Virus record (IMG/VR): IMGVR_UViG_2579778982_000025 | Span: 1 to 20,390 of that record | Length of the DNA stretch: 20,390 nt | Source: a virus | Lineage: Duplodnaviria > Heunggongvirae > Uroviricota > Caudoviricetes | Reading direction: 5' to 3' (one strand) | In this document: positions 1 through 20,390 of the stretch, piece after piece | Layout of the letters: each line of letters opens with the position of its first letter | Numbering within the stretch: position 1 is the stretch's first letter | Made by a program: the position numbers and the translations under genes | The notes under the pieces: generated by a model | Seen by the model: the letters and a program-made list of their open reading frames with translations, nothing else | Told to the model about the DNA's origin: nothing | The model's database searches: none

Positions 1-456
1 AGACTCAGCAAAATTGCTGATAACACAGGTAAGCTGGTTGATGAGACGAAAAAACGCATTGGCCCCGGTGATATTGTCTTTAAGAACCTGCCCCGCGCAC
101 TTGCTGTTCGTGGAGAGTGGCAGGAGCGGAAGATTGCGCAGGTCAGTAAGCCTGCCCCCGCAATTACTATCACACCCGTGGTTCCGGCTCCGCTGCCTCC
201 GGCGCTGGTCCCTGTTGTTGCGGCCAGCTCCCGCCCGGTGGCGGAGGCTATACGATCGTCAGTGGCATCAGTTCCTGCAAATTCCCGTAACCGGGAGCCT
301 GTTGCCTCCGGATTTGGCGGTGAAATTCATGTTCATCTGCATAACGTTGTTACACAGAATCCCCGCGAACTGGCGAAACTGGTCGGTGAAATGGTCAGGG
401 CAGAAATGGAACGGCGCGCCCGTGCCGGACGTGGCAGTTTTTACGATAAAGATTGA
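1..456 (+). CDS. phage tail protein, C-terminal part (probable tail tape measure protein; 5' end lies outside the window)
   Basis: Frame 1 is open from position 1 to TGA at 454-456; the ORF track lists only the Met-initiated tail 178..456. Pro/Ala-rich stretch then a charged C-terminus. Sits directly upstream of a gpU-like tail gene, as the tape measure does in P2-type tail modules. Identity is from position and composition only. Confidence 0.45.
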   Translation, partial: RLSKIADNTGKLVDETKKRIGPGDIVFKNLPRALAVRGEWQERKIAQVSKPAPAITITPVVPAPLPPALVPVVAASSRPVAEAIRSSVASVPANSRNREPVASGFGGEIHVHLHNVVTQNPRELAKLVGEMVRAEMERRARAGRGSFYDKD

Positions 457-462
457 GGAGTC

Positions 463-957
463 ATGGCCATGATGATGATCTACGGCATGTTTGTTTTTGA
501 GCTGCGCACATTGCCGCATCAGCAGTTACAGCAAAACAAAAGCTGGCGGCATGTGAAAAATGAGCGCGTAAACCGCTCAGCAAGCTGGCAGTATATCGGT
601 GCAGGTGATGATCGCATCGTGCTTTCTGGCGTGCTTTATCCTGAAATTACAGGTGGCGAAGTGTCGCTTTCGCTGCTGACCACGCAGGCATATACAGGAC
701 GCCCCTGGCCTCTGATTGATGGTGTCGGGCAGATTTACGGCATGTATGTCCTGACCGGAACGAATACGACCCGTTCCGAGTTTGATCGCTACGGTAAGGC
801 GAAAAAGATAGAATTTTCACTGACACTTGAACGCTGTGATGAGGATTTGCGGGAGCGCCTGCAATCCTCATCATTCAGCGATATGCTGTCCGGCTTCAAA
901 GATAAGGTGACATCATCTCTTAACAGCGCGGCCAGTTCAGTTAAAGGGATGTTCTGA
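463..957 (+). CDS. phage tail protein, P2 gpU-like
   Basis: 164-aa ORF, N-terminus MMMIYGMFVFELRTLPHQQLQ... resembles my recollection of the P2 gpU tail protein family. Starts 7 bp after the upstream stop. Exact start (463/469/472, consecutive ATGs) is uncertain. Confidence 0.65.
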   Translation: MAMMMIYGMFVFELRTLPHQQLQQNKSWRHVKNERVNRSASWQYIGAGDDRIVLSGVLYPEITGGEVSLSLLTTQAYTGRPWPLIDGVGQIYGMYVLTGTNTTRSEFDRYGKAKKIEFSLTLERCDEDLRERLQSSSFSDMLSGFKDKVTSSLNSAASSVKGMF

Positions 958-968
958 TTTAACACAAA

Positions 969-1005
969 AACCGCTAATGGTCAGATTAGCGGTTATTTTG
1001 TTTCC
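969..1005. terminator. bidirectional rho-independent terminator between gpU-like gene and invertase 1
   Basis: Perfect 10-bp stem aaccgctaat (969-978), loop ggtcag, attagcggtt (985-994), followed by attttgtttcc on the + strand and flanked by A/T on the other strand. Overlaps the invertase 1 stop codon. Confidence 0.6.
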
Positions 1006-1580
1006 TGACTCTTCTCAATTGTTCCGCTTGATTCTCCTGCGGGGTGGTAACGATAAATCGTCGATATACCAATGCCGTAAATTATTGCCAGTTGTTTTCT
1101 GTCGTGACCGTTTTTAATCAGCCTTGCTATTTGCTCATGCTGTTCTTTTGTCAGCTTCGGTCGACGTCCGCCTGTGCGCCCCCGTGCGCGCGCTGCCGCC
1201 AGTCCGGCCAGTGTACGTTCAACAATTAATTCACGTTCCATTTCAGCCAGGGCCCCCATCACGTGGAAGAAAAAACGCCCCATTGGAGAAGATGTATCTA
1301 TGCTGTCGGTCAGACTGCGAAAATTAATCCCTCGCTCCCGTAGTTCCCCGACGAGAGAAATCAGATGTTTCATGCTTCGCCCGAGGCGATCCAGTTTCCA
1401 GACAACCAGCGTGTCACCTTTTTGAAGGCGCTTTAAAGCGCGTTTTAATCCCGGTCGGTCTGTCTTTGTCCCGCTTAATTTATCTTCAAATATTTGTTCA
1501 CATCCTGCACAAACAAGAGCGTTTCGTTGCAGGTCTGTATTCTGGTCATTTGTTGATACCCTTACATAGCCAATCAGCAC
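993..1580 (-). CDS. serine recombinase, DNA invertase (Hin/Gin/Pin/Cin family), invertase 1
   Basis: Translation (M)LIGYVRVSTNDQNTDLQRNAL...VVWKLDRLGRS...GRFFFHVMGALAEMERELIVERT...GGRRPKL...STIYRYHPAG has the catalytic-Ser N-terminus and C-terminal HTH of Hin-family invertases. Preferred start is GTG at 1578-1580, preceded by GGGAG 7 nt upstream. The ORF track's 1598 start is a TTG with no RBS. The 5' end faces the left crossover site. Confidence 0.85.
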   Translation of the reverse strand: MLIGYVRVSTNDQNTDLQRNALVCAGCEQIFEDKLSGTKTDRPGLKRALKRLQKGDTLVVWKLDRLGRSMKHLISLVGELRERGINFRSLTDSIDTSSPMGRFFFHVMGALAEMERELIVERTLAGLAAARARGRTGGRRPKLTKEQHEQIARLIKNGHDRKQLAIIYGIGISTIYRYHPAGESSGTIEKSQETK

Positions 1581-1634
1581 ACTGAATCTCCCGTCCAAAA
1601 GCGCAAATCATGCCATGCAGGCCAGAAACGGCCA

Positions 1635-1660
1635 TTATCTAAAACCTCGGTTTACAGGAA
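1635..1660. repeat. left inversion crossover site (gix/hix-like, 12-bp half-sites around a TC core)
   Basis: ttatctaaaacc-tc-ggtttacaggaa. Its inverted partner at 4685-4710 (reverse complement ttctcaaaaacc-tc-ggtttgcaggaa) differs at 3 positions and has the same core dinucleotide. Matches the known architecture of Gin/Hin recombination sites. Confidence 0.8.
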
Positions 1661-2605
1661 ACGGTAAATCAGGCTTCTGGCGCATTACAGAAAAAACAGA
1701 ACGGCGCAGATATTCCAGGAAAAGATACCTTCACCAAAAATATTGGTGCCTGCCGCGCATATAGCGCATGGCTGAATATTGGTGGCAATAGTCAGACCTG
1801 GACAACCGCACAATTCATTTCGTGGCTGGAGAGTCAGGGGGCATTTAACCATCCTTACTGGATGTGCAAAGGCTCATGGGCTTATGCAAACAATAAGGTC
1901 ATTACAGATACAGGTTGTGGAAATATTTGTCTTGCAGGTGCTGTGGTGGAAGTTATTGGCACTCGCGGCGCAATGACCATACGCGTTACTACGCCGAGTA
2001 CATCCAGCGGTGGCGGAATTACTAACGCTCAATTCACCTATATTAATCATGGTGATGCTTATGCTCCTGGCTGGCGACGAGACTACAACACGAAAAACCA
2101 GCAGCCTGCATTTGCTTTAGGGCAAACAGGAAGCAGGGTTGCAAATGATAAAGCTGTTGGCTGGAACTGGAATAGCGGCGTTTATGATGCAGATATCAGT
2201 GGCGCATCGACATTAATCCTCCACTTTAATATGAATGCGGGGAGTTGCCCTGCTGTACAGTTCCGCGTGAATTATAAAAACGGCGGTATTTTTTATCGTT
2301 CAGCGCGTGATGGTTATGGATTTGAGGCTGACTGGTCAGAGTTTTACACCACGACCCGCAAACCCTCTGCGGGAGATGTTGGTGCATACACGCAGGCAGA
2401 ATGTAACTCAAGGTTTATTACAGGTATTCGCCTTGGCGGTCTGTCATCTGTTCAGACATGGAATGGTCCCGGCTGGTCTGACAGGTCAGGTTATGTCGTT
2501 ACGGGTTCAGTTAACGGAAACCGTGATGAATTAATTGATACAACTCAGGCAAGGCCAATTCAGTATTGCATTAATGGGACGTGGTATAACGCGGGGAGTA
2601 TTTAA
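1643..2605 (+). CDS. tail fibre protein, variable C-terminal module (no constant N-terminal region or start codon in this orientation)
   Basis: Frame is open from just after TAA (1640-1642) to TAA at 2603-2605 and begins inside the crossover site with codons NLGLQETVN. First ATG is only at 1862. C-terminus ...IQYCINGTWYNAGSI is typical of Mu S / P1 S / e14 Stf-type fibre tips. Followed by a Tfa gene 2 bp downstream. Confidence 0.7.
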   Translation, partial: NLGLQETVNQASGALQKKQNGADIPGKDTFTKNIGACRAYSAWLNIGGNSQTWTTAQFISWLESQGAFNHPYWMCKGSWAYANNKVITDTGCGNICLAGAVVEVIGTRGAMTIRVTTPSTSSGGGITNAQFTYINHGDAYAPGWRRDYNTKNQQPAFALGQTGSRVANDKAVGWNWNSGVYDADISGASTLILHFNMNAGSCPAVQFRVNYKNGGIFYRSARDGYGFEADWSEFYTTTRKPSAGDVGAYTQAECNSRFITGIRLGGLSSVQTWNGPGWSDRSGYVVTGSVNGNRDELIDTTQARPIQYCINGTWYNAGSI

Positions 2606-2607
2606 CG

Positions 2608-3141
2608 ATGATGCACTTAAAAAACATTACTGCTGGCAACCCTAAAACAAAAGAGCAATACCAGCTAACGAAACAATTTAACATCAAATGGCTTTATTCA
2701 GAGGATGGAAAAAACTGGTATGAGGAACAAAAGAATTTCCAGCCAGACACTTTGAAAATGGTCTATGACCATAACGGCGTTATTATTTGTATTGAAAAGG
2801 ATGTTTCAGCAATTAATCCGGAAGGCGCAAGCGTCGTTGAATTACCTGATATTACAGCAAATCGCCGGGCTGATATTTCGGGTAAATGGATGTTCAAAGA
2901 TGGCGTAGTGATAAAGCGAACTTATACCGAGGAGGAACAGAGGCAGCAGGCAGAGAATGAAAAGCAAAGCCTGTTGCAACTTGTCAGGGATAAAACCCAG
3001 CTATGGGACTCACAGCTACGGCTGGGTATCATTTCCGACGAGAATAAACAAAAATTAACCGAGTGGATGCTCTATGCGCAGAAGGTCGAATCCACAGACA
3101 CCTCCAGCCTGCCTGTAACGTTTCCAGAACAACCAGAATGA
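2608..3141 (+). CDS. tfa: tail fibre assembly protein (Tfa / Mu U-like chaperone)
   Basis: 177 aa, [40 protein letters not shown]...[22 protein letters not shown]; conserved Tfa-like N-terminal region. Immediately downstream of the fibre module. Confidence 0.8.
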   Translation: MMHLKNITAGNPKTKEQYQLTKQFNIKWLYSEDGKNWYEEQKNFQPDTLKMVYDHNGVIICIEKDVSAINPEGASVVELPDITANRRADISGKWMFKDGVVIKRTYTEEEQRQQAENEKQSLLQLVRDKTQLWDSQLRLGIISDENKQKLTEWMLYAQKVESTDTSSLPVTFPEQPE

Positions 3142-3144
3142 AAC

Positions 3145-3172
3145 AAGGCCCGCTATCGGGCCTTAATTTTTA
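3145..3172. terminator. bidirectional terminator at the centre of the invertible segment
   Basis: aaggcccg-ctat-cgggcctt hairpin followed by aattttta, between the two convergent tfa genes. Confidence 0.6.
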
Positions 3173-3700
3173 TTCAGGCTTTTGTGGCCATTCAGGATTT
3201 GCCGTATCCACACGGCTGACCAGAACACTATAGCGTTCCCATGACTCCAGTCGTGCGCGTTCCTCATCCGTCGCCATATTCAGCCTGACAGCGCGTTCCA
3301 GTGGCTGAATAACGTTTTCTGCTTCGGAAAGTAACGCGGCCTTTTGTGATTCGGCCTGTTGTTGTTGCTCGTCTGCCGTATAAATCCGTTTAACCACAGC
3401 TCCGTCCTTAAACATCCACTTCCCTGAATCATCGGCACGACGATTGGCTGTTATATCTGGAATCTCAACGACGCTAAAGCCTTCGGGATTAAGCGTTGAG
3501 GCATCTTTGGTTATGGCAACAATAATATTATTTTCGTCGTATACAATCTTTATGGTGTCGTCCTGAAAGTTATTTACTTCTTCATACCAGTTTTTACCGT
3601 CTTCGGACCATAACCAGATAACATCAAAATTCTTTGTTAGCTGATATTGTTCTTTCGTTTTAGGATTTCCAGACTTAATATTTTTTAAATGCTGCATCAT
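3170..3700 (-). CDS. tfa: tail fibre assembly protein, alternative copy (Tfa')
   Basis: 176 aa, [41 protein letters not shown]...; paralogous to 2608..3141, with a divergent C-terminal third as expected for alternative host-range cassettes. Confidence 0.8.
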
Positions 3701-4765
3701 TTACACCTGTGCGACGTTATACCATGTGCCATTGATGTATTTTTGTATTGGCCTGAAGATGGCTTCATCATCGCCATCTACTTCACCAATGATTCTTAAT
3801 CCGGTAATTGCGTGTCCGGCTTTTTCATAACGACCACCACGCGCCATCAATTGAACAACACGTGTGCCAAGTCGGACATCTCTCACATAGCGTGAGTCAA
3901 AATTGCCATAATTGTCGGGAATAACTTGCGCACCACAAAGCCAGTTACCGTTATTATCCATGTACGCCTGACCATCGGTGCCATTGGCTGTCCTTGAGTT
4001 ATTAATCATGTAGATGCCAAATTGCTTGTTCCCCAGTCCACCTATCATGAACTTTCGGTCGGCGTGATTCTGGCGAAGTAACGCCTGAGCGCTATCAGTG
4101 TTAACTATATTTTTCCCAAAGATAGCGTTGTTATCGCGCATCTGAATCCACATACCATTACTGCTGTTAATAGCAAAACGGTCTGAAAGTGTCTCCCCTG
4201 AAACATTAAGACCACGCCCCATCGAAACAGCGCCAGTAGCGTTATTAATCCATAATGGCCTTAATCCGTTATAAGTCCCCATGTTGTCACCGGAGTTTGT
4301 CAACATGAAGTATGTATCTGAACCATCATTACGAATAAAGAATCCGTAATTACCATAAGCAATACGTAGGCCGTTTGCTGATTTTGATATGACTTCGCCA
4401 TTTACAATGGCATTGACAAGAACATACAAAGCATCCCATTTAAGATTCATCAGGTCTTTTGTTGTGGTACTTTGTTTGCTTCTCCATTTGAAATATTCAT
4501 TGCCGTTGTCGCCTGTCTCAAACCACATGTATGAATCAGTGTCACCATCGGCATCATTTTTAAATCCAATCTTCGCCCAGTCAGTATTTCGAATCCAAGC
4601 AAGGATTGAGTCATTTTCAAAAGTAAGCCCACCGGACAAGGTATCGCCATTCTTTTGCACGGCGTTACCAACCCTGTTTACCGTTTCCTGCAAACCGAGG
4701 TTTTTGAGAATTGCCTCTGTGTCGTCTGGACGATATTTTTTTCCGCTTTTAGCAACAATCGCGGT
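3701..4765 (-). CDS. tail fibre protein, alternative variable C-terminal module, fused to a 24-codon remnant of a constant region
   Basis: Minus-strand frame is open from the stop at 4766-4768 down to 3701. Passes through the right crossover site with the same NLGLQETVN codons as the left module. Only 24 codons (TAIVAKSGKKYRPDDTEAILKNLG) lie outside the site. C-terminus ...IQKYINGTWYNVAQV. The ORF-track start at 4693 is a TTG inside the crossover site. Confidence 0.7.
   Translation of the reverse strand, partial: TAIVAKSGKKYRPDDTEAILKNLGLQETVNRVGNAVQKNGDTLSGGLTFENDSILAWIRNTDWAKIGFKNDADGDTDSYMWFETGDNGNEYFKWRSKQSTTTKDLMNLKWDALYVLVNAIVNGEVISKSANGLRIAYGNYGFFIRNDGSDTYFMLTNSGDNMGTYNGLRPLWINNATGAVSMGRGLNVSGETLSDRFAINSSNGMWIQMRDNNAIFGKNIVNTDSAQALLRQNHADRKFMIGGLGNKQFGIYMINNSRTANGTDGQAYMDNNGNWLCGAQVIPDNYGNFDSRYVRDVRLGTRVVQLMARGGRYEKAGHAITGLRIIGEVDGDDEAIFRPIQKYINGTWYNVAQV
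4685..4710. repeat. right inversion crossover site (inverted partner of 1635-1660)
   Basis: Plus strand ttcctgcaaaccgaggtttttgagaa; reverse complement aligns to the left site with 3 mismatches. Confidence 0.8.
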
Positions 4766-4774
4766 TTAGAAAGT

Positions 4775-5329
4775 ATGCAATATGGTTATGCGAGGGTGTC
4801 AACTTTTGACCAGAATTTGGAATTACAACTGGAGGCGCTCAGGAGTTCAGGATGTGACCGGATTTTTGAAGATAAAATATCCGGTGCTAAATCAAAACGA
4901 CCAGGACTTGATAAGCTACTGAAGGTGTTACGTCCGGGCGATACGGTTATTGTCTGGAAGCTGGACCGAATGGGGCGTTCTCTGATTCATCTTGTTGATT
5001 TACTTAACCATTTTTTATCAAACAACATTGAGTTTATTTCGATTACGGAAGGGATAAAAATTAGCACTTCAATTGGCCGCTTTGCCTACACGATGCTGAG
5101 TGCAGTCGCAGAGATGGAGCGGGAAAATATGATTGAAAGAACGCGTGCAGGATTGGCGGTGGCAAGGGCTAACGGCAGGATAGGAGGACGCCGCTCAAAG
5201 CTGGCACCAGAGCAATGGGAACAGATCGGAAGGCTTATTGCGAATGGTGTTTCACGTAAGCGGATAGCGATTATCTTCGATGTTACCTTATCCACGCTTT
5301 ACCGCAGGTTTCCGGCTGGGAATCATTGA
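4775..5329 (+). CDS. serine recombinase (invertase/resolvase family), invertase 2
   Basis: MQYGYARVSTFDQNLELQLEAL...VIVWKLDRMGRS...AVAEMERENMIERT...GGRRSKL...STLYRRFPAG, 184 aa. ATG at 4775; the ORF-track 4655 start is an unsupported N-terminal extension. Candidate promoter TTGCCT (4711-4716) - N17 - TATTTT abuts the right crossover site. Clearly divergent in sequence from invertase 1. Confidence 0.8.
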   Translation: MQYGYARVSTFDQNLELQLEALRSSGCDRIFEDKISGAKSKRPGLDKLLKVLRPGDTVIVWKLDRMGRSLIHLVDLLNHFLSNNIEFISITEGIKISTSIGRFAYTMLSAVAEMERENMIERTRAGLAVARANGRIGGRRSKLAPEQWEQIGRLIANGVSRKRIAIIFDVTLSTLYRRFPAGNH

Positions 5330-5460
5330 CTGGAGTTAGGCCAGTAGTATGATGCTCGCAAAACGAGATCCAATTTAGATCCTTTTACTGGTGGATTATC
5401 GTTCGATCAGTGAGAGACTTCGTGCATGACCGAAAGTGTTGTGGTAGAGTTCTCTTAAAA

Positions 5461-5473
5461 CCACGTAACGTGG
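5461..5473. promoter_or_regulatory. operator-like palindrome CCACG-TAA-CGTGG upstream of the repA control region
   Basis: Perfect 5-3-5 inverted repeat with the same CCAC(A/G)-N3-(C/T)GTGG architecture as the sites clustered in the cI/cro intergenic region; next to a TATGAT -10-like hexamer at 5475-5480. Confidence 0.4.
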
Positions 5474-5511
5474 TTATGATTGTGGGTGTCTGGTTGGAAA
5501 CTGACCAGATA

Positions 5512-5630
5512 TGGAAACAAAAAGCCCGCAGATAAATCTGCGGGCTTCTTGCGACATCCACGGAAAACCAACAACAACAATCCATGGGCGCCTCGACAAC
5601 TCCCATTATACGTTGGTTTTCCGTGGACGC
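5512..5630 (-). ncRNA. candidate CopA-like antisense RNA of the repA leader (IncFII-type copy-number control)
   Basis: Two hairpins in the repA leader. A long stem-loop has a 15-bp stem ccacggaaaaccaac (5558-5572) / gttggttttccgtgg (5612-5626) and a ~39-nt loop. On the minus strand it is followed by aagcccgcaga-ttta-tctgcgggctt (5522-5547) and then a T-run (complement of 5509-5520), a rho-independent terminator oriented for minus-strand transcription. The RNA ends are not mapped. Confidence 0.45.
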
Positions 5631-5642
5631 AAGAGCGAACAT

Positions 5643-6491
5643 ATGGATAGACCAATGCCGTCTCTACGTTCCGCTTACGTTTGTAATTTGTCGCCGGAGT
5701 TCCAGCCTCCAAAGCACCATACGCACAAGCTGCCGCTGGTGTTATCTGATGCTTTACAGCGCATTAATGGGCGTGATCTTACGTGTGAGGTTGCGTTCTA
5801 CGTTAATCAACCGTCAGAGCGGAAGCGCCGGATAAACGAGCATCGTCGTCGGGCGATTAATGCTGTGATCGCTGCGATTTTGCACCATGTAAACATCATT
5901 TCTAAGCGGGTTCTGGCTAGTGCTGAGGCGTTGGCTGATTTTTGCGGCCTGTCTACCGTATCCGAAGCTGGGAACAAGTCTATAACGCGCTGTACAAGGG
6001 CGTTGTCGCAACTGAAAGCGTTAGGGTTTATTGATTATGAACGTCGCTGGGATCGGGTGAATAAACAGTATTGGCCAGCGAAAATAGAGATTCGTGATCA
6101 ACTGCTGGAAACCGTTGGTATTACTGAACAAGCATGGAGACGTGCGGTTAGCCAGAAACTTAATTACTTCAATGCGAAGAATAGCGAACGGCTTAAAAAA
6201 GCGATAACGGAGGCTGATTATAAGCGTATTGTTATTCAGGAGCAGATGGAGAATGTATGGCGTCAGAGGAAGACGGCCAGAGAGATAAAGGCAAAACAGA
6301 AAGCAGCGGAGAGAGCTGCGCGTCTTGTTCGGGAAAAGGGAGAGGCCGAACTTCGTCATCAAATCACTAGAGAGGTTAGCCAGGAATTTGCTGATGGCAT
6401 GTATCCTGGAGCTGACCTTGCATATTTACGATCCCTCGTTGAGCAGCGTTATAACAGGTTAAGAAAGACCTGGAAATCACTCCAACATTAA
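5643..6491 (+). CDS. repA: plasmid replication initiator RepA (IncFII RepA1-like)
   Basis: ...GNKSITRCTRALSQLKALGFIDYERRWD... resembles the R100/R1 RepA1 motif (..KLSITRATRALTFLSELGLITYQ..), with an Arg/Lys-rich C-terminal half. Preceded by antisense-RNA-like hairpins and followed by a DnaA box plus AT-rich region. Start at ATG 5643 (MDRPMPSLRS...) is preferred because the ORF-track start at 5511 lies inside the antisense terminator hairpin. An IncFII-type leader peptide may exist in another frame ending at 5648-5650, but I cannot place its start. Confidence 0.75.
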   Translation: MDRPMPSLRSAYVCNLSPEFQPPKHHTHKLPLVLSDALQRINGRDLTCEVAFYVNQPSERKRRINEHRRRAINAVIAAILHHVNIISKRVLASAEALADFCGLSTVSEAGNKSITRCTRALSQLKALGFIDYERRWDRVNKQYWPAKIEIRDQLLETVGITEQAWRRAVSQKLNYFNAKNSERLKKAITEADYKRIVIQEQMENVWRQRKTAREIKAKQKAAERAARLVREKGEAELRHQITREVSQEFADGMYPGADLAYLRSLVEQRYNRLRKTWKSLQH

Positions 6492-6599
6492 CCCACCTTA
6501 ATGATGAATCCGGTTTTACCGGAGGATTATCTACGTCGCAATAAAATATCTGTTCAAAAAACAAGCTAAATTAATTTTCTCTAAACCTGAACACAGCAA

Positions 6600-6740
6600 A
6601 AATATCGCCTTCACAGGCATCGGCTAATAAAGTTATCCACAGTTTTGATATGTATATGCAAATGGTTTTTTATAATAGATGCACTAAACAAATAAATGCA
6701 AAATCACTTTCTTTTATTAAGACTTTCTTTATTTAACTTA
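6600..6740. other. putative replication origin (DnaA box plus AT-rich unwinding region)
   Basis: Perfect DnaA box TTATCCACA at 6633-6641, ~140 bp downstream of repA, followed by ~100 bp of very AT-rich sequence (6642-6740). Matches the repA-then-oriR layout of IncFII replicons. Confidence 0.5.
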
Positions 6741-7134
6741 CGCAGGCTTTGCCTGTGAATATGTTCGCCCTTGCAGCGAGCTAAAGCTCGCGCCGGTTCG
6801 AGTCGCTACGCTCAAATATACCTCCTCCGGCACTTGCCGGAGGCATGGAGCAGCCTGATCATCCTTTTCGAAACGGCGCGTTTCGAACTATACAAAATCA
6901 ATTTATATAAGGCCGAAATGAGGCCTACGGCCGGGCTTTGCAGGAGGAAGGAGCGAGCCTTATCGATAAACGTCGATAAATACGCACACAGTAGCCATCA
7001 GAACGCGATAAAACGTAAGAAACATCATTTCCTATTAGACATAGAAAACTTGTCTTATACGCAATGTAGTAAATTTCTATTGCCACATAGGAAAAGATTT
7101 CCTACCATCGTAGATATAATAAATGGAGATGGTT

Positions 7135-7422
7135 ATGGATAAAGATACTGTTTTAAAAATGTTGAATCCGGCTTGTTTAAAAAAAGCGGATGAATGGGAA
7201 TCTCCTACATGTGGAGAAGTTCGGGCAGTCATTGGCCTGACCGGAATGAGCGGCTCGCAGTTGGCCAAAAAACTAGGCTTAAAAGATAGTCGCAATGTTC
7301 GCAACTGGCAGATGTTAAAGGAGTCCACATCCAGATCCAGCATTCCGTATGCAGCCTGGGCGCTGCTGTGTTACTTCGCTGGGTTAGGGTTAATCTTCAT
7401 TGATAACAAAACAGATGTTTGA
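7135..7422 (+). CDS. hypothetical protein with putative HTH motif and hydrophobic C-terminus
   Basis: ATG 7135 preceded by GGAG (7125-7128). 95 aa, MDKDTVLKMLNPACLKKADEWESPTCGEVRAVIGLTGMSGSQLAKKLGL... ending in IPYAAWALLCYFAGLGLIFI. No family recognised. Confidence 0.5.
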   Translation: MDKDTVLKMLNPACLKKADEWESPTCGEVRAVIGLTGMSGSQLAKKLGLKDSRNVRNWQMLKESTSRSSIPYAAWALLCYFAGLGLIFIDNKTDV

Positions 7423-7445
7423 AACATGCAAATATGAGGTTTGTT

Positions 7446-7709
7446 ATGGAACTTGTACGCAAAACACGCAAAGAGTTCTTGGACCTGTATCGCATGGGAG
7501 CTTTCACTTGTGTTGTGGCTACCCAGGACGAAGTGACAAAAAGCTGGCGGCTTTTTGCTCTCAATAAAAAAGGGATTGCCGTTTTCATTGAAAAAGCCCG
7601 TGGTGGTATCCGCGAATGGGCGGGATTGAATTATGTGGCTGATTTTTGCGCAGCTATGGGGATTCGTCGCTGGGAAGTCCATATGCCAGGAGTAAAGTCA
7701 CAAAAATAG
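7446..7709 (+). CDS. hypothetical protein
   Basis: ATG 7446 preceded by GAGG with 6-nt spacing, 24 bp after the upstream gene, so likely one operon. 87 aa, MELVRKTRKEFLDLYRMGAFTCVVATQDEVTKSWRLFALNKKG.... ORF-track start 7419 is probably too long. Confidence 0.45.
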   Translation: MELVRKTRKEFLDLYRMGAFTCVVATQDEVTKSWRLFALNKKGIAVFIEKARGGIREWAGLNYVADFCAAMGIRRWEVHMPGVKSQK

Positions 7710-7891
7710 GGCTTTCGCGTCGAAAATGAGGCGAAACTGAAAACGAGATTTCATTAACAAATAAGCAACATAAAAAACGGTGGAAAACGCCCAGGAAAAC
7801 ATGATCTTTTGAGCGGATTTTTTAGATCCGACAATGAACGGTGATCCGGTGGTGCCGATAACGTCCATTATGTTAAATAGCCCCGTTTTTC

Positions 7892-7945
7892 TTGAAATTA
7901 TAACCTACGGGTTATATAGTTAGTGATATAAACTACAGGTTATAG
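7892..7945 (+). promoter_or_regulatory. sigma70-type promoter with two operator palindromes for the toxin-antitoxin operon
   Basis: TTGAAA (7892-7897) - 17 bp - TATAGT (7915-7920). Inverted repeats tataacc-tacg-ggttata (about 7899-7916) and atataaactacaggttatag (7926-7945) overlap the -10 and start region. RBS AGGA at 7944-7947. Confidence 0.55.
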
Positions 7946-7953
7946 GATTGAGC

Positions 7954-8301
7954 ATGTGGACGGTACTTTTTAGCCAGCGATTTGACGACTGGCTAAATGA
8001 GCAAGAAGACGCTCTTCAGGAAAAGGTTTTGGCTGATTTGAAAAAGCTACAGGTTTACGGACCTGAGTTACCCAGGCCATATGCCGATACCGTAAAAGGT
8101 TCTCGGTACAAAAATATGAAAGAGCTTCGCGTTCAGTTTTCTGGCCGTCCGATAAGAGCCTTTTATGCGTTCGATCCGATTCGCCGGGCCATCGTTCTTT
8201 GTGCAGGAGACAAAAGTAACGATAAACGGTTTTATGAAAAACTGGTGCGTATAGCTGAGGATGAGTTTGCAGCACATCTGAACACACTGGAGAGCAAGTA
8301 A
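7954..8301 (+). CDS. higB: type II toxin, RelE/ParE superfamily (HigB-like, phage Gp49-type addiction-module killer)
   Basis: MWTVLFSQRFDDWLNEQEDALQEKVLADLKKLQVYGPELPRPYADTVKGSRYKNMKELRVQFSGRPIRAFYAFDPIRRAIVLCAGDKSNDKRFYEKL.... Toxin-first order. Stop TAA overlaps the ATG of the downstream HTH gene by 1 nt. The ORF-track start 7948 is a TTG; ATG 7954 has the RBS. Confidence 0.7.
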   Translation: MWTVLFSQRFDDWLNEQEDALQEKVLADLKKLQVYGPELPRPYADTVKGSRYKNMKELRVQFSGRPIRAFYAFDPIRRAIVLCAGDKSNDKRFYEKLVRIAEDEFAAHLNTLESK

Positions 8302-8600
8302 TGAGAACATTAGATGAGGTGATTGCCAGCCGTTCACCTGAAAGCCAGGCGCGAATTAAAGAAATGGCAGATGAGATGATTCTTGAGGTCGGCTTGCAGA
8401 TGATGCGTGAAGAACTCCAGTTATCACAAAAACAGGTTGCTGAGGCGATGGGTATAAGCCAGCCAGCAGTAACAAAGCTGGAGCAGCGCGGAAATGATTT
8501 AAAGCTGGCGACGTTAAAACGTTACGTTGAAGCTATGGGAGGCAAATTAAGCCTGGATGTTGAGCTTCCCACAGGAAAGCGAGTAGCGTTCCATGTCTAA
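8301..8600 (+). CDS. higA: type II antitoxin, XRE-family HTH (HigA-like)
   Basis: 99 aa with central HTH (LSQKQVAEAMGISQPAVTKLEQ). Translationally coupled to the upstream toxin gene. Confidence 0.7.
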   Translation: MRTLDEVIASRSPESQARIKEMADEMILEVGLQMMREELQLSQKQVAEAMGISQPAVTKLEQRGNDLKLATLKRYVEAMGGKLSLDVELPTGKRVAFHV

Positions 8601-8612
8601 CATAATGTAAGT

Positions 8613-8640
8613 GTAAGGCCCCATTGGGGCCTTACTTATT
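8613..8640. terminator. bidirectional terminator
   Basis: gtaaggcccc-attg-gggccttac hairpin followed by ttatttactt, between convergent genes. Confidence 0.6.
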
Positions 8641-8924
8641 TACTTACCATTTTTGCGGTTTTTTTCGGACTTCATAAGCTGGCTAACGCGCCCTGGTGTG
8701 ATATTTAACATGCGGCTTACTTCAGCTTGTGATCCTACTTCCTCTACTAGCGATGCAACATAGCGAGATTTTCCTGAGGAGGTTAATCCATTATATGTTG
8801 CTCGTGCGACTTTTCCCTGAGCTTCTCTCATATCAACTAATGCCTGAGCAACTTGCTCAAAACCTTTAATTGTTACTTCTGTTAATGCTCGAATAGCATC
8901 AATTTCAGATTTTGGTTTAGCCAT
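8640..8924 (-). CDS. putative DNA-binding regulator (C-terminal HTH)
   Basis: MAKPKSEIDAIRALTEVTIKGFEQ...VGSQAEVSRMLNITPGRVSQLMK. ATG at 8924 with GAGG 6 nt upstream. ORF-track start 8936 is a TTG. Confidence 0.5.
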   Translation of the reverse strand: MAKPKSEIDAIRALTEVTIKGFEQVAQALVDMREAQGKVARATYNGLTSSGKSRYVASLVEEVGSQAEVSRMLNITPGRVSQLMKSEKNRKNGK

Positions 8925-8972
8925 TTGGTACCTCAAATTGTTTAAAATGTGTTAATTACAAAATTCAGCCGA

Positions 8973-8997
8973 TACCATGTTCAATGGTATACCATTG
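8973..8997. promoter_or_regulatory. palindromic operator candidate (CAATGGTATACCATTG)
   Basis: Perfect 16-bp palindrome at 8982-8997, overlapping a second inverted repeat TACCAT-N5-ATGGTA (8973-8989), in the divergent intergenic region between 8640..8924 and 9192..9572. Confidence 0.4.
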
Positions 8998-9085
8998 CTG
9001 AAATGTCTTTTTCAAGACCTTGCCAATAAGCTAAACAAAAATGTTTAATCATTCGCCTAAAAAAACACCAGTCACTATTATTTAT

Positions 9086-9186
9086 ATAATTATATATTTA
9101 TATAAAAAGTGCTTTACAGGTGGGAAAAAATTTCCTAAGGTTATACCCGAAACCGAGCGATACCCGCCCTGGTTAAACCGGAGATA
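9086..9186 (+). promoter_or_regulatory. repeated promoter / 5'UTR cassette, copy 1
   Basis: Near-identical to 19153..19252. Contains TTTACA - 17 bp - TAAGGT (TATGGT in copy 2) promoter-like hexamers, a ~55-nt leader and a GGAG RBS, preceded by AT-rich palindromes. Confidence 0.5.
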
Positions 9187-9191
9187 ACCCG

Positions 9192-9572
9192 ATGAGCATG
9201 ATTAAAATCCGCAAAAACGCTTTCCTTAAAATTCAAACTATCCTGGCTGGTTCTGTTGGCGTGATTTGCCGTTCTTCTTCAAGCCGCATCGATGACGGCT
9301 ACGATGATGAGTACCGTGTGTCCTCGTGCGATGAGGCTTTAACCTGGCTGAAGGAGAATCAGGAACGTGCCCAGGTATATCTGGAAACAGAGAACGGCAA
9401 TCAGATGCTGCGTATTAGCGGTCGTTATGGATTTGAAACTACATTCATGGCCTATTTTAATCAGGCTTACTTTGACAAGGAGTTGGCCTGGTACACTGAT
9501 CGCATGAGCAAAAGCGAGCCAGCCCCGATTACACCGCCGAACAATAAACCATTTTTATTCCTCGTTAAGTAA
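9192..9572 (+). CDS. hypothetical protein
   Basis: 126-aa ORF driven by the repeated promoter cassette. Acidic, no recognisable motif. Confidence 0.5.
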   Translation: MSMIKIRKNAFLKIQTILAGSVGVICRSSSSRIDDGYDDEYRVSSCDEALTWLKENQERAQVYLETENGNQMLRISGRYGFETTFMAYFNQAYFDKELAWYTDRMSKSEPAPITPPNNKPFLFLVK

Positions 9573-9580
9573 ACACAATA

Positions 9581-9607
9581 CGCAAAGTGTCATTTTGACA
9601 CTTTGCG
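9581..9607. promoter_or_regulatory. 27-bp perfect palindrome (hairpin or operator)
   Basis: cgcaaagtgtca-ttt-tgacactttgcg, 9 nt after the 9192..9572 stop and 29 nt before the XRE-family gene. No U-tract follows, so it is an operator or RNA stability element rather than a classic terminator. Confidence 0.4.
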
Positions 9608-9635
9608 AGTGTTAATATTGTGCGAGGAGGATGCT

Positions 9636-9908
9636 ATGACGGGTTATGAATTGAAATTATGGCGTCGTGGGATGAACTGGACGCAGGAGCGAGCCGCCGA
9701 AGAATTTGGGATATCGTTGGCTACATATAAGCGATATGAGAAGGGGGAGCCGCCGAGGGTCATTGAGATGGCCATTCGCGTTCTGTCGTTTGACGATATG
9801 GTGAAGGATCTTTCACACCTTGATAAAGACGCGATTCTGTTAAGGCTGCAAACCCTTGTATGGGAAAAGGTTAAAGTGTCGTCAGAATTGGAACAAGGGA
9901 TCAAATGA
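9636..9908 (+). CDS. XRE-family HTH transcriptional regulator
   Basis: MTGYELKLWRRGMNWTQERAAEEFGISLATYKRYEKGE.... RBS GAGGAGG (9624-9630). The ORF-track start 9603 is upstream of the RBS. Confidence 0.7.
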   Translation: MTGYELKLWRRGMNWTQERAAEEFGISLATYKRYEKGEPPRVIEMAIRVLSFDDMVKDLSHLDKDAILLRLQTLVWEKVKVSSELEQGIK

Positions 9909-9957
9909 TCCTTTACGGATCGTTTTATGGTGGTGTAATGTAAGCGCCAGAAAGACA

Positions 9958-9985
9958 AAAACCGCCTTGCCGGGCGGTTTTCAGT
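9958..9985 (+). terminator. rho-independent terminator
   Basis: aaaaccgcc-ttgccg-ggcggtttt hairpin, then tcag. Confidence 0.5.
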
Positions 9986-10543
9986 CTGAAATTTAAATCT
10001 TGCTTGGTAGGCTGGATTTAAAAAGACACCTCTTGATTGGGGCGGCTTTCTTGCGTCTAAAGATAATCAAATCTTTTTGCGCCTGCAACCCCTTTTTTAC
10101 TGGTGCCTGTTTCAGACTCACGCTCGCGTCGTTGTCTTTGCCACTTCGTTGGGTTCGGTGTTTTTGGGCGGAGTGGCGCGCGGGTATGCGTACAAGGGGA
10201 AAGTGTGCTGACGCAAGCCAGGAACAGCGATCTAAACTAAGTCGAGTCTGAGAAAGGCAGGAGTGCGACAACTCGCCTGTGCTCTATGAGCAGAAGAAGG
10301 TATATCAGACGACCAATGGCATGATTGTGGGCCACAGGGCGCACACGGCGGCGAAGCATTGGAAACGATGTGGAGCTATCTGGTGGCATGAGTTCCGGTA
10401 CTCGATCTCGAGCTTTTTTTGATGCTTTTGAGAAGGGGCCGGAACTCCGGTAAAGGGCACCCTGTATGGGGGGAGGGGGGGTTGTGTCTAAAGGAAGATC
10501 CAATACGATATTGCTTTACCCTTATATCTAAAAGGAGATTTCT

Positions 10544-11179
10544 ATGGGGATGCTGGTGGCGTTTATTATTAGCCTGATTTTGTGTTTCTTCGTAGTTCGT
10601 GGTGCATATCGGAAACAATGTGGCCCATCTTCTGGTAGTAAGTTCAAAGCTGTTTTAGTGAGTGGGTTTCTTGGGATTGCTACTTTTGTTGTTGTTAATA
10701 CTCTTGCTGCTGTGGCCTTGATTCCAGAAGACTCCGGCACTACGGCTACTACCGGAGCTGCTTTCGATGGCGTGACCGTAGATAAGTTTAAGCAGCTATA
10801 TAATGATGACCTTGAAGGTATCGCTACATCAGGAAAATCCACCTCCACTATAAGAATTAAGTCAGTTAAACAAGGTAACAACACCGTTGAATTTGCCATC
10901 AATTCATCTGTTAACGGTCGAGCTAGAGTTGATAAGGATGGGAAGATTTCAGAGTTATTATGGCGAGTATCTAAGCCTAGCTCTGATTCCTTGCTTTCTA
11001 TGGCCGTAGCTGTTGAAGTCTTGGATGCATCAAGTGATAGAGACACAGTGATCGCGCAGTTAGAGCAGATTGTTAAATCTGATACGCAGAAAGCTGAGTT
11101 TAAGACTAAGAGAGGCGAGTATTACGTTTCTCGTGACAAATCAGGGCACGTGTCGCTACTGATTACACCGAAATATTAA
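10544..11179 (+). CDS. membrane protein with two predicted N-terminal transmembrane helices, function unknown
   Basis: Strong RBS AAGGAG 7 nt upstream. Hydrophobic segments MLVAFIISLILCFFVV and VLVSGFLGIATFVVVNTLAAVALI, then a Ser/Thr-rich soluble domain. Confidence 0.65.
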   Translation: MGMLVAFIISLILCFFVVRGAYRKQCGPSSGSKFKAVLVSGFLGIATFVVVNTLAAVALIPEDSGTTATTGAAFDGVTVDKFKQLYNDDLEGIATSGKSTSTIRIKSVKQGNNTVEFAINSSVNGRARVDKDGKISELLWRVSKPSSDSLLSMAVAVEVLDASSDRDTVIAQLEQIVKSDTQKAEFKTKRGEYYVSRDKSGHVSLLITPKY

Positions 11180-11188
11180 GAATTGAAG

Positions 11189-11216
11189 AAGCGCCCAAAT
11201 CGGGCGCTTTGTTTTA
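11189..11216. terminator. bidirectional terminator
   Basis: aagcgccc-aaatc-gggcgctt followed by tgtttt, between convergent genes. Confidence 0.6.
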
Positions 11217-12356
11217 TGGTTTTGCACCTGCGGCCAGTTTATCCGCCGATATCTTTATCAGTTCCTGTAGTGTCCTGGCTGGTAGGTTTGCATCCAGTAC
11301 GCTGAGTATGCTGCTGTGATCTGCCTGGTCGACTACTTTGCCTGTCGGTGGTAGTAGCTTGAGCTGAGGATTCAGGTTTTCGTCAAAGCTGATCAGTGCT
11401 CTGGCGTTTCTGAGCAGATCAAGAAGTAAGGCTGATATCACATTTTCCTGAGTCATTGCTGGCAGATTTAGCGCCGCTTTGGTTTTCCCTGTTGCCTTGT
11501 CAAACTCCTTGATTAGTTCCTTCCTGTAGTTCGGTTCCGTTAATAGCCGATTATGCTCTGTTGCCGCGCGGATAATCGTTTTTTCCTGGTACAGTCGTTT
11601 AGCCAGATCACGCTCGTACTGTGTTTTTAACACGCTGCTGATAGCGTTAAAGGCTTCAATGTAGGCCAGCTTGATATCTTTCACGCTTGGACCGTCGATG
11701 CTCTCCATGAGTAAGGTAAATCCGTCTTTTGTCATGCGATAGATTGTTATTTCGCGGTCGCTTCCTTCCAGCGGTCGTTGCTCTTTAAAGAAGTGACGCG
11801 CCGCAGCCGTGCGAGGAATGCGTAGCGCATCGATGGCCATAACGATGGAATTGTTTGTGGTGCTGAATGCCTGGGCAACATCGGCTGAGGTTGTGAGTGG
11901 CTCGTTGTTGCACACTTTAATGTAAAACATCGGTTTGGCGTTGAGCGTATCGACAACCTCACGAGCATTGTTTGGCGAGACGGTAACGGTCGCGGCCGTT
12001 TGCGCGTTCTGGTTGAAGTAGCAGTCTTCCAGCCGTTCGAACACATCCCACGCTTGGTTAGTTTCAAGCATTTTGGCGTGACGTGCAGCCCCGCGTTCGG
12101 TCCAGAGGATTAGTTTTCTAACGTTATTCGCGATGGTTTGAAAATCTCTTAAAGAGATTTTCAAACTTTGGAGATCTGTACCTTTTACAACTATGAAATG
12201 TTTTCCTTCTGTAAACCGGGACTTATTACGGTGGTGATTTCTGTGAAGACATTCGACGCTACAGCCATATAGTTTGGCAAGCAGCTCCGTGGTGATAACG
12301 GGGATCTGGTTATGCAGGATAGGCTGTAGGGTGTTAACGGTCGGAAGCGTTTTCAT
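11214..12356 (-). CDS. phage antirepressor-like protein (ORF6N/Rha-type N-terminal DNA-binding domains, long C-terminal region)
   Basis: 380 aa. N-terminal ...ITTELLAKLYGCSVECLHRNHHRNKSRFTEGKHFIVVKG... resembles ORF6N-type antirepressor domains; a second similar segment ...TTSADVAQAFSTTNNSIVMAIDAL follows. Family assignment is from memory of motifs only. Confidence 0.55.
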   Translation of the reverse strand: MKTLPTVNTLQPILHNQIPVITTELLAKLYGCSVECLHRNHHRNKSRFTEGKHFIVVKGTDLQSLKISLRDFQTIANNVRKLILWTERGAARHAKMLETNQAWDVFERLEDCYFNQNAQTAATVTVSPNNAREVVDTLNAKPMFYIKVCNNEPLTTSADVAQAFSTTNNSIVMAIDALRIPRTAAARHFFKEQRPLEGSDREITIYRMTKDGFTLLMESIDGPSVKDIKLAYIEAFNAISSVLKTQYERDLAKRLYQEKTIIRAATEHNRLLTEPNYRKELIKEFDKATGKTKAALNLPAMTQENVISALLLDLLRNARALISFDENLNPQLKLLPPTGKVVDQADHSSILSVLDANLPARTLQELIKISADKLAAGAKP

Positions 12357-12640
12357 TTTGCACCTCCCATAACTACTTTGGTTACGAGGGAGATTTTTGC
12401 GTCAGAAACAGCGTTATCGTTGCTGGCGATGCGCATAGCTTCGCGCTCGATGATTTCAGCCAGGCGGAATTTATCGGCGTATGAGGCTTTCTTGAGAAGG
12501 ATCTTTACGAGGTTGACGTAATAGTCATGGGGTAAGTTTGTCATGATGATAGTTCCAGTTTTGATATTGGAATAATCACCACCGCTGACGCCAATCAGTG
12601 AGGTGGTGAGACGTACAGGGTTGGCGTAACCGGTCATCAT
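12353..12640 (-). CDS. hypothetical protein
   Basis: Stop overlaps the start of the antirepressor-like gene in an ATGA arrangement, suggesting translational coupling. Start ambiguous between 12640 and an internal ATG (MTNLPHD...). Confidence 0.4.
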   Translation of the reverse strand: MMTGYANPVRLTTSLIGVSGGDYSNIKTGTIIMTNLPHDYYVNLVKILLKKASYADKFRLAEIIEREAMRIASNDNAVSDAKISLVTKVVMGGAK

Positions 12641-12844
12641 GATACCCGGCGAGCCTTACGGCTCCCCCGCACGCCCCACCATAATTCGGGTGTAGCTGTG
12701 CTTTACGCATAAAAAAACCGCTAACGCGGTATGCGCCATGATGATTATCGGGACGCCAATCCCGACCGTAGATTTTGCTACGGCTCGGAAAGTGTCCACC
12801 AATGGCGCATTTATGTCAATACAGCGGGATTTTAACAGACTAAA

Positions 12845-12857
12845 CCACATAGTGTGG
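12845..12857. promoter_or_regulatory. operator-like palindrome CCACA-TAG-TGTGG
   Basis: Same motif class as the cI/cro operators; in the divergent intergenic region 12641-12994. Confidence 0.4.
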
Positions 12858-12883
12858 GTTTGAATGCGGGGCTTTTAATTTTC

Positions 12884-12912
12884 TTGATATGCTAAAAACG
12901 GGAATGTATAGT
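12884..12912 (+). promoter_or_regulatory. sigma70-type promoter for 12995..13534
   Basis: TTGATA (12884-12889) - 17 bp - TATAGT (12907-12912). Confidence 0.5.
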
Positions 12913-12994
12913 TCCTGTAAGGAATCAATTAGTCCTGAGTTATGGTGTTTTGTTAAAGTCGGGAACAAGAAAAAATTCAGTATGGGGATAAAAA

Positions 12995-13534
12995 ATGATT
13001 GAACTGTCAAAAAACTCATGTTTTTCAACCATTCACCTAATGATCATAAAAGAACTTAGGCTAGAAAGAGGTGTGCATCAAGGAGTACTGGCTCAAGCTG
13101 CTGGAAAAACACCAAACGCATGGACAAAGATAGAGAACGGGCAGTCTGTATTAACAGTTGACGCCCTTTTTGGTGCTTTCACAGCCCTTAATATTACTCC
13201 AGTGAATTTCATGTCATTGGTAGAAAATCTTATTCCCGAATTTAACCGTTATGGTTACTTCTTTTTCCCTGGAACAATCAGTCAGGACGAGGATAACCTT
13301 TTACCTCTGATGCTGCGTTACTTTAATAGCAAGGGGTTTGAAGCATTGAGAAATAGGCCATTCGAAAGAGTTAGCATTAGCTCAATGGGATTCTCATTTG
13401 GGGGCGGCATCCCTGTTACTCCAACTGCTGTAATGTATTGTTGCGATGAAGCATATAGAAATTGGGTCGATAACGGTGCTGATGTGGATAATCGAGATTA
13501 TCTGGAGTCATCAACAGGTCGTGGACTGTTTTAA
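12995..13534 (+). CDS. HTH (XRE-like) domain protein with C-terminal domain of unknown function
   Basis: 179 aa. N-terminal LMIIKELRLERGVHQGVLAQAAGKTPNAWTKIENGQSV is HTH-like. RBS GGGGA upstream of ATG 12995. Confidence 0.55.
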   Translation: MIELSKNSCFSTIHLMIIKELRLERGVHQGVLAQAAGKTPNAWTKIENGQSVLTVDALFGAFTALNITPVNFMSLVENLIPEFNRYGYFFFPGTISQDEDNLLPLMLRYFNSKGFEALRNRPFERVSISSMGFSFGGGIPVTPTAVMYCCDEAYRNWVDNGADVDNRDYLESSTGRGLF

Positions 13535-13553
13535 TGAGTGAAGAAACAAAAAA

Positions 13554-13580
13554 ACCGTCCTATTGAGGACGGTCCTTTCG
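13554..13580 (+). terminator. weak rho-independent terminator
   Basis: accgtcc-tattga-ggacggt followed by cctttcg, preceded by an A-run. Confidence 0.35.
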
Positions 13581-13726
13581 TGCTGATCGGATTCGCGGTC
13601 CTTTCAGCATTACGTTGTTGTATAAACAACCACGCAAGCACAAGCAGCAAATTGATTTTACTCAAAAGGTAATAATAGTCCACTATTATACATCAAAAAA
13701 TTGTGGTTCTTGTTGTGTCAGCAAAC

Positions 13727-13739
13727 TCACAGATTGTGG
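13727..13739. promoter_or_regulatory. operator-like palindrome TCACA-GAT-TGTGG
   Basis: Same motif class; flanking aaactcac matches the site at 16685. Confidence 0.35.
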
Positions 13740-13971
13740 GTAGGTTACTGATTTTGTGAAAATAAACTGTTTTTTTCGTTTAATTTCTTTCCTATTACTA
13801 ATCTTAAAATAATCGTAAAATACCTGTGGACCTTCCCGCCGATTCGCACCCGGGCACCGACTTTAGGGGAGGATTTCCTGTTGCCGTACATGCAAGCACA
13901 AGCAGCCGTGCTTGCTCTCGCGTTGTTTTCGTCGGTGGGGATGTCGTGAAACGGCCTGTAAGGGCCACACA

Positions 13972-14094
13972 ATGAAAAAATACTACATGTGTATTTTTAT
14001 CGTTGTTACTGGAGCTTTGTTTACGCCACATGGGGAGGGTTGGAAGATTACTGATAACGCTCTGAATGTGACGATAAACATTAGCAGCAAGTAG
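13972..14094 (+). CDS. small hydrophobic peptide (40 aa), candidate small membrane protein or type I toxin
   Basis: MKKYYMCIFIVVTGALFTPHGEGWKITDNALNVTINISSK. RBS AGGG 7 nt upstream. Strong terminator immediately downstream. Confidence 0.4.
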   Translation: MKKYYMCIFIVVTGALFTPHGEGWKITDNALNVTINISSK

Positions 14095-14099
14095 CGATT

Positions 14100-14123
14100 A
14101 GGCCCCTTCGGGGGCCTTTTTTA
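14100..14123 (+). terminator. rho-independent terminator
   Basis: aggcccc-ttcg-ggggcct followed by tttttta. Confidence 0.7.
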
Positions 14124-14132
14124 TGGTTGAAT

Positions 14133-14282
14133 TTAAACGCTTGAGCGCATTAAGCCTTTCAGAACTGCTTCACGTACCCATTCTGGCCTGGTGGATAGCA
14201 GGGCAAATAAGCGACCAGCTTGCAGCCGTTTGAGGTCGGTTAGACGAGTTTTCAGTAACCGTGTATATTGTTGTTCGGACAT
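14133..14282 (-). CDS. small hypothetical protein (49 aa)
   Basis: MSEQQYTRLLKTRLTDLKRLQAGRLFALL...; ATG 14282 preceded by AAGGGGA. Co-oriented with and downstream of the partition genes. Confidence 0.35.
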   Translation of the reverse strand: MSEQQYTRLLKTRLTDLKRLQAGRLFALLSTRPEWVREAVLKGLMRSSV

Positions 14283-14344
14283 AACAAATTCCCCTTGTTG
14301 TGTCGCGACGGCCAACAGTTGGCGCTGGAGGCCGTCACCTTCTC

Positions 14345-14593
14345 TTACTTCTGGTTGTATTGAGCCTTGAGTAACTCAAAAGATTTTGTCAGCACTTCTT
14401 TCAATGACATATCCATTGAGCTGGCGAATGTTTTGTACTCACGTTTAAATTCAGGGTCGACGTTAAACGCCATTTGTGCCCCACCTGATTTGGTTCTGGT
14501 TGGCGTTTCAGTCGGGTCGAAAACCTGCGGTTGTTCGATCGATGGCGGTACGCCTTTGCTGTTCTTCTTTGGTGGTTTTGATGGTGCGGCCAT
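14345..14593 (-). CDS. ParG-like ribbon-helix-helix partition / centromere-binding protein
   Basis: 82 aa with a basic, flexible N-terminus and C-terminal ...AQMAFNVDPEFKREYKTFASSMDMSLKEVLTKSFELLKAQY, resembling RHH ParG-type partners of small ParA ATPases. RBS AGAGGGG. Immediately downstream of parA. Confidence 0.55.
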   Translation of the reverse strand: MAAPSKPPKKNSKGVPPSIEQPQVFDPTETPTRTKSGGAQMAFNVDPEFKREYKTFASSMDMSLKEVLTKSFELLKAQYNQK

Positions 14594-14636
14594 GTGTATC
14601 CCCTCTTATATAAATCTATAAAACTATAATTATATA

Positions 14637-15290
14637 TTACGCGGCAGTAGTCAGAGCCTCAAGCTGGTTGATAATCCCCTGAATAACGTCGTCTGCCTTT
14701 TTGCGTGGCGCAACGTATGAGCACTCAATGAGGCTTAAGCCCTTATCCTGAGCTTTGCTCAGAGCTGGCTTGTGGGGAATGTACTTATCGACAACAAAGT
14801 ATGGCGTATTAGCCAGGTACTCTTGGGCTTCAATGTAGTCGGCTTCGTTTTCAGCCGCGCCTGAGAACACCATGCAAATTTTCTTGATTGGCACACCCTT
14901 TTTAACGATGCCATGAGCTGTGTTAACGGTGGTTTCCAGGTCATCGGTAGAGAATCTGGTTGGCAAAATAACCATATCCAGAAATTCAGAGAGCTTCGGT
15001 ACTGATTCAGATGCGTAGGCACCGCCATCGACGATAACCAGGTCGTATACTTCTGATTCGATGATTTTCTGGACTTGTGATGGTGTGCCGCACGGCTGCG
15101 CCGCGATTGCAGGTTCGATATTGTTGGCCATTCTGCGTTGTACCCAACGCGTTACCGTTCCGTTAAGCACATCCATATCGATCAGGCATACATTCCAGCC
15201 GGCCTTTGCATAAGCAACTGCTAAAGCACGGGCAATTGTTGATTTGGTTACGCCGCCTTTTCCGTTGAAAATACCTACAGAGATAGTCAT
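14637..15290 (-). CDS. parA: ParA-family partition ATPase (small type Ib, deviant Walker A)
   Basis: MTISVGIFNGKGGVTKSTIARALAVAYAKAGWNVCLIDMD... has the KGGxxK[ST] deviant Walker A at the N-terminus. 217 aa from ATG 15290; the ORF-track start 15305 adds 5 residues without an RBS. Confidence 0.75.
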   Translation of the reverse strand: MTISVGIFNGKGGVTKSTIARALAVAYAKAGWNVCLIDMDVLNGTVTRWVQRRMANNIEPAIAAQPCGTPSQVQKIIESEVYDLVIVDGGAYASESVPKLSEFLDMVILPTRFSTDDLETTVNTAHGIVKKGVPIKKICMVFSGAAENEADYIEAQEYLANTPYFVVDKYIPHKPALSKAQDKGLSLIECSYVAPRKKADDVIQGIINQLEALTTAA

Positions 15291-15305
15291 TTGTCGAGAC
15301 TCCAT

Positions 15306-15420
15306 GTGTTTGGTTATATAATTCTATAAATCTATATTTATAGAACGAGGTAAGCATAACCAACTTTTTGGCGGATGAAAAGTGTTTTATATAATTATAT
15401 AAATCTATAATCATATAAGC
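15306..15420. repeat. AT-rich palindromic repeat cluster upstream of parA (candidate centromere / partition operator)
   Basis: Two blocks, ttatataattctataaatctatatttataga (15314-15344) and ttttatataattatataaatctataatcatata (15385-15417), built from TATAAATCTATA and TATATAATTATA units. Confidence 0.45.
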
Positions 15421-15440
15421 GGGCGTTAGCCCGCTTGCAG

Positions 15441-15815
15441 TCAGAGGTCAGCTATCGTTGATATCAGTTGATTTGCTAGCTGTCGCTGTTTACGTGAGAG
15501 GGTTAGAGCAGCTTCTGAGCGGTCGCTAAGAGGGGTGTTTTCATCAAGAATCATGAGGCATACAGAAATAATAGCCCTGTTATATGCCATCAATGGCTGG
15601 CACAGCTTCGATACCGCTGGCACATCGTATTGTAAGGCCGTTTTGAGGCAGACTTTTTGTTCTGATGCCAGATGAAGGATAGATTCTATCCAGTCGATAT
15701 CTTTCTCATTATCAATGATTTGGCATAACATACACTCAATCGCTATGTTCAACGCTTGGATTTCGATTCCAGCAGTGATCAGAGTTTCGTTTTTATTGGC
15801 TGTATGTAATTCCAT
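15441..15815 (-). CDS. hypothetical protein encoded downstream of and co-oriented with the repressor gene
   Basis: 124-aa ORF with RBS AGAGG; no motif recognised. An operator-like palindrome lies just upstream. Confidence 0.5.
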   Translation of the reverse strand: MELHTANKNETLITAGIEIQALNIAIECMLCQIIDNEKDIDWIESILHLASEQKVCLKTALQYDVPAVSKLCQPLMAYNRAIISVCLMILDENTPLSDRSEAALTLSRKQRQLANQLISTIADL

Positions 15816-15851
15816 GCGTAGCCTCTTTTATACTTTTACATGTTGTCAAAA

Positions 15852-15864
15852 CCACAAAATGTGG
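15852..15864. promoter_or_regulatory. operator-like palindrome CCACA-AAA-TGTGG
   Basis: Perfect inverted repeat within aaaccacaaaatgtggttttttt, between the repressor gene and 15441..15815. Confidence 0.45.
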
Positions 15865-15907
15865 TTTTTTTGAGCGTAGAAATGCACGGCTTTCGCCGTG
15901 CTGTGTA

Positions 15908-16564
15908 TCATAACCAGTTGACAACACTAACTACGCGGCCAAGAACTTTATAACGCTTAAATTCCTCGTTATTCAGATGATTAGTGTTCATTTCAGCGTC
16001 CCTTTCGGTTGACAGCATAACAGCATTGTCACCCGGTATGACTCTACAGTGCCTCAAAACAACCAGGCCATTTCTGTCTTCAAGGGCATAGATCCCCTCA
16101 TGAATCTCTGTATCGTCTGTATCAATCAGGACTTGGGAGCCAGGGGATATTGTTGGTGACATTAACTCATCGTTGCTCTGGAGAACTGACAGAGACGATG
16201 GGTTGATGTTCTTGCTTCGTAGAATCTCCTGTTCTATCGCCAGCACTGGCTTTTCTCCGGCGTGCGATGCTATGTCATTTTTTATAGCTACAAGCCCAGG
16301 AATAACAGGAGCGTTAGTATTCTGGGGTGGGAACGGGTTATCTGTTAAGCACGCGATATAAGGCGCTGATGCTTTCAGGGCGTGCGCGATTTTCTTGATG
16401 GCAGGTATAGATGGTTGTCTTAATCCGGCCTCATAGTTCTGCAAGGTGCTTAAGCCTATTCCAGTGACTTGCTGGAGATCTCCGGCAGTCATGCCGGATT
16501 GTTTCCGTAGAGTCTGAATGCGCAGACCTATTTCTTTCTTGATGTTCTCGTCGTTGCTTTTCAT
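15908..16564 (-). CDS. CI/LexA-like phage repressor (N-terminal HTH, C-terminal S24 peptidase-like autocleavage domain)
   Basis: 218 aa. N-terminal HTH (LRKQSGMTAGDLQQVTGIGLSTLQNYEAG). C-terminal region with MSPTISPGSQVLIDT and KVLGRVVSVV resembles the Ser/Lys dyad regions of LexA and lambda CI. Divergent from a Cro-like gene, with operators between. Confidence 0.8.
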   Translation of the reverse strand: MKSNDENIKKEIGLRIQTLRKQSGMTAGDLQQVTGIGLSTLQNYEAGLRQPSIPAIKKIAHALKASAPYIACLTDNPFPPQNTNAPVIPGLVAIKNDIASHAGEKPVLAIEQEILRSKNINPSSLSVLQSNDELMSPTISPGSQVLIDTDDTEIHEGIYALEDRNGLVVLRHCRVIPGDNAVMLSTERDAEMNTNHLNNEEFKRYKVLGRVVSVVNWL

Positions 16565-16602
16565 GTCTCATCAATCGTGAATGGTGGGTTATTTATACAT
16601 TA

Positions 16603-16718
16603 CCACATTTAGTGGTTTTCACATGGTAAGACGAGAGGTGGACCACAAATAGAAGGTTATTTTTTGTTTCGCCCATTGAAAAACTCACGATATGTGGTTT
16701 TAATACCACATATCGTGG
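16603..16718. promoter_or_regulatory. immunity-region operators and PR-like promoter
   Basis: Operator-like sites CCACA-TTT-AGTGG (16603-16615), TCACG-ATA-TGTGG (16685-16697) and CCACA-TAT-CGTGG (16706-16718). The last two are inverted copies of each other, 21 bp centre to centre. They bracket a strong promoter TTGAAA (16676-16681) - 17 bp - TTTAAT (16699-16704) reading into the Cro-like gene. Confidence 0.6.
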
Positions 16719-16737
16719 TTTAACTGGAGTTCGTTAA

Positions 16738-17232
16738 ATGACCTTTCAGGAGTGGGTTGACGAAAATGGAGGCCAAATTGGTGTTGCCAGAAAGTTTGGC
16801 TTTACGTCATCACTGATTGGTGCCTGGTATCGCTTCGAGAGATTCCCTCGTGCGGATAACCTGACGCTGCTGGTGGCGTATTCGGAAGGCCGGATTAACG
16901 TCCAGCAATGGGCGGCAGATTTTGCCGAACGTCAGCGCCAGCGTAGCGATGGCACATCGGTTCGGCAGAACAAGATCAAAGGGAATCTCCCTGTTAACTG
17001 CTTATCAAGGCTGAAAGCGGTTTTCTCTGAGCTGGGGATGCCTGCGGAGCGTTGCAATCTACGCGGTCCGCGATTCATTGCTCGCTGGAAACACTCACAC
17101 GTAACCGTTTCAGAGGTTCGTGATGCGATTGCCGTGCTGGAGCTTAAGAATAAAGATTCCAGCGATATCGAGCTGATTCATAAGGAGATTAGCAACGCCC
17201 GGCGTTCAGCACTTGGGAGGCTTGAGGAATGA
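16738..17232 (+). CDS. Cro/YdaS-like HTH regulator with C-terminal extension
   Basis: N-terminus ...GGQIGVARKFGFTSSLIGAWYRFERFPRADNLTLLVAYSEGRINVQ resembles Cro/YdaS-type HTH proteins. RBS GGAG (16726-16729). First gene of the operon divergent from the repressor. Confidence 0.6.
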   Translation: MTFQEWVDENGGQIGVARKFGFTSSLIGAWYRFERFPRADNLTLLVAYSEGRINVQQWAADFAERQRQRSDGTSVRQNKIKGNLPVNCLSRLKAVFSELGMPAERCNLRGPRFIARWKHSHVTVSEVRDAIAVLELKNKDSSDIELIHKEISNARRSALGRLEE

Positions 17233-17744
17233 TGATTCTGGCCTTCTTTGGTGATAATCACCAGATTCAATCGCAGGTGGTGCACTACCTTGATCAAACT
17301 ATTAAAGGATTTGTTATCGATCATATTGATAACGATAGCAAACATCTATCTGTAGATCAGAAAATTGGACGTGTGCAGCGACTGGTTGCCTGCCGTAACA
17401 GACGTGACACCGTAACAGTCGTCACGGGGATAACGGAGGTCATGGAGTACCAGATGTTGCTGCATCGTGGAGCTGTTTTCTGCGTTCTTCCTGGCATTCT
17501 GCCAGCAATTCTTGCTCGTGGTTTTGTCCCTATTGATGAGTCGTTCTTATATGTAACCCCAAGCCGTTCCCTTCTGGATACGGAGGCGAAGCGTCGCATT
17601 TATATGATGCCGGACGAGGCATTTTCTGAATGTTACCGCCGTGAAATGAGGTTGGGTAAACGAGAAGTGTCTGTTGTTCGTGATGGCAGGTTTTTAAGAA
17701 GCCGCACGGTGAAAAGCACCAGAAATGACGGGGGCCATCAATGA
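17229..17744 (+). CDS. hypothetical early-operon protein
   Basis: 171-aa ORF; start overlaps the upstream stop (ATGA), indicating translational coupling. Confidence 0.5.
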   Translation: MMILAFFGDNHQIQSQVVHYLDQTIKGFVIDHIDNDSKHLSVDQKIGRVQRLVACRNRRDTVTVVTGITEVMEYQMLLHRGAVFCVLPGILPAILARGFVPIDESFLYVTPSRSLLDTEAKRRIYMMPDEAFSECYRREMRLGKREVSVVRDGRFLRSRTVKSTRNDGGHQ

Positions 17745-17974
17745 GTAGTTATGTTCGCGGTGCTGCGATGCATTGCCAGAATCCCCAATTCTGGCGCTTT
17801 CTGACCAGTAAAACAGGGAAGAACGTTTCAAACAGTTCTGAGGCCTCTGTGATTCTGCGTGAGTTTTGCGGGATCTCATCCCGTAAAGAGCTGGCAAAGA
17901 ACTACGCGGCCAGAAGCATGTATGTCCAGTTAATCAACGAGTTCAACCTCTTTATCAATGGTAAGGGGCGCTGA
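17741..17974 (+). CDS. hypothetical early-operon protein
   Basis: 77-aa ORF; ATGA overlap with the upstream gene. Confidence 0.45.
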   Translation: MSSYVRGAAMHCQNPQFWRFLTSKTGKNVSNSSEASVILREFCGISSRKELAKNYAARSMYVQLINEFNLFINGKGR

Positions 17975-18378
17975 TGAACGGACGTACACCAACGAAGAAA
18001 GAGAAACTTTATATACAAGCGGTGCTCACTCACGTGGGTTGCATAGCTTGCATTATTGATGGCCGTGAAATTGAGAATCCAGAACTGTGGACGGAGCTGC
18101 ATCACGATCCTGATTACGGCAGCGTTGATGAGAATTGCCACTTCCATAGCTTTGGGCTGTGCGCACCACATCATCGCGGTGTTGTGCCTGGTGGTGGGCG
18201 TGTGCCTCCGCATATTGCCGTTCGTCACCCTCCCCTGAGTAATTGTGCTCGCTTTGTTGAGCGTTATGGCACAGATGAATTTTTGTGTGCGCAGACGTGG
18301 GAGCTGTTGCCGCAGTCAGTTAAAGACGAAATTGGGTTTGATCTTAGTCTTGGTGAAGTACCAGGGGATACCAAATGA
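17974..18378 (+). CDS. Cys/His-rich putative zinc-binding nuclease-like protein (HNH / Ref-like)
   Basis: 134 aa with CIACIIDG ... HHDPDYG ... CHFHSFGLCAPHH pattern; start overlaps the upstream stop by 1 nt. Family is a guess from the metal-ligand pattern. Confidence 0.45.
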   Translation: MNGRTPTKKEKLYIQAVLTHVGCIACIIDGREIENPELWTELHHDPDYGSVDENCHFHSFGLCAPHHRGVVPGGGRVPPHIAVRHPPLSNCARFVERYGTDEFLCAQTWELLPQSVKDEIGFDLSLGEVPGDTK

Positions 18379-18707
18379 GATATACCGGCTTTCGCAAACC
18401 AGCGACTAGGAAAAGCAAATACGGCAATAAAAAAACGGTTGTCGATGATATCGCTTTTGATAGCAAAAAAGAGGCTGATTACTACTGCGAACTGAAGCTA
18501 CTGAGAAAAGCTGGCCGCGTTGTGACGTTTCTTATGCAGGTGCCTTTTCATCTGCCAGGTGGTGTCGTTTATAAACTTGATTTCATGGTGTTTTATGACG
18601 ATGGGACGATTGATTGTGTCGACACTAAAGGTGTGCGAACAGACGTCTACATCATGAAGAAAAAGCAGGTAGAGGCGCTTTATCCCGTCACGATACGGGA
18701 GATCTGA
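18375..18707 (+). CDS. DUF1064-like phage protein
   Basis: 110 aa, ...KYGNKKTVVDDIAFDSKKEADYYCELKLL...YKLDFMVFYDDGTIDCVDTKGVRTDVYIMKKK..., matching my recollection of the DUF1064 phage family. ATGA overlap with the upstream gene. Confidence 0.55.
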   Translation: MRYTGFRKPATRKSKYGNKKTVVDDIAFDSKKEADYYCELKLLRKAGRVVTFLMQVPFHLPGGVVYKLDFMVFYDDGTIDCVDTKGVRTDVYIMKKKQVEALYPVTIREI

Positions 18708-18710
18708 ACA

Positions 18711-19088
18711 GTGAGACGCGATCTGGATAGCTTGTTTGAGCTATGGGCGCTGTGGGTGCGCAATGGCTGCAACGCCCGTAGCGGTTTCGCGTCGATGTTA
18801 GAAATGATGATGGTTACGCGCTGCCAGTTTACCGGAGGAGGCGGCGCACCAAATGACTCACTGGAAACCAGTATCGAGGGAGCGGTGACGGCCCTCACGG
18901 TAGTTGATGAGACTGCGGCGCTGGTTGTCCGAATTGAATACGGGGCGTGGGAGATTCGGGGCCTCGACATAAATGCACCGCATATTGATAAAGCCCACGC
19001 CCTTTCTCTTAGTCTCAGACAGTATCGCCGGAAGCTGGCAAAAGCCAGGGCGTATGTTGTCGACTATTTGAAAAAGCGAAGAGAGTGA
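18711..19088 (+). CDS. possible Q-like antiterminator / late regulator (weak assignment)
   Basis: 125 aa, GTG start 3 nt after the upstream stop. N-terminus MRRDLDSLFELWALWVRNG... is reminiscent of short Q-homologues of lambdoid prophages. Last gene of the early operon, just upstream of a promoter cassette. Confidence 0.35.
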   Translation: MRRDLDSLFELWALWVRNGCNARSGFASMLEMMMVTRCQFTGGGGAPNDSLETSIEGAVTALTVVDETAALVVRIEYGAWEIRGLDINAPHIDKAHALSLSLRQYRRKLAKARAYVVDYLKKRRE

Positions 19089-19152
19089 AAGTGTCATTTT
19101 GAGCTGTTTTGATGGTGTGTAGACATCGGGAACATCGAAAATCTATAAATAT

Positions 19153-19252
19153 ATAATTATAGATTTATATAAAAAGTGCTTTACAGGTGGGAAAAAATTT
19201 CCTATGGTTATACCCGAAACCGAGCGATACTCGCCCTGGTTAAACCGGAGAA
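19153..19252 (+). promoter_or_regulatory. repeated promoter / 5'UTR cassette, copy 2
   Basis: About 95% identical to 9086..9186 (offset ~10,066-10,068 bp). TTTACA - 17 bp - TATGGT, shared leader, GGAG RBS. Confidence 0.5.
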
Positions 19253-19257
19253 ATCTG

Positions 19258-20325
19258 ATGAATAAACAAGTAATTATTTCTGACTGGATCAACAACCCTA
19301 ACAGCCTGTTAAGCACTGATACTGGCTACCTATTACGCCATGTTAATGGTCGTATGGTCAAAAGCGATGAGCACGAAACCTTTTTCTTTGTTGAAGACGA
19401 TGGGCGTATCTATGAGGATGGTTACTCTTATGAAGCCCAAACTGGTTGTATCCCTGCGGAGCTGGTGGACGTAACAGAAGATCTGCGCAAAGCATGGCTT
19501 GAACAGCAGCAGCGCGGAGATGATTACGTAAACACCTATCAGGAACGCCAGAACGCGCGTCTTGCCCGATATATTGCTCGTGCAGAAAAAGCCAGAAAAG
19601 AAGGTGCGGTAGCGCATAAGCGAGCGCATGACCTGTTGGATGTGATCCCGTTAGGCCAGCCGATTTTAGTTGACCATTATAGCGCGAAAGGCCATCGCCG
19701 CCGTTTGTCTAAAGCTGATGCGTTATTCAGAAAAGCGTTTGTTGAATGCGAAAGTAAAGCATCACACTACGAGAGCAAAGCCGCTGGTGTTGGTCGTAAT
19801 GGAATTTCGTCTGATGATCCTGATGCGCTATTTAAGTTGCTTCGTAAGCTGCAAGGCTGCATGAAGTCACACGTCAAAATGAAGGCCGCAAATAAGGCCA
19901 TTCGCAAATACAAAAAAGACCAATTACAGCAGCTTTCTGCATTAATCGATCTCAGGTTTACAGAAAGCGAAGCCAAAGAGTTACTGGCCGGAGATTTCTG
20001 TGGGCGCATCGGATTCCCTTCATACGCACTGAGCAACAATAACGCCGAAATCAAACGACTACAGAGCCGTATTAAGGAGCTTGAATCGGTCAAGTCTGTA
20101 ACAGGGGCACAGCGCGAAGAATACGACGGCTTTTCTATGGAGATAGATCCAGAGGATAACCGCATCCTGTTTTATTTCCCTGGCAAACCAGAGGCAAACA
20201 TTCGTTCGCTGCTTAAATCACGCGCCTTTAAGTGGAGTCCAACCCGTAATGCATGGGTTCGCAAGATTACTCCAAACGCCCTGGCTGATGCCCGATATCT
20301 AAAAGAATCGCTATTGAAAGCCTGA
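19258..20325 (+). CDS. DUF3560-like protein
   Basis: 355 aa from ATG 19258 (RBS GGAG); the ORF-track start 19204 lies in the shared leader. C-terminal half (...DDPDALFKLLRKLQGC...FPGKPEANIRSLLKSRAFKWSPTRNAWVRKIT) resembles DUF3560 proteins of plasmids and phages, from memory. Confidence 0.55.
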   Translation: MNKQVIISDWINNPNSLLSTDTGYLLRHVNGRMVKSDEHETFFFVEDDGRIYEDGYSYEAQTGCIPAELVDVTEDLRKAWLEQQQRGDDYVNTYQERQNARLARYIARAEKARKEGAVAHKRAHDLLDVIPLGQPILVDHYSAKGHRRRLSKADALFRKAFVECESKASHYESKAAGVGRNGISSDDPDALFKLLRKLQGCMKSHVKMKAANKAIRKYKKDQLQQLSALIDLRFTESEAKELLAGDFCGRIGFPSYALSNNNAEIKRLQSRIKELESVKSVTGAQREEYDGFSMEIDPEDNRILFYFPGKPEANIRSLLKSRAFKWSPTRNAWVRKITPNALADARYLKESLLKA

Positions 20326-20335
20326 CAGTAAGCCT

Positions 20336-20390
20336 ACGGCGGGACGTCTCCCGCCGTATATAGAATTATATATTTATATAAATATATAAG
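20336..20390. terminator. hairpin terminator followed by an AT-rich palindromic repeat block
   Basis: acggcggga-cgtc-tcccgccgt (20336-20357), then tatagaattatatatttatataaatatataag, the same repeat family as at 9081, 14607, 15314, 15385 and 19139. Confidence 0.45.

Follow-up and report, generated by a model that had tools for sequence, protein, structure and literature searches.

Convergent gpU and DNA invertase genes as a probably ordinary junction of P88-type prophages in the P2 family

The window, the whole stretch of 20,390 nucleotides analysed in this study, is identical to the entire draft contig JICA01000105.1 of assembly GCA_000691105.1, and it opens inside the gene of the tail tape-measure protein gpT (Table 1). 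This gene runs to a stop codon at 454-456; in 200-bp windows its end matches that of the tape-measure CDS in the prophage of strain N63 at 100% identity, and the matching stretch of phage P88 is annotated as tail tape measure protein. The gpU gene lies directly downstream, starting at 463 as an open reading frame or at 469 as annotated in RefSeq relatives, and its product matched the Pfam family Phage_P2_GpU with an E-value of 1.5e-38 and 131.6 bits against a cut-off of 27.5. Homologues of gpU are labelled 'tail protein' in P88 and GpU in PhiR44_2. A Gin-type invertase gene (invertase 1) follows on the opposite strand. The open reading frame 993-1598 matched Resolvase (E 1.5e-50) and HTH_7 (E 1.8e-13) in Pfam, and RefSeq relatives annotate the gene with a GTG start at 1580. 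The two genes converge, their stop codons separated by 35 bp. The initial annotation had described a gpU-like gene meeting a convergent invertase at one shared terminator hairpin, with the invertase stop codon in its stem, and both parts of this description were borne out.

The hairpin at the junction has a 10-bp stem and a 6-nt loop, and its arms are extended by weaker A/T pairing to 961-978 and 985-1002; the limits 969-1005 given in the initial annotation take in the T-tract. Its folding energy is -16.1 and -15.7 kcal/mol on the two strands (z = -3.4 and -3.7 against dinucleotide shuffles), and sequence-based terminator scoring recognised it on both strands. It most likely halts both transcripts. 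The TAA stop codon of invertase 1 (993-995, minus strand) has two of its three bases within the stem, and the last codons of invertase 1 provide a T-run of the hairpin. An Rfam scan of 957-1642 returned no match.

Table 1. Genes and sequence features of the junction, the invertible segment and the adjoining plasmid backbone, in window coordinates
Feature	Position	Strand	Basis or content
gpT tape-measure gene, 3' end	1..456	+	contig starts within gene
gpU tail gene, last in the FI-U late operon	463..957	+	Pfam PF06995 Phage_P2_GpU
Predicted bidirectional intrinsic terminator hairpin	961..1002		stem 969-978/985-994, loop 979-984, T-runs on both strands
Left boundary of variable cargo slot (P2 Z/fun hotspot equivalent)	994..995		junction alignment
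Gin-type serine DNA invertase (invertase 1)	993..1580	-	Pfam Resolvase and HTH_7
Invertase-proximal crossover site, gix-like: ATTATCTAAAACCTCGGTTTACAGGA	1634..1659		inverted-repeat pair 1630-1695/4650-4715
Invertible tail-fibre segment	1660..4685		two fibre C-terminal parts, two chaperones
Fibre C-terminal part	1862..2605	+	segment content
Assembly chaperone	2608..3141	+	segment content
Alternative chaperone	3170..3700	-	segment content
Alternative fibre C-terminal part	3701..4660	-	segment content
Second crossover site, inverted	4686..4711		outer half of plasmid (invertase 2) type
Invertase 2, of the ~48-kb RepA phage-plasmid	4775..5329	+	Pfam Resolvase and HTH_7
IncFII-type repA, phage-plasmid backbone	5511..6491	+	Pfam IncFII_repA, E 1.3e-43

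Invertase 1 has the composition of the Din family, with a Resolvase-type catalytic domain, an N-terminal serine and a C-terminal helix-turn-helix domain. Compared with the Mu Gin structure 4m6f it gave an E-value of 3e-101, with residues 1-120 almost identical, and the YVRVSTNDQ motif with the catalytic serine is kept in the alignment with Gin. At the DNA level, gin of Mu, D108, SfMu and Mu-like Yersinia phages shares 91-93% identity with window positions 1192-1640; this stretch comprises the catalytic domain of invertase 1, the upstream region and the crossover site. Matches to Mu-like phages are restricted to it: the 5' two-thirds of the gene have 91-93% DNA identity to their Mu gin counterpart, the 5' part being where Din-family genes have the Fis-dependent recombinational enhancer, and the HTH-coding 3' third (993-1191) is not Mu-like in DNA. 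The invertase 1 gene is therefore itself a patchwork.

The two crossover sites, each of about 26 bp, flank the tail-fibre segment in opposite orientation and have the core AAAACCTCGGTTT in common. A site identical to the invertase-proximal one also adjoins the invertase in P88 and at locus L019. Pfam matches within the segment were gp37_C, Caudo_TAP (twice) and Gp34_trimer. In the N63 prophage, the segment lies in the opposite orientation beside a left flank 99.8% identical to that of the window, and the far end of the N63 segment matches window positions 1701-2200 at 99-100% identity; the two arrangements are related as inversion at the two crossover sites would predict. Sequencing has demonstrated inversion in EPEC O127:H6 prophages of the P2-like type (PMC4272514), and an O127:H6 genome has the U-invertase junction at 88.8% identity. 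The segment as a whole is a patchwork, the best matches of 200-bp identity windows alternating between N63, P88, P1-like and Mu-like elements and 48-kb plasmids. With these windows, no single switch point between prophage and plasmid could be called inside the segment without the true parents.

The adjacency of U and the invertase is widespread among relatives. With a 431-bp query (window 760-1190), the junction was fully covered in 631 of the 5,426 complete E. coli genomes, roughly one in nine, with identities of 88-100%; in strain N63 the identity is 100%. In phage P88 (genus Xuanwuvirus of the Peduoviridae), window positions 1-1640 are covered at 97.7% identity, with tape measure, tail protein and DNA invertase in this order. 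About the same stretch was found at about 96% identity in Xuanwuvirus P884B11, in Escherichia phages 503458 and 520873 and in Citrobacter phage Shae_phiSM, and Escherichia phage 500465-2 covers positions 1-1579 at 97%, so the arrangement occurs in annotated, viable phages as well as in chromosomes. The 631 genomes are unlikely to hold clonal copies of one event, because their junctions spread over 88-100% identity and their insertion contexts differ. From these comparisons, the U-invertase adjacency is the conserved order of the P88 phage group, an ordinary feature that was already known.

The relation of this order to that of P2 becomes clear from the position of gpD. In the P2 record the genes run V W J I H G, fun(Z), FI FII E E' T U D ogr, and only fun(Z) is off the main strand; the stop codon of U overlaps the start of D, and one F operon is annotated from FI through D. 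The initial annotation was right that D follows U in P2-type tail modules: when 50,697 phage records were searched with a U+D fusion protein, 382 of the 510 matching records had U and D adjacent on one strand, including Fels-2, SopEPhi and phages of Yersinia, Burkholderia, Ralstonia and Pseudomonas. The two genes lay apart in the Xuanwuvirus records and in one set of Klebsiella phages. The canonical order FI FII E E' T U D is likewise not found in the window, where U is followed by the opposite-strand invertase, and no gpD was found after U in the window or among the Pfam-scanned ORFs, a subset of the window ORFs. In the map of P88, however, V W J I H, the invertible segment and the invertase lie on the plus strand, U T E' E FII FI on the minus strand and D on the plus strand again. 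The N63 prophage is organised in the same way; its D is full-length and, like ogr, diverges from FI. The initial annotation had proposed looking for gpD elsewhere in the element, and in these relatives it is found past FI on the opposite strand, about 5 kb further left than the start of the contig. gpD is thus present in P88-type phages rather than missing, and its expected position falls outside the contig.

Judged from these maps, the P88 lineage differs from P2 by an inversion of the FI-FII-E-E'-T-U operon together with its promoter, such that U ends against the 3' end of the fibre operon. A synthetic query, in which the last 300 nt of N63 U were joined to the first 300 nt of N63 D in P2 order, found a P88-type U adjacent to D in none of the 1,413 E. 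coli genomes holding either. The inverted layout is compatible with viability, since P88 can be induced and is lytic on many E. coli strains, and phiSM shows spontaneous activity (PMC5285337, PMC6456863). It extends to Klebsiella phage ST16-OXA48phi5.4 (Reipivirus), where the FI-U block is inverted and D and ogr lie on the other strand as in the P88 type; unlike the P88 type, this phage has a DUF262 protein and a hypothetical protein between the fibre genes and U, and no invertase cassette. In related Klebsiella phage records, D has about 70% protein identity and U about 66% DNA identity. The FI-U inversion is therefore a lineage trait of at least two genera, Xuanwuvirus and Reipivirus. Our literature search found no paper explicitly discussing it in P88-like phages.

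The inverted FI-U block is shared by PhiR44_2, Chuche, O157:H7 EC4115 and the Klebsiella Reipivirus despite differing cargo. After U, the cargo is an invertase cassette in P88, N63 and ETEC4090, a glycosyltransferase in Chuche, an acetyltransferase in the O157:H7 EC4115 remnant and a DUF262 protein in Reipivirus; PhiR44_2 has no cargo, and the fibre chaperone gene G follows directly. In the alignment, PhiR44_2 and Chuche are homologous to the window through the whole hairpin to 994 and divergent from 995, and the O157 remnant diverges earlier, at about 963, with a different hairpin. As the hairpin is kept in relatives without an invertase (PhiR44_2 and Chuche), it is probably U's own terminator, reused by the invertase. 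The Z/fun site is a cargo hotspot of P2-like phages, and DNA invertases are reported to be frequent there (bioRxiv 10.1101/2024.10.15.618418). On this alignment, a mosaic boundary is present at 994/995, but only as the standard cargo boundary of the P2 family.

Considering these results together, we conclude that the junction is very probably an ordinary 3'-to-3' meeting of two transcription units in a P88-type (Xuanwuvirus) prophage of the P2 family, and a plausible model can be proposed. In this lineage the FI-FII-E-E'-T-U late operon is inverted with its promoter and reads towards the end of the fibre operon V-W-J-I-H, with D and ogr remaining on the other strand beyond FI and divergent from it. 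The fibre operon ends in a Mu-G-like invertible cassette with the Gin-type invertase gene as its last gene, so that U and the invertase converge. The invertase cassette would have been inserted flush against the U terminator, which would explain why the invertase stop codon overlaps the stem. The Ogr-dependent FI-U transcript would stop at the hairpin. A promoter at the crossover site, as in Mu gin, would drive leftward transcription of invertase 1, which would end at the same hairpin, and D and ogr would be driven from the 157-bp divergent region between D and FI. For termination and for the promoters of the invertase and of D, the model draws on the established picture of P2 late transcription and of Mu Gin.

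In the N63 prophage, a TGTTGTC motif in this 157-bp region (L003 14466-14622) precedes the FI start by about 100 bp, a distance similar to that between the annotated activator site and FI in P2. In the P2 record the divergent P and O promoters are annotated as sharing one activator site, and by analogy the TGTTGTC motif may be one late-activator site serving both directions. The strict Ogr pattern TGT-N12-ACA, applied to N63 and P88, misses even the annotated late-promoter sites of P2. In several P88-like prophages gpD is shortened, to 801 bp in ETEC4090 (L001 9115-9968), and in O157:H7 EC4115 it is a 267-bp fragment (L004 6203-6469) in a remnant with IS elements around it. Many chromosomal P88-like copies may be decaying prophages, given these truncations and the IS elements flanking the EC4115 copy.

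The initial annotation had read the junction as non-canonical and as a second mosaic joint in the window. Taken as a recent replacement of gpD by an invertase module after U, specific to this element, such a joint is highly improbable. It would agree with the order of P2 and of most matching phage records, and the module boundary at 994/995 is real. However, the identical adjacency recurs in the 631 complete genomes and in several isolated phages, those phages keep D on the far side of FI, and D never adjoins the P88-type U in the 1,413 genomes mentioned above. The mosaic-joint reading fails because relatives show the U-invertase adjacency as their conserved order; what survives of it is the module boundary, which is not peculiar to the element. 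We give just as little credence to the possibility that the 5.6-kb FI-U block as a whole is invertible, flipped by the Gin-type invertase at secondary crossover sites. The invertase gene does lie exactly at one end of the block, but no gix-like sequence with up to 9 mismatches in 26 was present at the block ends of N63 or P88, and the only two true sites found flank the fibre segment. The P2 orientation was absent from all 1,413 genomes, and the inversion is also present in relatives without any invertase. The lack of a gix-like site at the block ends means that we see no sign in the sequences of the invertase having made the FI-U inversion or of its still flipping the block. That the junction is an assembly artefact has a negligible probability, for although the window is a whole short draft contig whose other joint, from the segment to invertase 2, occurs in no finished record, positions 1-1673 run unbroken through the finished N63 chromosome at 99.8% identity with the junction itself unchanged.

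With the junction thus very probably ordinary, its likeness to known systems can be stated. P88 and the window agree in the order tape measure, U, convergent invertase, crossover site and invertible fibre segment, and in the hairpin and its overlap with the stop codon. They differ beyond the segment, which is followed by the constant part of H and baseplate genes in P88 and by invertase 2 and plasmid repA in the window. The high identity across T-U-invertase (97.7% over 1,640 bp) with identical gene order is that of Xuanwuvirus, whereas H, the baseplate genes and D/ogr in P88 order are absent from the contig, as is FI, and the P88-like part of the window is the left 1.6-4.7 kb only. T and U of P2 are homologous to those of the window, and the Z/fun hotspot of P2 corresponds to the cargo slot after the fibre genes. 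In P2, however, FI-U lies on the main strand, the stop codon of U overlaps D and there is no invertase, whereas U in the P88 type has its own terminator, D is separate and, in the window, an invertase follows U. The Gin/G segment system of Mu resembles the window in its 26-bp inverted sites, two fibre C-termini and two chaperones; the HTH third of its invertase differs in DNA from that of the window, and Mu is transposable, whereas the host of the window's cassette belongs to the P2 family.

As a discovery, the junction carries little weight, and its value lies rather in calibrating readings that take P2 as a template. In the Xuanwuvirus/Reipivirus clade, a U not followed by D is no sign of mosaicism, because the FI-U operon is inverted and D/ogr are separate. 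The spot just after the terminator of U is the cargo hotspot of the family.

The contig as a whole joins a P88-type prophage end to a plasmid-like part. Positions 1-1673 are the N63-like prophage (99.8%), and from about 3870 to 20390 the contig is about 98% identical, in aligned stretches, to plasmids of about 48 kb; plasmid matches extend from 1631/1635 to 20390 at 96-97%. These plasmids carry an IncFII-type repA, ParA, a P1-like C4 antisense RNA with an antirepressor and contractile tail genes of their own. Invertase 2 adjoins repA in many of them, and the phage-plasmid backbone continues to the end of the window at 20390. A 3-kb invertible segment is common to the prophage and the plasmids. 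In the contig, this segment is bracketed by the two invertase genes, with the fibre constant region on neither side; to its right the contig is not P88-like, and invertase 2 and repA stand in place of the constant part of H.

Window 1-7000 was found at 80% coverage in none of the 5,426 complete E. coli genomes, and window 1-5400, at the same coverage, in none of 72,556 plasmids. The exact 319-aa fibre fragment (3701-4660) occurred in no other contig of the gene-position index, and therefore no independent second example of the hybrid was available. The two-invertase arrangement is absent from every finished record searched, so the right-hand joint is most likely an assembler path through a repeat shared by the prophage and a plasmid of one strain. 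It is unlikely, though less so than the alternatives considered for the U-invertase junction, that the contig is a real cointegrate, formed by fusion of a ~48-kb RepA phage-plasmid and a chromosomal P88-type prophage via the shared invertible segments. Recombination would then have taken place inside the shared fibre segments or at their crossover sites, and one junction would be left with two invertase genes and without the fibre constant region. If this were true, invertible fibre cassettes would be portable fusion points between phage-plasmids and prophages. The status of the right-hand joint leaves the U-invertase junction unaffected, because that junction is intact in finished genomes. 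The contig also carries a warning, namely that invertible fibre cassettes common to several replicons can mislead short-read assemblers.

An analogous two-invertase hybrid, consisting of a P1-type cin, the segment, invertase 2 and repA, was observed in GCA_018023475.1 (L009 5693-11717). It lies on a 137-kb draft contig, about the size of a P1-like plasmid plus a 48-kb plasmid, and this type of hybrid was absent from finished plasmids. An apparent chromosomal copy of the plasmid (OU349839.1, L013 9308) has an N run beside a crossover-site core sequence, and this locus is unreliable for integration for that reason.

Two groups of RNA matches lie on the plasmid backbone. C4 antisense RNA (81 bits) and isrK (71 bits) matched at 12599-12784 on the minus strand in Rfam, directly upstream of an ORF6N/Rha antirepressor gene at 11214-12356 (minus strand), and together these elements make up an immunity cassette of the P1/P7 immI type. 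The ryfA sRNA family was matched over its full length at 13826-14122 on the plus strand, with 144.7 bits against a gathering score of 80, between a helix-turn-helix gene and parA.

Follow-up and report, generated by a model that had tools for sequence, protein, structure and literature searches.

Among described host-range switches, the G segment of phage Mu (Gin/gix; also D108) is 94 to 96% identical at the DNA level to the cassette analyzed here and has the same gene plan, with convergent S'v-U' and U-Sv pairs. Mu has the constant part of S entering the segment at its far end, a position that a second invertase gene and repA occupy in our locus. The C segment of P1 (Cin/cix), P7, D6, and the P segment of e14 (Pin) belong to the same switch class, and none of them has two invertases. 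In Mu, the Fis-dependent recombinational enhancer sis is located in the first 240 nt of gin.

The locus lies in a 20,390-bp stretch of DNA (the window), which is the entire contig JICA01000105.1 of GCA_000691105.1, the draft genome of the enteropathogenic Escherichia coli (EPEC) isolate S6685. A sequence-only reading had described paired sites enclosing convergent fibre-tip/Tfa pairs, with two invertase genes that each face a site and no constant fibre (Sc) region, and had placed the locus in the Mu G/P1 C/e14 P type of switch. All of this was confirmed in the sequence (Table 1), and the class assignment agrees with the presence of invertases, paired TC-core sites, and convergent fibre/Tfa sets. 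No Sc region was found anywhere in the 20,390 bases.

Table 1. Features of the cassette and of the genes beside it (window coordinates)
Feature	Position	Strand	Remarks
Tape-measure gene, P2-type, C-terminal end	1-456	+	Truncated by contig end; left arm; contig gene call
gpU-type tail protein	469-957	+	Left arm; Pfam Phage_P2_GpU, E 1.5e-38
Hairpin (likely terminator, function inferred)	961-1002	.	Between gpU and invertase A, whose genes converge
Invertase A, Gin-type serine DNA invertase, P88-type prophage	993-1580	-	Resolvase + HTH_7
gix-type crossover site TTATCTAAAACCTCGGTTTACAGGAA	1635-1660	+	Invertase A side, TC core
Variable fibre tip, Mu S'-like	1643-2605 (called gene 1862-2605)	+	gp37_C
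Tail-fibre assembly protein (Tfa), U-type	2608-3141	+	Caudo_TAP, E 5e-37
Tail-fibre assembly protein (Tfa), opposite set	3170-3700	-	Caudo_TAP
Second variable fibre tip, Mu Sv-like	3701-4702	-	Gp34_trimer, E 5e-37
gix-type crossover site TTCTCAAAAACCTCGGTTTGCAGGAA	4685-4710	-	Invertase B side, TC core
Spacer between gix site and invertase B	4711-4774	.	Native plasmid sequence; includes the "24-codon remnant" (4694-4765, minus strand)
Invertase B, serine DNA invertase, ~48-kb phage-plasmid	4775-5329	+	Resolvase + HTH_7
repA, IncFII-family	5511-6491	+	IncFII_repA, E 1.3e-43; opens 15.7-kb plasmid arm reaching contig end

The window contains two gix-type sites and no others, where 100 shuffles predict 0.00. 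They are inverted relative to each other, differ at three positions, and share an identical TC core; the left site departs from phage Mu gix at one base and the right site at three. A longer inverted repeat surrounds them (1630-1695/4650-4715, 66 nt, 74%). The hairpin beside gpU corresponds to a separate inverted repeat (I9) with 18-nt arms, 89% complementary, and a 6-nt loop. Inside the segment, two fibre C-terminus and Tfa sets converge (gp37_C/Caudo_TAP and Caudo_TAP/Gp34_trimer). Both invertases carry PF00239 and PF02796 and are 56% identical to each other, and their 5' ends lie 67 to 77 bp from the site centres, each gene facing a site. Invertase A matches the Gin structures 3UJ3/4M6F (E ~1e-100) and shares 157 of 195 residues (80%) with Mu Gin; the first 240 nt of its gene are identical to Mu gin at 234 positions. 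The stretch of invertase B corresponding to the sis region reaches only ~55 to 65% identity. In itself, the cassette is a tail-fibre host-range switch of the ordinary Gin/gix type.

The left arm belongs with P88-type prophages. Over positions 1 to 1634, identity is 99.9% with the N63 prophage and 99.7% with that of H10407, and at least 80% of this arm is present in 618 complete genomes. The truncated tape-measure gene shows 99.9% identity to the tape-measure region of the E. coli N63 prophage, gene order around gpU is that of P88, N63, and H10407, and the tape measure-gpU-invertase block is collinear with P88-type (Xuanwuvirus) prophages at near-identity. The outer flank of the left site is one base away from the invertase-side flank of P88, E110019, ETEC4090, and one further contig of the collection (L028). 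Over window positions 1 to 4710, P88 (Xuanwuvirus, Peduoviridae) and its relatives (N63, ETEC H10407, E110019) are 94 to 96% identical to the contig, and N63 and H10407 are nearly identical to it over 1-2289. The P88-type order of tape measure, gpU, invertase, gix site, and cassette is retained in the contig; after the cassette, however, these prophages carry a fibre gene of ~2.3 kb followed by tail protein I and baseplate J, whereas the contig continues with plasmid genes. N63 and H10407 read gpU, gin-like invertase, cassette, and full-length Sc. Their cassette is inverted relative to the window, and relatives carry either orientation. The exact invertase A protein occurred in 5,241 blocks of the collection, and all 10 of the long contexts shown were canonical.

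The right arm (4711-20390) is 97 to 99% identical to plasmids of ~47 to 52 kb that carry Sc, cassette, invertase, and repA in that order, and 24 plasmids match 80% or more of its length (~97 to 98% identity). Its relatives are ~48-kb IncFII-RepA phage-plasmids (E. coli ATCC 25922 plasmid CP009073, pP136-7, pFDN11_2, and Klebsiella aerogenes pC161661-2), themselves related to the Yersinia phages vB_YpM_39/44. With these the contig has in common the spacer, invertase B, repA, a RelE/HTH pair, an ORF6N antirepressor, ParA, and a repressor. In the phage-plasmids, unlike in the contig, baseplate J and tail protein I are followed by a full fibre gene that enters the other end of the cassette; some family members have no cassette and carry only a fixed 948-aa fibre. 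The outer flank of the right site is of the plasmid type, and the exact invertase B protein was found in 2,331 blocks, in the normal order Sc-cassette-invertase-repA. Among the records listed, all that cover at least three quarters of the plasmid-arm query are plasmids of 39 to 58 kb. In complete genomes, 131 places matched the plasmid arm, 130 of them plasmid-borne and one chromosomal; 60 records sampled from these places, the chromosomal one not among them, were all plasmids.

Matches to prophages end at 4701/4710 and matches to plasmids begin at 1631/1635. These alignments show that the arms derive from two different elements, each otherwise canonical with one invertase and one full-length Sc, and that homology to each parent ends exactly at the gix sites. 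The contig has two invertases and no Sc because it links the invertase-side flanks of both elements across a ~3-kb homologous cassette.

Both fibre frames enter the sites through the codons NLGLQETVN; on the left, a TAA stands directly ahead of the N, and on the right, 24 open codons (TAIVAKSGKKYRPDDTEAILK...) lie downstream of a stop. The sequence-only reading had noted these features and had concluded that neither orientation encodes a complete fibre, which holds for the contig. An Sc gene in frame across a site, absent from the contig, is present in every relative of both arms that was examined, so the missing Sc is a property of the contig and not of the elements. The idea that the constant part is supplied elsewhere stands only in the trivial sense that both parental Sc genes are expected on other contigs or at a reciprocal junction. 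The 24 codons had been taken for an Sc remnant. We rejected this candidate: they are native plasmid spacer, found in all three switch-bearing plasmids compared (pC161661-2, the ATCC 25922 plasmid, and pFDN11_2) with two to four base differences. Genuine Sc ends read ...KVGRDILAKSTVAAVIEYLGLQETVN.

These comparisons also bear on the proposal that the locus is a stable, evolved orphan module, either a decayed switch or a repurposed inversion unit maintained with two dedicated invertases. In its favor, the contig shows no Sc reading into either end, two intact invertase genes, and a TC core in both sites. Against it, both arms are 97 to 99.9% identical to elements that possess Sc, the supposed remnant is plasmid spacer, and the layout is conserved in no other genome, plasmid, or phage record. 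A decayed switch was likewise rejected, since all fibre-tip and Tfa genes remain intact and three of their four products exactly match alleles of canonical, working phages (such as D6 and P88-type prophages). The 247-aa fibre tip was found as an exact protein on nine contigs, where every context extending past the cassette, other than the source contig, was canonical prophage. For the Tfa encoded at 2608-3141, 279 blocks contained the exact protein, and all 10 contexts were of canonical P2-, P1-, or Mu-like type; the exact protein encoded at 3170-3700 came up in phage D6 and in Mu-like, P1-like, lambdoid, and P2-like settings, again canonical throughout. The called Sv-like product (319 aa) was unique to the S6685 contig in the whole collection (153 billion gene positions). 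The orphan-module proposal is close to refuted, and we regard it as highly improbable.

We searched for the same layout elsewhere. Both arms occurred together in no record among 5,426 complete E. coli genomes, 72,556 plasmid records, and 50,697 phage records, and exact-protein look-ups with both Tfa proteins, both fibre tips, both invertases, and RepA returned no match with both arms. Other chimeras that surfaced in the look-ups (contigs L022, L026, and L054) had different partners, and L026 was joined on an N gap. The only "integrated" example found, the OU349839.1 chromosome, is a scaffolding gap, in which a stretch of Ns exactly at the gix site links the plasmid "inside" to the chromosome. 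Contig L022 (137 kb) consists of about one whole plasmid, a cassette, and one whole P1-like genome; its end sites have unlike cores, TT (the P1-like cix site) and TC, and therefore cannot be partners in site-specific recombination. The joins in OU349839.1 and L022 are proven artefacts at the same spot.

We infer, with a probability of roughly 0.6, that the join between prophage and plasmid in S6685 is likewise an assembly misjoin. The S6685 genome would then hold a chromosomal P88-type prophage and a separate ~48-kb phage-plasmid, with a homologous cassette in each, and Velvet, working with 100-nt-class reads and 300-bp inserts, would have switched between the collinear cassette copies at a shared stretch. 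In the real genome, each cassette would keep its own Sc and work as a normal switch. The 2014 draft of this EPEC isolate is a Velvet assembly of Illumina reads with 300-bp inserts (PMC4056304); given a cassette of ~3 kb, neither single reads nor read pairs can bridge it. Clonal EPEC cultures hold both cassette orientations side by side (PMC4272514), which adds paths to the assembly graph.

The abundance and the mosaic makeup of the cassette speak for this reading. It occurs in 1,551 of the 5,426 complete E. coli genomes, in up to seven places per genome, and its identity is 92 to 97% across Mu-like, P1/D6-like, P2-like, and lambdoid prophages and phage-plasmids, with tracts of perfect identity of 300 to 800 bp between cassettes of different elements. 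Draft assemblies usually break at the cassette; blocks carrying it were on 2- to 5-kb contigs only in 52/78 and 152/279 cases. Within the window, near-identity passes from N63-type prophages (1-2289) to other P88-type prophages (2390-2819), the D6/P1-like contig L008 (2704-4500), and plasmids (4675 onwards); the Sv' allele that results is the unique product noted above. Sliding mismatch maps against about 50 relatives, used to search for a crossover, found the cassette to be mosaic in all of them, so that no parent pair can be fixed. The maps contain a single clear transition, the loss of near-identity to N63/H10407 at ~2290, and the best plasmid match to the right half of the cassette reached only 93.8 to 94.6%, where near-identity was sought.

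Several observations weigh against a misjoin. The contig is free of gaps (no Ns in the 20,390 bp scanned), whereas Velvet normally breaks at unresolved repeats instead of reading through them. The core sequence common to the gix sites (~25 nt) is below the usual Velvet k-mer size, so each junction between flank and cassette must itself have read support, and doubt is confined to linkage through the cassette interior. Comparators are few, since the plasmid arm is present for the most part in only 42 complete genomes. Mosaicism was seen in the cassettes of all phages compared, so both the patchwork in the contig and its one-off Sv' allele may have arisen naturally. The same gap-free assembly is what a real join would give, in which exchange between the cassettes of the phage-plasmid and the P88-type prophage produced a cointegrate. 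Such a cointegrate would have one junction of the type invertase A-cassette-invertase B, as in the contig, and a reciprocal junction, Sc(plasmid)-cassette-Sc(prophage). It could arise by a RecA-dependent crossover within the 92 to 97% identical cassette, for which the perfect-identity tracts suffice, or by a rare intermolecular reaction of a Gin-family enzyme at gix. All four parental site types read ACCTCGGTTT[A/G]CAGGAAACGG with a TC core and identical outside-to-inside polarity, so any pair would be chemically compatible. The transition near 2290 is that expected of a single crossover, and widespread cassette mosaicism indicates that such exchanges occur in nature. Cin-mediated plasmid fusions and P1-p15B hybrid phages, reportedly described by Iida, Arber, and colleagues in the 1980s, would be precedents; our literature search on cointegrates formed through such cassettes found nothing directly relevant. 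We nevertheless consider a cointegrate rather unlikely. The layout is missing from all 5,426 complete genomes, the plasmid arm is almost always extrachromosomal, the one apparent integration is a scaffolding gap, and L022 cannot be a site-specific product. Moreover, a cointegrate between 3-kb repeats would be expected to resolve readily and so would seldom predominate in a culture.

The main value of the contig is as a caution: odd architectures on contigs with fibre cassettes need to be checked against closed genomes first. Gin/Cin-type cassettes are shared, often multicopy, and flip in culture, so that short-read drafts are especially prone to chimeric contigs at these loci. Every component of the contig is already known, even if the join is real. 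Should the contig instead be correct, a doubtful prospect, the phage-plasmid would have integrated into a chromosomal prophage via the shared host-range cassette, by homologous or invertase-mediated recombination, leaving one silent cassette between two invertases and another between two constant fibre genes. This would document the docking of a phage-plasmid into a prophage and bear on the origin of cassette mosaicism, and shared invertible cassettes would be portable docking sites at which temperate elements are fused and re-sorted.

The window carries two inverted 26-bp gix-like sites that differ from each other at three positions and share a TC core; shuffled sequence contained no match to the 26-bp site pattern. 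Relative to phage Mu gix, the left site has one change and the right site three, and both fall within a longer imperfect inverted repeat (1630-1695 and 4650-4715). Between the sites (1643-4702) lie two convergent pairs of genes, each encoding a fibre tip and a tail-fibre assembly chaperone (Tfa), and both fibre frames cross their site with the residues NLGLQETVN. Invertases A and B flank this cassette with their 5′ ends toward the sites, the distances from start codon to site centre being 67 and 77 bp. Each is a serine recombinase that combines a Resolvase domain with an HTH_7 domain, and their mutual identity is 56%. The left fibre frame is shut by TAA directly before the site entry; the right one has a stop followed by only 24 open codons, and a constant fibre region (Sc) is absent throughout the 20,390-bp window. 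Judging from the sequence, the arrangement as printed does not permit expression of either tip as a fibre. The observations made in the sequence-only reading were all confirmed, whereas its interpretation as an orphan, decayed or repurposed host-range switch is largely unsupported.

Features of the window and their coordinates
Feature	Position	Strand	Remark
Invertase A gene	993-1580	-	left flank
Left gix-type site	1635-1660	+	26 bp
Fibre tip	1643-2605	+	first set
Tfa chaperone	2608-3141	+	first set
Tfa chaperone	3170-3700	-	second set
Fibre tip	3701-4702	-	second set
Right gix-type site	4685-4710	-	26 bp
Invertase B gene	4775-5329	+	right flank
repA 5′-end or leader hairpin	5518-5551		16-nt arms, 94% complementary
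repA 5′-end or leader inverted repeat	5557-5627		perfect, 16 nt, 39-nt spacer
Toxin and antitoxin genes	7948-8600		
ORF6N/Rha antirepressor gene	11214-12356	-	
C4 antisense RNA	12599-12686	-	Rfam, above gathering score
isrK	12711-12784	-	Rfam, above gathering score
ryfA-like RNA	13826-14122	+	Rfam, above gathering score

No record in the phage, plasmid and complete Escherichia coli genome collections searched covers both flanks. Two classes of record were found, each comprising one flank plus the cassette, with match ends falling exactly at the sites. Phage P88 (Xuanwuvirus, P2-like) and many chromosomal prophages match from position 1 to 4701/4710, with the annotated order tape measure, gpU, invertase (reverse strand), cassette, a ~2.3-kb fibre gene that reads back into the cassette, tail protein I and baseplate J. 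Window 1-1634 is 99.9% identical to a prophage of E. coli N63 and 99.7% identical to one of ETEC H10407. Exact copies of the invertase A protein were found in 5,241 blocks of the assembly collection; of the long contexts shown, 10 of 10 were canonical. The second class consists of ~48-kb phage-plasmids (the ATCC 25922 plasmid, pC161661-2, pFDN11_2 and pP136-7), which match from 1631/1635 onwards and have the order baseplate J, tail protein I, a fibre gene of ~2.3 kb directed into the cassette, the cassette itself, invertase and repA. Window 4711-20390 (the plasmid arm) is 97 to 98% identical to 24 such plasmids; in complete genomes 130 of its 131 places are plasmid-borne, and all listed records covering at least three quarters of this query are 39-58-kb plasmids. 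Each parent is therefore a classical switch, with a single invertase and a single constant fibre gene, and the window contains the invertase-side flank of each.

The 24 open codons had been taken for a remnant of Sc. However, all three plasmids compared carry the same stretch from the right site up to the invertase B gene, bar two to four base changes; it is native plasmid spacer, not a leftover from deletion of a fibre gene. In both parents the true Sc end reads ...KVGRDILAKSTVAAVIEYLGLQETVN and has a different outer half-site (TTATCGAATACC). With the layout conserved nowhere and no decay in any part, an orphan, decayed or repurposed inversion module is very improbable.

The window is the entire contig JICA01000105.1 (20,390 bp) of assembly GCA_000691105.1, as identified by exact-protein match. 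According to the genome announcement (PMC4056304), this assembly represents EPEC isolate S6685 (O114, phylogroup B1); it was built by Velvet from paired-end Illumina reads of 300-bp-insert libraries. The 3-kb cassette is too long for reads or read pairs to span, and linkage across it therefore rests on the path of the assembler through a region with at least two similar copies. We infer, with a probability of about 0.6, that the contig is a misjoin, with the cassette common to two canonical switches as the bridge between them, in which case each cassette would keep its own constant fibre gene in the cell. The draft technology and the strict plasmid location of the right arm favor a misjoin, as does the absence of the layout from closed genomes (at least 80% of window 1-6500 in one place in 0 of 5,426 complete E. 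coli genomes). Also in favor, JICA01000105.1 is the sole contig with the minus-strand fibre-tip allele as called. For the plus-strand tip and both Tfa genes, all contexts shown that reach past the cassette are canonical except the source contig. Against a misjoin, the contig is gap-free, Velvet mostly halts at unresolved repeats, and typical k-mers exceed the length of the core common to the gix sites, so that only the interior linkage of the cassette is doubtful.

Known as a hazard for assembly, the cassette is present in 1,551 of the 5,426 complete genomes, with as many as seven places in one genome, and in Mu-like, P1/D6-like, P2-like and lambdoid contexts, and in most drafts it stands alone on a 2-5-kb contig (52/78 and 152/279 blocks). 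Clonal EPEC cultures hold both orientations together (PMC4272514). Among the longest contigs with invertase B, three were unusual. In OU349839.1 (locus L026 of the assembly collection, 3200482-3215036), the plasmid appears inside a 5.28-Mb chromosome, but the join is an N run starting at the gix site (about locus position 6345), a proven scaffolding artefact in a public "complete" record at the same site as the join in the window; this too favors a misjoin in S6685. Locus L022 (ABABOT010000011.1, 137,345 bp) joins the plasmid to a whole P1-like genome as cin-cassette-invertase B; besides the cassette, position arithmetic assigns about 44.8 kb to the plasmid and about 88.9 kb to the P1-like genome, as expected if the assembler had walked through a single shared repeat that was collapsed. 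Its end sites have TT (left) and TC (right) cores and therefore could not recombine with each other. The third, CABEEY010000004.1 (L023/L024, 77 kb), has two copies of the plasmid, each with a different cassette. In JBFYFD010000022.1 (L054), a lambdoid Stf-Tfa adjoins repA; these draft contigs (L022, L054 and L023/L024) join the plasmid to other elements via fibre or Tfa homology.

Mismatch maps against relatives put window 1-2289 close to identity with N63 and H10407 (0 to 2 differences per 100 nt), whose cassettes are flipped relative to the window; beyond 2289, differences from both rise to 1-14 per 100 nt. Positions 2390-2819 are identical to other P88-type prophages, 2704-4500 differs at two positions from a D6/P1-like contig, and the plasmid match takes over from 4675. 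This pattern fits a template change near 2290, whether recombination or the assembler produced it; all phages compared have mosaic cassettes, and the pattern alone therefore does not decide between the two. A real prophage-plasmid cointegrate, a distinctly less probable explanation, could have arisen by homologous crossover inside the cassette or by a rare intermolecular invertase reaction, the latter made possible by the TC core and same polarity common to all parental sites. A cointegrate predicts a reciprocal Sc-cassette-Sc junction.

The left contig end lies inside the tape-measure gene, yet identity to N63 extends past it, which suggests that S6685 has a second P2-like prophage or another fork in its assembly graph. 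The right end (20330-20390) is an AT-rich, low-complexity run. The two repeats in the leader or 5′ end of the repA ORF, the first a near-perfect hairpin, may be IncFII-type copy-control structures; other annotations place the repA start further downstream, at 278 to 282 amino acids. The RelE/ParE-family (Gp49/HigB-like) toxin gene and HTH antitoxin gene are kept in the plasmid family and also occur on unrelated small ~24-kb plasmids (about 77% identity). The C4 antisense RNA lies just upstream of the ORF6N/Rha gene, which suggests a phage-plasmid with P1/P7-type c4/ant immunity control.

Many IncFII-RepA phage-plasmid relatives (L051-L053, L055 and L057) have neither invertible cassette nor invertase, and carry a fixed 948-amino-acid fibre, Tfa and a hexapeptide-repeat acetyltransferase directly 5′ of an identical repA. 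Several closed plasmids match only from window position ~5298. Since some members lack the cassette and others match only from that point, the fibre switch is an exchangeable module in this family.

Gin, Cin and Pin each work with Fis bound to an enhancer within the 5′ portion of the invertase gene to invert a segment; inversion sets either fibre tip, with its chaperone, behind the constant fibre gene. Mu Gin and invertase A share 80% identity, and the first 240 nt of the invertase A gene, corresponding to the part of gin that contains the Mu enhancer, match gin at 234 of 240 positions. The invertase A gene is itself mosaic: its first ~360 nt are identical to gin at 53 to 60 positions per 60-nt block, and identity falls to about 50% over the C-terminal DNA-binding domain. 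All components of the window are already known elements, at 94 to 99.9% identity, and the unusual architecture is most probably a short-read assembly artefact; failing that, it would be a transient cointegrate formed by two known elements. The Gin/Cin/Pin mechanism would apply under both explanations.

Follow-up and report, generated by a model that had tools for sequence, protein, structure and literature searches.

The stretch from the right crossover site to the start codon of the second invertase gene (4694–4777) is an ordinary component of a well-understood type of inversion switch. It holds the native spacer of a phage-plasmid of about 48 kb, and its connection to a P2-like prophage probably arose as a Velvet chimera through the homologous invertible segments of the two elements. 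The window (the whole stretch of DNA analysed, 20,390 bp) is the single contig JICA01000105.1 of enteropathogenic Escherichia coli (EPEC) S6685, for which HiSeq (Illumina) data from 300-bp inserts were assembled with Velvet. The contig consists of the invertase-proximal halves of two elements linked via a mosaic segment, with the anomaly proper at the left side of the window and not at 4766. Its features are:

14–456, plus strand: 3' end of a P2-type tail tape measure gene, assigned to the chromosomal P2-like prophage and not to the phage-plasmid
469–957, plus strand: P2 GpU-family tail protein of the prophage (Pfam PF06995, E 1.5e-38)
969–994: terminator-like hairpin, bidirectional, between GpU and invertase 1
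993–1580, minus strand: invertase 1, a Gin/Pin-family serine invertase of the P2-like prophage (GTG start at 1580; Pfam Resolvase and HTH_7)
1635–1660: left 26-bp crossover site (TTATCTAAAACC TC GGTTTACAGGAA), outer flank of the invertase-1-proximal type
1661–2605, plus strand: variable fibre C-terminal cassette Sv (gp37_C domain), with no constant part upstream
2608–3141, plus strand: tail fibre assembly gene, U-like (Pfam Caudo_TAP, E 5e-37)
3170–3700, minus strand: tail fibre assembly gene, U'-like (Pfam Caudo_TAP, E 2e-37)
3701–4684, minus strand: second variable fibre cassette Sv', mosaic (Gp34_trimer domain)
4080–4468: likeliest exchange tract, 389 bp, in which PEC422 (Mu-like type) and p48 of strain 1428 (phage-plasmid type) are identical
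4685–4710: right 26-bp crossover site (TTCCTGCAAACC GA GGTTTTTGAGAA), outer flank of the phage-plasmid invertase-2-proximal type
4711–4774, plus strand: native spacer from the site to invertase 2, 64 bp, with the TTGCCT/TATTTT pair and the invertase 2 5' leader
4775–5329, plus strand: invertase 2, a Gin-family serine invertase of the phage-plasmid (Pfam Resolvase and HTH_7)
5511–6491, plus strand: IncFII-type RepA replication initiator of the phage-plasmid (Pfam PF02387, E 1e-43)

The spacer in front of invertase 2

A sequence-only reading had described this stretch as a truncated fibre constant region abutting the invertase 2 promoter. Re-reading of the sequence confirmed its coordinates: the minus-strand fibre frame, which reads TAIVAKSGKKYRPDDTEAILKNLG directly behind a stop, has 24 open codons from 4765 down to 4694, the stop TAA is the complement of 4766–4768, the ATG of invertase 2 stands at 4775–4777, and TTGCCT (4711–4716) is separated by 17 nt from TATTTT (4734–4739). 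The probability of a 24-codon open stretch by chance is 0.32 with uniform codons and 0.23 with the local base composition. The promoter-like pair is located where it had been reported, but its strength is no better than chance, as it matches 8 of 12 positions (under the scan's threshold of 9 of 12) and the region holds fewer promoter-like sites than shuffled sequences do (3 versus 8.6). The match is weak, and 4711–4739 may be regarded as a putative promoter. A search for known RNAs in 900–7000 gave no Rfam match.

Comparison with related phage-plasmids revealed that the 64-nt spacer, including the TAA, is present with 0–3 differences in all 17 loci examined; its carriers include the E. coli ATCC 25922 plasmid and the Yersinia phages vB_YpM_39, vB_YpM_41, and vB_YpM_44. 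Since the spacer is conserved in the family and the constant fibre gene lies at the other end of the segment, 4711–4774 represents the native spacer between site and invertase. The open fibre frame that runs 24 codons into it is, as judged from the sequence, a coincidence and no relic of a constant region. The comparison with relatives that had been proposed as a check on the truncation thus found the stub itself conserved, and the idea of a truncated constant region has to be given up.

It also appears extremely improbable that the stub is an ancient remnant of the constant region, left by an old deletion in an ancestor of the phage-plasmid. The 24 codons are open, the IVAKS of the peptide resembles an ILAKS near the ends of real constant regions, and the peptide is kept in two phage-plasmid lineages. 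Against this, alignment of the stub DNA to genuine constant-region ends was at chance level, with 41% of shuffles scoring at least as high, and the family has its constant gene, intact, at the opposite end. In addition, tblastn of the 29-aa stub peptide against 50,697 phage records matched invertase-proximal spacers only (those of the phage-plasmid family and of SJ46) and in no case the terminus of a full-length fibre gene. Based on the shuffled alignment and the peptide search, we rejected this candidate.

In the explanation proposed here, 4694–4777 comprises the outer half of the invertase-proximal site, 64 bp of leader with the probable promoter, and the ATG with which a Gin-family invertase starts, arranged as on the invertase side of Mu-type G segments. 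Because the invertase gene is located just outside the invertible fibre segment, it would be expressed in either orientation of that segment. The constant fibre gene is missing here because the other end holds the invertase-proximal site, the invertase, and the tail genes of the prophage.

Two flanks of different origin joined by a mosaic segment

On the right, window 4670–20390 shares 97.5–99.2% identity with Yersinia phage vB_YpM_44 and is collinear with it over a backbone of spacer, invertase, repA, toxin-antitoxin, regulators, and a parA-like gene; a literature search for vB_YpM_44 found nothing. The family, a common phage-plasmid of about 48 kb, has a RepA of the IncFII type and contractile-tail genes of the P2 type. 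In all, 191 plasmid records match the window from about 4656–4692 through invertase 2 and repA. The intact layout, found in vB_YpM_44, the ATCC 25922 plasmid, pTD225C4_47, and six draft loci, runs from baseplate through constant and variable fibre, tfa, tfa', Sv', spacer, and invertase to repA, and the baseplate genes and constant fibre gene of the family, which lie left of the segment, are absent from the window. Invertase 2 matches the Gin structure 3UJ3 over residues 2–181 (E 9e-62) and shares 56% identity with invertase 1; both match PF00239 and PF02796 and are small serine recombinases, with the resolvase catalytic domain at the N terminus and an HTH at the C terminus. The exact protein of invertase 2 occurs in 2331 blocks of the collection, mainly on contigs of about 48–50 kb, and the plasmid stretch is identical over 10 kb in run ERR10854107. 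Phage-plasmid proteins were also considered as rare markers, and each is found on at least 1000 contigs.

The left side of the window, from 1 to about 2290, is chromosomal P2-like prophage sequence (tape measure, GpU, and invertase 1). Positions 1–1673 share 99.6–99.8% identity with chromosomal prophages of E. coli N63 (99.8%), TW10828, and H10407, in which the tape measure is annotated; 3–4 mismatches separate positions 1644–2289 from the prophage segments of N63 and TW10828, and the identity to TW10828 over 1–3904 is 97.5%. The left flank is matched over at least 80% of its length in 618 of 5426 closed E. coli genomes, with the gene order T, U, invertase, segment, constant fibre (minus strand), I, J, W, and V in the matching prophages. 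The GpU gene has the same surroundings in three loci (L003, L007, and L042), and the exact 195-aa protein of invertase 1 is present on more than 1000 contigs, mainly chromosomal ones. The tape measure region (14–456) is absent from the phage-plasmid relatives; window 1–1634 as a whole has no match in members of that family, the plasmid matches all beginning at 1631–1635.

Between the two flanks lies an inversion switch, with two inverted 26-bp sites that carry the conserved core and central dinucleotide and with alternative fibre cassettes and assembly genes in opposed orientation (Sv with tfa on the plus strand, Sv' with tfa' on the minus strand). Switches of this type also have a Fis-bound recombinational enhancer in cis, which is usually found within the 5' part of the invertase gene. 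A scan of the window with the 20-nt consensus found two gix-like sites only, at 1641–1660 and 4685–4704 and inverted, with 0 expected by chance, so the third site whose search had been suggested does not occur here. The two sites both belong to the invertase-proximal type, and the window contains no constant-side site; the outer flank of the left site is identical to that of the invertase-proximal site in the prophages L003 and L007. It had been correctly noted that the constant fibre gene adjoins neither crossover site. On the left, a TAA in the outer half-site shuts the fibre frame at once, and on the right the frame ends after 24 non-homologous codons; in all intact relatives, the constant 5' fibre part adjoins one of the sites.

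The segment itself is a patchwork. Segments of prophages, of Mu-like, P1-like, and lambdoid elements, and of the phage-plasmid share tracts, from hundreds of bases to more than 1 kb long, that are 99–100% identical, which shows frequent natural exchange, and the exact U' protein is present in Mu-like, D6/P1-like, lambdoid, and P2-like elements. The called 319-aa product of Sv' was found in this contig only (153 billion gene positions searched), and the 330-aa product from a TTG start, looked up as DNA and with M, is not on record. An exchange point drawn from the nearest relatives alone (TW10828 for 1–3904, p48 for 3867–5654) was superseded by a mismatch-by-mismatch comparison, which revealed that the window matches the PEC422 type left of 4080–4468 and the p48 type right of it. 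PEC422 shows 2 mismatches to the window over 3300–4468 and dense mismatches from 4469, and locus L005 shows 0 mismatches over 4319–4574 and 98.6% identity over 4080–4799. The switch to plasmid-type sequence would lie within the invertible segment or on its boundary, and our best estimate for it is 4080–4468, the parental types being represented by proxies from other strains and such segments being naturally mosaic. The junction would thus not be at 4766, where it had previously been placed.

Origin of the join

The contig sequence does join two replicons, as had been suggested, with the prophage as left flank and the plasmid as right flank. The accompanying claim that invertase 2 and the replicon replaced the constant fibre gene holds relative to the P2-like prophage of the left flank, whose constant fibre and baseplate genes are replaced, but not for a junction at the stub. 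In the contig, two unrelated elements are linked through their homologous invertible segments, and an assembly chimera is the most likely cause, as inferred from priors and the repeat geometry: Velvet may have taken a wrong path at repeats that the 300-bp library insert could not span, and the shared tract of 389 bp exceeds that insert. Searches with the whole window and with 600–5900 against 5426 closed E. coli genomes and 72,556 plasmids, and with 4400–5600 against 50,697 phages, returned no record that covers the join. The plasmid-specific part (4712–6500) was found at 83 places in the closed genomes, all of them on plasmids and 0 of 83 on chromosomes. Exact-protein look-ups of invertase 2, U, and U' for the same join gave normal contexts, one P1-like hybrid contig, and one N-gapped scaffold. 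Record OU349839.1 holds a comparable 'chromosomal' copy with a run of N at the crossover site, and a 137-kb draft contig (L013) contains an analogous join, in which the cin side of a P1-like element meets the invertase side of this phage-plasmid.

The main competing explanation is a real join, made by RecA-type homologous recombination inside the segments between the phage-plasmid and a resident P2-like prophage in S6685, which we consider unlikely although several observations fit it. Its product would be a cointegrate or integrated plasmid, with an orphan segment between two invertases and a reciprocal segment between two converging constant fibre genes. Substrate would be ample, given the tracts of 99–100% identity across element types, and the switch falls in a 389-bp identical tract, as homologous recombination predicts. 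The patchwork and the unique Sv' would also be expected from a real recent recombination, since the segments are naturally mosaic. Moreover, the finished SJ46 genome has gained the plasmid's spacer-invertase module beside a truncated cin, indicating that such exchanges do become fixed; the analogous hybrid L013 in another draft could mean that cointegrates form, and relatives of P1-like phage-plasmids are reported to occur in integrated form (PMC10879196). On the other hand, the sole support for the join is one Velvet contig from 300-bp-insert data across a multi-copy repeat, and 0 of 73 closed replicon-carrying genomes have the replicon on the chromosome or joined to this prophage. It seems slightly less likely still that the contig is correct as it stands, with the 48-kb phage-plasmid of S6685 fused to the P2-like prophage via the fibre inversion segments and carrying one orphan cassette and two invertases.

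The sequence-only reading had attributed the junction to a serine invertase, through intermolecular fusion or deletion between sites, which would place it exactly at the gix core. We regard this as very improbable. The unique flanks end at the sites, with prophage identity to about 1673 and plasmid identity from 4670, and are formally compatible with it. In addition, invertase 2 departs from Gin and Hin at helix-E regulatory positions and has Thr at the position of Gin H106/Hin H107, where substitutions yield Fis-independent, promiscuous invertases (PMC3798978). However, wild-type enzymes of the Gin/Hin type act in a Fis/enhancer invertasome that gives intramolecular inversion exclusively, fusion and deletion being restricted to hyperactive mutants (PMC3798978). 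The proxies also put the switch 220–620 bp inside the segment and not at the central dinucleotide (4697–4698), and no parental segment matching the whole of 1661–4684 was found beside either flank type, the best whole-segment matches having 96.7–97.4% identity.

The main value of the finding is a caution about short-read contigs that cross invertible fibre segments. Because these segments are up to 100% identical over hundreds of bases in P2-like, Mu-like, P1-like, and lambdoid prophages and in the phage-plasmid, short-read contigs can join unrelated elements, and such contigs can look like the products of deletion or of replicon fusion. A real join would provide a route for chromosomal integration of the phage-plasmid via the fibre segment of a resident prophage, and invertible segments would serve as portable homology for the entry of phage-plasmids into chromosomes and their exit from them. 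In the predicted reciprocal cassette, two converging constant fibre genes would then share a single set of receptor-binding tips and exchange it between them. Such a case would be of moderate interest for phage-plasmid ecology, yet it would be ordinary homologous recombination.

Comparison with known inversion switches

Among the closest known arrangements is the G segment with gin of phage Mu and of Mu-like prophages such as that of E. coli PEC422, to whose G segment the window segment is 97.4% identical over its whole length. In both, inverted 26-bp sites (core AAACC-TC/GA-GGTTT) enclose two pairs of variable fibre and assembly genes that face each other, and an invertase gene lies just outside one site and reads away from the segment, with spacers in the window of 54 nt (invertase 1) and 64 nt (invertase 2). 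In Mu, the other site adjoins the constant part of S, whereas in the window its neighbour is a second invertase gene; invertase 2 has diverged (56% identity to the Gin-like invertase 1), and the sequence of its spacer has no relation to the flank next to gin. P1, which has a C segment with cin, and D6 have the same type of switch, with fibre and assembly cassettes 92–96% identical to parts of the window segment, but cin reads towards the segment and the flank of the site differs from that in the window.

Each flank of the window has its own counterpart. The P2-like prophages (N63, TW10828, and ETEC H10407) have the tape measure, GpU, invertase 1, and the invertase-proximal site in common with the window; beyond their far site come the constant fibre gene and the baseplate genes I, J, W, and V on the minus strand, whereas invertase 2 and the replicon follow in the window. 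Salmonella phage SJ46, a P1-like phage-plasmid, carries a recognisable copy of the spacer with more differences and without the TAA, so that the frame runs on; the 29-aa stub peptide has 86% identity there, and the invertase gene beside its fibre segment is 89% identical in DNA over window 4677–5283. In this finished genome, the constant fibre gene is intact and lies on the opposite side, and a truncated remnant of cin is located past pin. The nearest counterparts of the right flank are the phage-plasmids of about 48 kb (the 48,488-bp plasmid of ATCC 25922, NZ_CP009073, and vB_YpM_39, vB_YpM_41, and vB_YpM_44), which are 97.5–99.2% identical to window 4670–20390 and have the baseplate and constant fibre genes left of the segment; in the window, this place is taken by prophage genes and a second invertase.

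Layout of the interval

The window holds two opposed fibre and assembly cassettes between a pair of crossover sites: Sv and tfa (plus strand), and tfa' and Sv' (minus strand). A scan of the whole window with a 20-nt site consensus, for which no match was expected by chance, returned just these two sites and no third gix-like site.

Features of the window (coordinates, strand, description)
Preceding invertase 1: P2 GpU gene and end of the tape measure gene
993–1580, minus: invertase 1, second invertase gene, left of the left site
1635–1660: partner crossover site, inverted relative to 4685–4710
3701–4684, minus: Sv', whose fibre frame runs on past the right site
4685–4710: Gin-type crossover site, 26 bp, TTCCTGCAAACC GA GGTTTTTGAGAA
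4694–4765, minus: stub, 24 further open codons of the Sv' frame, ...TAIVAKSGKKYRPDDTEAILKNLG
4711–4739: promoter-like TTGCCT-N17-TATTTT
Complement of 4766–4768, minus: TAA closing the stub frame upstream
4775: ATG of invertase 2 (serine invertase, 184 aa), six bases past the TAA
Right of invertase 2: IncFII-type repA
9074–9105, 14606–14637, 15314–15345, 15387–15418, 19133–19172, 20358–20389: AT-rich motif copies

The stub, TAA, ATG, and promoter-like pair all lie where the sequence-only reading had placed them, and as sequence features they are no more than chance would give. For an open stretch of 24 codons, p is 0.32 under uniform codons and 0.23 at the local base composition; the promoter-like pair agrees with the consensus at 8 of 12 positions, under the scan threshold, and the region contains fewer promoter-like sites than shuffled sequence (3 versus 8.6). 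The stub DNA aligned with the true ends of the phage-plasmid and prophage constant fibre regions at the level of shuffled sequence, 41% of shuffles equalling or exceeding its score. In a tblastn search of 50,697 phage records, the 29-aa stub peptide matched only the invertase-proximal spacers of three Yersinia phages and the P1-like phage SJ46, and in no case the terminus of a full-length fibre gene. No Rfam family matched within 900–7000.

The AT-rich motif (TTATATAA..TCTATAAA) occurs in seven copies, flanks a parA-like gene (14637–15305) on both sides, and contains the right contig end within one copy. A 102-nt direct repeat is present in two copies with 97% identity (9083–9184 and 19150–19251), and both elements may be partition or operator sites.

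Conservation of the stub and the anomalous left flank

Positions 4670–20390 share 97.5–99.2% identity with phage-plasmids of a ~48-kb family, which has among its many members Yersinia phages vB_YpM_39/41/44 and the 48,488-bp E. coli ATCC 25922 plasmid. Most of the 191 matching plasmid records run uninterrupted from ~4656–4692 across invertase 2 into repA, and the 64-nt spacer between the site and the ATG shows 0–3 differences in 17/17 related phage-plasmid loci examined, with the TAA and six-base gap included. Intact members have the order baseplate genes, constant and variable fibre, tfa, tfa' (minus), Sv' (minus), site, spacer, invertase, and repA, so the constant fibre gene of the family lies at the opposite segment end and the invertase gene just outside the near end. 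The sequence-only reading had taken the stub for a truncated constant fibre region and had named its conservation in relatives as evidence against this; the same stub is kept at all 17 loci, which refutes that reading on its own terms, and it is therefore a conserved native feature of the family.

Two plasmid contigs (L011 and L016, locus ~8920–9770) have lost the fibre segment and retain the spacer, invertase 2, and repA, with an IS26-type transposase (DDE_Tnp_IS240) directly upstream of invertase 2; one carries resistance genes, and the L016 copy is identical to the window over 4675–4777. Of the 73 closed E. coli genomes with this replicon, ~45 have a match that starts only at 5298, 5322, or further right, that is, just before the invertase 2 stop or beyond it. 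A large family branch thus lacks this invertase and probably also the invertible fibre module.

The real anomaly, judged by these comparisons, is the left flank and not the stub. Positions 1–1673 have no counterpart in the phage-plasmid family, whose plasmid matches all start at the left crossover site (1631–1635), and are 99.6–99.8% identical to a chromosomal P2-like prophage (e.g. N63, TW10828, and ETEC H10407); at least 80% of 1–1700 is matched in 618/5426 closed E. coli genomes. These prophages are arranged as sheath, tube, E, T, U (plus), invertase (minus), site, invertible segment, site, constant fibre (minus), and I, J, W, V (minus). Comparison of site flanks revealed three types, namely constant-side (...GTTATCGAATACCTCGGTTT, the same in phage-plasmid and prophage over the 45 nt compared), invertase-1-side, and invertase-2-side. 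The window has one site of each invertase-side type and none of the constant-side type, and therefore joins the invertase-proximal halves of two elements across one segment.

The segment itself is a patchwork. Positions 1644–2289 follow the N63/TW10828 prophage type (3–4 mismatches), 2752–3914 differ by one mismatch from a lambdoid-prophage segment, and 3300–4468 differ by two from the segment of the Mu-like prophage of PEC422, with sharp divergence from 4469. The phage-plasmid of strain 1428 (p48) has no mismatch over 4319–4574, and its identity across the stretch from 4080 into invertase 2 is 98.6%. Since the PEC422-type and p48-type segments are mutually identical over 4080–4468 (389 bp), this tract and the matches on either side suggest that the switch to plasmid-linked sequence most likely occurred within it, inside Sv'; these proxies are segments of other strains, and natural mosaicism precludes certainty. 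The tract is separated from the site's central dinucleotide by 220–620 bp and from the junction proposed at the stub by ~300–690 bp. The sequence-only reading was right about the absence of the constant fibre gene and about the joining of two replicons, and its junction place, stub nature, and mechanism did not hold up.

The 319-aa Sv' product occurs in this assembly only (among 153 billion gene positions), and the Sv, U, and U' products each occur in other assemblies as well. This plasmid and prophages of the P2-like, Mu-like, P1/D6-like, and lambdoid kinds carry near-identical cassettes to 1635–4711, with exact U and U' proteins, and the segment behaves as a common module that unrelated types of phage exchange freely.

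Origin of the join

By exact-protein matching, the window is the entire contig JICA01000105.1 (20,390 bp) of assembly GCA_000691105.1, from EPEC isolate S6685 (Kenya). The reads were HiSeq 2000 paired ends from 300-bp inserts, assembly was by Velvet/VelvetOptimiser, and the nine assemblies of the same publication comprise 117–283 contigs each (PMC4056304). The 389-bp exact repeat exceeds the inserts and cannot be bridged, and S6685's own segments probably hold still longer repeats. The join was found in no closed E. coli genome (5426), plasmid (72,556), or phage (50,697) record, and in the 73 closed genomes with the plasmid-specific part, all 83 copies of it are plasmid-borne and none is chromosomal. 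For these reasons an assembly chimera is the likeliest reading, held with some confidence, and the odd architecture is probably an artefact. Homologous recombination between the segments of the two elements could instead have produced a real cointegrate, which is less likely given its absence from those records; this reading draws support from the clear swapping of sequence between invertible segments in nature, from SJ46, where a fixed transfer of this very spacer-invertase module can be seen to happen, from reported integrated phage-plasmid relatives (PMC10879196), and from an analogous draft contig (L013) joining a P1-like cin side to the invertase 2 side. The least likely route is the fusion or deletion between crossover sites by an invertase that had been proposed, since the exchange point, by proxies, is away from a site core and since wild-type Hin/Gin-type invertases carry out intramolecular inversion exclusively, action between separate molecules being confined to hyperactive mutants (PMC3798978). 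One caveat is that invertase 2 (56% identical to invertase 1) has diverged from Gin and Hin at helix-E positions, to which Fis-independent mutations map, mutation of the His at Gin H106/Hin H107 giving Fis-independence (PMC3798978). Its residues ~101–117 (5075–5125) read GRFAYTMLSAVAEMERE versus GRFFFHVMGALAEMERE in Gin, Hin, and invertase 1, with Thr in place of that His, and the TxLSAVA stretch is similar to gamma-delta/Tn3 resolvase.

The L013 contig (GCA_018023475.1, ABABOT010000011.1, 137,345 bp; locus 5693–10555) is a second two-invertase hybrid, ordered P1-like lydB/darA and cin, cix-type site, fibre segment, phage-plasmid spacer, invertase 2, and repA; its size approximates one P1-like plus one 48-kb element, and it may be either a genuine cointegrate or a chimeric contig. 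Invertase 2 and repA turned up in a single chromosomal record, the 5.28-Mb OU349839.1, which has an N run exactly at the crossover site (locus ~9280–9330), and its copy is therefore a scaffolding product. Positions 9166–19179 are 100% identical to a 10,014-bp contig from an independent sequencing run (Logan ERR10854107 contig 104), and that contig is from S6685 itself or from one of its clonal relatives.

Proposed working and known inversion switches

Conservation of the 64-nt sequence and its position is established across the aligned loci. The invertase-proximal site would bind the invertase, and the adjoining 64 nt would hold its promoter and leader, so that the invertase would be made with the segment in either orientation. 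The -35-like hexamer abutting the site would leave room for autoregulation through site occupancy.

The Mu-like prophage of PEC422 and P2-like prophages share the phage-plasmid layout, with a site-to-invertase spacer of 54 nt. SJ46 has a recognisable copy of the phage-plasmid spacer-invertase module adjoining a truncated cin; at 7857–10114, the spacer and invertase (pin) are followed by a 75-aa second-invertase remnant on the opposite strand. Here a natural replacement at the invertase end of the segment has become fixed. As a component of an inversion switch of a known kind, the interval 4694–4777 is ordinary and had been sequenced before.

Follow-up and report, generated by a model that had tools for sequence, protein, structure and literature searches.

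The segment from position 5326 to about 6890 of the window (the whole 20,390-nt stretch of viral DNA analysed here) is very probably the basic replicon of a p-p47-family phage-plasmid, in which an antisense RNA would control copy number through refolding of the repA leader. The p-p47 element is a temperate, myovirus-like phage of about 48 kb that persists as a circular plasmid of low copy number in E. coli and relatives. Both its phage-plasmid nature and the antisense control of repA have already been reported and are not new, so the discovery value of the present analysis is small. The exact regulatory parts described below, i.e. an antisense promoter inside its target hairpin, two competing pairings in the leader and an origin reaching to about 6890, provide concrete targets for reading copy-up mutations and for typing elements that are missed by standard replicon typing.

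The replicon is shared with phage-plasmids of the p-p47 family

The 1.47 kb replicon of the window (1471 bp) was found with 98-99% identity in 59 non-mobilizable plasmids of approximately 47-52 kb, mostly from E. coli, and with the same identity over 1471 bp in three deposited phage genomes. To the replicon of CP032086.1, a listed member of the p-p47 phage-plasmid family (bioRxiv 10.64898/2026.08.19.745698), it is 99.0% identical, and the window agrees with this family in backbone gene order and nucleotide identity. From about 1635 or 4670 to 20390 the window is collinear with the 47-52 kb plasmids. It encodes tail-fibre and assembly genes, an invertase, RepA, ParA, a toxin-antitoxin pair and a CI-like repressor, as well as a c4 RNA with antirepressor. 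Phage structural and lysogeny genes stand here together with plasmid replication and partition genes, as the general definition of a phage-plasmid demands. Tail, invertase, toxin-antitoxin, ParA and repressor genes are neighbours of the replicon in the 59 plasmids too, the gene neighbourhood recurs in 10 further contigs, and complete virion gene sets are present in the relatives. The cluster of identical RepA proteins holds 525 member sequences on 505 contigs; p-p47 is a common family.

The plasmid state of family members has been shown, with a copy number of 1.2-2.6 per cell that depends on the region immediately upstream of repA, and their transfer as virions, which requires a tail gene, was demonstrated experimentally (bioRxiv 10.64898/2026.08.19.745698). 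According to the same preprint resistance genes can be part of these elements, and changes of their copy number cause antibiotic heteroresistance. The first-pass annotation had read the region as belonging to a plasmid prophage; the 59 plasmids, the three phage genomes and the preprint's data on virion transfer and copy number support that reading. Membership in the pSLy3 group, which was guessed first, was dropped, as published papers place pSLy3 in the SSU5 supergroup of about 100 kb. A literature search for the names of the Yersinia phages among the relatives (vB_YpM_39/41/44) found no paper.

Table 1. Coordinates of the replicon parts and adjoining features in the window
Feature	Position	Strand	Remarks
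Hin/Cin-type DNA invertase of the tail-fibre inversion segment	4775-5329	+	Pfam Resolvase and HTH_7
repA promoter, TTGACT-16-TATGAT	5326-5353	+	promoter scan 10/12
repA mRNA leader, about 295 nt, highly structured	5360-5654	+	folding; consensus fold of five relatives
Predicted antisense (countertranscript) RNA, about 84 nt	5515-5598	-	5' end inferred within about 3 nt
GC-rich hairpin	5523-5546	both strands read	on the minus strand followed by UUUUUGUUU, intrinsic terminator for the antisense RNA
Long leader hairpin, proposed 'anti-sequestor'	5547-5634	+	covariation, slid controls
Candidate leader ORF, starting in the apical loop	5584-5835	+	weak; the preferred model does without it
Antisense RNA promoter: -35 TTGCGT 5632-5627, 16-nt spacer, perfect -10 TATAAT 5610-5605	5605-5632	-	sequence
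Proposed alternative 'sequestor', 5611-5626 with 5637-5658 (including AUG 5655)	5611-5658	+	folding with the target blocked
repA, replication initiator	5655-6491	+	278 aa; 282 aa if the start is 5643
DnaA box TTATCCACA	6633-6641	+	exact; left edge of the origin
AT-rich origin core	6642-6760		A+T 67-78%
Three conserved GC-rich hairpins, about 6777-6793, 6824-6843 and 6867-6887	6775-6887		outside the interval of the first-pass annotation

RepA and its translation start

The ORF 5511-6491 matched Pfam PF02387 (IncFII_repA) with an E value of 1.3e-43 over residues 53-319. RepA passed the cutoffs of PF02387 (149.8 bits, cutoff 22.9) and of NF040977 (RepA_IncFII_LM; 232.2 bits, cutoff 70), whereas against the IncFII-specific equivalog TIGR03474 it scored 79.3 bits (cutoff 446.9; IncFII control 579.9). 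The label 'IncFII-type' from the first-pass annotation hence stands at the superfamily level and falls at the IncFII-specific level, where the RepA model, Rfam CopA, Tap and CopB all speak against it. Aligned with IncFII RepA1 by BLASTP, to which it had been likened, RepA matched over just 105 aa with 40% identity. A search for solved structures of RepA relatives found none.

As judged from the alignment, translation of repA probably begins at 5655, or at 5643, and not at 5511. This start is preferred because its codon is common to the relatives and the extension upstream of it is not conserved. The gene drawn from 5511 in the first-pass annotation is thus probably over-long. Likewise, the 326-aa version from ATG 5511, as in RefSeq, was rejected; in-frame stops occur upstream of the common start, at 21 nt in the relative L010 and at 90 nt in L003.

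A structured leader with two proposed competing pairings

The left neighbour of the replicon is the invertase gene, annotated as recombinase or DNA-invertase in the relatives, and its stop codon overlaps the -35 element of the repA promoter. Both the -35 and the -10 element are kept in five relatives, one of them without an invertase upstream. Between the invertase stop (5329) and the inferred mRNA start (at about 5360) lie approximately 30 nt with no conserved small ORF, and a copB-like ORF, whose absence the first-pass annotation had noted, does not fit between that stop and the leader. The leader contains two GATC sites (5367 and 5378). Its + strand (5360-5660) folds with a minimum free energy of -116.7 kcal/mol (z -8.5), far beyond chance; for 5505-5650 of the minus strand the values are -68.6 kcal/mol and z -7.4.

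The long leader hairpin consists of a lower stem (5547-5553 with 5628-5634), an upper stem (5557-5572 with 5612-5627) and an apical loop that carries the invariant GCCUCGACAAC. In this hairpin 95.4% of cells were paired, compared to 31-45% in slid controls, four pairs had compensatory changes, and none of 500 shuffles reached its covariation score. L012 and L007, the clade at 60% RepA identity, have an equally shaped hairpin whose stem sequence is unrelated. The lower stem also covers the AAGAG (5631-5635) upstream of AUG 5643, given which the state proposed as 'ON' may be not fully open.

When the antisense target was blocked in the folding, the alternative pairing formed in all five sequences. 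The alternative duplex amounts to -13 to -16.2 kcal/mol in eight relatives though their start-region sequences differ, and it was significant in 8/8 sequences: no more than 2.8% of shuffles equalled it, and among other repA windows no more than 2.7% did. The sequence alignment holds a single clean compensatory pair for this hairpin. RNAalifold proposed a long-range helix of 5398-5404 with the repA start; it is broken in several sequences and was rejected.

A predicted antisense RNA with its promoter inside the target hairpin

The antisense promoter sits within the 3' arm and the apical part of the leader hairpin. A perfect TATAAT with a TTGCGT or TTGCAT -35 element at 16-18 nt was found in the window and in eight relatives, including clades with wholly different stems. 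The predicted RNA is composed of the 5' tail GUUGUCGAGGC, stem-loop I (5592 to 5553) with a U/G-rich loop of 16 nt (5580-5565), a terminator stem-loop and a U-run; its exact ends are sequence-based predictions. It folds with -41.1 kcal/mol (z -6.3), its consensus fold shows compensatory pairs, and in relatives with a located terminator the predicted length is 78-86 nt. The terminator hairpin, which shows a compensatory change from A-U to G-C in relatives, has no U-run on the + strand, where CUUCUUGCG comes next. Rfam returned a sub-threshold structural match for the antisense RNA; the models CopA, PK-repBA and RNAI gave no usable match in the leader, and the controls worked. A longer antisense RNA spanning the whole hairpin was rejected; the sole candidate promoter for it (TAGAGA-18-TATGTT, about 5637-5666) lies in poorly conserved sequence.

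We propose that the repA mRNA begins at the sigma-70 promoter and carries the leader of about 295 nt, and that copy number would be set post-transcriptionally by the antisense RNA of about 84 nt made from the TATAAT promoter inside that leader. As long as the antisense RNA is absent, the long hairpin 5547-5634 would form, the repA start region would be free and RepA would be made. The antisense RNA would base-pair with this hairpin at its apical loop, its CAA-repeat region and its 5' arm; the 3' arm thereby freed (5611-5626) could then pair with the repA start region (5637-5658) and translation would be blocked. RepA, a member of the IncFII/IncL-M superfamily, would be expected to open the origin just downstream of its gene. 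The evidence for this putative refolding switch comes from about eight sequences (seven of them distinct) and from thermodynamic folding.

Mutants described in the preprint are consistent with this region as the control site: 14 of 15 high-copy mutants had changes in the interval 58-86 nt ahead of repA, and copy-up mutants showed unaltered repA transcript levels (bioRxiv 10.64898/2026.08.19.745698). Counted from 5643, that interval corresponds to 5557-5585 of the window, which is stem-loop I of the predicted antisense RNA including the (CAA)4 loop, and counted from 5655 to 5569-5597; the mapping depends on the repA start that the preprint used.

An origin downstream of repA

The region downstream of repA is built like an oriR: a DnaA box precedes AT-rich DNA, and there are no iterons. 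Exact copies of the box occur just twice in the 20 kb window. A lone 9-mer is little proof, and the conservation of its position adds weight: the box lies 123-143 nt past the repA stop in nine of the ten RepA relatives scanned, and at +142 in the window. The AT-rich core contains three ATGCA(A/C) motifs and two ACTTTCTTTwwTTAA repeats; an iteron array was looked for in the origin region and none was found. The best-conserved non-coding DNA downstream of repA spans 6630-6890, and its blocks are conserved both in relatives with 74% identity at the DNA level and in those whose RepA is 60% identical. At its right end lie the three GC-rich hairpins, which reach z about -3 when folded as single-stranded DNA, on both strands, and of which hairpin 1 shows compensatory changes. 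They probably belong to the functional origin and might act as priming or primosome-loading signals.

repA, the structured leader with an antisense RNA gene, and the downstream DnaA box with AT-rich origin, all named in the first-pass annotation, are present and conserved in the relatives. The interval given there, 5330-6740, covers repA, the leader and the box but is too narrow at both ends: the -35 element of the promoter begins at 5326, and the conserved origin block extends about 150 nt further, to approximately 6890.

Alternative explanations

Control of the classical IncFII kind (R1/R100), where CopA blocks translation of Tap that is coupled to repA and CopB acts as transcriptional repressor, could be expected from the placement of RepA within Pfam IncFII_repA, from a leader countertranscript of similar size and from the DnaA box and AT-rich DNA downstream of repA, arranged as in the IncFII control L005 (box at +176); the preprint moreover names the RNAs CopA and CopT (bioRxiv 10.64898/2026.08.19.745698). 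We regard it as very improbable, since the TIGR03474 score is far under the cutoff (79 vs 447 bits), Tap (TIGR03475) has no match in the window (60.6 bits in the control), Rfam CopA has none at E<=1 (101.5 bits in the control), there is neither room for copB nor a copB-like ORF (the control has an 85-aa gene), the RepA alignment is confined to the 105 aa mentioned above, nucleotide homology to the IncFII oriR is not significant (z 1.5) and MOB-typer found no typeable replicon. Membership in the R1/R100-type IncFII group is already contradicted by these results. A tap- or repY-like arrangement would have the antisense RNA hide AUG 5584 of the leader ORF, whose translation through the 3' arm would otherwise open the repA start. 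This AUG does lie within the antisense target, it is kept in five close relatives with an ORF running across the repA start, and the AAGAG is covered by the lower stem. Yet it is CUG in L015-L017 and absent in L012 and L007, no Shine-Dalgarno sequence precedes it, the ORF stops 28-180 nt inside repA and not at the repA start, most substitutions in its conserved part are non-synonymous and track the stem covariation, and no Tap match was obtained. This arrangement thus appears quite unlikely, and a Tap/RepY-like leader peptide was dismissed as weakly supported. Transcription attenuation, in which the antisense RNA causes premature termination of the repA mRNA instead of a translational block, would be in line with the strong hairpin 5523-5546 in the leader and with the logic of alternative hairpins known from attenuation systems such as those of pT181 and pIP501. 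That hairpin, however, is upstream of most of the antisense target and is not followed by a U-run on the + strand, a scan found no + strand terminator in the leader, and the copy-up mutations in the preprint leave the repA transcript level unchanged (bioRxiv 10.64898/2026.08.19.745698), so that attenuation can hardly be considered probable. Refolding of the leader that hides the repA start is the reading we prefer.

A different question is raised by the left end. Positions 1-1635 of the window consist of P2-like prophage DNA of the chromosomal type, which the invertible tail-fibre segment connects to the remainder: 1-1700, carried by 618 genomes at a coverage of at least 80%, matches a chromosomal P2-like prophage (tape measure, GpU, invertase) with 99.6% identity, and over 1-3904 the identity to the same prophage is 97.5%. 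The junction is either an assembly chimera or a cointegrate. This copy might accordingly not have resided on a free phage-plasmid but in a p-p47 element fused to a chromosomal P2-like prophage, or in a defective remnant; the P2-like identity fits this, the genes for baseplate J, tail protein I and the constant tail fibre, upstream in the relatives examined, are missing in the window, and the whole window was found in no complete E. coli genome. We nonetheless consider it unlikely, as the junction falls within an invertible segment of about 3 kb that is common to both element types, the 15.7 kb from approximately 4670 on are collinear with circular plasmids and the replicon parts are all intact. 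A mis-join is at least as likely because three of the ten draft contigs shown (L024-L026) start inside the tail-fibre segment. A real fusion of p-p47 with the P2-like prophage in the cell, at or within the common gix-flanked invertible tail-fibre segments, seems rather improbable; if real, it would have arisen through the tail-fibre DNA invertases or by recombination, and the phage-plasmid could then move between plasmid and integrated state via the region that switches host range.

Comparison with known systems

With the IncFII plasmids R1/R100 (copB-copA-tap-repA-oriR) the window shares the RepA superfamily (PF02387, NF040977), a constitutive countertranscript in the repA leader that is about 85-90 nt long and has two stem-loops, post-transcriptional control, and an origin downstream of repA with a DnaA box, then AT-rich DNA and no iterons. 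It differs by the absence of CopB and Tap, and no ORF ending at the repA start was found in the relatives examined. The antisense RNA gene is another one, without a match to the CopA covariance model (RF00042), and its promoter is located inside the target hairpin. RepA aligns with that of IncFII over a short part only, the origin has no detectable sequence similarity, and the proposed output is a refolding that would hide the repA start, not a block of leader-peptide translation.

The replicons of IncB, the IncI complex and IncL-M (repY-repZ or repB-repA) are activated by a pseudoknot (Rfam PK-repBA) and, to our knowledge, lack CopB as well. The joint IncFII/IncL-M equivalog of NCBIfam includes the RepA of the window, and the closest full-length RepA outside its clade, with 37% identity over 272 aa, belongs to a plasmid (L004) whose leader has the IncB/IncL-M-type pseudoknot. 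Unlike this plasmid (60.4 bits), the window gave no match to PK-repBA. No conserved leader peptide was found in it, it lacks the UUGGCG loop, which a relative at 63% identity (L006) has, and inspection of the folds revealed no loop with complementarity to the repA start region.

Phage P1 is likewise a temperate myovirus-type phage kept as low-copy plasmid; both have a partition gene of the ParA type, a Cin-type invertase with an invertible tail-fibre segment, and an immunity module of c4 antisense RNA and antirepressor. The plasmid replicon of P1 is iteron-controlled, whereas that of the window has no iterons and is controlled by antisense RNA. The p-p47 genome is about half the size of P1, and p-p47 does not cluster with the P1 groups (bioRxiv 10.64898/2026.08.19.745698).

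The closest systems are the p-p47 members p-pDA63040_49, p-pDA63330_49 and p-pDA63656_47, the 48.5 kb plasmid of E. coli ATCC 25922 (NZ_CP009073) and the three Yersinia phages. The window differs from them in its first 1.6 kb, which are P2-like prophage DNA in place of the baseplate and tail-fibre genes of the family, and in its second invertase (993-1598). The replicon itself is 98-99% identical, the regulatory region is the one in which the preprint places the copy-up mutations, and invertase, repA, HigB-like toxin-antitoxin pair, c4/ant immunity module, ParA and CI-like repressor follow in the same order.

Membership in the p-p47 family

The interval 5330-6800 matched 59 PLSDB plasmids over its full length at 98-99% identity, the majority being E. 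coli plasmids of 47-52 kb typed as non-mobilizable, and the three deposited genomes of the Yersinia phages vB_YpM_39/41/44 were equally near. One of the matches is the 48.5 kb plasmid of ATCC 25922, in which the same invertase-repA junction is preceded by a full set of genes for the tail, baseplate and tail fibres, and the gene order was the same in 10 more contigs with identical RepA. CP032086.1 (PLSDB hit H79) was 99.0% identical to this interval.

Exactly such elements are described as a new family of 118 members, p-p47, in a preprint (bioRxiv 10.64898/2026.08.19.745698). The preprint names CP032086.1 (94,204 bp) as a member, and describes the family as having no relation to any of the ten recognised types of phage-plasmid and as one that MOB-typer cannot type. 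It further reports that phage preparations transfer these elements, that a tail gene is needed, that copy number is 1.2-2.6, that 14 of 15 high-copy mutants are altered 58-86 nt upstream of repA and that the repA transcript level is unchanged in copy-up mutants. The phage-plasmid nature and the antisense control of repA are thus already on record for the family. The phage-plasmid reading of the first-pass annotation is thus supported by 59 plasmids and three phage genomes, with membership in the previously described p-p47 family established via CP032086.1.

The left end of the window did not follow this pattern. Positions 1-1700, which encode the C-terminal end of a tape-measure protein, a P2 GpU protein and another invertase, of Pin/Cin type (993-1598, minus strand), matched at 99.6% identity a P2-like prophage of E. 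coli chromosomes. This prophage was present at a coverage of at least 80% in 618 genomes. Similarity to this prophage went on at 97.5% to position 3904, and from 4670 onward identity to p-p47 was 98.7-99.3%. The invertible tail-fibre segment, through which the two parts are joined, is flanked by an invertase on either side and by gix-like crossover sites (1636-1661 and about 4686-4710), with no constant tail-fibre gene. No complete E. coli genome contained the whole window, and this left-end arrangement was absent from the 10 compared contigs that have an identical RepA; three of these draft contigs start inside the tail-fibre segment. An assembly mis-join through a shared repeat of about 3 kb is the leading explanation, and we regard a true cointegrate of p-p47 with P2-like prophage DNA as unlikely. 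The replicon anatomy is unaffected by the anomaly, but for the copy in this window a plasmid state is putative.

Gene neighbourhood and the start of repA

The surroundings described in the first-pass annotation, i.e. tail-fibre genes, a CI/Cro immunity region, and partition and toxin-antitoxin genes, were all found (see table). Additionally, the ryfA sRNA family gave a full-length match on the plus strand (13826-14122; 144.7 bits, gathering score 80), lying between the gene for the HTH regulator and those for partition.

Features around the replicon in the window
Feature	Coordinates	Strand	Position	Details
Hin/Cin-type invertase	4775-5329		left of repA	
Invertible tail-fibre segment			left of repA	2 tail-fibre C-terminal genes, 2 tail-fibre assembly genes
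repA-containing ORF	5511-6491			326 aa; Pfam IncFII_repA, E 1.3e-43, residues 53-319
Gp49/HigB-like toxin with HTH antitoxin	7948-8600		right of repA	
ORF6N/Rha antirepressor with P1-type c4 antisense RNA module (P1-type immI module)	11214-12797	minus	right of repA	
ORF6N/Rha antirepressor gene	11214-12356	minus		part of immI module
Ash-like ORF	12353-12640	minus		part of immI module
C4 antisense RNA	12599-12686	minus		81 bits; part of immI module
isrK	12711-12784	minus		70.9 bits; part of immI module
c4 a1/b1 target sites	12745-12797	minus		part of immI module
ParA ATPase	14637-15305		right of repA	
CI-like HTH/S24 repressor	15908-16564		right of repA	

Judged from sequence comparison, RepA is most likely a protein of 278 aa starting at 5655 (MPSLRSAYVCN), because this start coincides with the annotated and conserved positions in the five nearest relatives of distinct sequence (DNA 74% identical; RepA 81-85% identical in four and 62% in L010). 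In the relatives, the in-frame extension to 5511 either contains stop codons or has no codon to start from. The AUG at 5643, which would give 282 aa, is possible; its position is conserved, but three relatives have it in another reading frame than repA.

In three relatives at about 60% RepA identity, an additional ORF of 158-162 aa separates the antisense module from repA (L007 and L008, 5516-6004; L011, 112-588); the window lacks it. In L007 and L008 this ORF and the start of repA share an ATGA overlap, and in L007 and L011 its product weakly resembles the winged-helix core of RepA. It may encode a small paralogue of RepA whose translation is in tandem with that of repA.

Antisense RNA and leader structure

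The minus strand opposite the repA leader contains a perfect TATAAT (5610-5605) with TTGCGT (5632-5627) 16 nt further upstream, and a GC-rich hairpin from 5546 to 5523 followed by UUUUUGUUU. This promoter and terminator pair was found in the window and eight relatives, including L007, L008 and L012, where nearly all flanking sequence differs; L011 is counted by its promoter, the terminator lying off the short contig. The predicted antisense RNA is 78-86 nt long. Its fold (-41.1 kcal/mol, z -6.3) consists of a 5' tail, a first stem-loop whose U/G-rich loop measures 16 nt (5580-5565), and a terminator stem-loop. The sole other candidate promoter, for a longer antisense RNA, sits in non-conserved sequence and was rejected. 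Two GATC (Dam) sites, 11 nt apart (5367-5381), directly follow the -10 element of the repA promoter near the expected transcription start; the pair is kept in four of five aligned sequences (the window and three relatives) and may link replication timing to methylation or SeqA.

The sense leader forms a long hairpin (5547-5634). In an alignment of eight sequences, seven of them distinct, 95.4% of cells were paired, compared with 31-45% when partners were slid; four pairs showed compensatory changes, and none of 500 shuffles reached the observed covariation score. Relatives at about 60% RepA identity have a hairpin of the same shape with unrelated stem sequence; it retains the apical motif GCCUCGACAAC, and TATAAT again lies within it. 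That the antisense promoter is conserved within its own target hairpin is a modest addition to what is known. If counted from 5643, the mutation interval of the preprint would correspond to 5557-5585 and so coincide precisely with stem-loop I and its (CAA)4 loop; conditional on the start used there, a 3-bp slippage deletion like the one reported may easily be imagined in this loop.

When the antisense target was blocked in silico and the leader refolded, the freed 3' arm paired with the 20 nt before and including the repA start codon in all five sequences. The duplex between the 3' arm and the start region reached -13 to -16.2 kcal/mol in 8/8 sequences, with start-region sequences differing between lineages; duplexes this strong were reached by no more than 2.8% of shuffled sequences and by no more than 2.7% of the other repA windows. 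We favour, as a model inferred from folding, a translational switch in which the 5' arm would act as anti-sequestor, the antisense RNA would take this arm away and the 3' arm would then hide the repA start. The switch agrees with the post-transcriptional action of the copy-up mutations that the preprint reports. Control of repA by a Tap/RepY-like leader ORF from AUG 5584 seems improbable: the ORF is present in five relatives, but three others have CUG in place of its AUG and the distant clade lacks this codon. Moreover, no Shine-Dalgarno sequence precedes the ORF, and it ends 28-180 nt inside repA. The two-state pairing of the switch model would be a modest, directly testable addition.

Origin and replicon boundaries

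Downstream of repA, the proposed DnaA box and AT-rich origin were borne out by an exact box (6633-6641) and an AT-rich core, in which ATGCA(A/C) occurs three times and a short direct repeat twice. In nine of 10 RepA relatives scanned, the box has a conserved position, +123 to +143 relative to the stop codon of repA; in the IncFII control it is at +176. Repeat inspection of the window revealed no iteron array in the conserved block of the origin. Besides the AT-rich core, this block contains three GC-rich hairpins, the first with compensatory changes, which may, by analogy with R1, be priming or primosome-loading signals.

DNA conservation was strong from the DnaA box to about 6890, and 6492-6630 was not conserved. 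The functional replicon therefore probably ends, judging by this conservation, near 6890 and not at 6740; the region proposed previously (5330-6740) is confirmed, with its right end to be shifted accordingly and the repA start to 5655 (or 5643). A 123-aa TTG ORF (6771-7142) that overlaps the conserved origin hairpins had no family match and is most likely not a gene. On the left, the family members L020, L021 and L023 have no invertase or inversion segment, and a tail-fibre assembly gene or another gene adjoins the same repA promoter; since other genes are joined to this promoter, the boundary at about 5326 is a recombination seam.

Comparison with IncFII and related replicons

The designation "IncFII-type" holds at the level of the IncFII/IncL-M superfamily and fails for IncFII proper. 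RepA scored 232 bits with NF040977 RepA_IncFII_LM (cutoff 70; IncFII control L005, 273 bits), whereas with TIGR03474 incFII_RepA it reached 79 bits, below the cutoff of 447 (L005, 580 bits). In the window there was no match to Rfam CopA at E<=1 (L005, 101.5 bits) or to the Tap leader peptide TIGR03475 (L005, 60.6 bits), and the absence of a copB-like gene upstream stood, as the stretch before the leader offers neither space nor an ORF for it (L005 carries an 85-aa gene). Direct comparison with IncFII RepA went against the assignment too, BLASTP with L005 aligning only 105 residues at 40% identity. The origin is alike in layout to IncFII oriR, without significant sequence similarity.

Outside the clade, the nearest RepA of full length (37% identity over 272 aa) is encoded by a KPC plasmid of Enterobacter, whose leader matches Rfam PK-repBA, the pseudoknot of IncB/IncL-M type; the window leader gave no match to it. 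In place of IncFII proper, the window has a replicon of the IncFII/IncL-M superfamily that possesses an antisense system of its own. RepA proteins about 60% identical were found in another kind of phage-plasmid, which has a Mu-type baseplate, and on a plasmid carrying transfer genes of VirB type, so the replicon module has moved between backbones. In L006 (63% RepA identity, VirB-type conjugative context), a leader hairpin at 5858-5925 has the loop UUGGCG, the classic motif of antisense targets in IncFII and the I-complex; different leader designs are thus paired with RepA proteins of one clade.

Follow-up and report, generated by a model that had tools for sequence, protein, structure and literature searches.

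A candidate CI-type repressor operator in the copB-less repA leader of an IncFII-type phage-plasmid

What controls transcription of the replication initiator in an element that is both a phage and a plasmid? The question is raised by a palindrome in the repA leader of a viral DNA of 20,390 nucleotides (the window, by which we mean this whole stretch). A sequence-only reading had placed a phage-operator-like palindrome at the repA promoter, in the position that CopB control occupies in IncFII plasmids, and had proposed that plasmid replication is thereby put under the phage repressor, coupling copy number to the lysogeny switch. We examined the element to which the window belongs, the layout of the leader, the distribution and conservation of the motif, and the protein that might read it.

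The repA leader (5330-5660) shows 100% identity to that of the circular 49-kb Yersinia phage vB_YpM_44 (OR545055), and 97-100% identity to those of some 60 non-mobilizable plasmids with a length of about 48 kb, from E. coli and related bacteria, among them the ATCC 25922 plasmid NZ_CP009073. These plasmids carry myovirus-type tail and head genes alongside repA and parA, and are therefore phage-plasmids. A bioRxiv preprint of August 2026 defines a new phage-plasmid family, 'p-p47', and names CP032086 as one of its members (10.64898/2026.08.19.745698). CP032086 is among the records with a 100% match to the leader of the window, which belongs to this family. The E. coli ATCC 25922 plasmid (48,488 bp, 83% coding) served as the complete reference element; pSLy3 (114 kb), also considered, is a separate element. 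Upstream of the leader, a Hin-family invertase gene (4655-5329) lies beside an invertible segment of about 3 kb, which is bounded by 66-nt inverted repeats (1630-1695 and 4650-4715, 74% complementary) and holds alternative tail-fibre and tail-fibre-assembly genes.

The initiator is a member of the IncFII_repA family, its product matching PF02387 with E = 8e-44 over residues 9-275 of 282, and the N-terminus MPSLRSAYVCN aligns with those of the Salmonella and Yokenella proteins. RepA is only about 31% identical to the classical IncFII RepA, in an alignment that spans roughly half the protein. Outside the family, the closest RepA (37% identical) is that of K. pneumoniae p09A18011_A_KPC, a plasmid with type IV secretion genes that was set aside as uninformative for comparing repressors. 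The stretch with a DnaA box that follows repA (Table 1) is, from its sequence, the probable oriR. Among the annotated genes, many of which are of unknown function, no second replication initiator is recognisable, and an early protein with DUF3560 has a primase-like PHROG match; RepA may also drive lytic replication.

Between the initiator and the invertase gene lies a leader that resembles the one known from R1. An antisense RNA like CopA is predicted on the minus strand, with a promoter of TTGCGT (5632-5627), 16 nt and TATAAT (5610-5605), and a terminator hairpin (5524-5545) followed by a U-run. Its fold has a z-score of -6.0, and the terminator stem is preserved by compensatory changes in Serratia. 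An Rfam search over 5300-5700, at the gathering threshold and at E <= 10, returned no CopA and no meaningful family, the best matches in that interval being to a generic terminator shape alone. In the preprint, copy-up mutations are reported to fall in the predicted CopA/CopT, 58-86 nt upstream of repA (10.64898/2026.08.19.745698). No candidate for copB was found, as the interval from the invertase stop (5329) to repA contains no complete plus-strand ORF of 50 aa or more. When the leader was checked for a tap-like leader peptide, the ORF MGASTTPII (start 5584) had a conserved start and a stop whose position is not conserved; this ORF overlaps the best-conserved part of the CopT loop, CGCCTCGACAACTCC, which is identical from E. 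coli to Serratia. The predicted layout is thus that of R1, with two promoters, an antisense RNA and a downstream origin, but without CopB and with a CI-type operator instead.

The operator candidate is the palindrome CCACGTAACGTGG, which is present at 5461-5473 as the earlier reading had it and extends to a perfect palindrome of 17 bp, AACCACGTAACGTGGTT (5459-5475; written as arms, AACCACGT-A-ACGTGGTT). It lies 180 nt before repA and 9 nt after a conserved extended -10 element. A hairpin (5486-5512) follows it, and a micro-ORF of 10 codons, MTESVVVEFS (5426-5458), with a counterpart in Salmonella, ends at it. The architecture said to be shared with the operators between the repressor and Cro-like genes is indeed found there, with 5-bp arms one helical turn apart, and the likeness goes far beyond chance. 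In the generalised form ACCAC-N5-GTGGT, the motif occurs exactly at 5460, 15851, 16602 and 16705 of the window and with one mismatch at 12844, making five copies with at most one mismatch where 0.38 are expected, a number that was not attained in any of 100 shuffles. In the complete element of 48,488 bp, the exact copies, four in number, all fall in intergenic DNA: two in the cI/cro region, one just 3' of cI and one before repA. The one-mismatch copies that lie inside genes (three in the complete element) look like chance. The cI/cro region has the organisation of a lambdoid operator set, namely dyads of about 17 bp that are repeated between a divergent repressor gene and cro and overlap promoters, and the copy between cI and the orf124-parA operon is kept in every lineage, so that the partition genes (the orf124-parA-parG-like operon) appear to belong to the same repressor regulon.

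Table 1. Coordinates of the features discussed, as positions in the 20,390-nt window
Feature	Position	Strand	Description
P1 promoter	5326-5353	+	TTGACT, 16 nt, TATGAT; 10/12 matches in promoter scan
P2, putative PrepA-like promoter	5442-5450	+	Extended -10 TGGTAGAGT; predicted start near 5457
O_rep	5459-5475		AACCACGTAACGTGGTT, perfect palindrome of 17 bp; candidate operator for the CI-like repressor, repA leader
CopA-like antisense RNA (predicted)	5517-5598	-	Read from sequence; 5' end approximate
repA	5655-6491	+	IncFII_repA-family initiator, 278 aa; start set by comparison with relatives
DnaA box	6633-6641	+	Perfect, TTATCCACA; in AT-rich stretch (25-34% GC, 6500-6750) right after repA
One-mismatch site	12844-12858		Between antirepressor operon and divergent HTH gene; exact match in L025
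Operator 3' of cI	15850-15866		AACCACAAAATGTGGTT, near-perfect 17-mer with exact motif; between cI and orf124-parA operon
CI-like repressor	15908-16564	-	HTH_3 and divergent S24-like C-terminal domain
Operator nearest cI start	16601-16617		TACCACATTTAGTGGTT, exact motif copy
Degenerate operator	16642-16656		ACCAC-AAATA-GAAGG; cI/cro region
Cro-side promoter	16676-16704	+	TTGAAA (16676-16681), 17 nt, TTTAAT (16699-16704); read from sequence
Degenerate operator	16684-16698		CTCAC-GATAT-GTGGT; fills spacer of cro-side promoter
Operator at cro-side promoter	16704-16720		Exact motif copy; abuts the -10
Cro-like protein	16738-17232	+	First gene of early operon, 164 aa; N-terminus like P22-type Cro by eye

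In order to follow the site among relatives, leaders were collected with the promoter element as anchor, and not the motif, which avoids ascertainment bias. The site is present in 11 of 11 distinct leader variants of the enteric clade, which represent three main types (E. coli; Salmonella/Citrobacter; Yokenella/C. amalonaticus). None of the 12 half-site positions (AACCAC...GTGGTT) varies, and four of the five spacer positions do (GTAAC, GTTGT, GATGT), as do 12 of 44 positions in the upstream flank and 31 of 39 in the downstream flank. Variable columns thus number 0/12 in the half-sites versus 47/88 elsewhere (Fisher p = 2.5e-4, for related sequences with few independent events). Invariant half-sites around a free spacer are what characterises DNA that is read by a protein dimer. 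The spacing between the site and TGnTAGAGT is also fixed, at 9 nt in five lineages.

Homologs of the repressor are few and 61-67% identical (Salmonella, Citrobacter, K. aerogenes, Yokenella), all on contigs of about 46-49 kb from the same family, and these contigs keep ACCAC-N5-GTGGT at the same positions, including the one upstream of repA. For a covariation test, no relative with clearly switched immunity specificity was found among these 61-67% homologs, the Serratia elements described below being partly diverged. A profile search of genome contigs with a ParA alignment found no relative, a pattern scan of viral contigs found no lineage beyond those already known, and a pattern scan of metagenomes gave 120 chance matches, with the leader in none of them.

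Two Serratia phage-plasmids, NZ_CP074139 (L026, with a siphovirus-type tail) and CP083756 (L027, myovirus-type), share the backbone of the E. coli family in the order repA, Rha antirepressor, parA, orf124, cI, divergent cro164, ref and DUF1064. Their virion modules are unlike those of the E. coli family, as if entire modules had been exchanged around a plasmid and immunity core that stayed conserved. The Serratia repressor is 33-34% identical, with an invariant recognition helix (STLQNYE) and different residues preceding it (GL vs PR), and in keeping with this the cI/cro operators are related but not identical (ACTAC-AAAAT-GTAGT, ACTGC-AAAAT-GTGGT and ACCTC-AATCT-GTGGT). At the homologous position in the repA leader, L027 has ACCCC-GAAAT-GTGGT and L026 has GGCCC-GATGT-GTGGT, whose left half-site is degenerate, so that the full operator is not universal in the wider clade. 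In L027, the 10-mer AAATGTGGTT occurs three times in 46.8 kb (0.07 expected), once each at the homologous position of the repA leader, 3' of cI and within the operator at the cro-side promoter, so that a second clade, too, has its repA leader linked to the immunity operators. The looser pattern ACYNC-N5-GNRGT, with 7 matches where about 3 are expected, is too weak to inform. L027 also carries blaTEM-1, and on its minus strand two TGTGGTT half-sites 21 bp apart (42021 and 42042), between an HTH gene and the holin genes, may mark another regulated promoter.

Which promoter would such an operator control? The sequence-only reading had pointed to TATGAT at 5475-5480. This hexamer is present, but as a -10 it has no usable -35 (the best candidate, read from the sequence, matches at 2/6 positions) and it is not conserved in the relatives, whose counterparts are TATGAA in Salmonella, TAAGTA in Yokenella and, in Serratia, TTTGAG or TTTGGT, which do not resemble a -10. 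The proposal of a phage-repressor operator at the repA promoter in the place of CopB is therefore supported in part: the motif, its conservation and the lack of copB all favour the operator, and the promoter assignment is corrected. Two other elements come into question. P1, about 100 nt upstream of the site, is the sole call of a simple promoter scan; Salmonella, Citrobacter and Serratia have it as well, and it is exact at a mosaic junction in the lineage L025, where a tail-fibre assembly gene stands in the place of the invertase directly before the leader, and its -35 is missing in one Yokenella contig. P2, which is absent from the calls of the scan and has no -35, is a putative promoter marked by TGnTAGAGT, an extended -10 that is unchanged across E. 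coli, Salmonella, Yokenella and the two Serratia lineages and always precedes the site by 9 nt. It is more likely, then, that the operator lies at about +2 to +19 of P2 and at about +100 of P1, for which it would be a roadblock. Between the two putative promoters there are GATC sites at 5367, 5378 and 5405 (window 5367-5408), a pair of which is conserved in Salmonella and Yokenella, with a GGATCC-N5-GGATCC hairpin and extra GATCs in Serratia; these may confer Dam/SeqA-sensitive control on the leader.

We consider it likely, from sequence comparison, that the palindrome is a CI-type repressor operator controlling repA transcription. In the mechanism that we propose, the operator in this copB-less leader of IncFII type would be read by the CI-like repressor, and possibly by the Cro-like protein too, and repA would have two promoters as in R1, the consensus-like P1 upstream and P2, which is predicted to start 1-3 bp ahead of the operator. 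Bound at 5459-5475, a dimer of the repressor would block P2 and hinder transcripts arriving from P1, so that in the lysogen repA mRNA would be low and the CopA-like RNA would set the fine copy number. A drop in repressor, caused either by dilution upon loss of copies or by inactivation through the antirepressor operon, would allow more repA transcription and the out-titration of CopA, and the outcome would be either a recovery of copy number or a surge of replication that serves lytic growth. In this mechanism the identity of the binding protein, the transcription starts, and how far and in which direction copy number responds are inferred.

As to this effect, the preprint shows copy control by CopA/CopT: 14 of 15 sequenced copy-up mutants are altered in CopA/CopT and none at the operator site, and the CopA/CopT mutations leave the repA transcript level unchanged (10.64898/2026.08.19.745698). 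For these reasons, loss of the operator may give only a modest increase in copies. The same source, whose text contains none of the words repressor, operator and CopB, describes a copy-up mutant, DA81419, with a SNP only in 'a potential transcriptional regulator' (10.64898/2026.08.19.745698). This SNP is a hint of repressor control of copy number.

The clustering of copy-up mutations in CopA/CopT, with none at the site, would also suit a different role for a repressor-bound site, that of a distal partner in cooperative or looped immunity repression, or of a weak and redundant brake, with CopA/CopT alone setting the number of copies. Lambda-type repressors do form loops via distant operators. 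Looping has been raised for phiKO2 as well (PMC4997575), but the site lies about 11 kb from the cI/cro operators, for which a much nearer copy is available at 15850-15866, and its fixed distance of 9 nt to a conserved -10 in five lineages argues for local promoter control. We therefore regard this role as unlikely.

Local control by the CI-like repressor presupposes that this protein, and not another, reads the motif. The repressor has an HTH_3 domain (E = 4.5e-11), matches the transcriptional repressors of phrog_4 (1.8e-27), and is the sole product of the element that combines a recognised HTH with a putative C-terminal domain of a dimerisation type suited to a 17-bp dyad. Its neighbours might be considered in its place, either the Cro-like protein of 164 aa or the conserved 124-aa protein encoded beside cI, in which case repA would be tied to a regulator of the lytic state or of maintenance. 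In every lineage the sites are accompanied by the Cro-like gene and by orf124, and one site also precedes the orf124-parA operon. Cro proteins normally share their operators with CI. In PY54 and phiKO2, however, Cro does not bind the repA operators (PMC4997575, PMC4488713), and here a recognised HTH together with a putative dimerisation domain is found in the CI-like protein alone, the Cro-like protein having a match to phrog_7452 (function unknown) and no match in Pfam; we find a binder of this kind quite improbable. As for the second HTH protein (12995-13534), the annotation of Salmonella L003 lacks it although all the sites are retained there, and it is thus unlikely to be the binder.

The C-terminal part of the repressor is divergent. 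Its match to the S24 family in Pfam scores 19.4 bits, below the cutoff of 23.3, and a sequence search of the PDB matched the HTH domain and nothing else. When the protein was compared with LexA by BLASTP and hhalign, the catalytic region remained unaligned and the C-terminal strand alone aligned, with similar endings (GRVVSVVNWL and, in LexA, GLAVGVIRNGDWL). The positions of the Ser/Lys dyad are occupied by Leu134 and Arg171 in a manual alignment, and are invariant in 12 homologs; judged from this alignment, the repressor is probably not self-cleaving. This fits the failed induction of the element by mitomycin C and ciprofloxacin that the preprint describes (10.64898/2026.08.19.745698), and induction probably proceeds via the antirepressor operon. 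The antirepressor module (11214-12860, minus strand) resembles P1 immI and consists of an isrK-like RNA (12711-12784), a C4-type antisense RNA (12599-12686), a small protein of the Ash family and an ORF6N+Rha antirepressor. The one-mismatch operator at 12844 lies about 30 bp upstream of the TTGACA -35 of this operon.

The palindrome could also act as RNA. Either where the repA mRNA begins or inside the leader transcribed from P1, it would fold into a hairpin of 7 bp, with a role in transcript stability or in the folding of CopT, and its likeness to operators would be incidental. The leader is indeed highly structured (z = -8.0), with the palindrome folding separately, and the spacer changes in the relatives are compatible with a hairpin. 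Such a role leaves unexplained why the stem equals the half-sites of operators at four other regulatory positions, and the hairpin is broken in both Serratia leaders, where the rest of the leader is conserved; nor would it be a terminator, as the T-run is missing. This reading is very unlikely in our view. An intrinsic terminator or attenuator had been rejected in its own right, there being no terminator-like site in 5250-5750 and the hairpin being followed by ATGATTGTGGG. Autoregulation by RepA was likewise discarded, because the presence of this motif in the immunity region as well speaks against binding by RepA.

That the palindrome arose by chance, or is a crossover site of the adjacent Hin-family invertase, whose gene ends about 130 bp before it and whose hix half-site (which we take to be TTCTCTTAAAACC) it loosely resembles, is barely credible: an exact match to the motif in a 300-bp leader has a probability of about 3e-4 by our own arithmetic, and the site is found in L025, and its homologous position in Serratia L026, neither with an invertase annotated beside repA. 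A Hin/Gin/Cin crossover site was also excluded because the inversion repeats lie elsewhere (1630-1695 and 4650-4715), and because the half-sites are not spaced as in a 26-bp hix.

A CI-type operator upstream of repA has precedents, and repressor control of the initiator of a plasmid-prophage, known from N15 and phiKO2, would be extended here rather than introduced as a new principle. The RepA of N15 and phiKO2 is an unrelated multidomain protein, whereas RepA here is of PF02387 and is accompanied by a predicted antisense-RNA layer. In both phages, CB binds OL operators at the repA promoter, which lowers repA transcription and the number of prophage copies (PMC4488713, PMC4997575). The logic is the same as that proposed here, with a CI-type repressor of a plasmid-prophage and operators both in the cI/cro region and at the initiator promoter, and in the window the motif likewise stands at the position of the repA promoter, itself a putative one. 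N15 and phiKO2 are, unlike this element, linear telomere phages, with two 16-bp OL sites (TA-N10-TA) as opposed to the single 17-bp ACCAC-N5-GTGGT, and binding is demonstrated for CB and predicted for the repressor considered here.

The circuit position, on the other hand, is that of R1. In R1, CopB represses the proximal repA promoter, upstream of CopT, a second, constitutive promoter lies further upstream, and CopA is the main controller. The element shares with R1 and R100 a repressor site, here a putative one, at the same place in the circuit (that of CopB, or RepA2), a RepA of the same Pfam family and a probable oriR with a DnaA box downstream. It differs in having no copB, its putative repressor being a phage CI-like HTH protein encoded 10 kb away, and in a RepA only distantly related to that of the IncFII plasmids R1 and R100 and a predicted antisense RNA without an Rfam match to CopA.

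Dispersed operators are known from other replicons. The operators of P1 C1 are scattered, and include Op51 (c4-icd-ant operon) and Op53 (repL). The likeness lies in the dispersal itself, which takes in a C4-type antirepressor operon and a replication function; C1, however, controls the lytic replicon repL and not the plasmid replicon, belongs to a different protein family and has asymmetric operators. KorA and KorB of IncP-1 plasmids have operators at the replication-initiator, partition and other operons. There too, one repressor presides over operons of the plasmid backbone, but neither the proteins nor the motifs are related to those described here, and a phage switch is lacking.

What would be new here, judging from the arrangement of the locus, is repressor control grafted onto an antisense-controlled replicon of IncFII type without CopB, a replicon type for which such control was previously unreported. 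If true, control circuits of phage and plasmid would be fused in one element, an IncFII-type replicon having lost CopB and borrowed the lysogeny repressor. This would give a simple switch for a single replicon, held at 1-2 copies during lysogeny and amplified upon induction, and would account for homoimmune exclusion of incoming copies. A rise in copy number of these elements leads to piperacillin-tazobactam heteroresistance, according to the preprint (10.64898/2026.08.19.745698), and mutations in the repressor or operator would then be an additional route to it. The broadest version of this proposal, which we put forward tentatively as a possibility, is that CI has taken over from CopB the transcriptional side of copy control of the IncFII type and also governs the partition and antirepressor operons, that one RepA/oriR replicon serves both lysogenic maintenance and lytic amplification through the occupancy of one operator, and that repressor hypomorphs of the DA81419 kind are a second route to clinical antibiotic heteroresistance driven by copy number.

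Apart from these circuits, the phage-plasmid carries a full-length match to the ryfA RNA at 13826-14122 (plus strand; 144.7 bits, gathering score 80), located between the HTH gene and the par genes, which may be a small-toxin/sRNA locus.

What the first reader, a model, noticed from the sequence alone, without database searches (positions are those of the whole stretch)
5461..16718. A dispersed CCAC(A/G)-N3-(C/T)GTGG operator family defines a putative repressor regulon
Seven sites share the 5-3-5 palindrome: 5461, 12845, 13727, 15852, 16603, 16685 and 16706. Three cluster between the CI-like and Cro-like genes and overlap a strong TTGAAA-N17-TTTAAT promoter. The others sit upstream of repA, in the antirepressor/HTH divergent region, in the long leader of a small-peptide gene, and just downstream of the repressor gene. 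This suggests one repressor controls immunity, replication and accessory loci.
Basis: seen in the sequence. Interest (0 to 1): 0.65.

Follow-up and report, generated by a model that had tools for sequence, protein, structure and literature searches.

The report
Phage-plasmid repressor operators, dispersed set
A 19-bp palindrome (AAACCACA-N3-TGTGGTTT) marks the likely binding sites of this phage-plasmid's CI-like repressor at its lysis/lysogeny switch, its replication gene and the operon next to the repressor gene, a design already known from phages N15 and P1.

Summary
CCACR-N3-YGTGG has 4 exact matches against 0.05 expected, and 9 with up to one mismatch against 1.3 expected. Six score 21.5-27 bits, where the best score in shuffled sequence was 17.5. 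Site 13727 is marginal at 15.9 bits.

The window is a ~48-kb Escherichia/Yersinia phage-plasmid of the recently described "p-p47" family. Relatives whose repressor is 66% and 33-36% identical keep an identical recognition helix. They also keep sites, or TGTGGTT half-sites, at the switch, just downstream of cI, and right after a conserved extended -10 promoter of repA.

I read this as a non-cleavable CI-like repressor with lambda-like OR sites, an OL-like site and a repA operator. That is the logic of the N15/phiKO2 CB repressor, here placed over an IncFII RepA with a CopA-like antisense RNA.

- Only two of the three sites overlap P_R.
- The "antirepressor" site sits at -67 of a P1-type isrK/C4-icd-ant operon and occurs only in the Escherichia-type relatives sampled.
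- The ryfA-proximal site is not conserved even in 97%-identical relatives.

No binding data exist. I class it as a new member of a known kind.

The parts
16703..16721 (.). O1: operator ATACCACATATCGTGGTTT (core 16706-16718), covering the start region of P_R
   Evidence: Exact match. Scores 26.3 bits. Conserved in L003 and L015, with a half-site in Serratia-type relatives.
16682..16700 (.). O2: operator AACTCACGATATGTGGTTT (core 16685-16697), in the 17-bp spacer of P_R. Its centre is 21 bp from that of O1.
   Evidence: One mismatch. Scores 22.0 bits. Its position within the spacer is conserved in all relatives.
16676..16704 (+). P_R: TTGAAA-17-TTTAAT, the rightward early promoter for the 164-aa gene and its operon (inferred)
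   Evidence: Sequence. Equivalent hexamers are found in relatives (TTGATA/TTAAAT, TTGAAA/TTTAAT, TTGATA/GAATAT).
16643..16656 (+). Asymmetric variant site CCACAAATAGAAGG, between O4 and O2. Its binder is unknown.
   Evidence: Conserved as CCACAAACAGGAGG in L003 and CCACGAAAAGAAGG in L015. A second copy per genome lies upstream of the lysis genes, outside the window.
16600..16618 (.). O4: operator TTACCACATTTAGTGGTTT (core 16603-16615), overlapping the putative extended -10 TGgTAATGT (16605-16597, minus strand) of the cI promoter
   Evidence: One mismatch. Scores 23.1 bits. Identical in L003 and near-identical in L015. Promoter coordinates (inferred).
15908..16564 (-). CI-like repressor gene (218 aa): Xre-type HTH plus a degenerate S24-like C-terminal domain
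   Evidence: Pfam HTH_3 at 4.5e-11; S24 hit below cut-off; phrog_4 at 1.8e-27. Recognition helix invariant in relatives. Ser/Lys dyad apparently lost.
16738..17232 (+). First rightward gene (164 aa), a positional analogue of cro. Function unknown.
   Evidence: phrog_7452, unknown function. No Pfam, NCBIfam or PDB hit. Conserved in all relatives.
15884..15901 (-). GC-rich hairpin immediately after the cI stop codon, the probable cI terminator
   Evidence: GCACGGC-TTTC-GCCGTGC, conserved in the window, Salmonella and Serratia.
15849..15867 (.). OL-like operator AAACCACAAAATGTGGTTT (core 15852-15864). It lies between the cI terminator and the 124-aa gene, 751 bp from O4.
   Evidence: Exact match. 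Best score in the window, 27.0 bits. Conserved in L003 at 27.5 bits. Present as two TGTGGTT half-sites 21 bp apart in Serratia-type relatives.
15441..15815 (-). Conserved 124-aa gene of unknown function, the first gene leftward of the OL-like site
   Evidence: phrog_7632. No other family or PDB hit. Syntenic in L003 and L004.
5458..5476 (.). repA operator AAACCACGTAACGTGGTTA (core 5461-5473), at about +1 to +20 of the proximal repA promoter
   Evidence: Exact match. Scores 25.1 bits. Conserved in L003 and L014, in Serratia (ACCCCGAAATGTGGTTT) and in L016.
5442..5450 (+). Proximal repA promoter: extended -10 element TGgTAGAGT (inferred)
   Evidence: TGnTAGAGT is invariant in the window, Salmonella, Serratia and L016.
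5326..5353 (+). Distal repA-leader promoter TTGACT-16-TATGAT (inferred)
   Evidence: A 10/12 consensus match. Conserved in relatives.
5512..5632 (-). CopA-like antisense RNA gene: promoter TTGCGT(5632-5627)-16-TATAAT(5610-5605), an ~87-nt RNA, terminator at 5547-5519. It is not part of the operator set but is the second layer of repA control.
   Evidence: Consistent with the copy-up mutations reported in the preprint.
5643..6491 (+). repA (IncFII RepA family). The start is probably Met45 or Met49 of the 5511 ORF.
   Evidence: Pfam IncFII_repA at 1.3e-43, with the match beginning at residue 53. Relatives are annotated at 277-278 aa.
12842..12860 (.). Candidate operator AAACCACATAGTGTGGGTT (core 12845-12857), centred at -67 of the isrK/C4-icd-ant promoter. 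Found only in the Escherichia-type relatives sampled; its role is unclear.
   Evidence: Exact match. Scores 21.5 bits. Present in L001, L002, L007-L010, L012 and L013. Absent in L003.
12599..12819 (-). Promoter TTGACA(12819-12814)-17-GACACT(12796-12791), isrK, a1/b1-like targets and the C4 antisense RNA of the antirepressor operon
   Evidence: Rfam hits for C4 (81 bits), isrK (70.9 bits) and c4-a1b1 (41 bits). Promoter coordinates.
11214..12356 (-). Antirepressor (ORF6N + Phage_pRha), the inferred inducer that inactivates CI
   Evidence: Pfam 5.2e-18 and 1.6e-12; anti-repressor PHROGs.
13724..13742 (.). Marginal candidate site AACTCACAGATTGTGGGTA (core 13727-13739), ~95 nt upstream of the ryfA-like RNA
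   Evidence: One mismatch. Scores 15.9 bits, within the range of shuffles. Present in L007 but absent in L001 and L002.

Best explanation
The sites are operators of the phage-plasmid's own CI-like repressor (218 aa, Xre-type HTH_3 N-terminal domain plus a degenerate S24-like C-terminal domain, 15908-16564 minus strand). Each operator is a ~19-bp palindrome, AAACCACA-N3-TGTGGTTT, suited to an HTH dimer.

At the switch:
- O1 (16706) and O2 (16685) are 21 bp apart centre to centre. They cover the +1 region and the spacer of the rightward promoter TTGAAA-17-TTTAAT, so occupancy shuts off the early-right operon.
- O4 (16603) overlaps a putative extended -10 (TGgTAATGT) of the leftward cI promoter, which would give negative autoregulation.

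Outside the switch:
- A site at 15852 follows the cI terminator hairpin and precedes the conserved 124-aa gene. It is an OL-like operator and a possible looping partner 751 bp from O4.
- A site at 5461 lies at about +1 to +20 of a conserved extended -10 promoter (TGgTAGAGT, 5442-5450) in the repA leader, upstream of the CopA-like antisense RNA target. In a lysogen the repressor would therefore also throttle repA transcription. This adds a transcriptional layer, functionally replacing IncFII CopB, on top of antisense control of copy number.

Induction: the catalytic Ser/Lys of LexA-type autocleavage appear to be replaced. Induction is therefore inferred to go through the ORF6N+Rha antirepressor of the P1-type isrK/C4-icd-ant module. 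Inactivating CI would then derepress early genes and repA together.

Shown: motif enrichment, positions, conservation, gene and RNA identities.
Inferred: which protein binds, the promoters and transcription starts, and the direction of regulation.
For: Statistics. A matrix trained only on the three window OR sites finds, as the top five hits of the whole 44.5-kb Salmonella plasmid, its O1, O2, O4, the cI-downstream site and the repA-upstream site. All score at least 20 bits against a shuffle maximum of 16.6.

Architecture: the operator in the spacer and at +1 of P_R is conserved in all relatives.

Constraint: in non-coding DNA, window versus Salmonella, site arms are 88% identical (44/50). Other non-coding positions are 60% identical (119/199) and site centres 62%.

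Protein: HTH_3 E=4.5e-11, phrog_4 transcriptional repressor E=1.8e-27. The recognition helix STLQNYEAG is invariant while overall identity falls to 36%, which matches the conserved TGTGGTT half-site.

repA: TGnTAGAGT-N19-GTGGTT is conserved in Escherichia, Salmonella and Serratia-type relatives. In L016 the left arm of the repA site (TCCCA) resembles the left arm of that phage's own OR site (CCCCA).

The operator is outside the CopA-like RNA. That RNA has promoter TTGCGT-16-TATAAT at 5632-5605 and a terminator at 5547-5519. The 87-nt fold is -41 kcal/mol, z=-6.2, with a UUG-repeat loop. This is consistent with the copy-up mutations reported 58-86 nt upstream of repA (bioRxiv 10.64898/2026.08.19.745698).

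The same preprint reports one high-copy mutant whose only relevant change was a SNP in 'a potential transcriptional regulator' on the element.

Precedent: N15/phiKO2 CB lacks the Ser/Lys dyad, binds three OR and two OL operators at the repA promoter, and lowers copy number (PMC4997575).
Against: - No binding, footprint, transcription-start or reporter data exist for any site.
- The promoters at repA P2, the cI promoter and the 124-aa gene are consensus-level inferences. I could not find a convincing promoter overlapping the 15852 site.
- The regulator mutated in the preprint's mutant is not named, so it may not be CI.
- No heteroimmune relatives were found. repA and this CI co-occur almost one to one in PLSDB (63 versus 61 records). 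A strict test of covariation between operator and repressor was therefore impossible.
- The 12845 site is at -67, not a repression position, and is lineage-specific.
- Site 13727 is marginal.
Confidence: 0.72

Rival explanations
1. The palindromes are bound mainly by another element-encoded regulator, either instead of CI or together with it. The chief candidate is the 164-aa product of the first rightward gene (16738-17232), acting as the lytic Cro-type repressor.
For: The 164-aa gene is conserved in every relative at the cro position. Its N-terminus is predicted to be helical. In lambdoid phages CI and Cro share operators. An asymmetric variant motif, CCACR-N4-GRAGG, occurs once in OR and once more per genome upstream of the lysis region, which hints at a second specificity.
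Against: No HTH or any other family is detectable in the 164-aa protein. The AF2 model is of low confidence, pLDDT 49. In phiKO2 and PY54, Cro binds only one operator and not the repA sites (PMC4997575). The 179-aa HTH protein (12995-13534) is excluded, because its gene is missing in relatives that keep the sites.
Confidence: 0.12
2. Only the cI-proximal cluster is functional. The distant copies (5461, 12845, 13727) are non-functional look-alikes, or remnants carried along by recombination of modules.
For: Site 12845 is absent from the Salmonella relatives and sits at -67. Site 13727 scores within the range of shuffles and is missing in 97%-identical relatives. The family has a highly mosaic accessory region.
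Against: Site 5461 scores 25.1 bits, where no shuffle exceeded 17.5. Its position after the TGnTAGAGT element is kept in Salmonella (20-21 bits), Serratia (15.8 bits, second best in 26.8 kb) and L016. All sites are intergenic.
Confidence: 0.1
3. The palindromes act as RNA hairpins in the transcripts that contain them, as terminators, processing sites or stabilising 5' stem-loops, rather than as protein-binding DNA.
For: The extended arms fold at -5.6 to -8.8 kcal/mol. The 15852 copy is followed by a T-run on the plus strand. O2 plus O1 can form a -24 kcal/mol hairpin. A transcript from repA P2 would begin with the 5461 hairpin.
Against: - The arms never covary; they are simply conserved. In Serratia-type relatives only one arm (TGTGGTT) survives, often as direct repeats 21 bp apart, which cannot form hairpins.
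- The T-run at 15852 and the O2/O1 super-hairpin are not conserved in Salmonella or L015.
- O2 lies in a promoter spacer, upstream of the transcription start.
- The genuine terminators nearby are separate GC-rich hairpins (15884-15901, 5519-5547).
Confidence: 0.03
4. The motif is the target of a partition or global regulator of the KorB/ParB type, serving as centromere and operator at once.
For: One site lies upstream of the 124aa-parA-82aa gene block. RK2 KorB binds a dispersed 13-bp palindrome that controls replication and partition (own knowledge).
Against: parA has its own AT-rich repeat array directly upstream (15314-15345 and 15387-15418) and again at 14607-14636, which are the likelier par operator or centromere. 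The triple site over divergent cI and early promoters is the hallmark of an immunity switch. No ParB/KorB-like DNA-binding domain was found in the 124-aa or 82-aa proteins.
Confidence: 0.03

Closest known systems
N15 / phiKO2 prophage repressor CB with OR (cB-cro) and OL (repA promoter) operators
   Same: - A plasmid prophage.
- An HTH repressor that lacks the LexA-type Ser/Lys dyad.
- Three operators between the repressor gene and the first lytic gene.
- Further operators at the promoter of the replication initiator gene, so that the immunity repressor also sets copy number (PMC4997575).
- A separate antirepressor locus controlled by a small processed RNA (own knowledge for N15 immA).
   Different: - N15 is a linear plasmid with a protelomerase and a 1,300-aa multifunctional RepA adjacent to cB. 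This element is circular, with a ~280-aa IncFII-type RepA 10 kb from cI and an additional CopA-like antisense RNA.
- The operator sequence differs: N15 has 16 bp with T-A-N10-T-A, against AAACCACA-N3-TGTGGTTT here.
- Here the site adjacent to cI precedes a 124-aa gene and the par genes, not repA.
- Sequence homology of the two repressors was not tested.
Bacteriophage P1 C1 regulon and immI (c4-icd-ant) module
   Same: - One repressor with operators dispersed over a plasmid prophage, including replication functions (22 operators; PMC8546580).
- This element carries a bona fide P1-type C4 antisense RNA (Rfam RF01695, 81 bits), a1/b1-like targets, an icd-like ORF starting inside C4, and a translationally coupled antirepressor.
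   Different: - P1 C1 belongs to a different protein family and recognises an asymmetric 17-bp site (ATTGCTCTAATAAATTT). The repressor here is Xre/CI-like and its sites are palindromes.
- P1 C1 controls the lytic replicon repL, not the plasmid replicon.
- There are only 6-7 sites here.
Lambda-type CI/Cro switch (OR1-3, OL1-3)
   Same: - Divergent repressor and early-lytic genes.
- Multiple ~17-19-bp palindromic operators overlapping both promoters.
- Adjacent sites at a helical-repeat spacing that suggests cooperativity (21 bp).
- A second operator location on the other side of cI.
   Different: - The catalytic dyad is apparently lost, so RecA-type autocleavage is unlikely.
- The first lytic gene encodes 164 aa with no recognisable Cro fold.
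- O4 is 82 bp from O2 rather than contiguous with it.
- There is an extra operator at a plasmid replication gene.
IncFII (R1/NR1) copy-number control: CopB repression of PrepA plus CopA antisense RNA
   Same: - An IncFII_repA family initiator (Pfam 1.3e-43).
- Two tandem promoters in the leader.
- An ~87-nt two-hairpin antisense RNA between promoter and repA.
- Copy-up mutations in that RNA (preprint).
   Different: - There is no copB gene.
- The proximal promoter carries the phage repressor's operator instead.
- The Rfam CopA model gave no hit at E<=1.

Membership tests
Lambdoid CI/Cro immunity switch | Divergent repressor and lytic genes, with several palindromic operators overlapping both promoters | tested here: met
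   O1 and O2 lie over TTGAAA-17-TTTAAT. O4 lies over the putative TGgTAATGT of the cI promoter. The arrangement is conserved in 6 relatives.
Lambdoid CI/Cro immunity switch | Repressor with an HTH N-terminal domain and an S24 C-terminal domain carrying the catalytic Ser/Lys (RecA-stimulated autocleavage) | tested here: not met
   HTH_3 is present (4.5e-11). The S24 hit is below Pfam's cut-off (19.4 versus 23.3 bits). In a MAFFT alignment with LexA, lambda CI and UmuD, the Ser aligns with Glu/Asp and the Lys with an invariant Arg.
Lambdoid CI/Cro immunity switch | A small Cro-family DNA-binding protein encoded by the first rightward gene | tested here: inconclusive
   The 164-aa protein has no Pfam, NCBIfam or PDB match and belongs to phrog_7452, unknown function. 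The single-sequence AF2 model has pLDDT 49 and a helical N-terminus.
N15/phiKO2 CB-type regulon | Immunity repressor operators at the promoter of the plasmid replication initiator gene | tested here: met
   A 25-bit site at 5458-5476 lies directly after the conserved TGnTAGAGT element. The arrangement is conserved in Salmonella and Serratia-type relatives. The test is positional only.
N15/phiKO2 CB-type regulon | The repressor binds these sites and lowers copy number | not testable with these tools
   The only hint is one high-copy mutant with a SNP in an unnamed 'potential transcriptional regulator' of the element.
N15/phiKO2 CB-type regulon | Linear plasmid prophage with protelomerase and a large multifunctional RepA | tested here: not met
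   Related records are circular. RepA is IncFII-type, about 280-326 aa.
P1 C1 regulon / immI | Asymmetric 17-bp C1 operators and a C1-family repressor | tested here: not met
   The sites are two-fold symmetric and the repressor is Xre/CI-like. The P1 consensus is taken from PMC8546580.
P1 C1 regulon / immI | c4 antisense RNA - icd - ant operon | tested here: met
   Rfam hits: C4 81 bits (gathering score 45), isrK 70.9 bits (gathering score 50), c4-a1b1 41 bits (below its gathering score of 46.7). An icd-like ORF at 12640-12353 overlaps the start of ant. Ant carries ORF6N and Phage_pRha domains.
IncFII copy-control (CopA/CopB) | IncFII RepA with an antisense RNA gene in the leader | tested here: met
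   Pfam IncFII_repA at 1.3e-43. The antisense promoter has a perfect TATAAT, and the terminator shows compensatory changes in Serratia. The fold has z=-6.2. The Rfam CopA model itself gave no hit.
IncFII copy-control (CopA/CopB) | CopB repressor gene upstream of the proximal repA promoter | tested here: not met
   There is no plausible ORF between the invertase gene and repA.

The most novel reading that the evidence does not exclude
The IncFII-type replicon is the element's only replicon, and the CI operator at its proximal promoter is the device that converts it from a CopA-limited, low-copy plasmid replicon into the lytic replicon once the antirepressor inactivates CI. No other replication initiator is annotated in complete relatives.

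One corollary follows: partial loss-of-function alleles of cI, or operator mutations, would be a second route to the clinically observed copy-number heteroresistance.

The variant motif CCACR-N4-GRAGG, found at OR and at the late/lysis region, would mark a second, related specificity that ties late genes into the same circuit.
Probability: 0.3. Interest if true: 0.55.

Novelty: new member of a known kind. Interest (0 to 1): 0.42.

Why it matters
The element belongs to a phage-plasmid family that was recognised only recently. The family is common in E. coli (about 60 PLSDB plasmids share this repressor and repA) and is implicated in piperacillin-tazobactam heteroresistance through copy-number increase. 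Its immunity circuit has not been described.

A defined operator and a short list of target promoters give three things:
- a concrete, testable link between lysogeny control and copy number;
- a possible explanation for the one copy-up mutant that mapped to a regulator rather than to CopA;
- a marker for predicting immunity groups in this family.

Conceptually it repeats the N15/P1 principle, that a prophage repressor also governs plasmid functions. The difference is that it is built on an IncFII/CopA replicon.

Tried and rejected
1. The 5461 palindrome as a stem-loop of the CopA antisense RNA. Rejected. The antisense gene (promoter 5632-5605, terminator 5547-5519, UUG-repeat loop) lies 45 nt or more downstream, and this matches the preprint's mutation window.

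2. One-mismatch hits at 1254 and 13512 as extra sites. Rejected, because they are absent from the 25 best-scoring positions of the matrix scan (the lowest of those scores 2.8 bits).

3. The 179-aa HTH protein as the binder. Rejected, because its gene is absent in relatives that keep the sites.

4. DnaA boxes. The half-site AAACCACA matches TTATCCACA at only 6 of 9 positions (inspection only).

5. A LexA box in the window. None found.

6. A covariation test using heteroimmune relatives. Not possible:
- The GTDB scan found nothing.
- In PLSDB, repA and this CI co-occur.
- All relatives share the recognition helix.

7. A structure of the 164-aa protein.

8. A convincing sigma-70 promoter overlapping the 15852 or 12845 sites. 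None found.

9. The Python sandbox received only some loci (L001, L003, L005), so the other relatives were inspected with the sequence tools instead.

Full report
WHAT THE WINDOW IS

The window is 97% identical to the Yersinia phages vB_YpM_39/41/44 (49 kb, circular). It is also 96-98% identical to about sixty ~48-kb non-mobilisable Escherichia plasmids, including a plasmid of E. coli ATCC 25922. These elements carry P2/Mu-like tail genes together with an IncFII RepA and a ParA. They correspond to the "p-p47" phage-plasmid family described in a 2026 preprint, which says nothing about repressors or operators.

Genes relevant to the finding:
- Invertase (about 4775-5329).
- RepA (ORF 5511-6491). 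The Pfam match starts at residue 53, and relatives are annotated from the equivalent of Met45/Met49, that is 5643/5655.
- A P1-type immI module on the minus strand: isrK 12784-12711, C4 RNA 12686-12599, an icd-like ORF 12640-12353, and the ORF6N+Rha antirepressor 12356-11214.
- An accessory 179-aa HTH gene (12995-13534).
- A ryfA/timP-like toxin RNA (13826-14122).
- An 82-aa gene, ParA and a 124-aa gene (14345-15815, minus strand).
- The CI-like repressor (15908-16564, minus strand).
- A rightward operon that starts with a 164-aa protein (16738-17232).

Yes. CCACR-N3-YGTGG occurs 4 times against 0.05 expected. With up to one mismatch it occurs 9 times against 1.32 expected. The flanks show that the unit is AAACCACA-N3-TGTGGTTT.

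I built a symmetrised 19-bp matrix from the cI-proximal sites only (window plus two relatives). It recovers the four dispersed sites as the best non-training hits:
- 15852: 27.0 bits, the best in the window
- 5461: 25.1 bits
- 12845: 21.5 bits
- 13727: 15.9 bits
- next hit: 11.2 bits
- highest score in 200 shuffles: 17.5 bits

Six sites are therefore solid and 13727 is marginal. The other two one-mismatch hits are noise. All seven sites fall in the 22% of the window that is non-coding.

COMPARATIVE EVIDENCE

Syntenic relatives exist at two depths:
- Salmonella plasmids and IMG/VR contigs with CI 62-66% identical (L003, L014, L015).
- Serratia-type elements with CI 30-36% identical (L004/L005, L016-L019).

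The recognition helix STLQNYEAG is invariant in the three repressors I aligned (window, Salmonella, Serratia). The same half-site is therefore expected, and it is found.

A matrix trained only on the window's three OR sites was run on the complete Salmonella plasmid. Its five top hits are O1, O2, O4, a site just downstream of cI, and a site upstream of repA. All score at least 20 bits against a shuffle maximum of 16.6.

In non-coding DNA aligned between the window and Salmonella, the arms of the sites are 88% identical. The surrounding non-coding DNA is 60% identical and the central triplets 62%.

In the Serratia-type relatives one arm, (A/T)TGTGGTT, survives at the same three locations. At the switch it lies in the spacer and after the -10 of a conserved rightward promoter. 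Downstream of cI it appears as two copies 21 bp apart. Upstream of repA it is also present.

The element TGnTAGAGT-N19-GTGGTT upstream of repA is found in every relative whose locus reaches repA, except the L017/L019 type.

ANATOMY AND INFERRED MECHANISM

At the switch:
- P_R is TTGAAA(16676-16681)-17-TTTAAT(16699-16704).
- O2 (16685-16697) fills the spacer.
- O1 (16706-16718) covers the start region.
- The centres of O1 and O2 are 21 bp apart, two helical turns.
- O4 (16603-16615) overlaps TGgTAATGT (16605-16597, minus strand), a plausible extended -10 for cI. The corresponding sequence is TGgTAAAGT in Salmonella and TGgTAATGT in L015.
- Between O4 and O2 lies a conserved asymmetric variant, CCACAAATAGAAGG (16643-16656), discussed below.

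Downstream of cI, a GC-rich hairpin (15884-15901) is conserved in all three lineages and is the likely cI terminator. The 15852 site follows it and lies 37-49 nt before the ATG of the conserved 124-aa gene. This position is analogous to OL of lambda and N15. I could not identify a convincing promoter there. Its role, whether repression of the 124-aa gene, a roadblock, or a looping partner 751 bp from O4, remains open. parA has its own AT-rich repeat array.

At repA there are four features:
- A distal promoter, TTGACT-16-TATGAT (5326-5353).
- A proximal conserved extended -10 (5442-5450).
- The operator at about +1 to +20 (5458-5476).
- A CopA-like antisense gene on the minus strand: TTGCGT-16-TATAAT at 5632-5605, and an 87-nt two-hairpin RNA ending in a strong terminator at 5547-5519. 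The fold is -41 kcal/mol with z=-6.2, and the terminator stem shows compensatory changes in Serratia.

The large loop of that RNA contains a UUG triplet repeat 60-85 nt upstream of the probable RepA start. This fits the preprint's recurrent 3-bp deletion and SNPs located "58 to 86 nt upstream of repA". The 5461 palindrome is therefore not part of CopA. It occupies the place that the CopB operator holds in R1, and there is no copB gene.

The preprint also reports one copy-up mutant without a repA-region mutation but with a SNP in an unnamed "potential transcriptional regulator" of the element. That is what the model predicts for a cI mutant, but the gene's identity is unknown.

The repressor's C-terminal domain is only weakly S24-like. 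No LexA box is present in the window. I therefore infer induction through the antirepressor of the C4-icd-ant module, as in P1 and N15.

THE TWO WEAK MEMBERS

Site 12845 is centred 67 bp upstream of the isrK/C4 transcription start. That start is implied by the Rfam isrK model (its first position is 12784) and by the promoter TTGACA(12819-12814)-17-GACACT.
- The site stays with this promoter when the neighbouring 179-aa HTH gene is absent (L007).
- It is missing in the Salmonella relatives, where the sequence diverges exactly upstream of the -35.
- At -67 it could activate, occlude an UP element, or serve as a looping site. Simple repression of ant is not supported.

Site 13727 lies ~95 nt upstream of the ryfA-like RNA and overlaps a weak leftward promoter-like hit. 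The ryfA upstream region is a different allele, without the site, in vB_YpM_41 and in the E. albertii plasmid.

RIVAL EXPLANATIONS

- RNA hairpins are unlikely. Only one arm is conserved at depth, sometimes as direct repeats, and the O2/O1 super-hairpin and the T-run at 15852 are lineage-specific.
- A ParB/KorB-type binder is unlikely, because parA has its own repeats.
- Binding by the 164-aa protein cannot be excluded, but nothing identifies it as a DNA-binding protein.
- The dispersed sites could be non-functional look-alikes. For 5461 and 15852 their scores and deep positional conservation argue against this. For 13727, and less so for 12845, it remains possible.

COMPARISON WITH KNOWN SYSTEMS

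The closest system is N15/phiKO2 CB. [quoted passage not shown] It has been shown to repress repA and to lower copy number (PMC4997575).

P1 C1 is the classical dispersed regulon on a plasmid prophage, with 22 asymmetric operators (PMC8546580). P1 is also the apparent source of the C4-icd-ant module type found here.

The present case differs in three ways: the operator sequence, the replicon (IncFII RepA plus CopA-like RNA, with no CopB), and the fact that repA lies 10 kb from cI.

It is therefore a new member of a known kind, in a family whose regulation has not been described.

VERDICT

- Confidence that these are operators of the CI-like repressor: about 0.7.
- Interest is moderate (0.42). 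The system is tidy, clinically relevant and directly testable, but it is not conceptually new.

Noticed in passing
window 11214-12819 (minus strand): A complete P1/Gifsy-type antirepressor module. It comprises the promoter TTGACA-17-GACACT, isrK (12784-12711), c4-a1b1-like targets (12797-12745), the C4 antisense RNA (12686-12599), an icd-like 95-aa ORF that starts inside C4 and overlaps the ant ATG, and a 380-aa ORF6N+Rha antirepressor. The 64-aa and 95-aa ORFs hit 'Ash' and regulator PHROGs, probably because ORFs have been called across the conserved RNA genes.
   Followed up: partly
window 16643-16656; also L001 24146-24159 and L003 32050-32063 (outside the window, ~6.5 kb to the right): An asymmetric variant motif, CCACR-N4-GRAGG(TT), occurs exactly twice per genome in most relatives long enough to cover both places (e.g. 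L001, L003, L008, L009, L011, L014, L015). One copy lies between O4 and O2. The other lies upstream of the lysis genes, where it is part of a larger inverted repeat followed by a strong terminator, a P_R'/qut-like layout. It may mark a second regulator or a heterotypic site.
   Followed up: partly
window 5512-5632 (minus strand): A CopA-like antisense RNA gene. It has the promoter TTGCGT-16-TATAAT, an 87-nt transcript with a 16-nt UUG-repeat loop, and a strong terminator. The Rfam CopA model does not detect it. The annotated 326-aa RepA ORF probably starts at Met45 or Met49 (5643/5655).
   Followed up: yes
window 13826-14122 (+) and 13548-13726 (minus strand): A ryfA/timP-like type I toxin RNA (Rfam 144.7 bits) with the small ORF MKKYYMCIFIVVTGALF... 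(13974-14094). Next to it lies a putative leftward small RNA ending in the terminator GGACCGTCC...GGACGGTTTTTTT (13575-13548), with a weak RNAI-like Rfam hit at 13547-13642.
   Followed up: no
window 15314-15418 and 14607-14636: AT-rich repeats (TTATATAATTCTATAAATCTATA...) lie directly upstream of parA and again between parA and the 82-aa gene. They are a likely par operator or centromere, distinct from the CCAC motif.
   Followed up: partly
L001 29259-29298 and L003 36178-36217 (outside the window): A conserved pair of half-degenerate sites (AAACAKCTTAATGTGGTTT-nn-TTACCACTTTCWGTGTTRA) lies at the very start of a ParB/Srx-like gene near the packaging genes. It has the same inner GTGG-N8-CCAC geometry as O2/O1. 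It could be a low-affinity double operator, or it could be conserved only because it is coding sequence.
   Followed up: no
window 8972-8990: An unrelated perfect-armed 19-bp palindrome, ATACCATGTTCAATGGTAT, lies in an intergenic region downstream of the higB/HTH pair. It may be the operator of another regulator.
   Followed up: no
window 15908-16564: The C-terminal domain of the CI-like repressor appears to have lost the LexA-type catalytic dyad (Ser to Glu/Asp, Lys to Arg, invariant in three lineages). The window contains no LexA box.
   Followed up: partly
window ~1000-5329: A Mu/P1-type invertible G segment, 94-96% identical to Mu, D108 and P88. It carries alternative tail-fibre and assembly genes and a Gin/Hin invertase.
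   Followed up: no

Follow-up and report, generated by a model that had tools for sequence, protein, structure and literature searches.

The locus raises the question of how the replication initiator gene repA is controlled, and whether an antisense RNA transcribed against its leader takes part. It was analysed within a window of 20,390 nt, the whole of the stretch taken from viral record IMGVR_UViG_2579778982_000025, and all positions refer to that stretch unless another locus is named. A preliminary description, prepared from the letters alone, had placed a CopA-like antisense RNA with two hairpins and a minus-strand terminator at 5512-5630. As far as the sequence can tell, the module most likely makes a small antisense RNA holding plasmid copy number down, and the full reading, copy-number control by a countertranscript of ~80 nt in an IncFII-RepA-type replicon of a P2-tailed phage-plasmid, is given a probability of roughly 0.55.

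The window region was 99-100% identical to ~48-kb non-mobilizable E. coli plasmids, and three Yersinia phages of the vB_YpM series were also among the matches at this level; across the antisense module (5400-5720), identity to the plasmid of E. coli ATCC 25922 (NZ_CP009073) was complete. Genes for baseplate, tail fibre and DNA invertase are neighbours of the replicon, and the ~48-kb E. coli element was therefore classed as a phage-plasmid; its tail is P2-like. The replicon was present in 71 of 5,426 complete E. coli genomes (~1.3%), plasmid-borne every time and one per genome, and related elements were found in Salmonella, Klebsiella, Citrobacter and Yersinia phages. The record NZ_CP032086.1 from an ATCC 25922 assembly (94,204 bp, ~2x the usual size) carries the replicon twice, which probably reflects either dimerization or an error of assembly.

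With RepA as query, homologues were recovered in two identity ranges, 81-85% and 58-63%. The contigs carrying RepA homologues, together with viral and metagenome contigs scanned for the motif, supplied 25 distinct versions of the module, which fall into two lineages: group A, window-like, and group B, whose RepA is ~60% identical to that of the window. A RepA-based scan of genome contigs returned no relative, and the motif scan of the same contigs gave chance matches only, in unrelated organisms.

The initiator gene itself (5643..6491, plus strand) encodes an IncFII-family RepA, whose length is 282 aa if translation starts at 5643 and 278 aa if it starts at 5655. The product matches PF02387 (E 1.3e-43), and its identity to classical IncFII RepA is just 31-41%, over part of the length. 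The overlap with a repA leader claimed in the preliminary description is thereby borne out. The translation-initiation region (5631..5657, plus strand) comprises a Shine-Dalgarno (SD) sequence AAGAG (5631-5635), an AUG at 5643-5645 and a second AUG at 5655-5657. RepA homologues are 277-284 aa long, align from AUG 5655 and start at this second AUG. The upstream AUG at 5643 is kept in position among relatives, and its frame relative to repA differs: it is in frame 0 in the window and in L014, in frame +1 in L009, L010 and L035, where it opens a 13-codon overlapping ORF, and in frame +2 in L003 and L004, where the ORF has 46 codons. The conserved upstream AUG is probably a regulated initiation site. 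Downstream, ~140 nt past the repA stop, a perfect DnaA box (TTATCCACA, 6633-6641) and then a stretch of 25-31% GC (6600-6750) were noted as oriR-like, with the limit that the DnaA box count alone is within chance (2 found against 0.79 expected). These origin-like features sit downstream of repA, as in the IncFII (R1-type) circuit.

In related plasmids the RefSeq-style start of repA is placed at 5511 (326 aa), and the frame from 5511 into repA is open in the window, so that the region could be taken to code for an N-terminal extension of RepA. That reading is effectively refuted: indels of 1, 2 and 3 nt within 5567-5581 break the frame among replicons that are at least 97.7% identical, and because of them this segment is non-coding; the ATG at 5511 is missing from other group A types; the Pfam match begins only at residue 53 of the long form; and the homologues have the lengths given above. 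A conserved leader-peptide ORF ending at the repA start, as expected in the preliminary description, was not found in the window or its relatives. The candidates considered for it (the loop ATG at 5584, the ORF at 5480-5650 and the frame from 5511) were unconserved or broken by indels, the ORF at 5480-5650 being among the unconserved, and AUG 5643 lies in the varying frames given above. The IncFII/FIC replicon used as positive control carries an annotated tap leader peptide. Within 5330-5640 no other family-supported ORF was detected, and upstream of the leader there is no copB-type repressor gene, the upstream gene being a serine invertase (PF00239). In group B an ORF of 158-162 aa was observed between the module and repA (L007 1016-1504, L008 1016-1504, L012 112-588); it opens at the conserved ATGGA, overlaps the repA start (ATGA) and has weak matches to winged-helix domains. 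Its similarity to the N-terminal half of RepA (28% identity, E 6e-12) marks it as a truncated paralogue of that half.

Two hairpins lie in the leader, at distances of 16-125 nt before the first conserved AUG of repA (5643). For the larger, described earlier as a 15-bp stem with a large loop at 5558-5626, the inverted-repeat finder returned perfect 16-nt arms (5557-5572 and 5612-5627, 100% complementary) with 39 nt between them. In the plus-strand leader this long hairpin (5557..5627) is extended by a basal helix, CUUGCG (5548-5553) pairing with CGCAAG (5628-5633), and encloses an apical stem of 5 bp (5584-5588/5602-5606) with an invariant 13-nt loop, CGCCUCGACAACU (5589-5601). The smaller hairpin has arms at 5518-5533 and 5536-5551 (94% complementary, same program) and a GC core of 9 bp, GCCCGCAGA (5524-5532) with TCTGCGGGC (5537-5545), closed by a 4-nt loop. 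Past this core the minus strand reads UUUUUGUUU (complement of 5515-5523) and the plus strand UUCUUGCG; the U-run that follows the GC hairpin is thus on the minus strand only, in agreement with the T-run noted in the minus orientation in the preliminary description. The element was taken as an intrinsic terminator of a minus-strand transcript (5515..5551, minus strand). A simple terminator scanner did not list it, its 8-nt window past the extended stem holding 3-4 U against a cutoff of 5 U. The minus strand of 5505-5645 folds with -68.2 kcal/mol, compared with -38.1 +/- 3.5 kcal/mol for 200 dinucleotide shuffles (z = -8.6), none of which was as good.

Transcription of the leader is predicted, by promoter scan, from a sense promoter at 5326..5353 (plus strand, TTGACT-16-TATGAT), which ranked 4th of 203,550 sites under a rough position-weight matrix and whose layout is shared by group A and group B relatives. 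Paired GATC sites, GATCCAATTTAGATCC (5367-5385), were seen just downstream of it, with a similar GATC cluster in group B (L013); the cluster could reflect sensitivity of repA transcription to Dam methylation or SeqA. Between this promoter and the module the leader holds two further plus-strand hairpins just outside the antisense overlap, one at 5459-5475 (AACCACGT/ACGTGGTT) and one of ~12 bp at about 5486-5512. Their stems are retained among relatives and their loops and arms vary, loop position 5501 being tri-allelic (C/G/A) among near-identical replicons. On the plus strand no U-run comes after any of the leader hairpins, and attenuation in the sense direction was rejected as unlikely on this ground. 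A search by eye beside the SD in both lineages gave no convincing pseudoknot complement to the invariant apical loop.

On the minus strand, a predicted antisense promoter was located at 5605..5632, with -35 TTGCGT (5632-5627), a 16-nt spacer and -10 TATAAT (5610-5605); the spacer is the right arm of the long stem. This site ranked 7th of the 203,550 window sites and best on the minus strand by the same rough matrix, with a -35 hexamer that matches at 3 of 6 positions only, and it was not listed by a simple promoter scanner. In each of the 25 variants it scores highest among the minus-strand candidates, the group B version being TTGCAT-18-TATAAT; the hexamers are conserved (TTGC[G/A]T and TATAAT) and the spacer is wholly different between the lineages. 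It is also the only conserved minus-strand promoter, and it sits inside the loop of the large hairpin. The antisense RNA would therefore probably lack the 16-bp stem, in contrast to the RNA of the preliminary description, and the 16-bp stem is probably a feature of the sense leader.

From this promoter the start is predicted at ~5597 +/- 3, and the RNA would probably be ~80 nt long, running from ~5597 to ~5517 (5517..5598 on the minus strand, both ends taken from the promoter and terminator positions) as a short 5' tail, a first hairpin and the terminator hairpin. Its predicted fold has -41.1 kcal/mol (z -6.5 to -7.1). Hairpin 1 pairs GGCG.CCAUGGA (5592-5581) with UCCGUGG.UGUC (5564-5553) around a U-rich loop of 16 nt (5580-5565). 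Across the 15 group A variants 98.2% of its cells are paired and 2 pairs have changed on both sides; 3 of its pairs are G-U and would be C-A on the plus strand, and the terminator extension, too, contains G-U pairs that are minus-strand-specific.

Both hairpins are conserved in related replicons with compensatory changes, a point on which the preliminary description had made its reading depend. The two lineages have in common the order of the parts, the GC hairpin with its minus-strand U-run, the long stem, an apical stem of 4-5 bp, the invariant block GCCTCGACAACTCC[C/G]ATTATA, a conserved GCAAG(A)GCGAA and the ATGGA start. By direct reading of the sequences, the stems are wholly different between the lineages and complementarity is retained. 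Within group A alone, 97.4% of cells are paired and 4 pairs have changed on both sides, one pair occurring in three types (G-C, A-U and C-G); the arms of the long hairpin account for 3 pairs changed on both sides in this group. Between the lineages a pair in the apical stem is swapped from G-C to C-G, and the terminator hairpin has 4 pairs changed on both sides with 100% of cells paired. Since this terminator is conserved with compensatory changes in two lineages, a countertranscript is well supported, if indirectly.

All group B copies were retrieved by a covariance model built on group A, with scores of 37-49 bits (E 1e-6 to 1e-9); the model gave no match in CopA-type, IncB-type or Arsenophonus loci. 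A MAFFT alignment of both lineages placed the group B arms out of register and was discarded, and the model-based alignment was used. In it, 97.6% of cells are paired and 23 of 38 pairs have changed on both sides (14.0 +/- 1.6 in shuffles and 5-7 with slid partners); fitting the alignment to the model favours the structure, and the direct reading of the sequences agrees with it. The comparison thus indicates that the hairpin structures are real and under selection. The covariation is silent on which strand matters, because sense and antisense folds mirror each other. In the long stem G-U was counted 39 times and C-A twice, in an alignment fitted on the minus strand; the count is biased by that fit and was given no weight, and the independent events read by hand are ~2 against 1.

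Variation between close relatives is concentrated in one place. In a comparison of 13 near-identical replicons across 621 nt, the segment 5567-5581 takes up 12 of the 39 variable columns and every indel. It has at least 7 alleles and covers the top of the left arm and the 5' side of the internal loop; 5582-5671 is unchanged. The variable left side and invariant right side fit a division in which the right carries promoter and translation start and the left the transcribed specificity region. Under this model the hypervariable segment is likely to be a determinant of incompatibility specificity. No genome among the 5,426 complete E. coli genomes was found to hold two replicons with different alleles.

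The module was compared with the known control RNAs of related initiators. CopA (RF00042) gave no match in the window at gathering (60 bits), none at E<=10 in 5330-5760 and none in 10 related loci, and the genuine IncFII/FIC replicon run as positive control scored 99.9 bits. Of the IncFII countertranscript first proposed, then, the kind is upheld by the conserved minus-strand terminator in two lineages and the assignment to the CopA family falls. PK-repBA (RF01089) likewise had no match in the window at gathering (45 bits) nor at E<=10 in 5330-5760. UUGGCG and CGCCAA are absent from 5500-5660, the motif being present in the control alignment. The best permissive match, Thr_leader (RF00506; 31.3 bits on the minus strand, cutoff 55), was set aside as reflecting a generic hairpin and terminator only. 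The module constitutes an RNA family of its own that Rfam 15 does not list, and full-text literature searches returned no description of the replicon or its RNA.

With CopA/CopT of R1 and R100 it shares a cis-encoded countertranscript that overlies an IncFII-family repA leader, starts within this leader from a constitutive antisense promoter and ends at an intrinsic terminator (all predicted here), a size of ~80-90 nt with two hairpins, and a presumed role in negative copy-number control and as incompatibility determinant. It differs in that the CopA model matches it neither in sequence nor in structure. In CopA a long bulged 3' hairpin serves as both recognition element and terminator and bears a CGCCAA loop (target loop UUGGCG), whereas the window module has a separate short terminator hairpin and recognition is predicted in the loop of its 5' hairpin. 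Unlike the CopA circuit, it is without copB and without a conserved tap-like leader peptide, and its antisense promoter is nested in the loop of the long target hairpin. With the RNAI/Inc RNA and repBA/repZ pseudoknot systems (IncB, IncI-alpha, IncK and IncL/M; RF01089) it has antisense control of an IncFII-family initiator in common, but it lacks their UUGGCG target loop, the CGCC partner next to the start and a repY-like leader ORF.

IncB-type leaders with a UUGGCG loop were observed beside two RepA relatives, at L006 1369-1489 (RepA 63% identical to that of the window; PK-repBA 49.3 bits) and at L005 1355-1469 (RepA 37%; PK-repBA 56.7 bits). Related initiators thus carry differing leaders, and control regions have evidently been exchanged between them. 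RNAII of pMV158 and similar short countertranscripts contact their target through a single-stranded 5' region, carry a terminator hairpin behind it and inhibit initiator translation (PMC4485353). The predicted RNA resembles them in this layout and differs in that pMV158 is a rolling-circle replicon of unrelated host and sequence; the window module has a large-loop 5' hairpin and not a bare tail, and its target would be a long leader hairpin far upstream of the SD.

The mechanism proposed is as follows. The repA mRNA would be transcribed from the promoter at ~5326-5353, and its leader of ~290 nt would fold into the long hairpin (5548-5633). Within the loop of that hairpin, a constitutive minus-strand promoter (5632-5605) would give the countertranscript of ~80 nt, ending at the terminator (5545-5515). 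Such an RNA would be complementary to the left arm, to the hypervariable internal loop and to half of the apical loop, and not to the right arm. The U-rich 16-nt loop of its 5' hairpin would nucleate with the A-rich single-stranded leader loop at 5571-5581, and pairing would then spread into the left arm of the leader. The antisense loop is the complement of the hypervariable internal loop, so both partners are predicted to be single-stranded at the point of contact, and a contact of this kind is usual for nucleation and incompatibility specificity in CopA and in IncB/I/K systems. The outcome would be reduced translation of RepA; the dose of the RNA would rise with copy number and close a negative feedback, and cross-inhibition between related replicons would depend on their hypervariable segments. 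The sequences show the structures with their covariation, the consensus and conservation of promoter and terminator, and the separation from CopA; the production of the RNA, the position of its 5' end, its inhibitory action and the way in which pairing acts on translation are inferred.

For that last step a refolding is favoured: once released, the right arm would pair with 5640-5656 around the repA start. Cleavage of the duplex, or some further route, would be the alternative. When the left side was blocked in folding calculations, the right arm folded onto the start region in every group A type; in the window 5612-5626 paired with 5640-5656 and both AUGs were buried. Against shuffles, this helix was modestly better in group A (z -1.2 to -3.0) and no better in most group B types (z +0.6 to -1.8), and the start region was the best partner of the right arm within 400 nt in 3 of 5 group A types and not in group B. 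With the left side blocked, the start region showed no drop in mean accessibility. On these calculations the refolding switch is put forward tentatively, as a possible route to translation.

Three other accounts of the hairpins were weighed. A countertranscript of ~115 nt could start at about 5630, contain both the large 16-bp hairpin and the terminator hairpin, and kiss its target through apical loops in the manner of CopA and CopT. The very stable fold of the full minus strand (z -8.6), the covariation of long stem, apical stem and terminator alike, and the fact that the large hairpin can form equally well on the minus strand all suit it, and the apical loops, invariant over 13 nt, would lend themselves to kissing. 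What it lacks is a promoter: the weak site TAGAGA-17-TATGTT (5666-5638), which would start at ~5631 in the window, ranks 88th and was seen neither in the other group A types nor in group B, and no other conserved promoter lies upstream of the right arm. An invariant kissing loop common to two lineages would moreover cross-react, and the invariant TATAAT in the loop opposite the hypervariable side would be left unexplained. We consider this longer RNA unlikely, while noting that the invariance of the apical loop is not explained by the promoter alone under the ~80-nt reading.

That there is no regulatory antisense RNA at all, the hairpins acting in the sense leader as operator, stability or protein-binding element and the minus-strand signals being by-products, is regarded as improbable. 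All of the stems do form in the plus-strand leader too, and the basal helix pairs part of the SD (5628-5633). Such an account is hard to reconcile with a U-run that is confined to the minus strand in either lineage although their stem sequences differ, with a consensus -10 and a conserved -35 at ~80 nt from the terminator in 25 of 25 variants, and with the minus-strand-specific G-U pairs in hairpin 1 and the terminator extension. The 16-bp inverted repeat might also act as DNA, as an operator for RepA or another dimeric protein or as part of the origin. Its arms flank the predicted promoter, and IncFII-type replicons use protein repressors such as CopB. The arms change, however, via wobble-compatible intermediates, and group B has asymmetric internal loops of 3-7 nt in one arm only, which suits RNA better than a palindrome bound by protein; there is no repressor gene between the invertase gene and repA, and the origin-like features lie on the far side of repA. 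A DNA element is accordingly considered very improbable.

The ~80-nt countertranscript remains the preferred reading, and recognition of the module would have several consequences. It would correct repA gene models, the region being annotated as repA coding sequence in RefSeq, and provide a handle on copy number and incompatibility in a group of phage-plasmids whose carriers, through this replicon, include the widely used reference strain ATCC 25922. To CopA and the IncB/I pseudoknot type the module would add a third architecture by which antisense RNAs control IncFII-family initiators, and it points to swaps of control modules between initiators that are still ~60% identical. A further proposal, which combines a new family of control RNA with a promoter placed in the loop of its own target, a one-armed strand-displacement switch and hotspot-diversified incompatibility among co-circulating phage-plasmids, is advanced as speculative in this combined form.

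Other features of the element were recorded in the window. The serine DNA invertase gene (PF00239 + PF02796; 4775-5329) lies beside oppositely oriented tail-fibre genes (3701-4693, minus strand), and together they probably form an invertible host-range segment of the Cin/Gin/Hin type. Matches above Rfam gathering were obtained for C4 antisense RNA (12599-12686, minus strand, 81 bits), isrK (12711-12784, minus strand, 70.9 bits) and a ryfA-like RNA (13826-14122, plus strand, 144.7 bits), and immunity RNAs of P1/P7 type are therefore present in a phage-plasmid with P2-like tail genes.

Follow-up and report, generated by a model that had tools for sequence, protein, structure and literature searches.

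A predicted priming zone to the right of an IncFII-type plasmid origin in an Escherichia coli phage-plasmid

The interval 6741–6947 of the DNA analysed here (a stretch of 20,390 nucleotides, referred to below as the window) flanks an IncFII-type plasmid origin (oriR) on its right side and is conserved, and we predict that it probably serves as a priming zone. Priming activity is what its conserved hairpins, the strand on which these appear to fold and a primase start box at its right edge (Box 2) point to. A preliminary description of this DNA had proposed single-strand initiation signals beside the origin, and for kind the proposal stands on conservation, on the strand of the wobble pairs and on Box 2; the type it named is not supported, in that the signals resemble the primase-only system of phage G4 and not a primosome-assembly (PriA, n′) site.

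Sequence matches of the 621 bases around the hairpin cluster identify the window as part of an E. coli phage-plasmid of about 48 kb. These bases are 97–99% identical in 59 plasmids of about 48 kb, 58 of which come from Escherichia species (the 48.5-kb plasmid of E. coli ATCC 25922 is included in the set), and they are also carried by three Yersinia phages (vB_YpM_39, 41 and 44); it is from the matches to plasmids and phages alike that the assignment to a phage-plasmid follows. The matching records leave the stretch from repA (5511–6491) to the next gene (7135) unannotated. An open reading frame at 6771–7142 (123 aa, TTG start) was rejected as coding, being unannotated in all records and alignable in relatives only with many gaps.

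The gene repA (5511–6491, plus strand) encodes an IncFII-family replication initiator, as judged by the open-reading-frame list and by the annotation "plasmid replication initiator RepA" at the matching position of NZ_CP009073. A perfect DnaA box, TTATCCACA (6633–6641, plus strand), which aligns with the DnaA boxes of related origins, forms the left end of the oriR homologue, and the oriR of R1 begins with the same box (PMC5883639). Next to it lies an AT-rich origin core (6642–6740, unstranded, delimited by composition) with three ATGCA(A/C) repeats (6656–6662, 6679–6684 and 6696–6703), which are kept in the origins of Salmonella, Serratia, Rouxiella, S. entomophila, Sodalis and Buchnera. By inference, the repeats and the core are probably the RepA sites and the unwinding region. 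The G+C content is 0.32–0.37 across about 6500–6740 and then climbs to 0.47–0.51. The hairpin region lies 250–450 bp 3′ of the IncFII-family repA, after the DnaA box and the AT-rich stretch, and the genes to its right read rightward. Its earlier placement just past the AT-rich region of an origin was right, given the end of repA at 6491, the DnaA box and the G+C profile.

All five inverted repeats listed in the preliminary description are present in the sequence at the coordinates given there. Folded as single-stranded DNA, the 203 nt from 6738 to 6940 reach −41.3 kcal/mol on the minus strand, compared with −30.8 ± 3.1 kcal/mol for shuffled sequences (z = −3.38, 0 of 200 as good), and −41.9 kcal/mol on the plus strand (z = −3.33, 1 of 200 as good). 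The minus-strand centroid fold keeps hairpins 1–4, and hairpin 5 is seen in the minimum-energy fold. Hairpin 1 (minus strand), present in the folds, has the core CAGGC-TTT-GCCTG at 6743–6755 and extends to 6741–6757. Its counterpart in R1/R100 (CTGTCC-TGT-GGACAG) forms the right end of the minimal oriR, Salmonella relatives show the compensatory stem CAGAC/GTCTG, and other lineages have different complementary stems. The 3′ arm of hairpin 1 overlaps a candidate reverse DnaA-box-like sequence, TGTGAATAT (6754–6762, minus strand, 8 of 9 bases), at whose position three relatives (L089, L004 and L026) carry perfect reverse DnaA boxes.

Hairpin 2 (GCGAGC-TAAA-GCTCGC, 6776–6791, minus strand) is the upper stem of a larger element, block B, treated below. 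Between block B and hairpin 3 there may be a small and variable hairpin 2b (GAGTCGCTACGCTC, 6800–6813, minus strand; weak evidence), in whose place other lineages have small stem-loops of differing sequence, for example GGCGC-AA-GCGCC in Serratia. A tRNA-like T-arm reading of GGTTCGAGTC (6796–6805) was ruled out, the complementary stem being absent. Hairpin 3 (CCTCCGGC-ACTT-GCCGGAGG, 6824–6843, minus strand), likewise present in the folds, has an 8-bp stem that pairs 6824–6831 with 6836–6843, one pair more than the CTCCGGC-ACTT-GCCGGAG at 6825–6842 described before. Hairpin 4 (TTCGAAACG-GCG-CGTTTCGAA, 6867–6887, unstranded) is found in the phage-plasmid subfamily only; it is kept in two relatives (L003 and L020), occurs as a compensatory variant in L089, and has a left arm and loop that repeat part of the block B flank in inverted form. 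Hairpin 5 (GGCC-TAC-GGCC, 6922–6932, unstranded) immediately follows Box 2 in the 3′ direction of the minus strand. Its stem is kept in L003 and L020 with an altered loop, and the upstream GGCC at 6911–6914, which the preliminary description had included in its fifth repeat, is not conserved among relatives.

For comparison, about 165 distinct related-origin contexts were collected by pattern scans of viral, genome and metagenome collections; about half of the pattern matches in GTDB were GC-rich chance matches, which were removed on the basis of the DNA upstream of them. The preliminary description had made its reading depend on conservation of the hairpins in related replicons, and hairpins 1–3 are indeed kept there with compensatory changes. 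Among 49 non-redundant origins, in which the counted cells are phylogenetically non-independent, 90.6% of the cells of hairpins 1, 2 and 3 pair, compared with 84.3% in shuffles (reached by 0 of 500); with slid partners, pairing in hairpins 1–3 falls to 34–43%, and double-change cells number 86 (0 of 500 shuffles). The non-Watson–Crick cells, subject to the same non-independence, read as G·T in 98 cases on the minus strand versus 22 on the plus strand. For hairpin 3, double changes occur at 5 of the 8 pairs, and G·T cells number 46 on the minus strand versus 9 on the plus strand. This bias of G·T cells indicates that the minus strand is the folded strand. Replication of R1 proceeds away from repA. 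Given this direction and the fact that R1 replicates unidirectionally, in theta mode and in dependence on RepA and DnaA (PMC5883639), we infer that the folded minus strand is the leading-strand template.

Applied to the 49-sequence minus-strand alignment, RNAalifold extends hairpin 2 to an imperfect hairpin of 37 nt, block B (6765–6801, minus strand), defined by this consensus together with the pair counts. Its upper stem of 6 bp pairs 6776–6781 with 6786–6791, a minus-strand T is bulged at 6775, and the lower pairs are 6774–6792, 6773–6793, 6770–6796, 6767–6799, 6766–6800 and 6765–6801. The bulged base is the T of a CTG and is flanked by the upper stem of 6 bp on one side and by a G-C/C-G lower stem on the other. 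At two positions left free, the hairpin 2 stem occurs in five variants, and 61 of 63 members keep it fully complementary. When a scan put no constraint on the four bases at the bulge, 94 of 98 genuine contexts had CTG and the pair across the bulge covaried (G-C 90, T-A 2, A-T 1); an A replaces the bulged T in four genuine contexts (L145, L163, L185 and L212). Conservation in block B goes beyond pairing and includes the sequence of its flanks and internal loops, and the block B HMM matches the window with E = 1e-13.

Block B is widespread on plasmids. A 67-nt block matches 2,556 plasmid records of PLSDB, whose hosts are mostly Klebsiella, with Enterobacter, Yersinia (virulence plasmids of 68–70 kb), Citrobacter, Serratia and Pantoea also represented. 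In 5,426 complete E. coli genomes there are 0 chromosomal copies and 100 plasmid places in 99 records, which refutes the REP-like element offered as an alternative in the preliminary description. At about 135 loci with enough upstream DNA, block B has the orientation of an IncFII-family repA and lies 277–486 bp 3′ of it; L059/L148 (835 bp) and L238 (where the tblastn match overlaps block B) are exceptions in spacing. The RepA lineages that carry it range from 26% to 100% identity to the RepA of the window, and block B remains about 90% identical where RepA proteins share 17–37% identity. Distant blastn matches give a similar picture: Salmonella plasmids are 75% identical over 6631–6945, and Pantoea and Serratia IncFII plasmids match solely at 6763–6816. 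A four-way alignment, in which the other RepA proteins are 86%, 17% and 33% identical to that of the window, is strongly conserved around hairpin 2, where Salmonella has the compensatory stem GCGGAC/GTCCGC.

A sample picked on RepA similarity alone contained a canonical block B in the Rouxiella origin, diverged versions in Enterobacter kobei and Serratia entomophila that keep the CAG and the bulged hairpin with new complementary stems, and a decayed copy in Sodalis; in the same sample, block B is missing from Buchnera pLeu and from an R100-type Shigella plasmid. An R100 RepA query returned one locus among viral contigs. Block B is unannotated in every record examined, and in the open literature on the R1 G site, ssi signals and IncFII origins we found no text that describes the G-site sequence or block B. 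Since it is conserved across replicons with unrelated-looking initiators, block B would be read by a host factor and not by RepA, and a conserved host factor with primase as the leading candidate may be what recognises it.

Two sites in the window fit the pattern CTGCWARGSC, each of them on the minus strand: Box 2 and a site that we call Box 1 (CTGCAAGGGC, 6767–6776, CTG at 6774–6776). Box 1 abuts hairpin 2, agrees with the core of the phage start box at 8 of 10 bases, and has hairpins 3, 2b and 2 directly 5′ of its CTG on the minus strand, in form the arrangement of G4 oric. We treat it as a second candidate primase start, nearer to the origin than Box 2, whose predicted primer would begin with pppAG at 6775–6776 and read AGCGAGCUAAAGC... 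The T of its CTG is bulged between paired bases and four contexts do without that T, both of which speak against a start here, as do the block B profile, which matched none of the phage oric sequences, and the replication of R1/R100 without the block.

Box 2 (CCTCCTGCAAAGCC, 6934–6947, minus strand, CTG at 6941–6943) is identified as a putative primase start box of the G-site type by alignment, motif, position and HMM. Its plus-strand reading, GGCTTTGCAGGAGG, stands out as conserved in the subfamily alignment, where it marks the right edge of the region. When G4 and alpha3 oric were aligned locally, and without bias towards any site, with the minus strand of the window, 6934–6947 was the best site (p about 0.01 and 0.003, respectively), compared with p > 0.5 on the plus strand; the window has CCTCCTGCAAAGCC where G4 has CCTACTGCAAAGCC. 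Box 2 is the one place in the 20-kb window that exactly matches CCTMCTGCWAAGCC, the consensus of the G4, alpha3 and St-1 boxes, and by a rough calculation about 6e-4 such matches are expected by chance. In 64 of 165 family contexts the strict Box 2 motif is found between +80 and +520 relative to block B, and only 17 matches fall outside this range in 1.27 Mb. An HMM of 63 plasmid Box 2 sequences, gathered by a regular expression written after the similarity to G4 was known, has the oric primer start as its top match in each of the whole G4, alpha3 and St-1 genomes (E = 0.006 for St-1, 0.008 for alpha3 and 0.17 for G4, at G4 3996–4011). The G4 record annotates the primer at 3970–3997, and the G4 counterpart of Box 2 is the start of this primer. 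The same HMM matches the window at 6926–6954 with E = 3e-4.

Across the family, R100 included, the position and orientation of Box 2 relative to repA are invariant. This best start site is found at the edge of the interval delimited in the preliminary description, and the hairpins listed there sit 3′ of Box 2 on the template. The template-5′ side of Box 2 (6944–7060) is poorly structured, with z = −0.9 and one AT-rich stem in a fold of 6925–7060 versus z = −4.4 for G4, and it is not conserved in the nearest relatives or in those from Salmonella. The AT-rich hairpin TTATCGA-TAAACG-TCGATAA (6960–6979, minus strand, from the same fold) is the only clear stem there; its relevance is uncertain, and it lacks conservation in L003 and L020. 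Judged by sequence, we regard Box 2 as a G-site-type start that is better supported than Box 1. Its predicted primer would start with pppAG from 6942 and run rightward, away from repA, as AGGAGGAAGG.

The preliminary description had suggested a comparison with priming signals of IncF plasmids, and we carried this out with R100, using pC15-1a (locus L007) as the R100-type reference. The R100 origin sequence used as query matched more than 5,000 records at 90–100% identity. R100-type origins keep hairpin 1 (within the 188-bp minimal oriR) and hairpin 3, and they are without exactly the roughly 57 nt of block B and hairpin 2b. Because plasmids whose RepA is 75–79% identical to R100 RepA do carry block B, the model plasmids R1 and R100 appear, as far as sequences can tell, to have lost it. 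Since R1 and R100 replicate without block B, and since most relatives have both block B and the downstream sites, block B would therefore be dispensable or redundant. Most family members also have the downstream features of the R100 type, that is, two inverted Ter sites, AAGCGG hairpins and a highly conserved hairpin cluster. In the window and its nearest relatives, the Ter sites, the AAGCGG hairpins and the GC-rich hairpin cluster of the R100 type are all absent, and the R100 downstream clusters (L007 2098–2330 and 2386–2480) have no match in the window by blastn or by an nhmmer profile of the R100 family. The comparison thus succeeds for the Box 2 motif, which R100 has as well, and fails for cluster, Ter sites and AAGCGG.

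Downstream of oriR, the Box 2 motif of roughly 15 nt is all that the window and R100 have in common. In R100 it reads GGTCTGGCAGGG (L007 2342–2357, CAG at 2351–2353) and lies 364 bp to the right of the minimal oriR. The G site of R1/R100 was reportedly described by Masai and Arai in 1989 as a primase-dependent leading-strand start downstream of oriR. In R1 it is presumably located at 380–400 bp, which the R100 Box 2 at 364 bp fits. Box 2 would then correspond to the R1/R100 G site. Two other placements of the R100 G site were rejected: L007 2195–2330 has no conserved CTG on the template strand, and the CAG at L007 2386 is not conserved in relatives, so that Box 2 at 2342–2357 fits better. Likewise set aside was the idea that block B replaces the R100 G site, as most replicons with block B also carry the R100-type downstream sites.

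Taken as a mechanism, the predicted priming zone could work as follows. By analogy with R1, RepA and DnaA would open the AT-rich core at 6642–6740, and a single DnaB helicase would travel rightward, away from repA, replication of the window replicon presumably having this direction too. The minus strand, as leading-strand template, would be exposed and coated by SSB, with no opposing fork to prime it. The GC-rich minus-strand hairpins 1, 2 (as block B) and 3, and perhaps 4 and 5, would resist SSB, and DnaG could then start a primer at 5′-CTG-3′ without a primosome, in the manner of the G4 complementary-strand origin.

Other readings of the hairpins have to be weighed against this prediction. 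The one favoured by the preliminary description makes them primosome assembly sites of the phiX174 type (n′, PriA), which would load DnaB and primase for the lagging strand. Stable hairpins beside an origin would be compatible with recognition by PriA, and the sequence AAGCGG, which marks n′ sites, occurs in plus-strand hairpins between oriR and Box 2 in IncFII relatives, R100 among them. In the window, however, neither AAGCGG nor CCGCTT is present in 6492–7120, the R100-type hairpin cluster is undetected by nhmmer and blastn, and the plus strand is where a lagging-strand site would be expected to fold, whereas the wobbles favour the minus strand by 98 to 22; we consider such sites very improbable here. 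A leftward RNA entering the origin, whether as a transcript with a regulatory or priming role or as terminators protecting the origin from incoming transcription, would account for the changes on the minus strand equally well, G·U pairs being as acceptable in RNA as in DNA. Hairpin 3 also scores on the minus strand as a weak terminator (CCTCCGGCAAGTGCCGGAGG followed by AGGTATATTT), the only one among the hairpins to pass a loose terminator scan, which found two sites in the region where 0.8 are expected. The other hairpins have no T-runs, though, no leftward promoter-like site was found in 6400–7200, and the adjacent genes to the right are oriented rightward. Branches of the family have unrelated DNA beyond the right end of the module, so no promoter position is conserved. 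Nor did Rfam 15 return a match above chance in 6450–7150, where the best score was 19.8 bits against a gathering threshold of 40 (a snoRNA model); the three true Rfam matches of the window lie outside this interval, and the structured RNA of the preliminary description was thus not found among known families. Such an RNA is in our view quite unlikely.

The inverted repeats could also act as duplex DNA, either by forming cruciforms or by offering symmetric sites to a protein such as RepA or DnaA, and so serve recognition of the origin and not priming. The overlap of hairpin 1 with a DnaA-box-like sequence, the position of its R1 counterpart inside the minimal oriR and the conservation of block B flanks and internal loops beyond what pairing demands would suit this explanation. 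We give it little probability, as the stems exchange their sequence and yet stay complementary (hairpin 2 has five variants, and hairpins 1 and 3 have many), a wobble bias on one strand would be meaningless for duplex DNA, and the persistence of block B across RepA proteins that are 17–37% identical makes a RepA site unlikely. Closest to the predicted priming zone is the possibility that the exposed minus-strand hairpins are read by a host factor other than primase, such as a DnaA-DnaB-DnaC (ABC) primosome or an unknown hairpin binder. In every lineage a reverse DnaA box stands at 3–12 nt from block B, the bulged T and the conserved internal loops give the hairpin the look of a protein recognition element, and the A in place of T in four contexts speaks against a strict need for CTG. 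Against it, the DnaA-box-like sequence is mostly only partly within the hairpin 1 stem and has 1–2 mismatches, loading of DnaB on this strand would send a fork leftward, in conflict with unidirectional replication away from repA, and no candidate factor was identified. We judge this explanation unlikely as well.

If the predicted priming zone is real, its interest lies in how the leading strand of such replicons is started. In unidirectional theta replicons with a single helicase, the leading-strand start must be helicase-independent. To our knowledge, R1 is the sole case in which such a start was worked out. A primase start box is common, almost letter for letter, to phages of the G4/alpha3 type and to the whole IncFII superfamily, and for the origin of the phage-plasmid the predicted start coordinates are 6942 and 6775. 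Block B, about 40 nt in length, is conserved more strongly than the initiator proteins and is present on thousands of clinical plasmids, Klebsiella IncFII(K) and the Yersinia virulence plasmids among them, while absent from R1/R100. Should it be a priming or helicase-loading signal, it would offer a host-dependent weak point of many resistance and virulence plasmids and a useful marker for annotating IncFII-type origins. As a tentative and rather doubtful extension, block B might be a single-stranded DNA element of the IncFII superfamily that is read by a host replication factor (most simply DnaG) and represents an ancestral leading-strand start, adjoining the unwinding region, that was lost in R1/R100. 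If that were true, R1 and R100 would rely on the distal G site alone, textbook IncFII initiation would describe a derived, reduced origin, and leading-strand synthesis would begin in another way on the clinically dominant Klebsiella IncFII(K) plasmids and on the Yersinia pCD1/pYV plasmids.

Among known systems, the G site of R1/R100 resembles Box 2 in its motif, in its place right of an IncFII oriR, and in its strand and its orientation to repA. The two differ in their surroundings: Box 2 of the window is only about 190 bp from hairpin 1, unlike that of R100; R100 has two Ter sites and AAGCGG hairpins between oriR and the site, which the window lacks; and the three GC-rich stem-loops that follow the site in R100-type plasmids are not found at Box 2 of the window. 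A further parallel is the A site of the ABC primosome, which according to Masai, Nomura and Arai (1990) is reportedly a hairpin with a DnaA box, as in R6K ssiA. Hairpin 1 is similar in having a DnaA-box-like sequence, and it adjoins the unwinding region. Its box differs from an A site in being imperfect (8 of 9 bases in the window and 7 of 9 in most relatives) and in extending over the loop and a single arm rather than sitting inside the duplex stem.

The origin hairpins of RSF1010 are, like those of the window, compact and conserved. There, ssiA and ssiB are 40-nt hairpins recognised by the plasmid primase RepB′, and they act as strand-specific priming signals (PMC8567376). RSF1010 thus uses a primase of its own, whereas the IncFII-type replicons considered here encode none near the origin, and block B, unlike the RSF1010 ssi signals, is common to plasmids with very different Rep proteins.

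The nearest likeness in mechanism is to the complementary-strand origins of the G4-type phages. G4 oric is defined by a need for primase and SSB only, by a primer start at the T of a CTG and by three stem-loops, 3′ of which the CTG lies (PMC6783573). The phage oric is part of a single-stranded phage genome and the window is a double-stranded theta replicon; the phage hairpins are unrelated in sequence to those of the window, and blastn of G4 oric against a phage collection found G4-like phages only. The three stem-loops of G4 oric lie template-5′ of the start, where Box 2 of the window is without strong ones. At Box 1, as in G4 oric, stem-loops are followed by CTG on the template, with the difference that the CTG of Box 1 abuts a stem with its T bulged and that the block B profile has no match in phage oric. 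In the start box itself the two systems agree: the 14-nt primer-start box of G4, alpha3 and St-1 oric is matched exactly by Box 2, and the predicted Box 2 primer, AGGAGGAAGG, resembles the primer sequence of alpha3, AGGAGGGAAGG.

Three ATGCA(A/C) repeats lie within the AT-rich origin core of the window (6656-6662, 6679-6684 and 6696-6703). The same repeats are also present in the Salmonella, Serratia, Rouxiella, S. entomophila, Sodalis and Buchnera pLeu plasmid origins, all belonging to the same RepA clade, and this recurrence suggests that they are probably initiator binding sites. Immediately ahead of block B, the bulged hairpin considered a candidate primase start, a reverse DnaA-box-like sequence (TGTGAATAT, 6754-6762) shares bases with the 3' arm of hairpin 1, the first inverted repeat right of the core. 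Perfect reverse DnaA boxes occupy the equivalent place in other lineages (L089, L004 and L026; TGTGGATAA, TGTGGAAAA and TGTGCATAA).

Within block B, the bulged T of the CTG is replaced by A (GCAGCAAGGGCG) in four genuine contexts (L145, L163, L185 and L212), natural variants that would test the importance of this CTG. A 13-nt inverted repeat with 92% complementarity (CGCGCCGGTTCGA at 6789-6801 with TCGAAACGGCGCG at 6868-6880) additionally allows alternative long-range pairing of the block B flank with hairpin 4, whose left arm and loop look like an inverted partial copy of that flank.

Further right of the origin, a 12-nt inverted repeat (ATCATTTCCTAT at 7024-7035, ATAGGAAAAGAT at 7087-7098) brackets a sigma-70-like promoter-like site (7080-7108), the only one found before the gene at 7135. 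The right arm is kept together with TTTCCTACCATCG in Salmonella relatives, and the whole looks like an operator. At 1 kb to the right of the origin, a RelE/ParE-family toxin gene accompanies a helix-turn-helix antitoxin-like gene (7948-8600; HigB2-like in the phage record). On the other side, immediately upstream of repA, a tail-fibre-like ORF (3701-4693, minus strand) adjoins a recombinase-family gene (4775-5329, plus strand) that is annotated as DNA-invertase Hin in a Yersinia phage record; the pair is reminiscent of an invertible host-range segment that lies directly against the plasmid replicon. Rfam gathering-score matches elsewhere in the window comprise C4 antisense RNA (12599-12686, minus strand), isrK (12711-12784, minus strand) and ryfA (13826-14122, plus strand). 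The C4 match suggests a P1/P7-like immunity region, given the link between C4 antisense RNA and P1/P7.

In most IncFII relatives, two inverted Ter-like sites (TAGTTACAACA and TGTTGTAACTA; 2031-2043 and 2171-2181 in the R100-type locus L007) lie between oriR and Box 2, the G-site-type primase start box. Here, and at matching places in most family loci, both sites flank an AAGCGG-bearing hairpin in this interval; GTTGTAAC is absent from the entire window. Comparison of L007 (1989-2060) with the 49-sequence minus-strand alignment of family origins revealed that R1/R100-type origins, which comprise at least 5,000 PLSDB records, are missing a ~57-nt segment containing block B and hairpin 2b. Since both close and distant IncFII relatives carry this segment, the origin flank of the model plasmids R1 and R100 appears to be a reduced one.

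Follow-up and report, generated by a model that had tools for sequence, protein, structure and literature searches.

A predicted KorC-family repressor and a variable small gene beside the replication origin of an E. coli phage-plasmid

Setting of the two genes

Two small genes lie side by side between the replication origin and a toxin-antitoxin module of a phage-plasmid, and the question is what they do there. An initial annotation had proposed a replication- or maintenance-linked accessory function, or a small defence or anti-defence pair. The stretch of DNA analysed (20,390 nucleotides, hereafter the window) comes from an E. coli phage-plasmid of ~48 kb that belongs to the p-p47 family, an element of which is also present in ATCC 25922; the phage-plasmid bearing the two genes is non-mobilisable. 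We dropped an assignment of the element to the pSLy3 group, since the recent description of the p-p47 family treats the two as distinct (p-p47 preprint, bioRxiv 10.64898/2026.08.19.745698).

The location given for the genes holds. Upstream are an IncFII-type RepA gene (5511-6491) and a perfect DnaA box (TTATCCACA, 6633-6641, + strand), read from the sequence and followed by an AT-rich stretch; box and AT-rich stretch are likely the oriR of the IncFII-type replicon, outside the operon. Downstream is a toxin-antitoxin module (7948-8600), in which the toxin is of the RelE/ParE family (Pfam Gp49 in relatives) and the antitoxin an HTH protein. The first gene, ORF1 (korC-like, 95 aa; 7135-7422, + strand), runs from the ATG at 7135 to the TGA at 7420-7422 and has the RBS GGAG (7125-7128) 6 nt before the ATG. 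The second, ORF2 (87 aa, pI 9.9; 7446-7709, + strand), runs from the ATG at 7446 to the TAG at 7707-7709, with the RBS GAGG (7436-7439) also 6 nt before its start. RefSeq contains the same two coding sequences as hypothetical proteins (WP_000356589.1 for ORF1 and WP_000424604.1 for ORF2).

Both are real genes under strong purifying selection. For ORF2, comparison of the E. coli and Citrobacter copies gives dN 0.12 and dS 1.50 (ratio 0.08); for ORF1, dN is 0.09 with dS saturated, and the ratios are 0.04-0.06 in other ORF1 pairs. The coordinates of the initial annotation are exact, and each gene has a ribosome-binding site as stated there; the spacing of 24 bp needs correction, the actual gap being 23 nt. 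Given this short gap, and given that a consensus scan found no promoter-like site on the + strand between 7108 and 7892, and hence none between the genes, ORF1 and ORF2 are almost certainly co-transcribed as a single operon beside the origin, as had been suggested. A hairpin at the junction (7403-7447, covering the ORF1 stop and the ORF2 RBS; -13.1 kcal/mol) was considered as a translational-coupling element and rejected (z -1.29; 20 of 200 shuffles equal it). The first intrinsic terminator 3' of the operon, a strong one, lies beyond the toxin-antitoxin genes (8613-8635, + strand). A scan of the + strand from 7709 to 8613 found nothing resembling a terminator, and transcripts from the ORF1 promoter may read on to this terminator.

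Being on one transcript does not make the two genes an obligate pair in function: Enterobacter, K. aerogenes and other relatives have an ORF1 homologue but no ORF2, and lambdoid phages and prophages have ORF2 homologues but no ORF1. This distribution bears on a toxin-antitoxin or regulator/anti-regulator arrangement, in which ORF1 would be an HTH antitoxin and ORF2 a toxin or an ORF1-binding modulator. Such an arrangement would suit small adjacent genes with an autoregulated HTH gene first. ORF1 also has a weak match (E 1e-4, far below cut-off) to TIGR02612, 'mobile mystery protein A', an HTH protein that accompanies Fic-type proteins, and the predicted core of ORF2 (helix, three strands, helix) might be called dsRBD/HicA-like from its secondary-structure string. 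However, hundreds of prophages and phages carry an ORF2 homologue but no ORF1-like gene, where a toxin would not be expected to persist; ORF1 homologues, for their part, occur by themselves in several relatives and in ~3,900 plasmids. With pairing that is not obligatory, and with neither a PADLOC nor a toxin-family match, we rejected this arrangement on co-occurrence and regard it as highly improbable.

ORF1 and its predicted operators

The first gene had been called unrecognised, a description that no longer holds. ORF1 shares 51% identity over 80 aa (E 4e-23) with the annotated KorC of the IncP-1 plasmid R772, and 49% with the protein encoded exactly in the place of korC (X in klcA-klcB-X-kleE-korA-incC-korB) on an IncP-1-like plasmid. 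By tblastn, annotated korC genes are among its ~3,900 plasmid matches, and 58 phage-plasmid records, including the ATCC 25922 plasmid, match at 95% identity or more. No KorC model was matched by ORF1 in Pfam or NCBIfam. In a PDB profile search, the HTH domain of AcrIF24 was matched with E 1.6e-7 (31-33% identity) and Aca3 was also matched. The AF2 model of ORF1 is all-helical (pLDDT 84), and its best PDB fold matches are AcrIF24, Aca1 and Aca2, all of the XRE-type HTH, with a TM-score of ~0.7 on the query for AcrIF24, the DNA-binding domain of which is the nearest solved relative.

The HTH-like motif first seen in ORF1 is thereby confirmed by profile, model and fold matches. The hydrophobic tail noted along with it is real as sequence, but rather than a membrane segment it is the last helix of a KorC/AcrIF24-type HTH domain: residues 72-81 form a C-terminal helix with pLDDT ~90, and the motif IPYAAWA(L/I)LC..AGLG is common to ORF1 and IncP-1 KorC. 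At 95 aa and with a single HTH domain, ORF1 falls within the KorC size range (~85-100 aa). The usual setting of korC, the klcA-klcB-korC/kle central control region of a conjugative broad-host-range plasmid, where KorC acts with KorA/KorB, was not found for ORF1, and the phage-plasmid contains no klcA, kle, korA or korB genes; that setting is a contextual and not a molecular feature. From its sequence, ORF1 is a KorC-family HTH plasmid repressor, predicted to be both an autoregulator and a global regulator.

A consensus scan places the predicted promoter of the operon at 7080-7108 on the + strand (-35 TTGCCA, 7080-7085; 17-nt spacer; -10 TACCAT, 7103-7108), and transcription would start near 7115. 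It contains a perfect 17-bp palindrome, TAGGAAAAGATTTCCTA (7088-7104), which we call operator O1. Phylogenetic footprinting across seven relatives gave one conserved block (-35 TTGC.., TAGGAAA-N3-TTTCCTA and CCATCG), and the block TTGC...CTACCATCG is the best-conserved part of the upstream region in the seven related phage-plasmids. The palindrome is kept in six relatives and occurs as a variant in the Serratia relative. Half-site-like repeats upstream of O1 (7028-7048 and 7075-7081) were not counted as operators because relatives do not conserve them. In the Citrobacter and K. aerogenes relatives the perfect palindrome is present both at the korC-like promoter and at a second promoter. At the Enterobacter loci, the sole operator in the sequence examined is at the korC-like promoter, which ties the site to the korC-like gene and not to a second HTH gene.

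We note a co-variation of recognition helix and operator. The divergent Serratia homologue has the helix RTIRKW, as compared to RNVRNW in ORF1, and its element contains three copies of the variant operator TAGGA(T/A)AAAAAGTCCTA. The varying residue (ORF1 position 57) aligns with K197 of AcrIF24, which is required for DNA binding (PMC9638941). An ORF1 dimer is thus predicted to bind the palindrome TAGGAAA-N3-TTTCCTA. Since O1 starts 2 nt beyond the -35 hexamer and runs into the -10, bound ORF1 should block RNA polymerase, and the ORF1-ORF2 transcript would be negatively autoregulated. As for KorC, then, a 17-bp palindrome covers the promoter to be regulated, here as a site predicted from sequence.

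Further predicted operators are found within a ~110-bp promoter cassette, of which the window contains two copies and the whole element three. Copy 1 (9083-9195, + strand; -35 TTTACA) contains operator O2 (TGGGAAAAAATTTCCTA, 9121-9137) and heads an operon of a 126-aa ORF (9192-9572) and an HTH_3 ORF (9603-9908). In Citrobacter and K. aerogenes, the orthologue of this promoter contains the perfect palindrome. The HTH_3 ORF, a second XRE-type HTH gene downstream of O2, could in principle encode an alternative binder. Copy 2 (19150-19261, + strand) contains operator O3 (TGGGAAAAAATTTCCTA, 19188-19204) and heads a DUF3560 gene (from 19258 to 20325) with the rest of its operon. The two copies are identical at 107 of 112 positions. 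Operators of near-identical sequence sit at the equivalent position inside each cassette copy, and the three cassette operators have TGGGAAA, not TAGGAAA, in one arm. The -10 elements are weak as compared to consensus (TAAGGT or TATGGT in the cassettes, TACCAT for ORF1), and the cassette 5' leader scores weakly as a structured RNA (z -1.83).

Altogether, three operators are predicted in the window and four in the complete ATCC 25922 element, and each heads a discrete accessory operon. The window contains five operator matches with up to three mismatches (1.17 expected; 0 of 100 shuffles reach five), and the complete element five with up to two mismatches (0.29 expected), one of which, inside an antirepressor gene, is probably a chance match. 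Several operators per element are what is seen with KorC, a global rather than a local regulator. Near-identical operators in cassettes that head operons argue that ORF1 governs at least four of the phage-plasmid's operons as a global regulator, the role of KorC in IncP-1 and IncU plasmids; it would repress the cassette promoters, each followed by a short accessory operon. The operons behind O3 and O4 run to strong terminators in the complete ATCC 25922 element. Strong terminators at 29739 and 33133 of that element end the cassette operons before the lysis and structural genes, and we rejected the KorC-like protein as a repressor of those genes, barring antitermination.

By analogy with the KorC/klcA and Aca/Acr circuits, a burst of expression would be expected upon entry into a cell that lacks the repressor, after which expression would be shut down to a low steady level while the element is a plasmid-prophage; klcA of RP4 is induced ~120- to 220-fold upon entering a new cell (PMC7314908). 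A KorC-type repressor of its own and other operons, with ORF2 riding along on the ORF1 transcript as optional cargo, is the reading that we consider probable from these sequence relationships.

As to replication, scans of the window and of the complete element found no operator copy within repA, ahead of it or in the origin region, so the replication- or maintenance-linked role that the position had suggested is not indicated in a direct form. Global regulation of accessory operons appears to describe the function of ORF1 better. An accessory role in copy number, with ORF1 (with or without ORF2) modulating the IncFII-type origin or RepA expression, would agree with an operon that begins ~500 bp from the DnaA box and with an ORF1 that stays beside repA in all relatives. 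In RA3, KorC represses orf02prev, whose transcription activates oriV, and excess KorC leads to plasmid loss (PMC9455977). The high-copy mutant DA81419, which has no mutation in the repA region, carries a SNP in a 'potential transcriptional regulator' (p-p47 preprint). That regulator is not named in the preprint, however, and the element has several HTH genes; the other 14 of the 15 sequenced copy-up mutants are in CopA/CopT, the classical IncFII control (p-p47 preprint). The ORF1 promoter is also directed away from the origin. Together with the operator scans, these points make a copy-number role quite unlikely.

The second gene, a variable cargo

ORF2 matches PHROG 4595 end to end (E 1.8e-47), and its PHROGs matches are to unknown-function families only. 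Its family has 221 clusters, all from Enterobacterales and none named. ORF2 is 43-49% identical to phage copies (lambdoid phages of Salmonella, Klebsiella and Citrobacter, e.g. SPN3UB gp57), with which it shares the conserved motif W..(F/M)G...ARGG.REW.GL..L..F...G...WEVH. In lambdoid phages the homologue stands alone in the accessory, nin-like region, between accessory genes and dinI-ninB-ninG-Q; one homologue is indexed in 758 blocks of a contig collection. Phage-plasmids of Citrobacter and Serratia likewise have ORF2 attached to a korC-like gene, and the Yersinia phages vB_YpM_39/41/44 encode an identical ORF2. The gene is confined to phages and phage-plasmids, is variably present and is absent from some relatives.

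The second gene had been described as lacking a recognisable motif, and this was borne out: neither ORF2 alone nor ORF2 with 15 family members gave a match in Pfam, NCBIfam, PADLOC or PDB sequence searches. A profile search of 1.84 billion representatives returned 27 matches only, of which three long multi-stretch ones (P0040, P0046 and P0049) were discarded as repetitive or low-complexity, with unrelated domains. The AF2 model is alpha/beta with pLDDT 71, and a fold search with it gave no informative match. A Kle-type identity was rejected (hhalign against R772 KleA, probability 0.1%). Our literature search found no paper that mentions WP_000356589.1, WP_000424604.1 or the PHROG numbers. ORF2 is a small basic alpha/beta protein and an optional cargo on the repressor's transcript. 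Most likely it is not a partner of ORF1 but an establishment or host-interaction factor, possibly one for anti-defence or exclusion. The anti-defence role, suggested by analogy from the association with an Aca-like repressor, is possible for ORF2 only.

A more specific form of the preferred reading gives ORF2 a defined role in an Aca/Acr-type module, in which ORF1 would be the anti-defence-associated repressor and ORF2 the inhibitor, produced in a burst and then throttled. It accords with the nearest solved relatives of ORF1, the Aca-type HTH proteins or domains of AcrIF24, Aca3, Aca1 and Aca2, and with the repression of the anti-restriction gene klcA by IncP-1 KorC (PMC7314908). ORF2 is itself small, variably present and confined to phages and phage-plasmids; in prophages it lies in an accessory hot spot, once beside a Kiwa defence system, and near methyltransferases. 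Several findings speak against this form. ORF2 is similar in neither sequence nor fold to any solved Acr or other PDB protein and has no named homologue, and no Aca-like gene adjoins the prophage homologues. The repressor-first order here is opposite to that of most acr-aca operons. Moreover, relatives keep ORF1 without ORF2, and ORF2 is therefore not the reason for which ORF1 is present. We regard such a module as unlikely, if conceivable. A further extension is that the KorC family is an unrecognised 'entry-burst' branch of the Aca type, and that the ORF2 and cassette operons form an establishment or anti-defence set fired once on infection, with ORF2 as a new anti-defence or exclusion protein; this we offer as a speculation with a small chance of being right.

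On the preferred reading, a KorC-type repressor with an optional cargo gene, a gene listed in RefSeq as hypothetical can be named in 58 phage-plasmid records, including that of the quality-control strain ATCC 25922, with a predicted operator and regulon. A phage-plasmid lineage appears to have taken over a plasmid-type global KorC circuit, which would govern four self-contained accessory operons via a copied promoter cassette. Because these operons consist almost wholly of genes of unknown function, the predicted circuit offers an experimental entry to them. ORF2, a member of a widespread prophage family, is now a reasonable candidate for functional screening. If it is an anti-defence or exclusion protein, this would be the first function for the PHROG 4595 family; many prophages of Salmonella and Klebsiella carry ORF2 homologues. 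The findings on ORF1 and ORF2 overturn nothing in current understanding.

Comparison with known systems

The PHROG 4595 family has no member with a described function; its gene stands alone in lambdoid prophages, whereas it is attached to a korC-like gene in the phage-plasmids studied here.

Among described repressors, KorC of IncP-1 plasmids (RK2/RP4, R751 and R772) is, like ORF1, a single-domain HTH protein, of 85-95 aa. It represses several operons (PMC7314908, PMC10871194), those of klcA and kle, and each element has several copies of a 17-bp palindrome, placed ahead of klcA and kleA and with the TAGG-N9-CCTA geometry of O1. Such sites include TAGGGCATTATGCCCTA, which precedes klcA, and TAGGACATTTTGCCCTA and TAGGGCATTTTGCCCTA, which precede klcA and kleA; their length and ends are those of O1. 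The inner part of the IncP-1 operator differs (TAGGGCAT-N-ATGCCCTA, as compared to TAGGAAA-N3-TTTCCTA here), as does the recognition helix (RTIRRW, as compared to RNVRNW in ORF1). In IncP-1, korC is the last gene of the klcA-klcB-korC operon of a conjugative plasmid, whereas ORF1 opens an operon of its own, predicted to be autoregulated, beside an IncFII-type origin on a phage-plasmid, on which no KorA/KorB partners were seen. The genes of the predicted regulon, almost entirely of unknown function, are unrelated to klcA and kle of IncP-1.

The likeness to Aca proteins is of another kind. An AcrIF24 dimer binds a 17-bp inverted repeat in the promoter of its own operon and represses it (PMC9638941); the ORF1 promoter contains an inverted repeat that ORF1 is predicted to bind, and ORF1 likewise adjoins a small accessory gene. 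ORF1 lacks an Acr domain, however, and ORF2 is not a known Acr. Unlike in most acr-aca operons, the repressor gene comes first here, and ORF1 is predicted to control further operons. The sequences of KorC and of the AcrIF24 DNA-binding domain are related, a link previously unremarked; none of the Aca papers searched mentions KorC.

KorC of the IncU plasmid RA3 is a global regulator with operators in several modules, and its gene is the first of a bicistronic korC-kfrC unit (PMC7414963). ORF2 does not look KfrC-like in predicted structure: KfrC of RA3 is by description alpha-helical, and the ORF2 model is mixed alpha/beta. The RA3 KorC regulon lies near the replication module (PMC9455977); ORF1 adjoins the origin, and no operator faces the origin here. 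The korC promoter of RA3 (korCp) is reported to be weak, constitutive and not autoregulated (PMC7414963), whereas the promoter of ORF1 contains a predicted operator of its own.

The operon and its phage-plasmid host

The pair consists of ORF1 (ATG 7135 to TGA 7422, + strand, 95 aa, GGAG 6 nt upstream) and ORF2 (ATG 7446 to TAG 7709, + strand, 87 aa, GAGG 6 nt upstream), and RefSeq calls the identical two CDSs, both as "hypothetical protein", which confirms the two small genes with RBSs of the initial annotation; the close spacing also stands, at 23 nt rather than the 24 bp reported there. Both genes are under strong purifying selection (ORF2 dN/dS 0.08 for E. coli vs Citrobacter; ORF1 dN 0.09, with dS saturated). 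The origin placed beside the pair fits repA (5511-6491) and a perfect DnaA box (6633-6641) followed by an AT-rich stretch, all upstream of ORF1. The DNA from this AT-rich origin to the ORF1 promoter includes a GC-rich region (6780-6960) with several inverted repeats (e.g. CGCGCCGGTTCGA/TCGAAACGGCGCG, CCTCCGGCAAGTGCCGGAGG) and one block kept across relatives (AGGCC-TWC-GGCC...GCAGGA); it may be part of oriR. On the far side of ORF2 we found, as previously described, a toxin-antitoxin module (7948-8600), comprising a RelE/ParE-family toxin (Pfam Gp49 in relatives) and an HTH antitoxin. An 18-bp palindrome occurs twice across its own promoter (TTGAAA-17-TATAGT, within 7892-7944), as TATAACCTACGGGTTATA and TATAAACTACAGGTTATA; these are probably antitoxin operators.

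More than 50 circular E. coli plasmids (46-50 kb) share 98-99% identity with the 2.2 kb around ORF1-ORF2. They carry tail, baseplate, capsid, terminase and lysis genes together with IncFII-type repA, ParA and toxin-antitoxin genes, and the window is therefore a portion of a phage-plasmid. E. coli ATCC 25922 carries the same element (NZ_CP009073.1), virion isolates of it exist (Yersinia phages vB_YpM_39/41/44, ORF2 100% identical), and CP032086.1, a listed member of the p-p47 phage-plasmid family, in which a CopA/CopT-RepA circuit controls copy number (bioRxiv 10.64898/2026.08.19.745698), is among the matches found. In a family relative, Serratia marcescens plasmid CP083756.1 (L012, 1-669), blaTEM-1 is near the replication/korC-like region, a parallel to the p-p49 elements with resistance genes in the same 2026 preprint.

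Elsewhere in the window, Rfam gave a full-length ryfA RNA match (13826-14122, +; 145 bits, E 1e-37), here on a phage-plasmid. It also gave a C4 antisense RNA (81 bits) and an isrK-like RNA (71 bits) at 12599-12686 (-) and 12711-12784 (-), just upstream of an ORF6N/Rha-family gene (380-aa ORF, 11214-12356, -) that we read as a putative antirepressor; we take the arrangement of C4 RNA and ORF6N/Rha gene to resemble P1/P7 immI (c4-ant) immunity.

ORF1 and the KorC family

Sequence comparison places ORF1 in the KorC family, and profile search and structure prediction leave ORF2 without an informative match, so that the earlier description of the pair as unrecognised holds for ORF2 only. ORF1 has no match in Pfam and, in NCBIfam, a weak XRE-type match and nothing else. 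Searched against the PDB, a profile built from ORF1 plus nine homologues picked up the AcrIF24 HTH domain (E 1.6e-7) and Aca3 (E 2e-3), and the all-helical AF2 model of ORF1 (pLDDT 84) has its best fold matches in dimeric XRE-type repressors with palindromic operators (AcrIF24, Aca1, Aca2, HipB, C-proteins), in agreement with the HTH noticed initially. The most divergent ORF1 homologue found (P0027, 49% identity) is encoded by an IncP-1-like plasmid between klcB and kleE/korA/incC/korB, i.e. in the korC position, and direct comparison with the annotated KorC of IncP-1 plasmid R772 gave 51% identity over 80 residues (E 4e-23). R772 has replicon type IncP in PLSDB, and presumably belongs to IncP-1 subgroup beta. 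According to tblastn, ORF1 homologues are found in ~3,900 PLSDB plasmids, several with korC annotation. ORF1 belongs to the KorC family by sequence, size, predicted operator geometry and site multiplicity and is a putative repressor; this assignment is much firmer than any statement on ORF2.

These ~3,900 PLSDB records, 2,257 of them Klebsiella, carry KorC-like HTH genes with 27-35% identity to ORF1 (examples of carriers are 63,589-bp Klebsiella, Enterobacter, E. coli plasmids). Most of the genes are annotated as hypothetical or 'transcriptional regulator', and the family is thus much more widespread than its name suggests.

The hydrophobic tail of ORF1 (IPYAAWALLCYFAGLGLIF) is a real sequence feature. 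We rejected a membrane anchor, given that no other part of the KorC family is as well conserved as this tail, which forms a confident helix of the KorC fold in the AF2 model and aligns with the AcrIF24 segment holding the dimer-interface residue Y217; as modelled, it is a core or dimerisation element.

Predicted operators and the proposed circuit

Seven phage-plasmids (E. coli, Citrobacter, K. aerogenes, Enterobacter, Serratia and two metagenomic) were aligned over the 260 nt 5' of their ORF1 homologues, and the sole strongly conserved block was TTGC(N4-5)-TAGGAAA-N3-TTTCCTA-CCATCG. In the window this block supplies a predicted -35 (TTGCCA, 7080), a perfect 17-bp palindrome as predicted operator (O1, 7088-7104) and a predicted -10 (TACCAT, 7103-7108). 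Half-site-like repeats upstream of O1, at 7028-7048 (TTTCCTA...ATAGAAAA) and 7075-7081 (TTTCTAT), belong to the E. coli lineage only, and their conservation was not found in the other relatives.

IncP-1 plasmids have 17-bp palindromes with the same ends as O1 (TAGGGCATTATGCCCTA, TAGGACATTTTGCCCTA, TAGGGCATTTTGCCCTA) just upstream of klcA and kleA, whose promoters are known to be KorC-repressed (PMC7314908). The Serratia KorC-like protein is divergent (recognition helix RTIRKW vs RNVRNW), and its element carries a variant operator, TAGGA(T/A)AAAAAGTCCTA, at three places; the helix residue that varies corresponds in the alignment to AcrIF24 K197, without which DNA binding is lost (PMC9638941). 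In Citrobacter and K. aerogenes the perfect palindrome is present at the korC-like promoter and at a second promoter. Enterobacter loci have one operator within the sequence examined, at the korC-like promoter, which argues that ORF1, and not the second HTH protein (HTH_3 ORF, 9603-9908), would be the binder. Binding and repression at these putative operators are read from sequence throughout.

A palindrome search of the window revealed two further sites (at 9121 and 19188, both TGGGAAAAAATTTCCTA), an operator count reached by no shuffle, and the complete ATCC 25922 element has four predicted operators. All three non-self sites are inside a repeated ~110-bp promoter/leader cassette, in which the operator begins 2 nt past the -35 hexamer TTTACA. 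The two window copies (9083-9195 and 19150-19261, each with promoter, operator, 5' leader and RBS) are 107/112 identical, and a near-identical third is found at about 32535-32647 of the complete element (L020); the leader has no significant structure (fold z -1.83). The cassette heads three unrelated accessory operons (a 126-aa ORF with the HTH_3 ORF, a DUF3560 operon ending at a strong terminator, and two genes likewise ending at a strong terminator), which looks like the copying of a regulated promoter as a finished unit.

We propose that ORF1 dimers would occupy the 17-bp sites, which overlap the -10 and the spacer at four promoters, and keep RNA polymerase out. With one of these sites in the ORF1 promoter itself, ORF1 together with ORF2 would be kept low and buffered in the plasmid-prophage state. 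On genome entry into a repressor-free cell, all four promoters would fire until ORF1 builds up, making ORF2 an early or establishment factor. Such a burst and shut-off was measured for the KorC-controlled klcA of RP4 (zygotic induction, ~120- to 220-fold; PMC7314908) and proposed for Aca-controlled acr operons; here it is predicted by analogy. A replication or copy-number role, to which the position beside the origin, the RA3 precedent (PMC9455977) and a copy-up mutant with a mutation in an unnamed regulator (bioRxiv 10.64898/2026.08.19.745698) would point, is improbable given that neither the window nor the complete element has operators at repA or the origin. We consider the overall picture of a KorC-like repressor circuit, an entry burst and ORF2 as cargo to be likely.

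ORF2 distribution and comparison with KorC systems

ORF2 matches PHROG 4595 (annotated unknown function) end to end, and searches of Pfam, NCBIfam, PADLOC and PDB gave no match, which bears out the earlier remark that it has no recognisable motif. Only 27 hits came from an exhaustive profile search covering 1.84 billion representatives, and a 15-member profile used in a word-indexed search returned 221 clusters; the clusters listed are all Enterobacterales, with the named ones all "hypothetical" or "bacteriophage protein". Conserved in the family are W34, an ARGG-REW-GL motif and WEVH close to the C-terminus. ORF2 is basic (pI 9.9), and its AF2 model, of moderate confidence (pLDDT 71), has the order beta-alpha-beta3-alpha-beta.

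ORF2 is a member of an uncharacterised prophage family, and the main clue to it is distribution. It follows the korC-like gene in phage-plasmids of E. coli, Citrobacter and Serratia, and is absent from the relatives in K. aerogenes and Enterobacter and from two metagenomic ones, in all of which a toxin-antitoxin module comes right after the korC-like gene. In lambdoid phages and prophages the homologue stands alone (SPN3UB gp57, FSL SP-016, Klebsiella prophages, many Salmonella prophages), with variable accessory genes on one side and the dinI-ninB-ninG-Q block on the other. From this we conclude that ORF2 travels as mobile cargo and is no partner of ORF1. The same distribution rules out an ORF1-ORF2 toxin-antitoxin pair; overall, we rate the rival of a toxin-antitoxin or modulator pair as highly improbable. 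An anti-defence role of ORF2, which would be nested inside the overall picture, is possible but doubtful; in one prophage the homologue adjoins a Kiwa defence system. In a Salmonella prophage (L022), the homologue has no recognisable promoter or operator of its own, and a LexA-box-like palindrome (TACTGTGTTTATATACAGT, 3897-3925) is found immediately 3' of it, upstream of dinI.

What emerges is a clear predicted circuit of regulation that lends itself to testing, together with a candidate for functional screens, and neither contradicts current knowledge. ORF1 is a KorC family member in sequence, size, predicted operator geometry and multiple sites. It differs in operator sequence, in its predicted autoregulation as the first gene of an operon, in its predicted regulon and in its host, a phage-plasmid whose replicon is IncFII-type.
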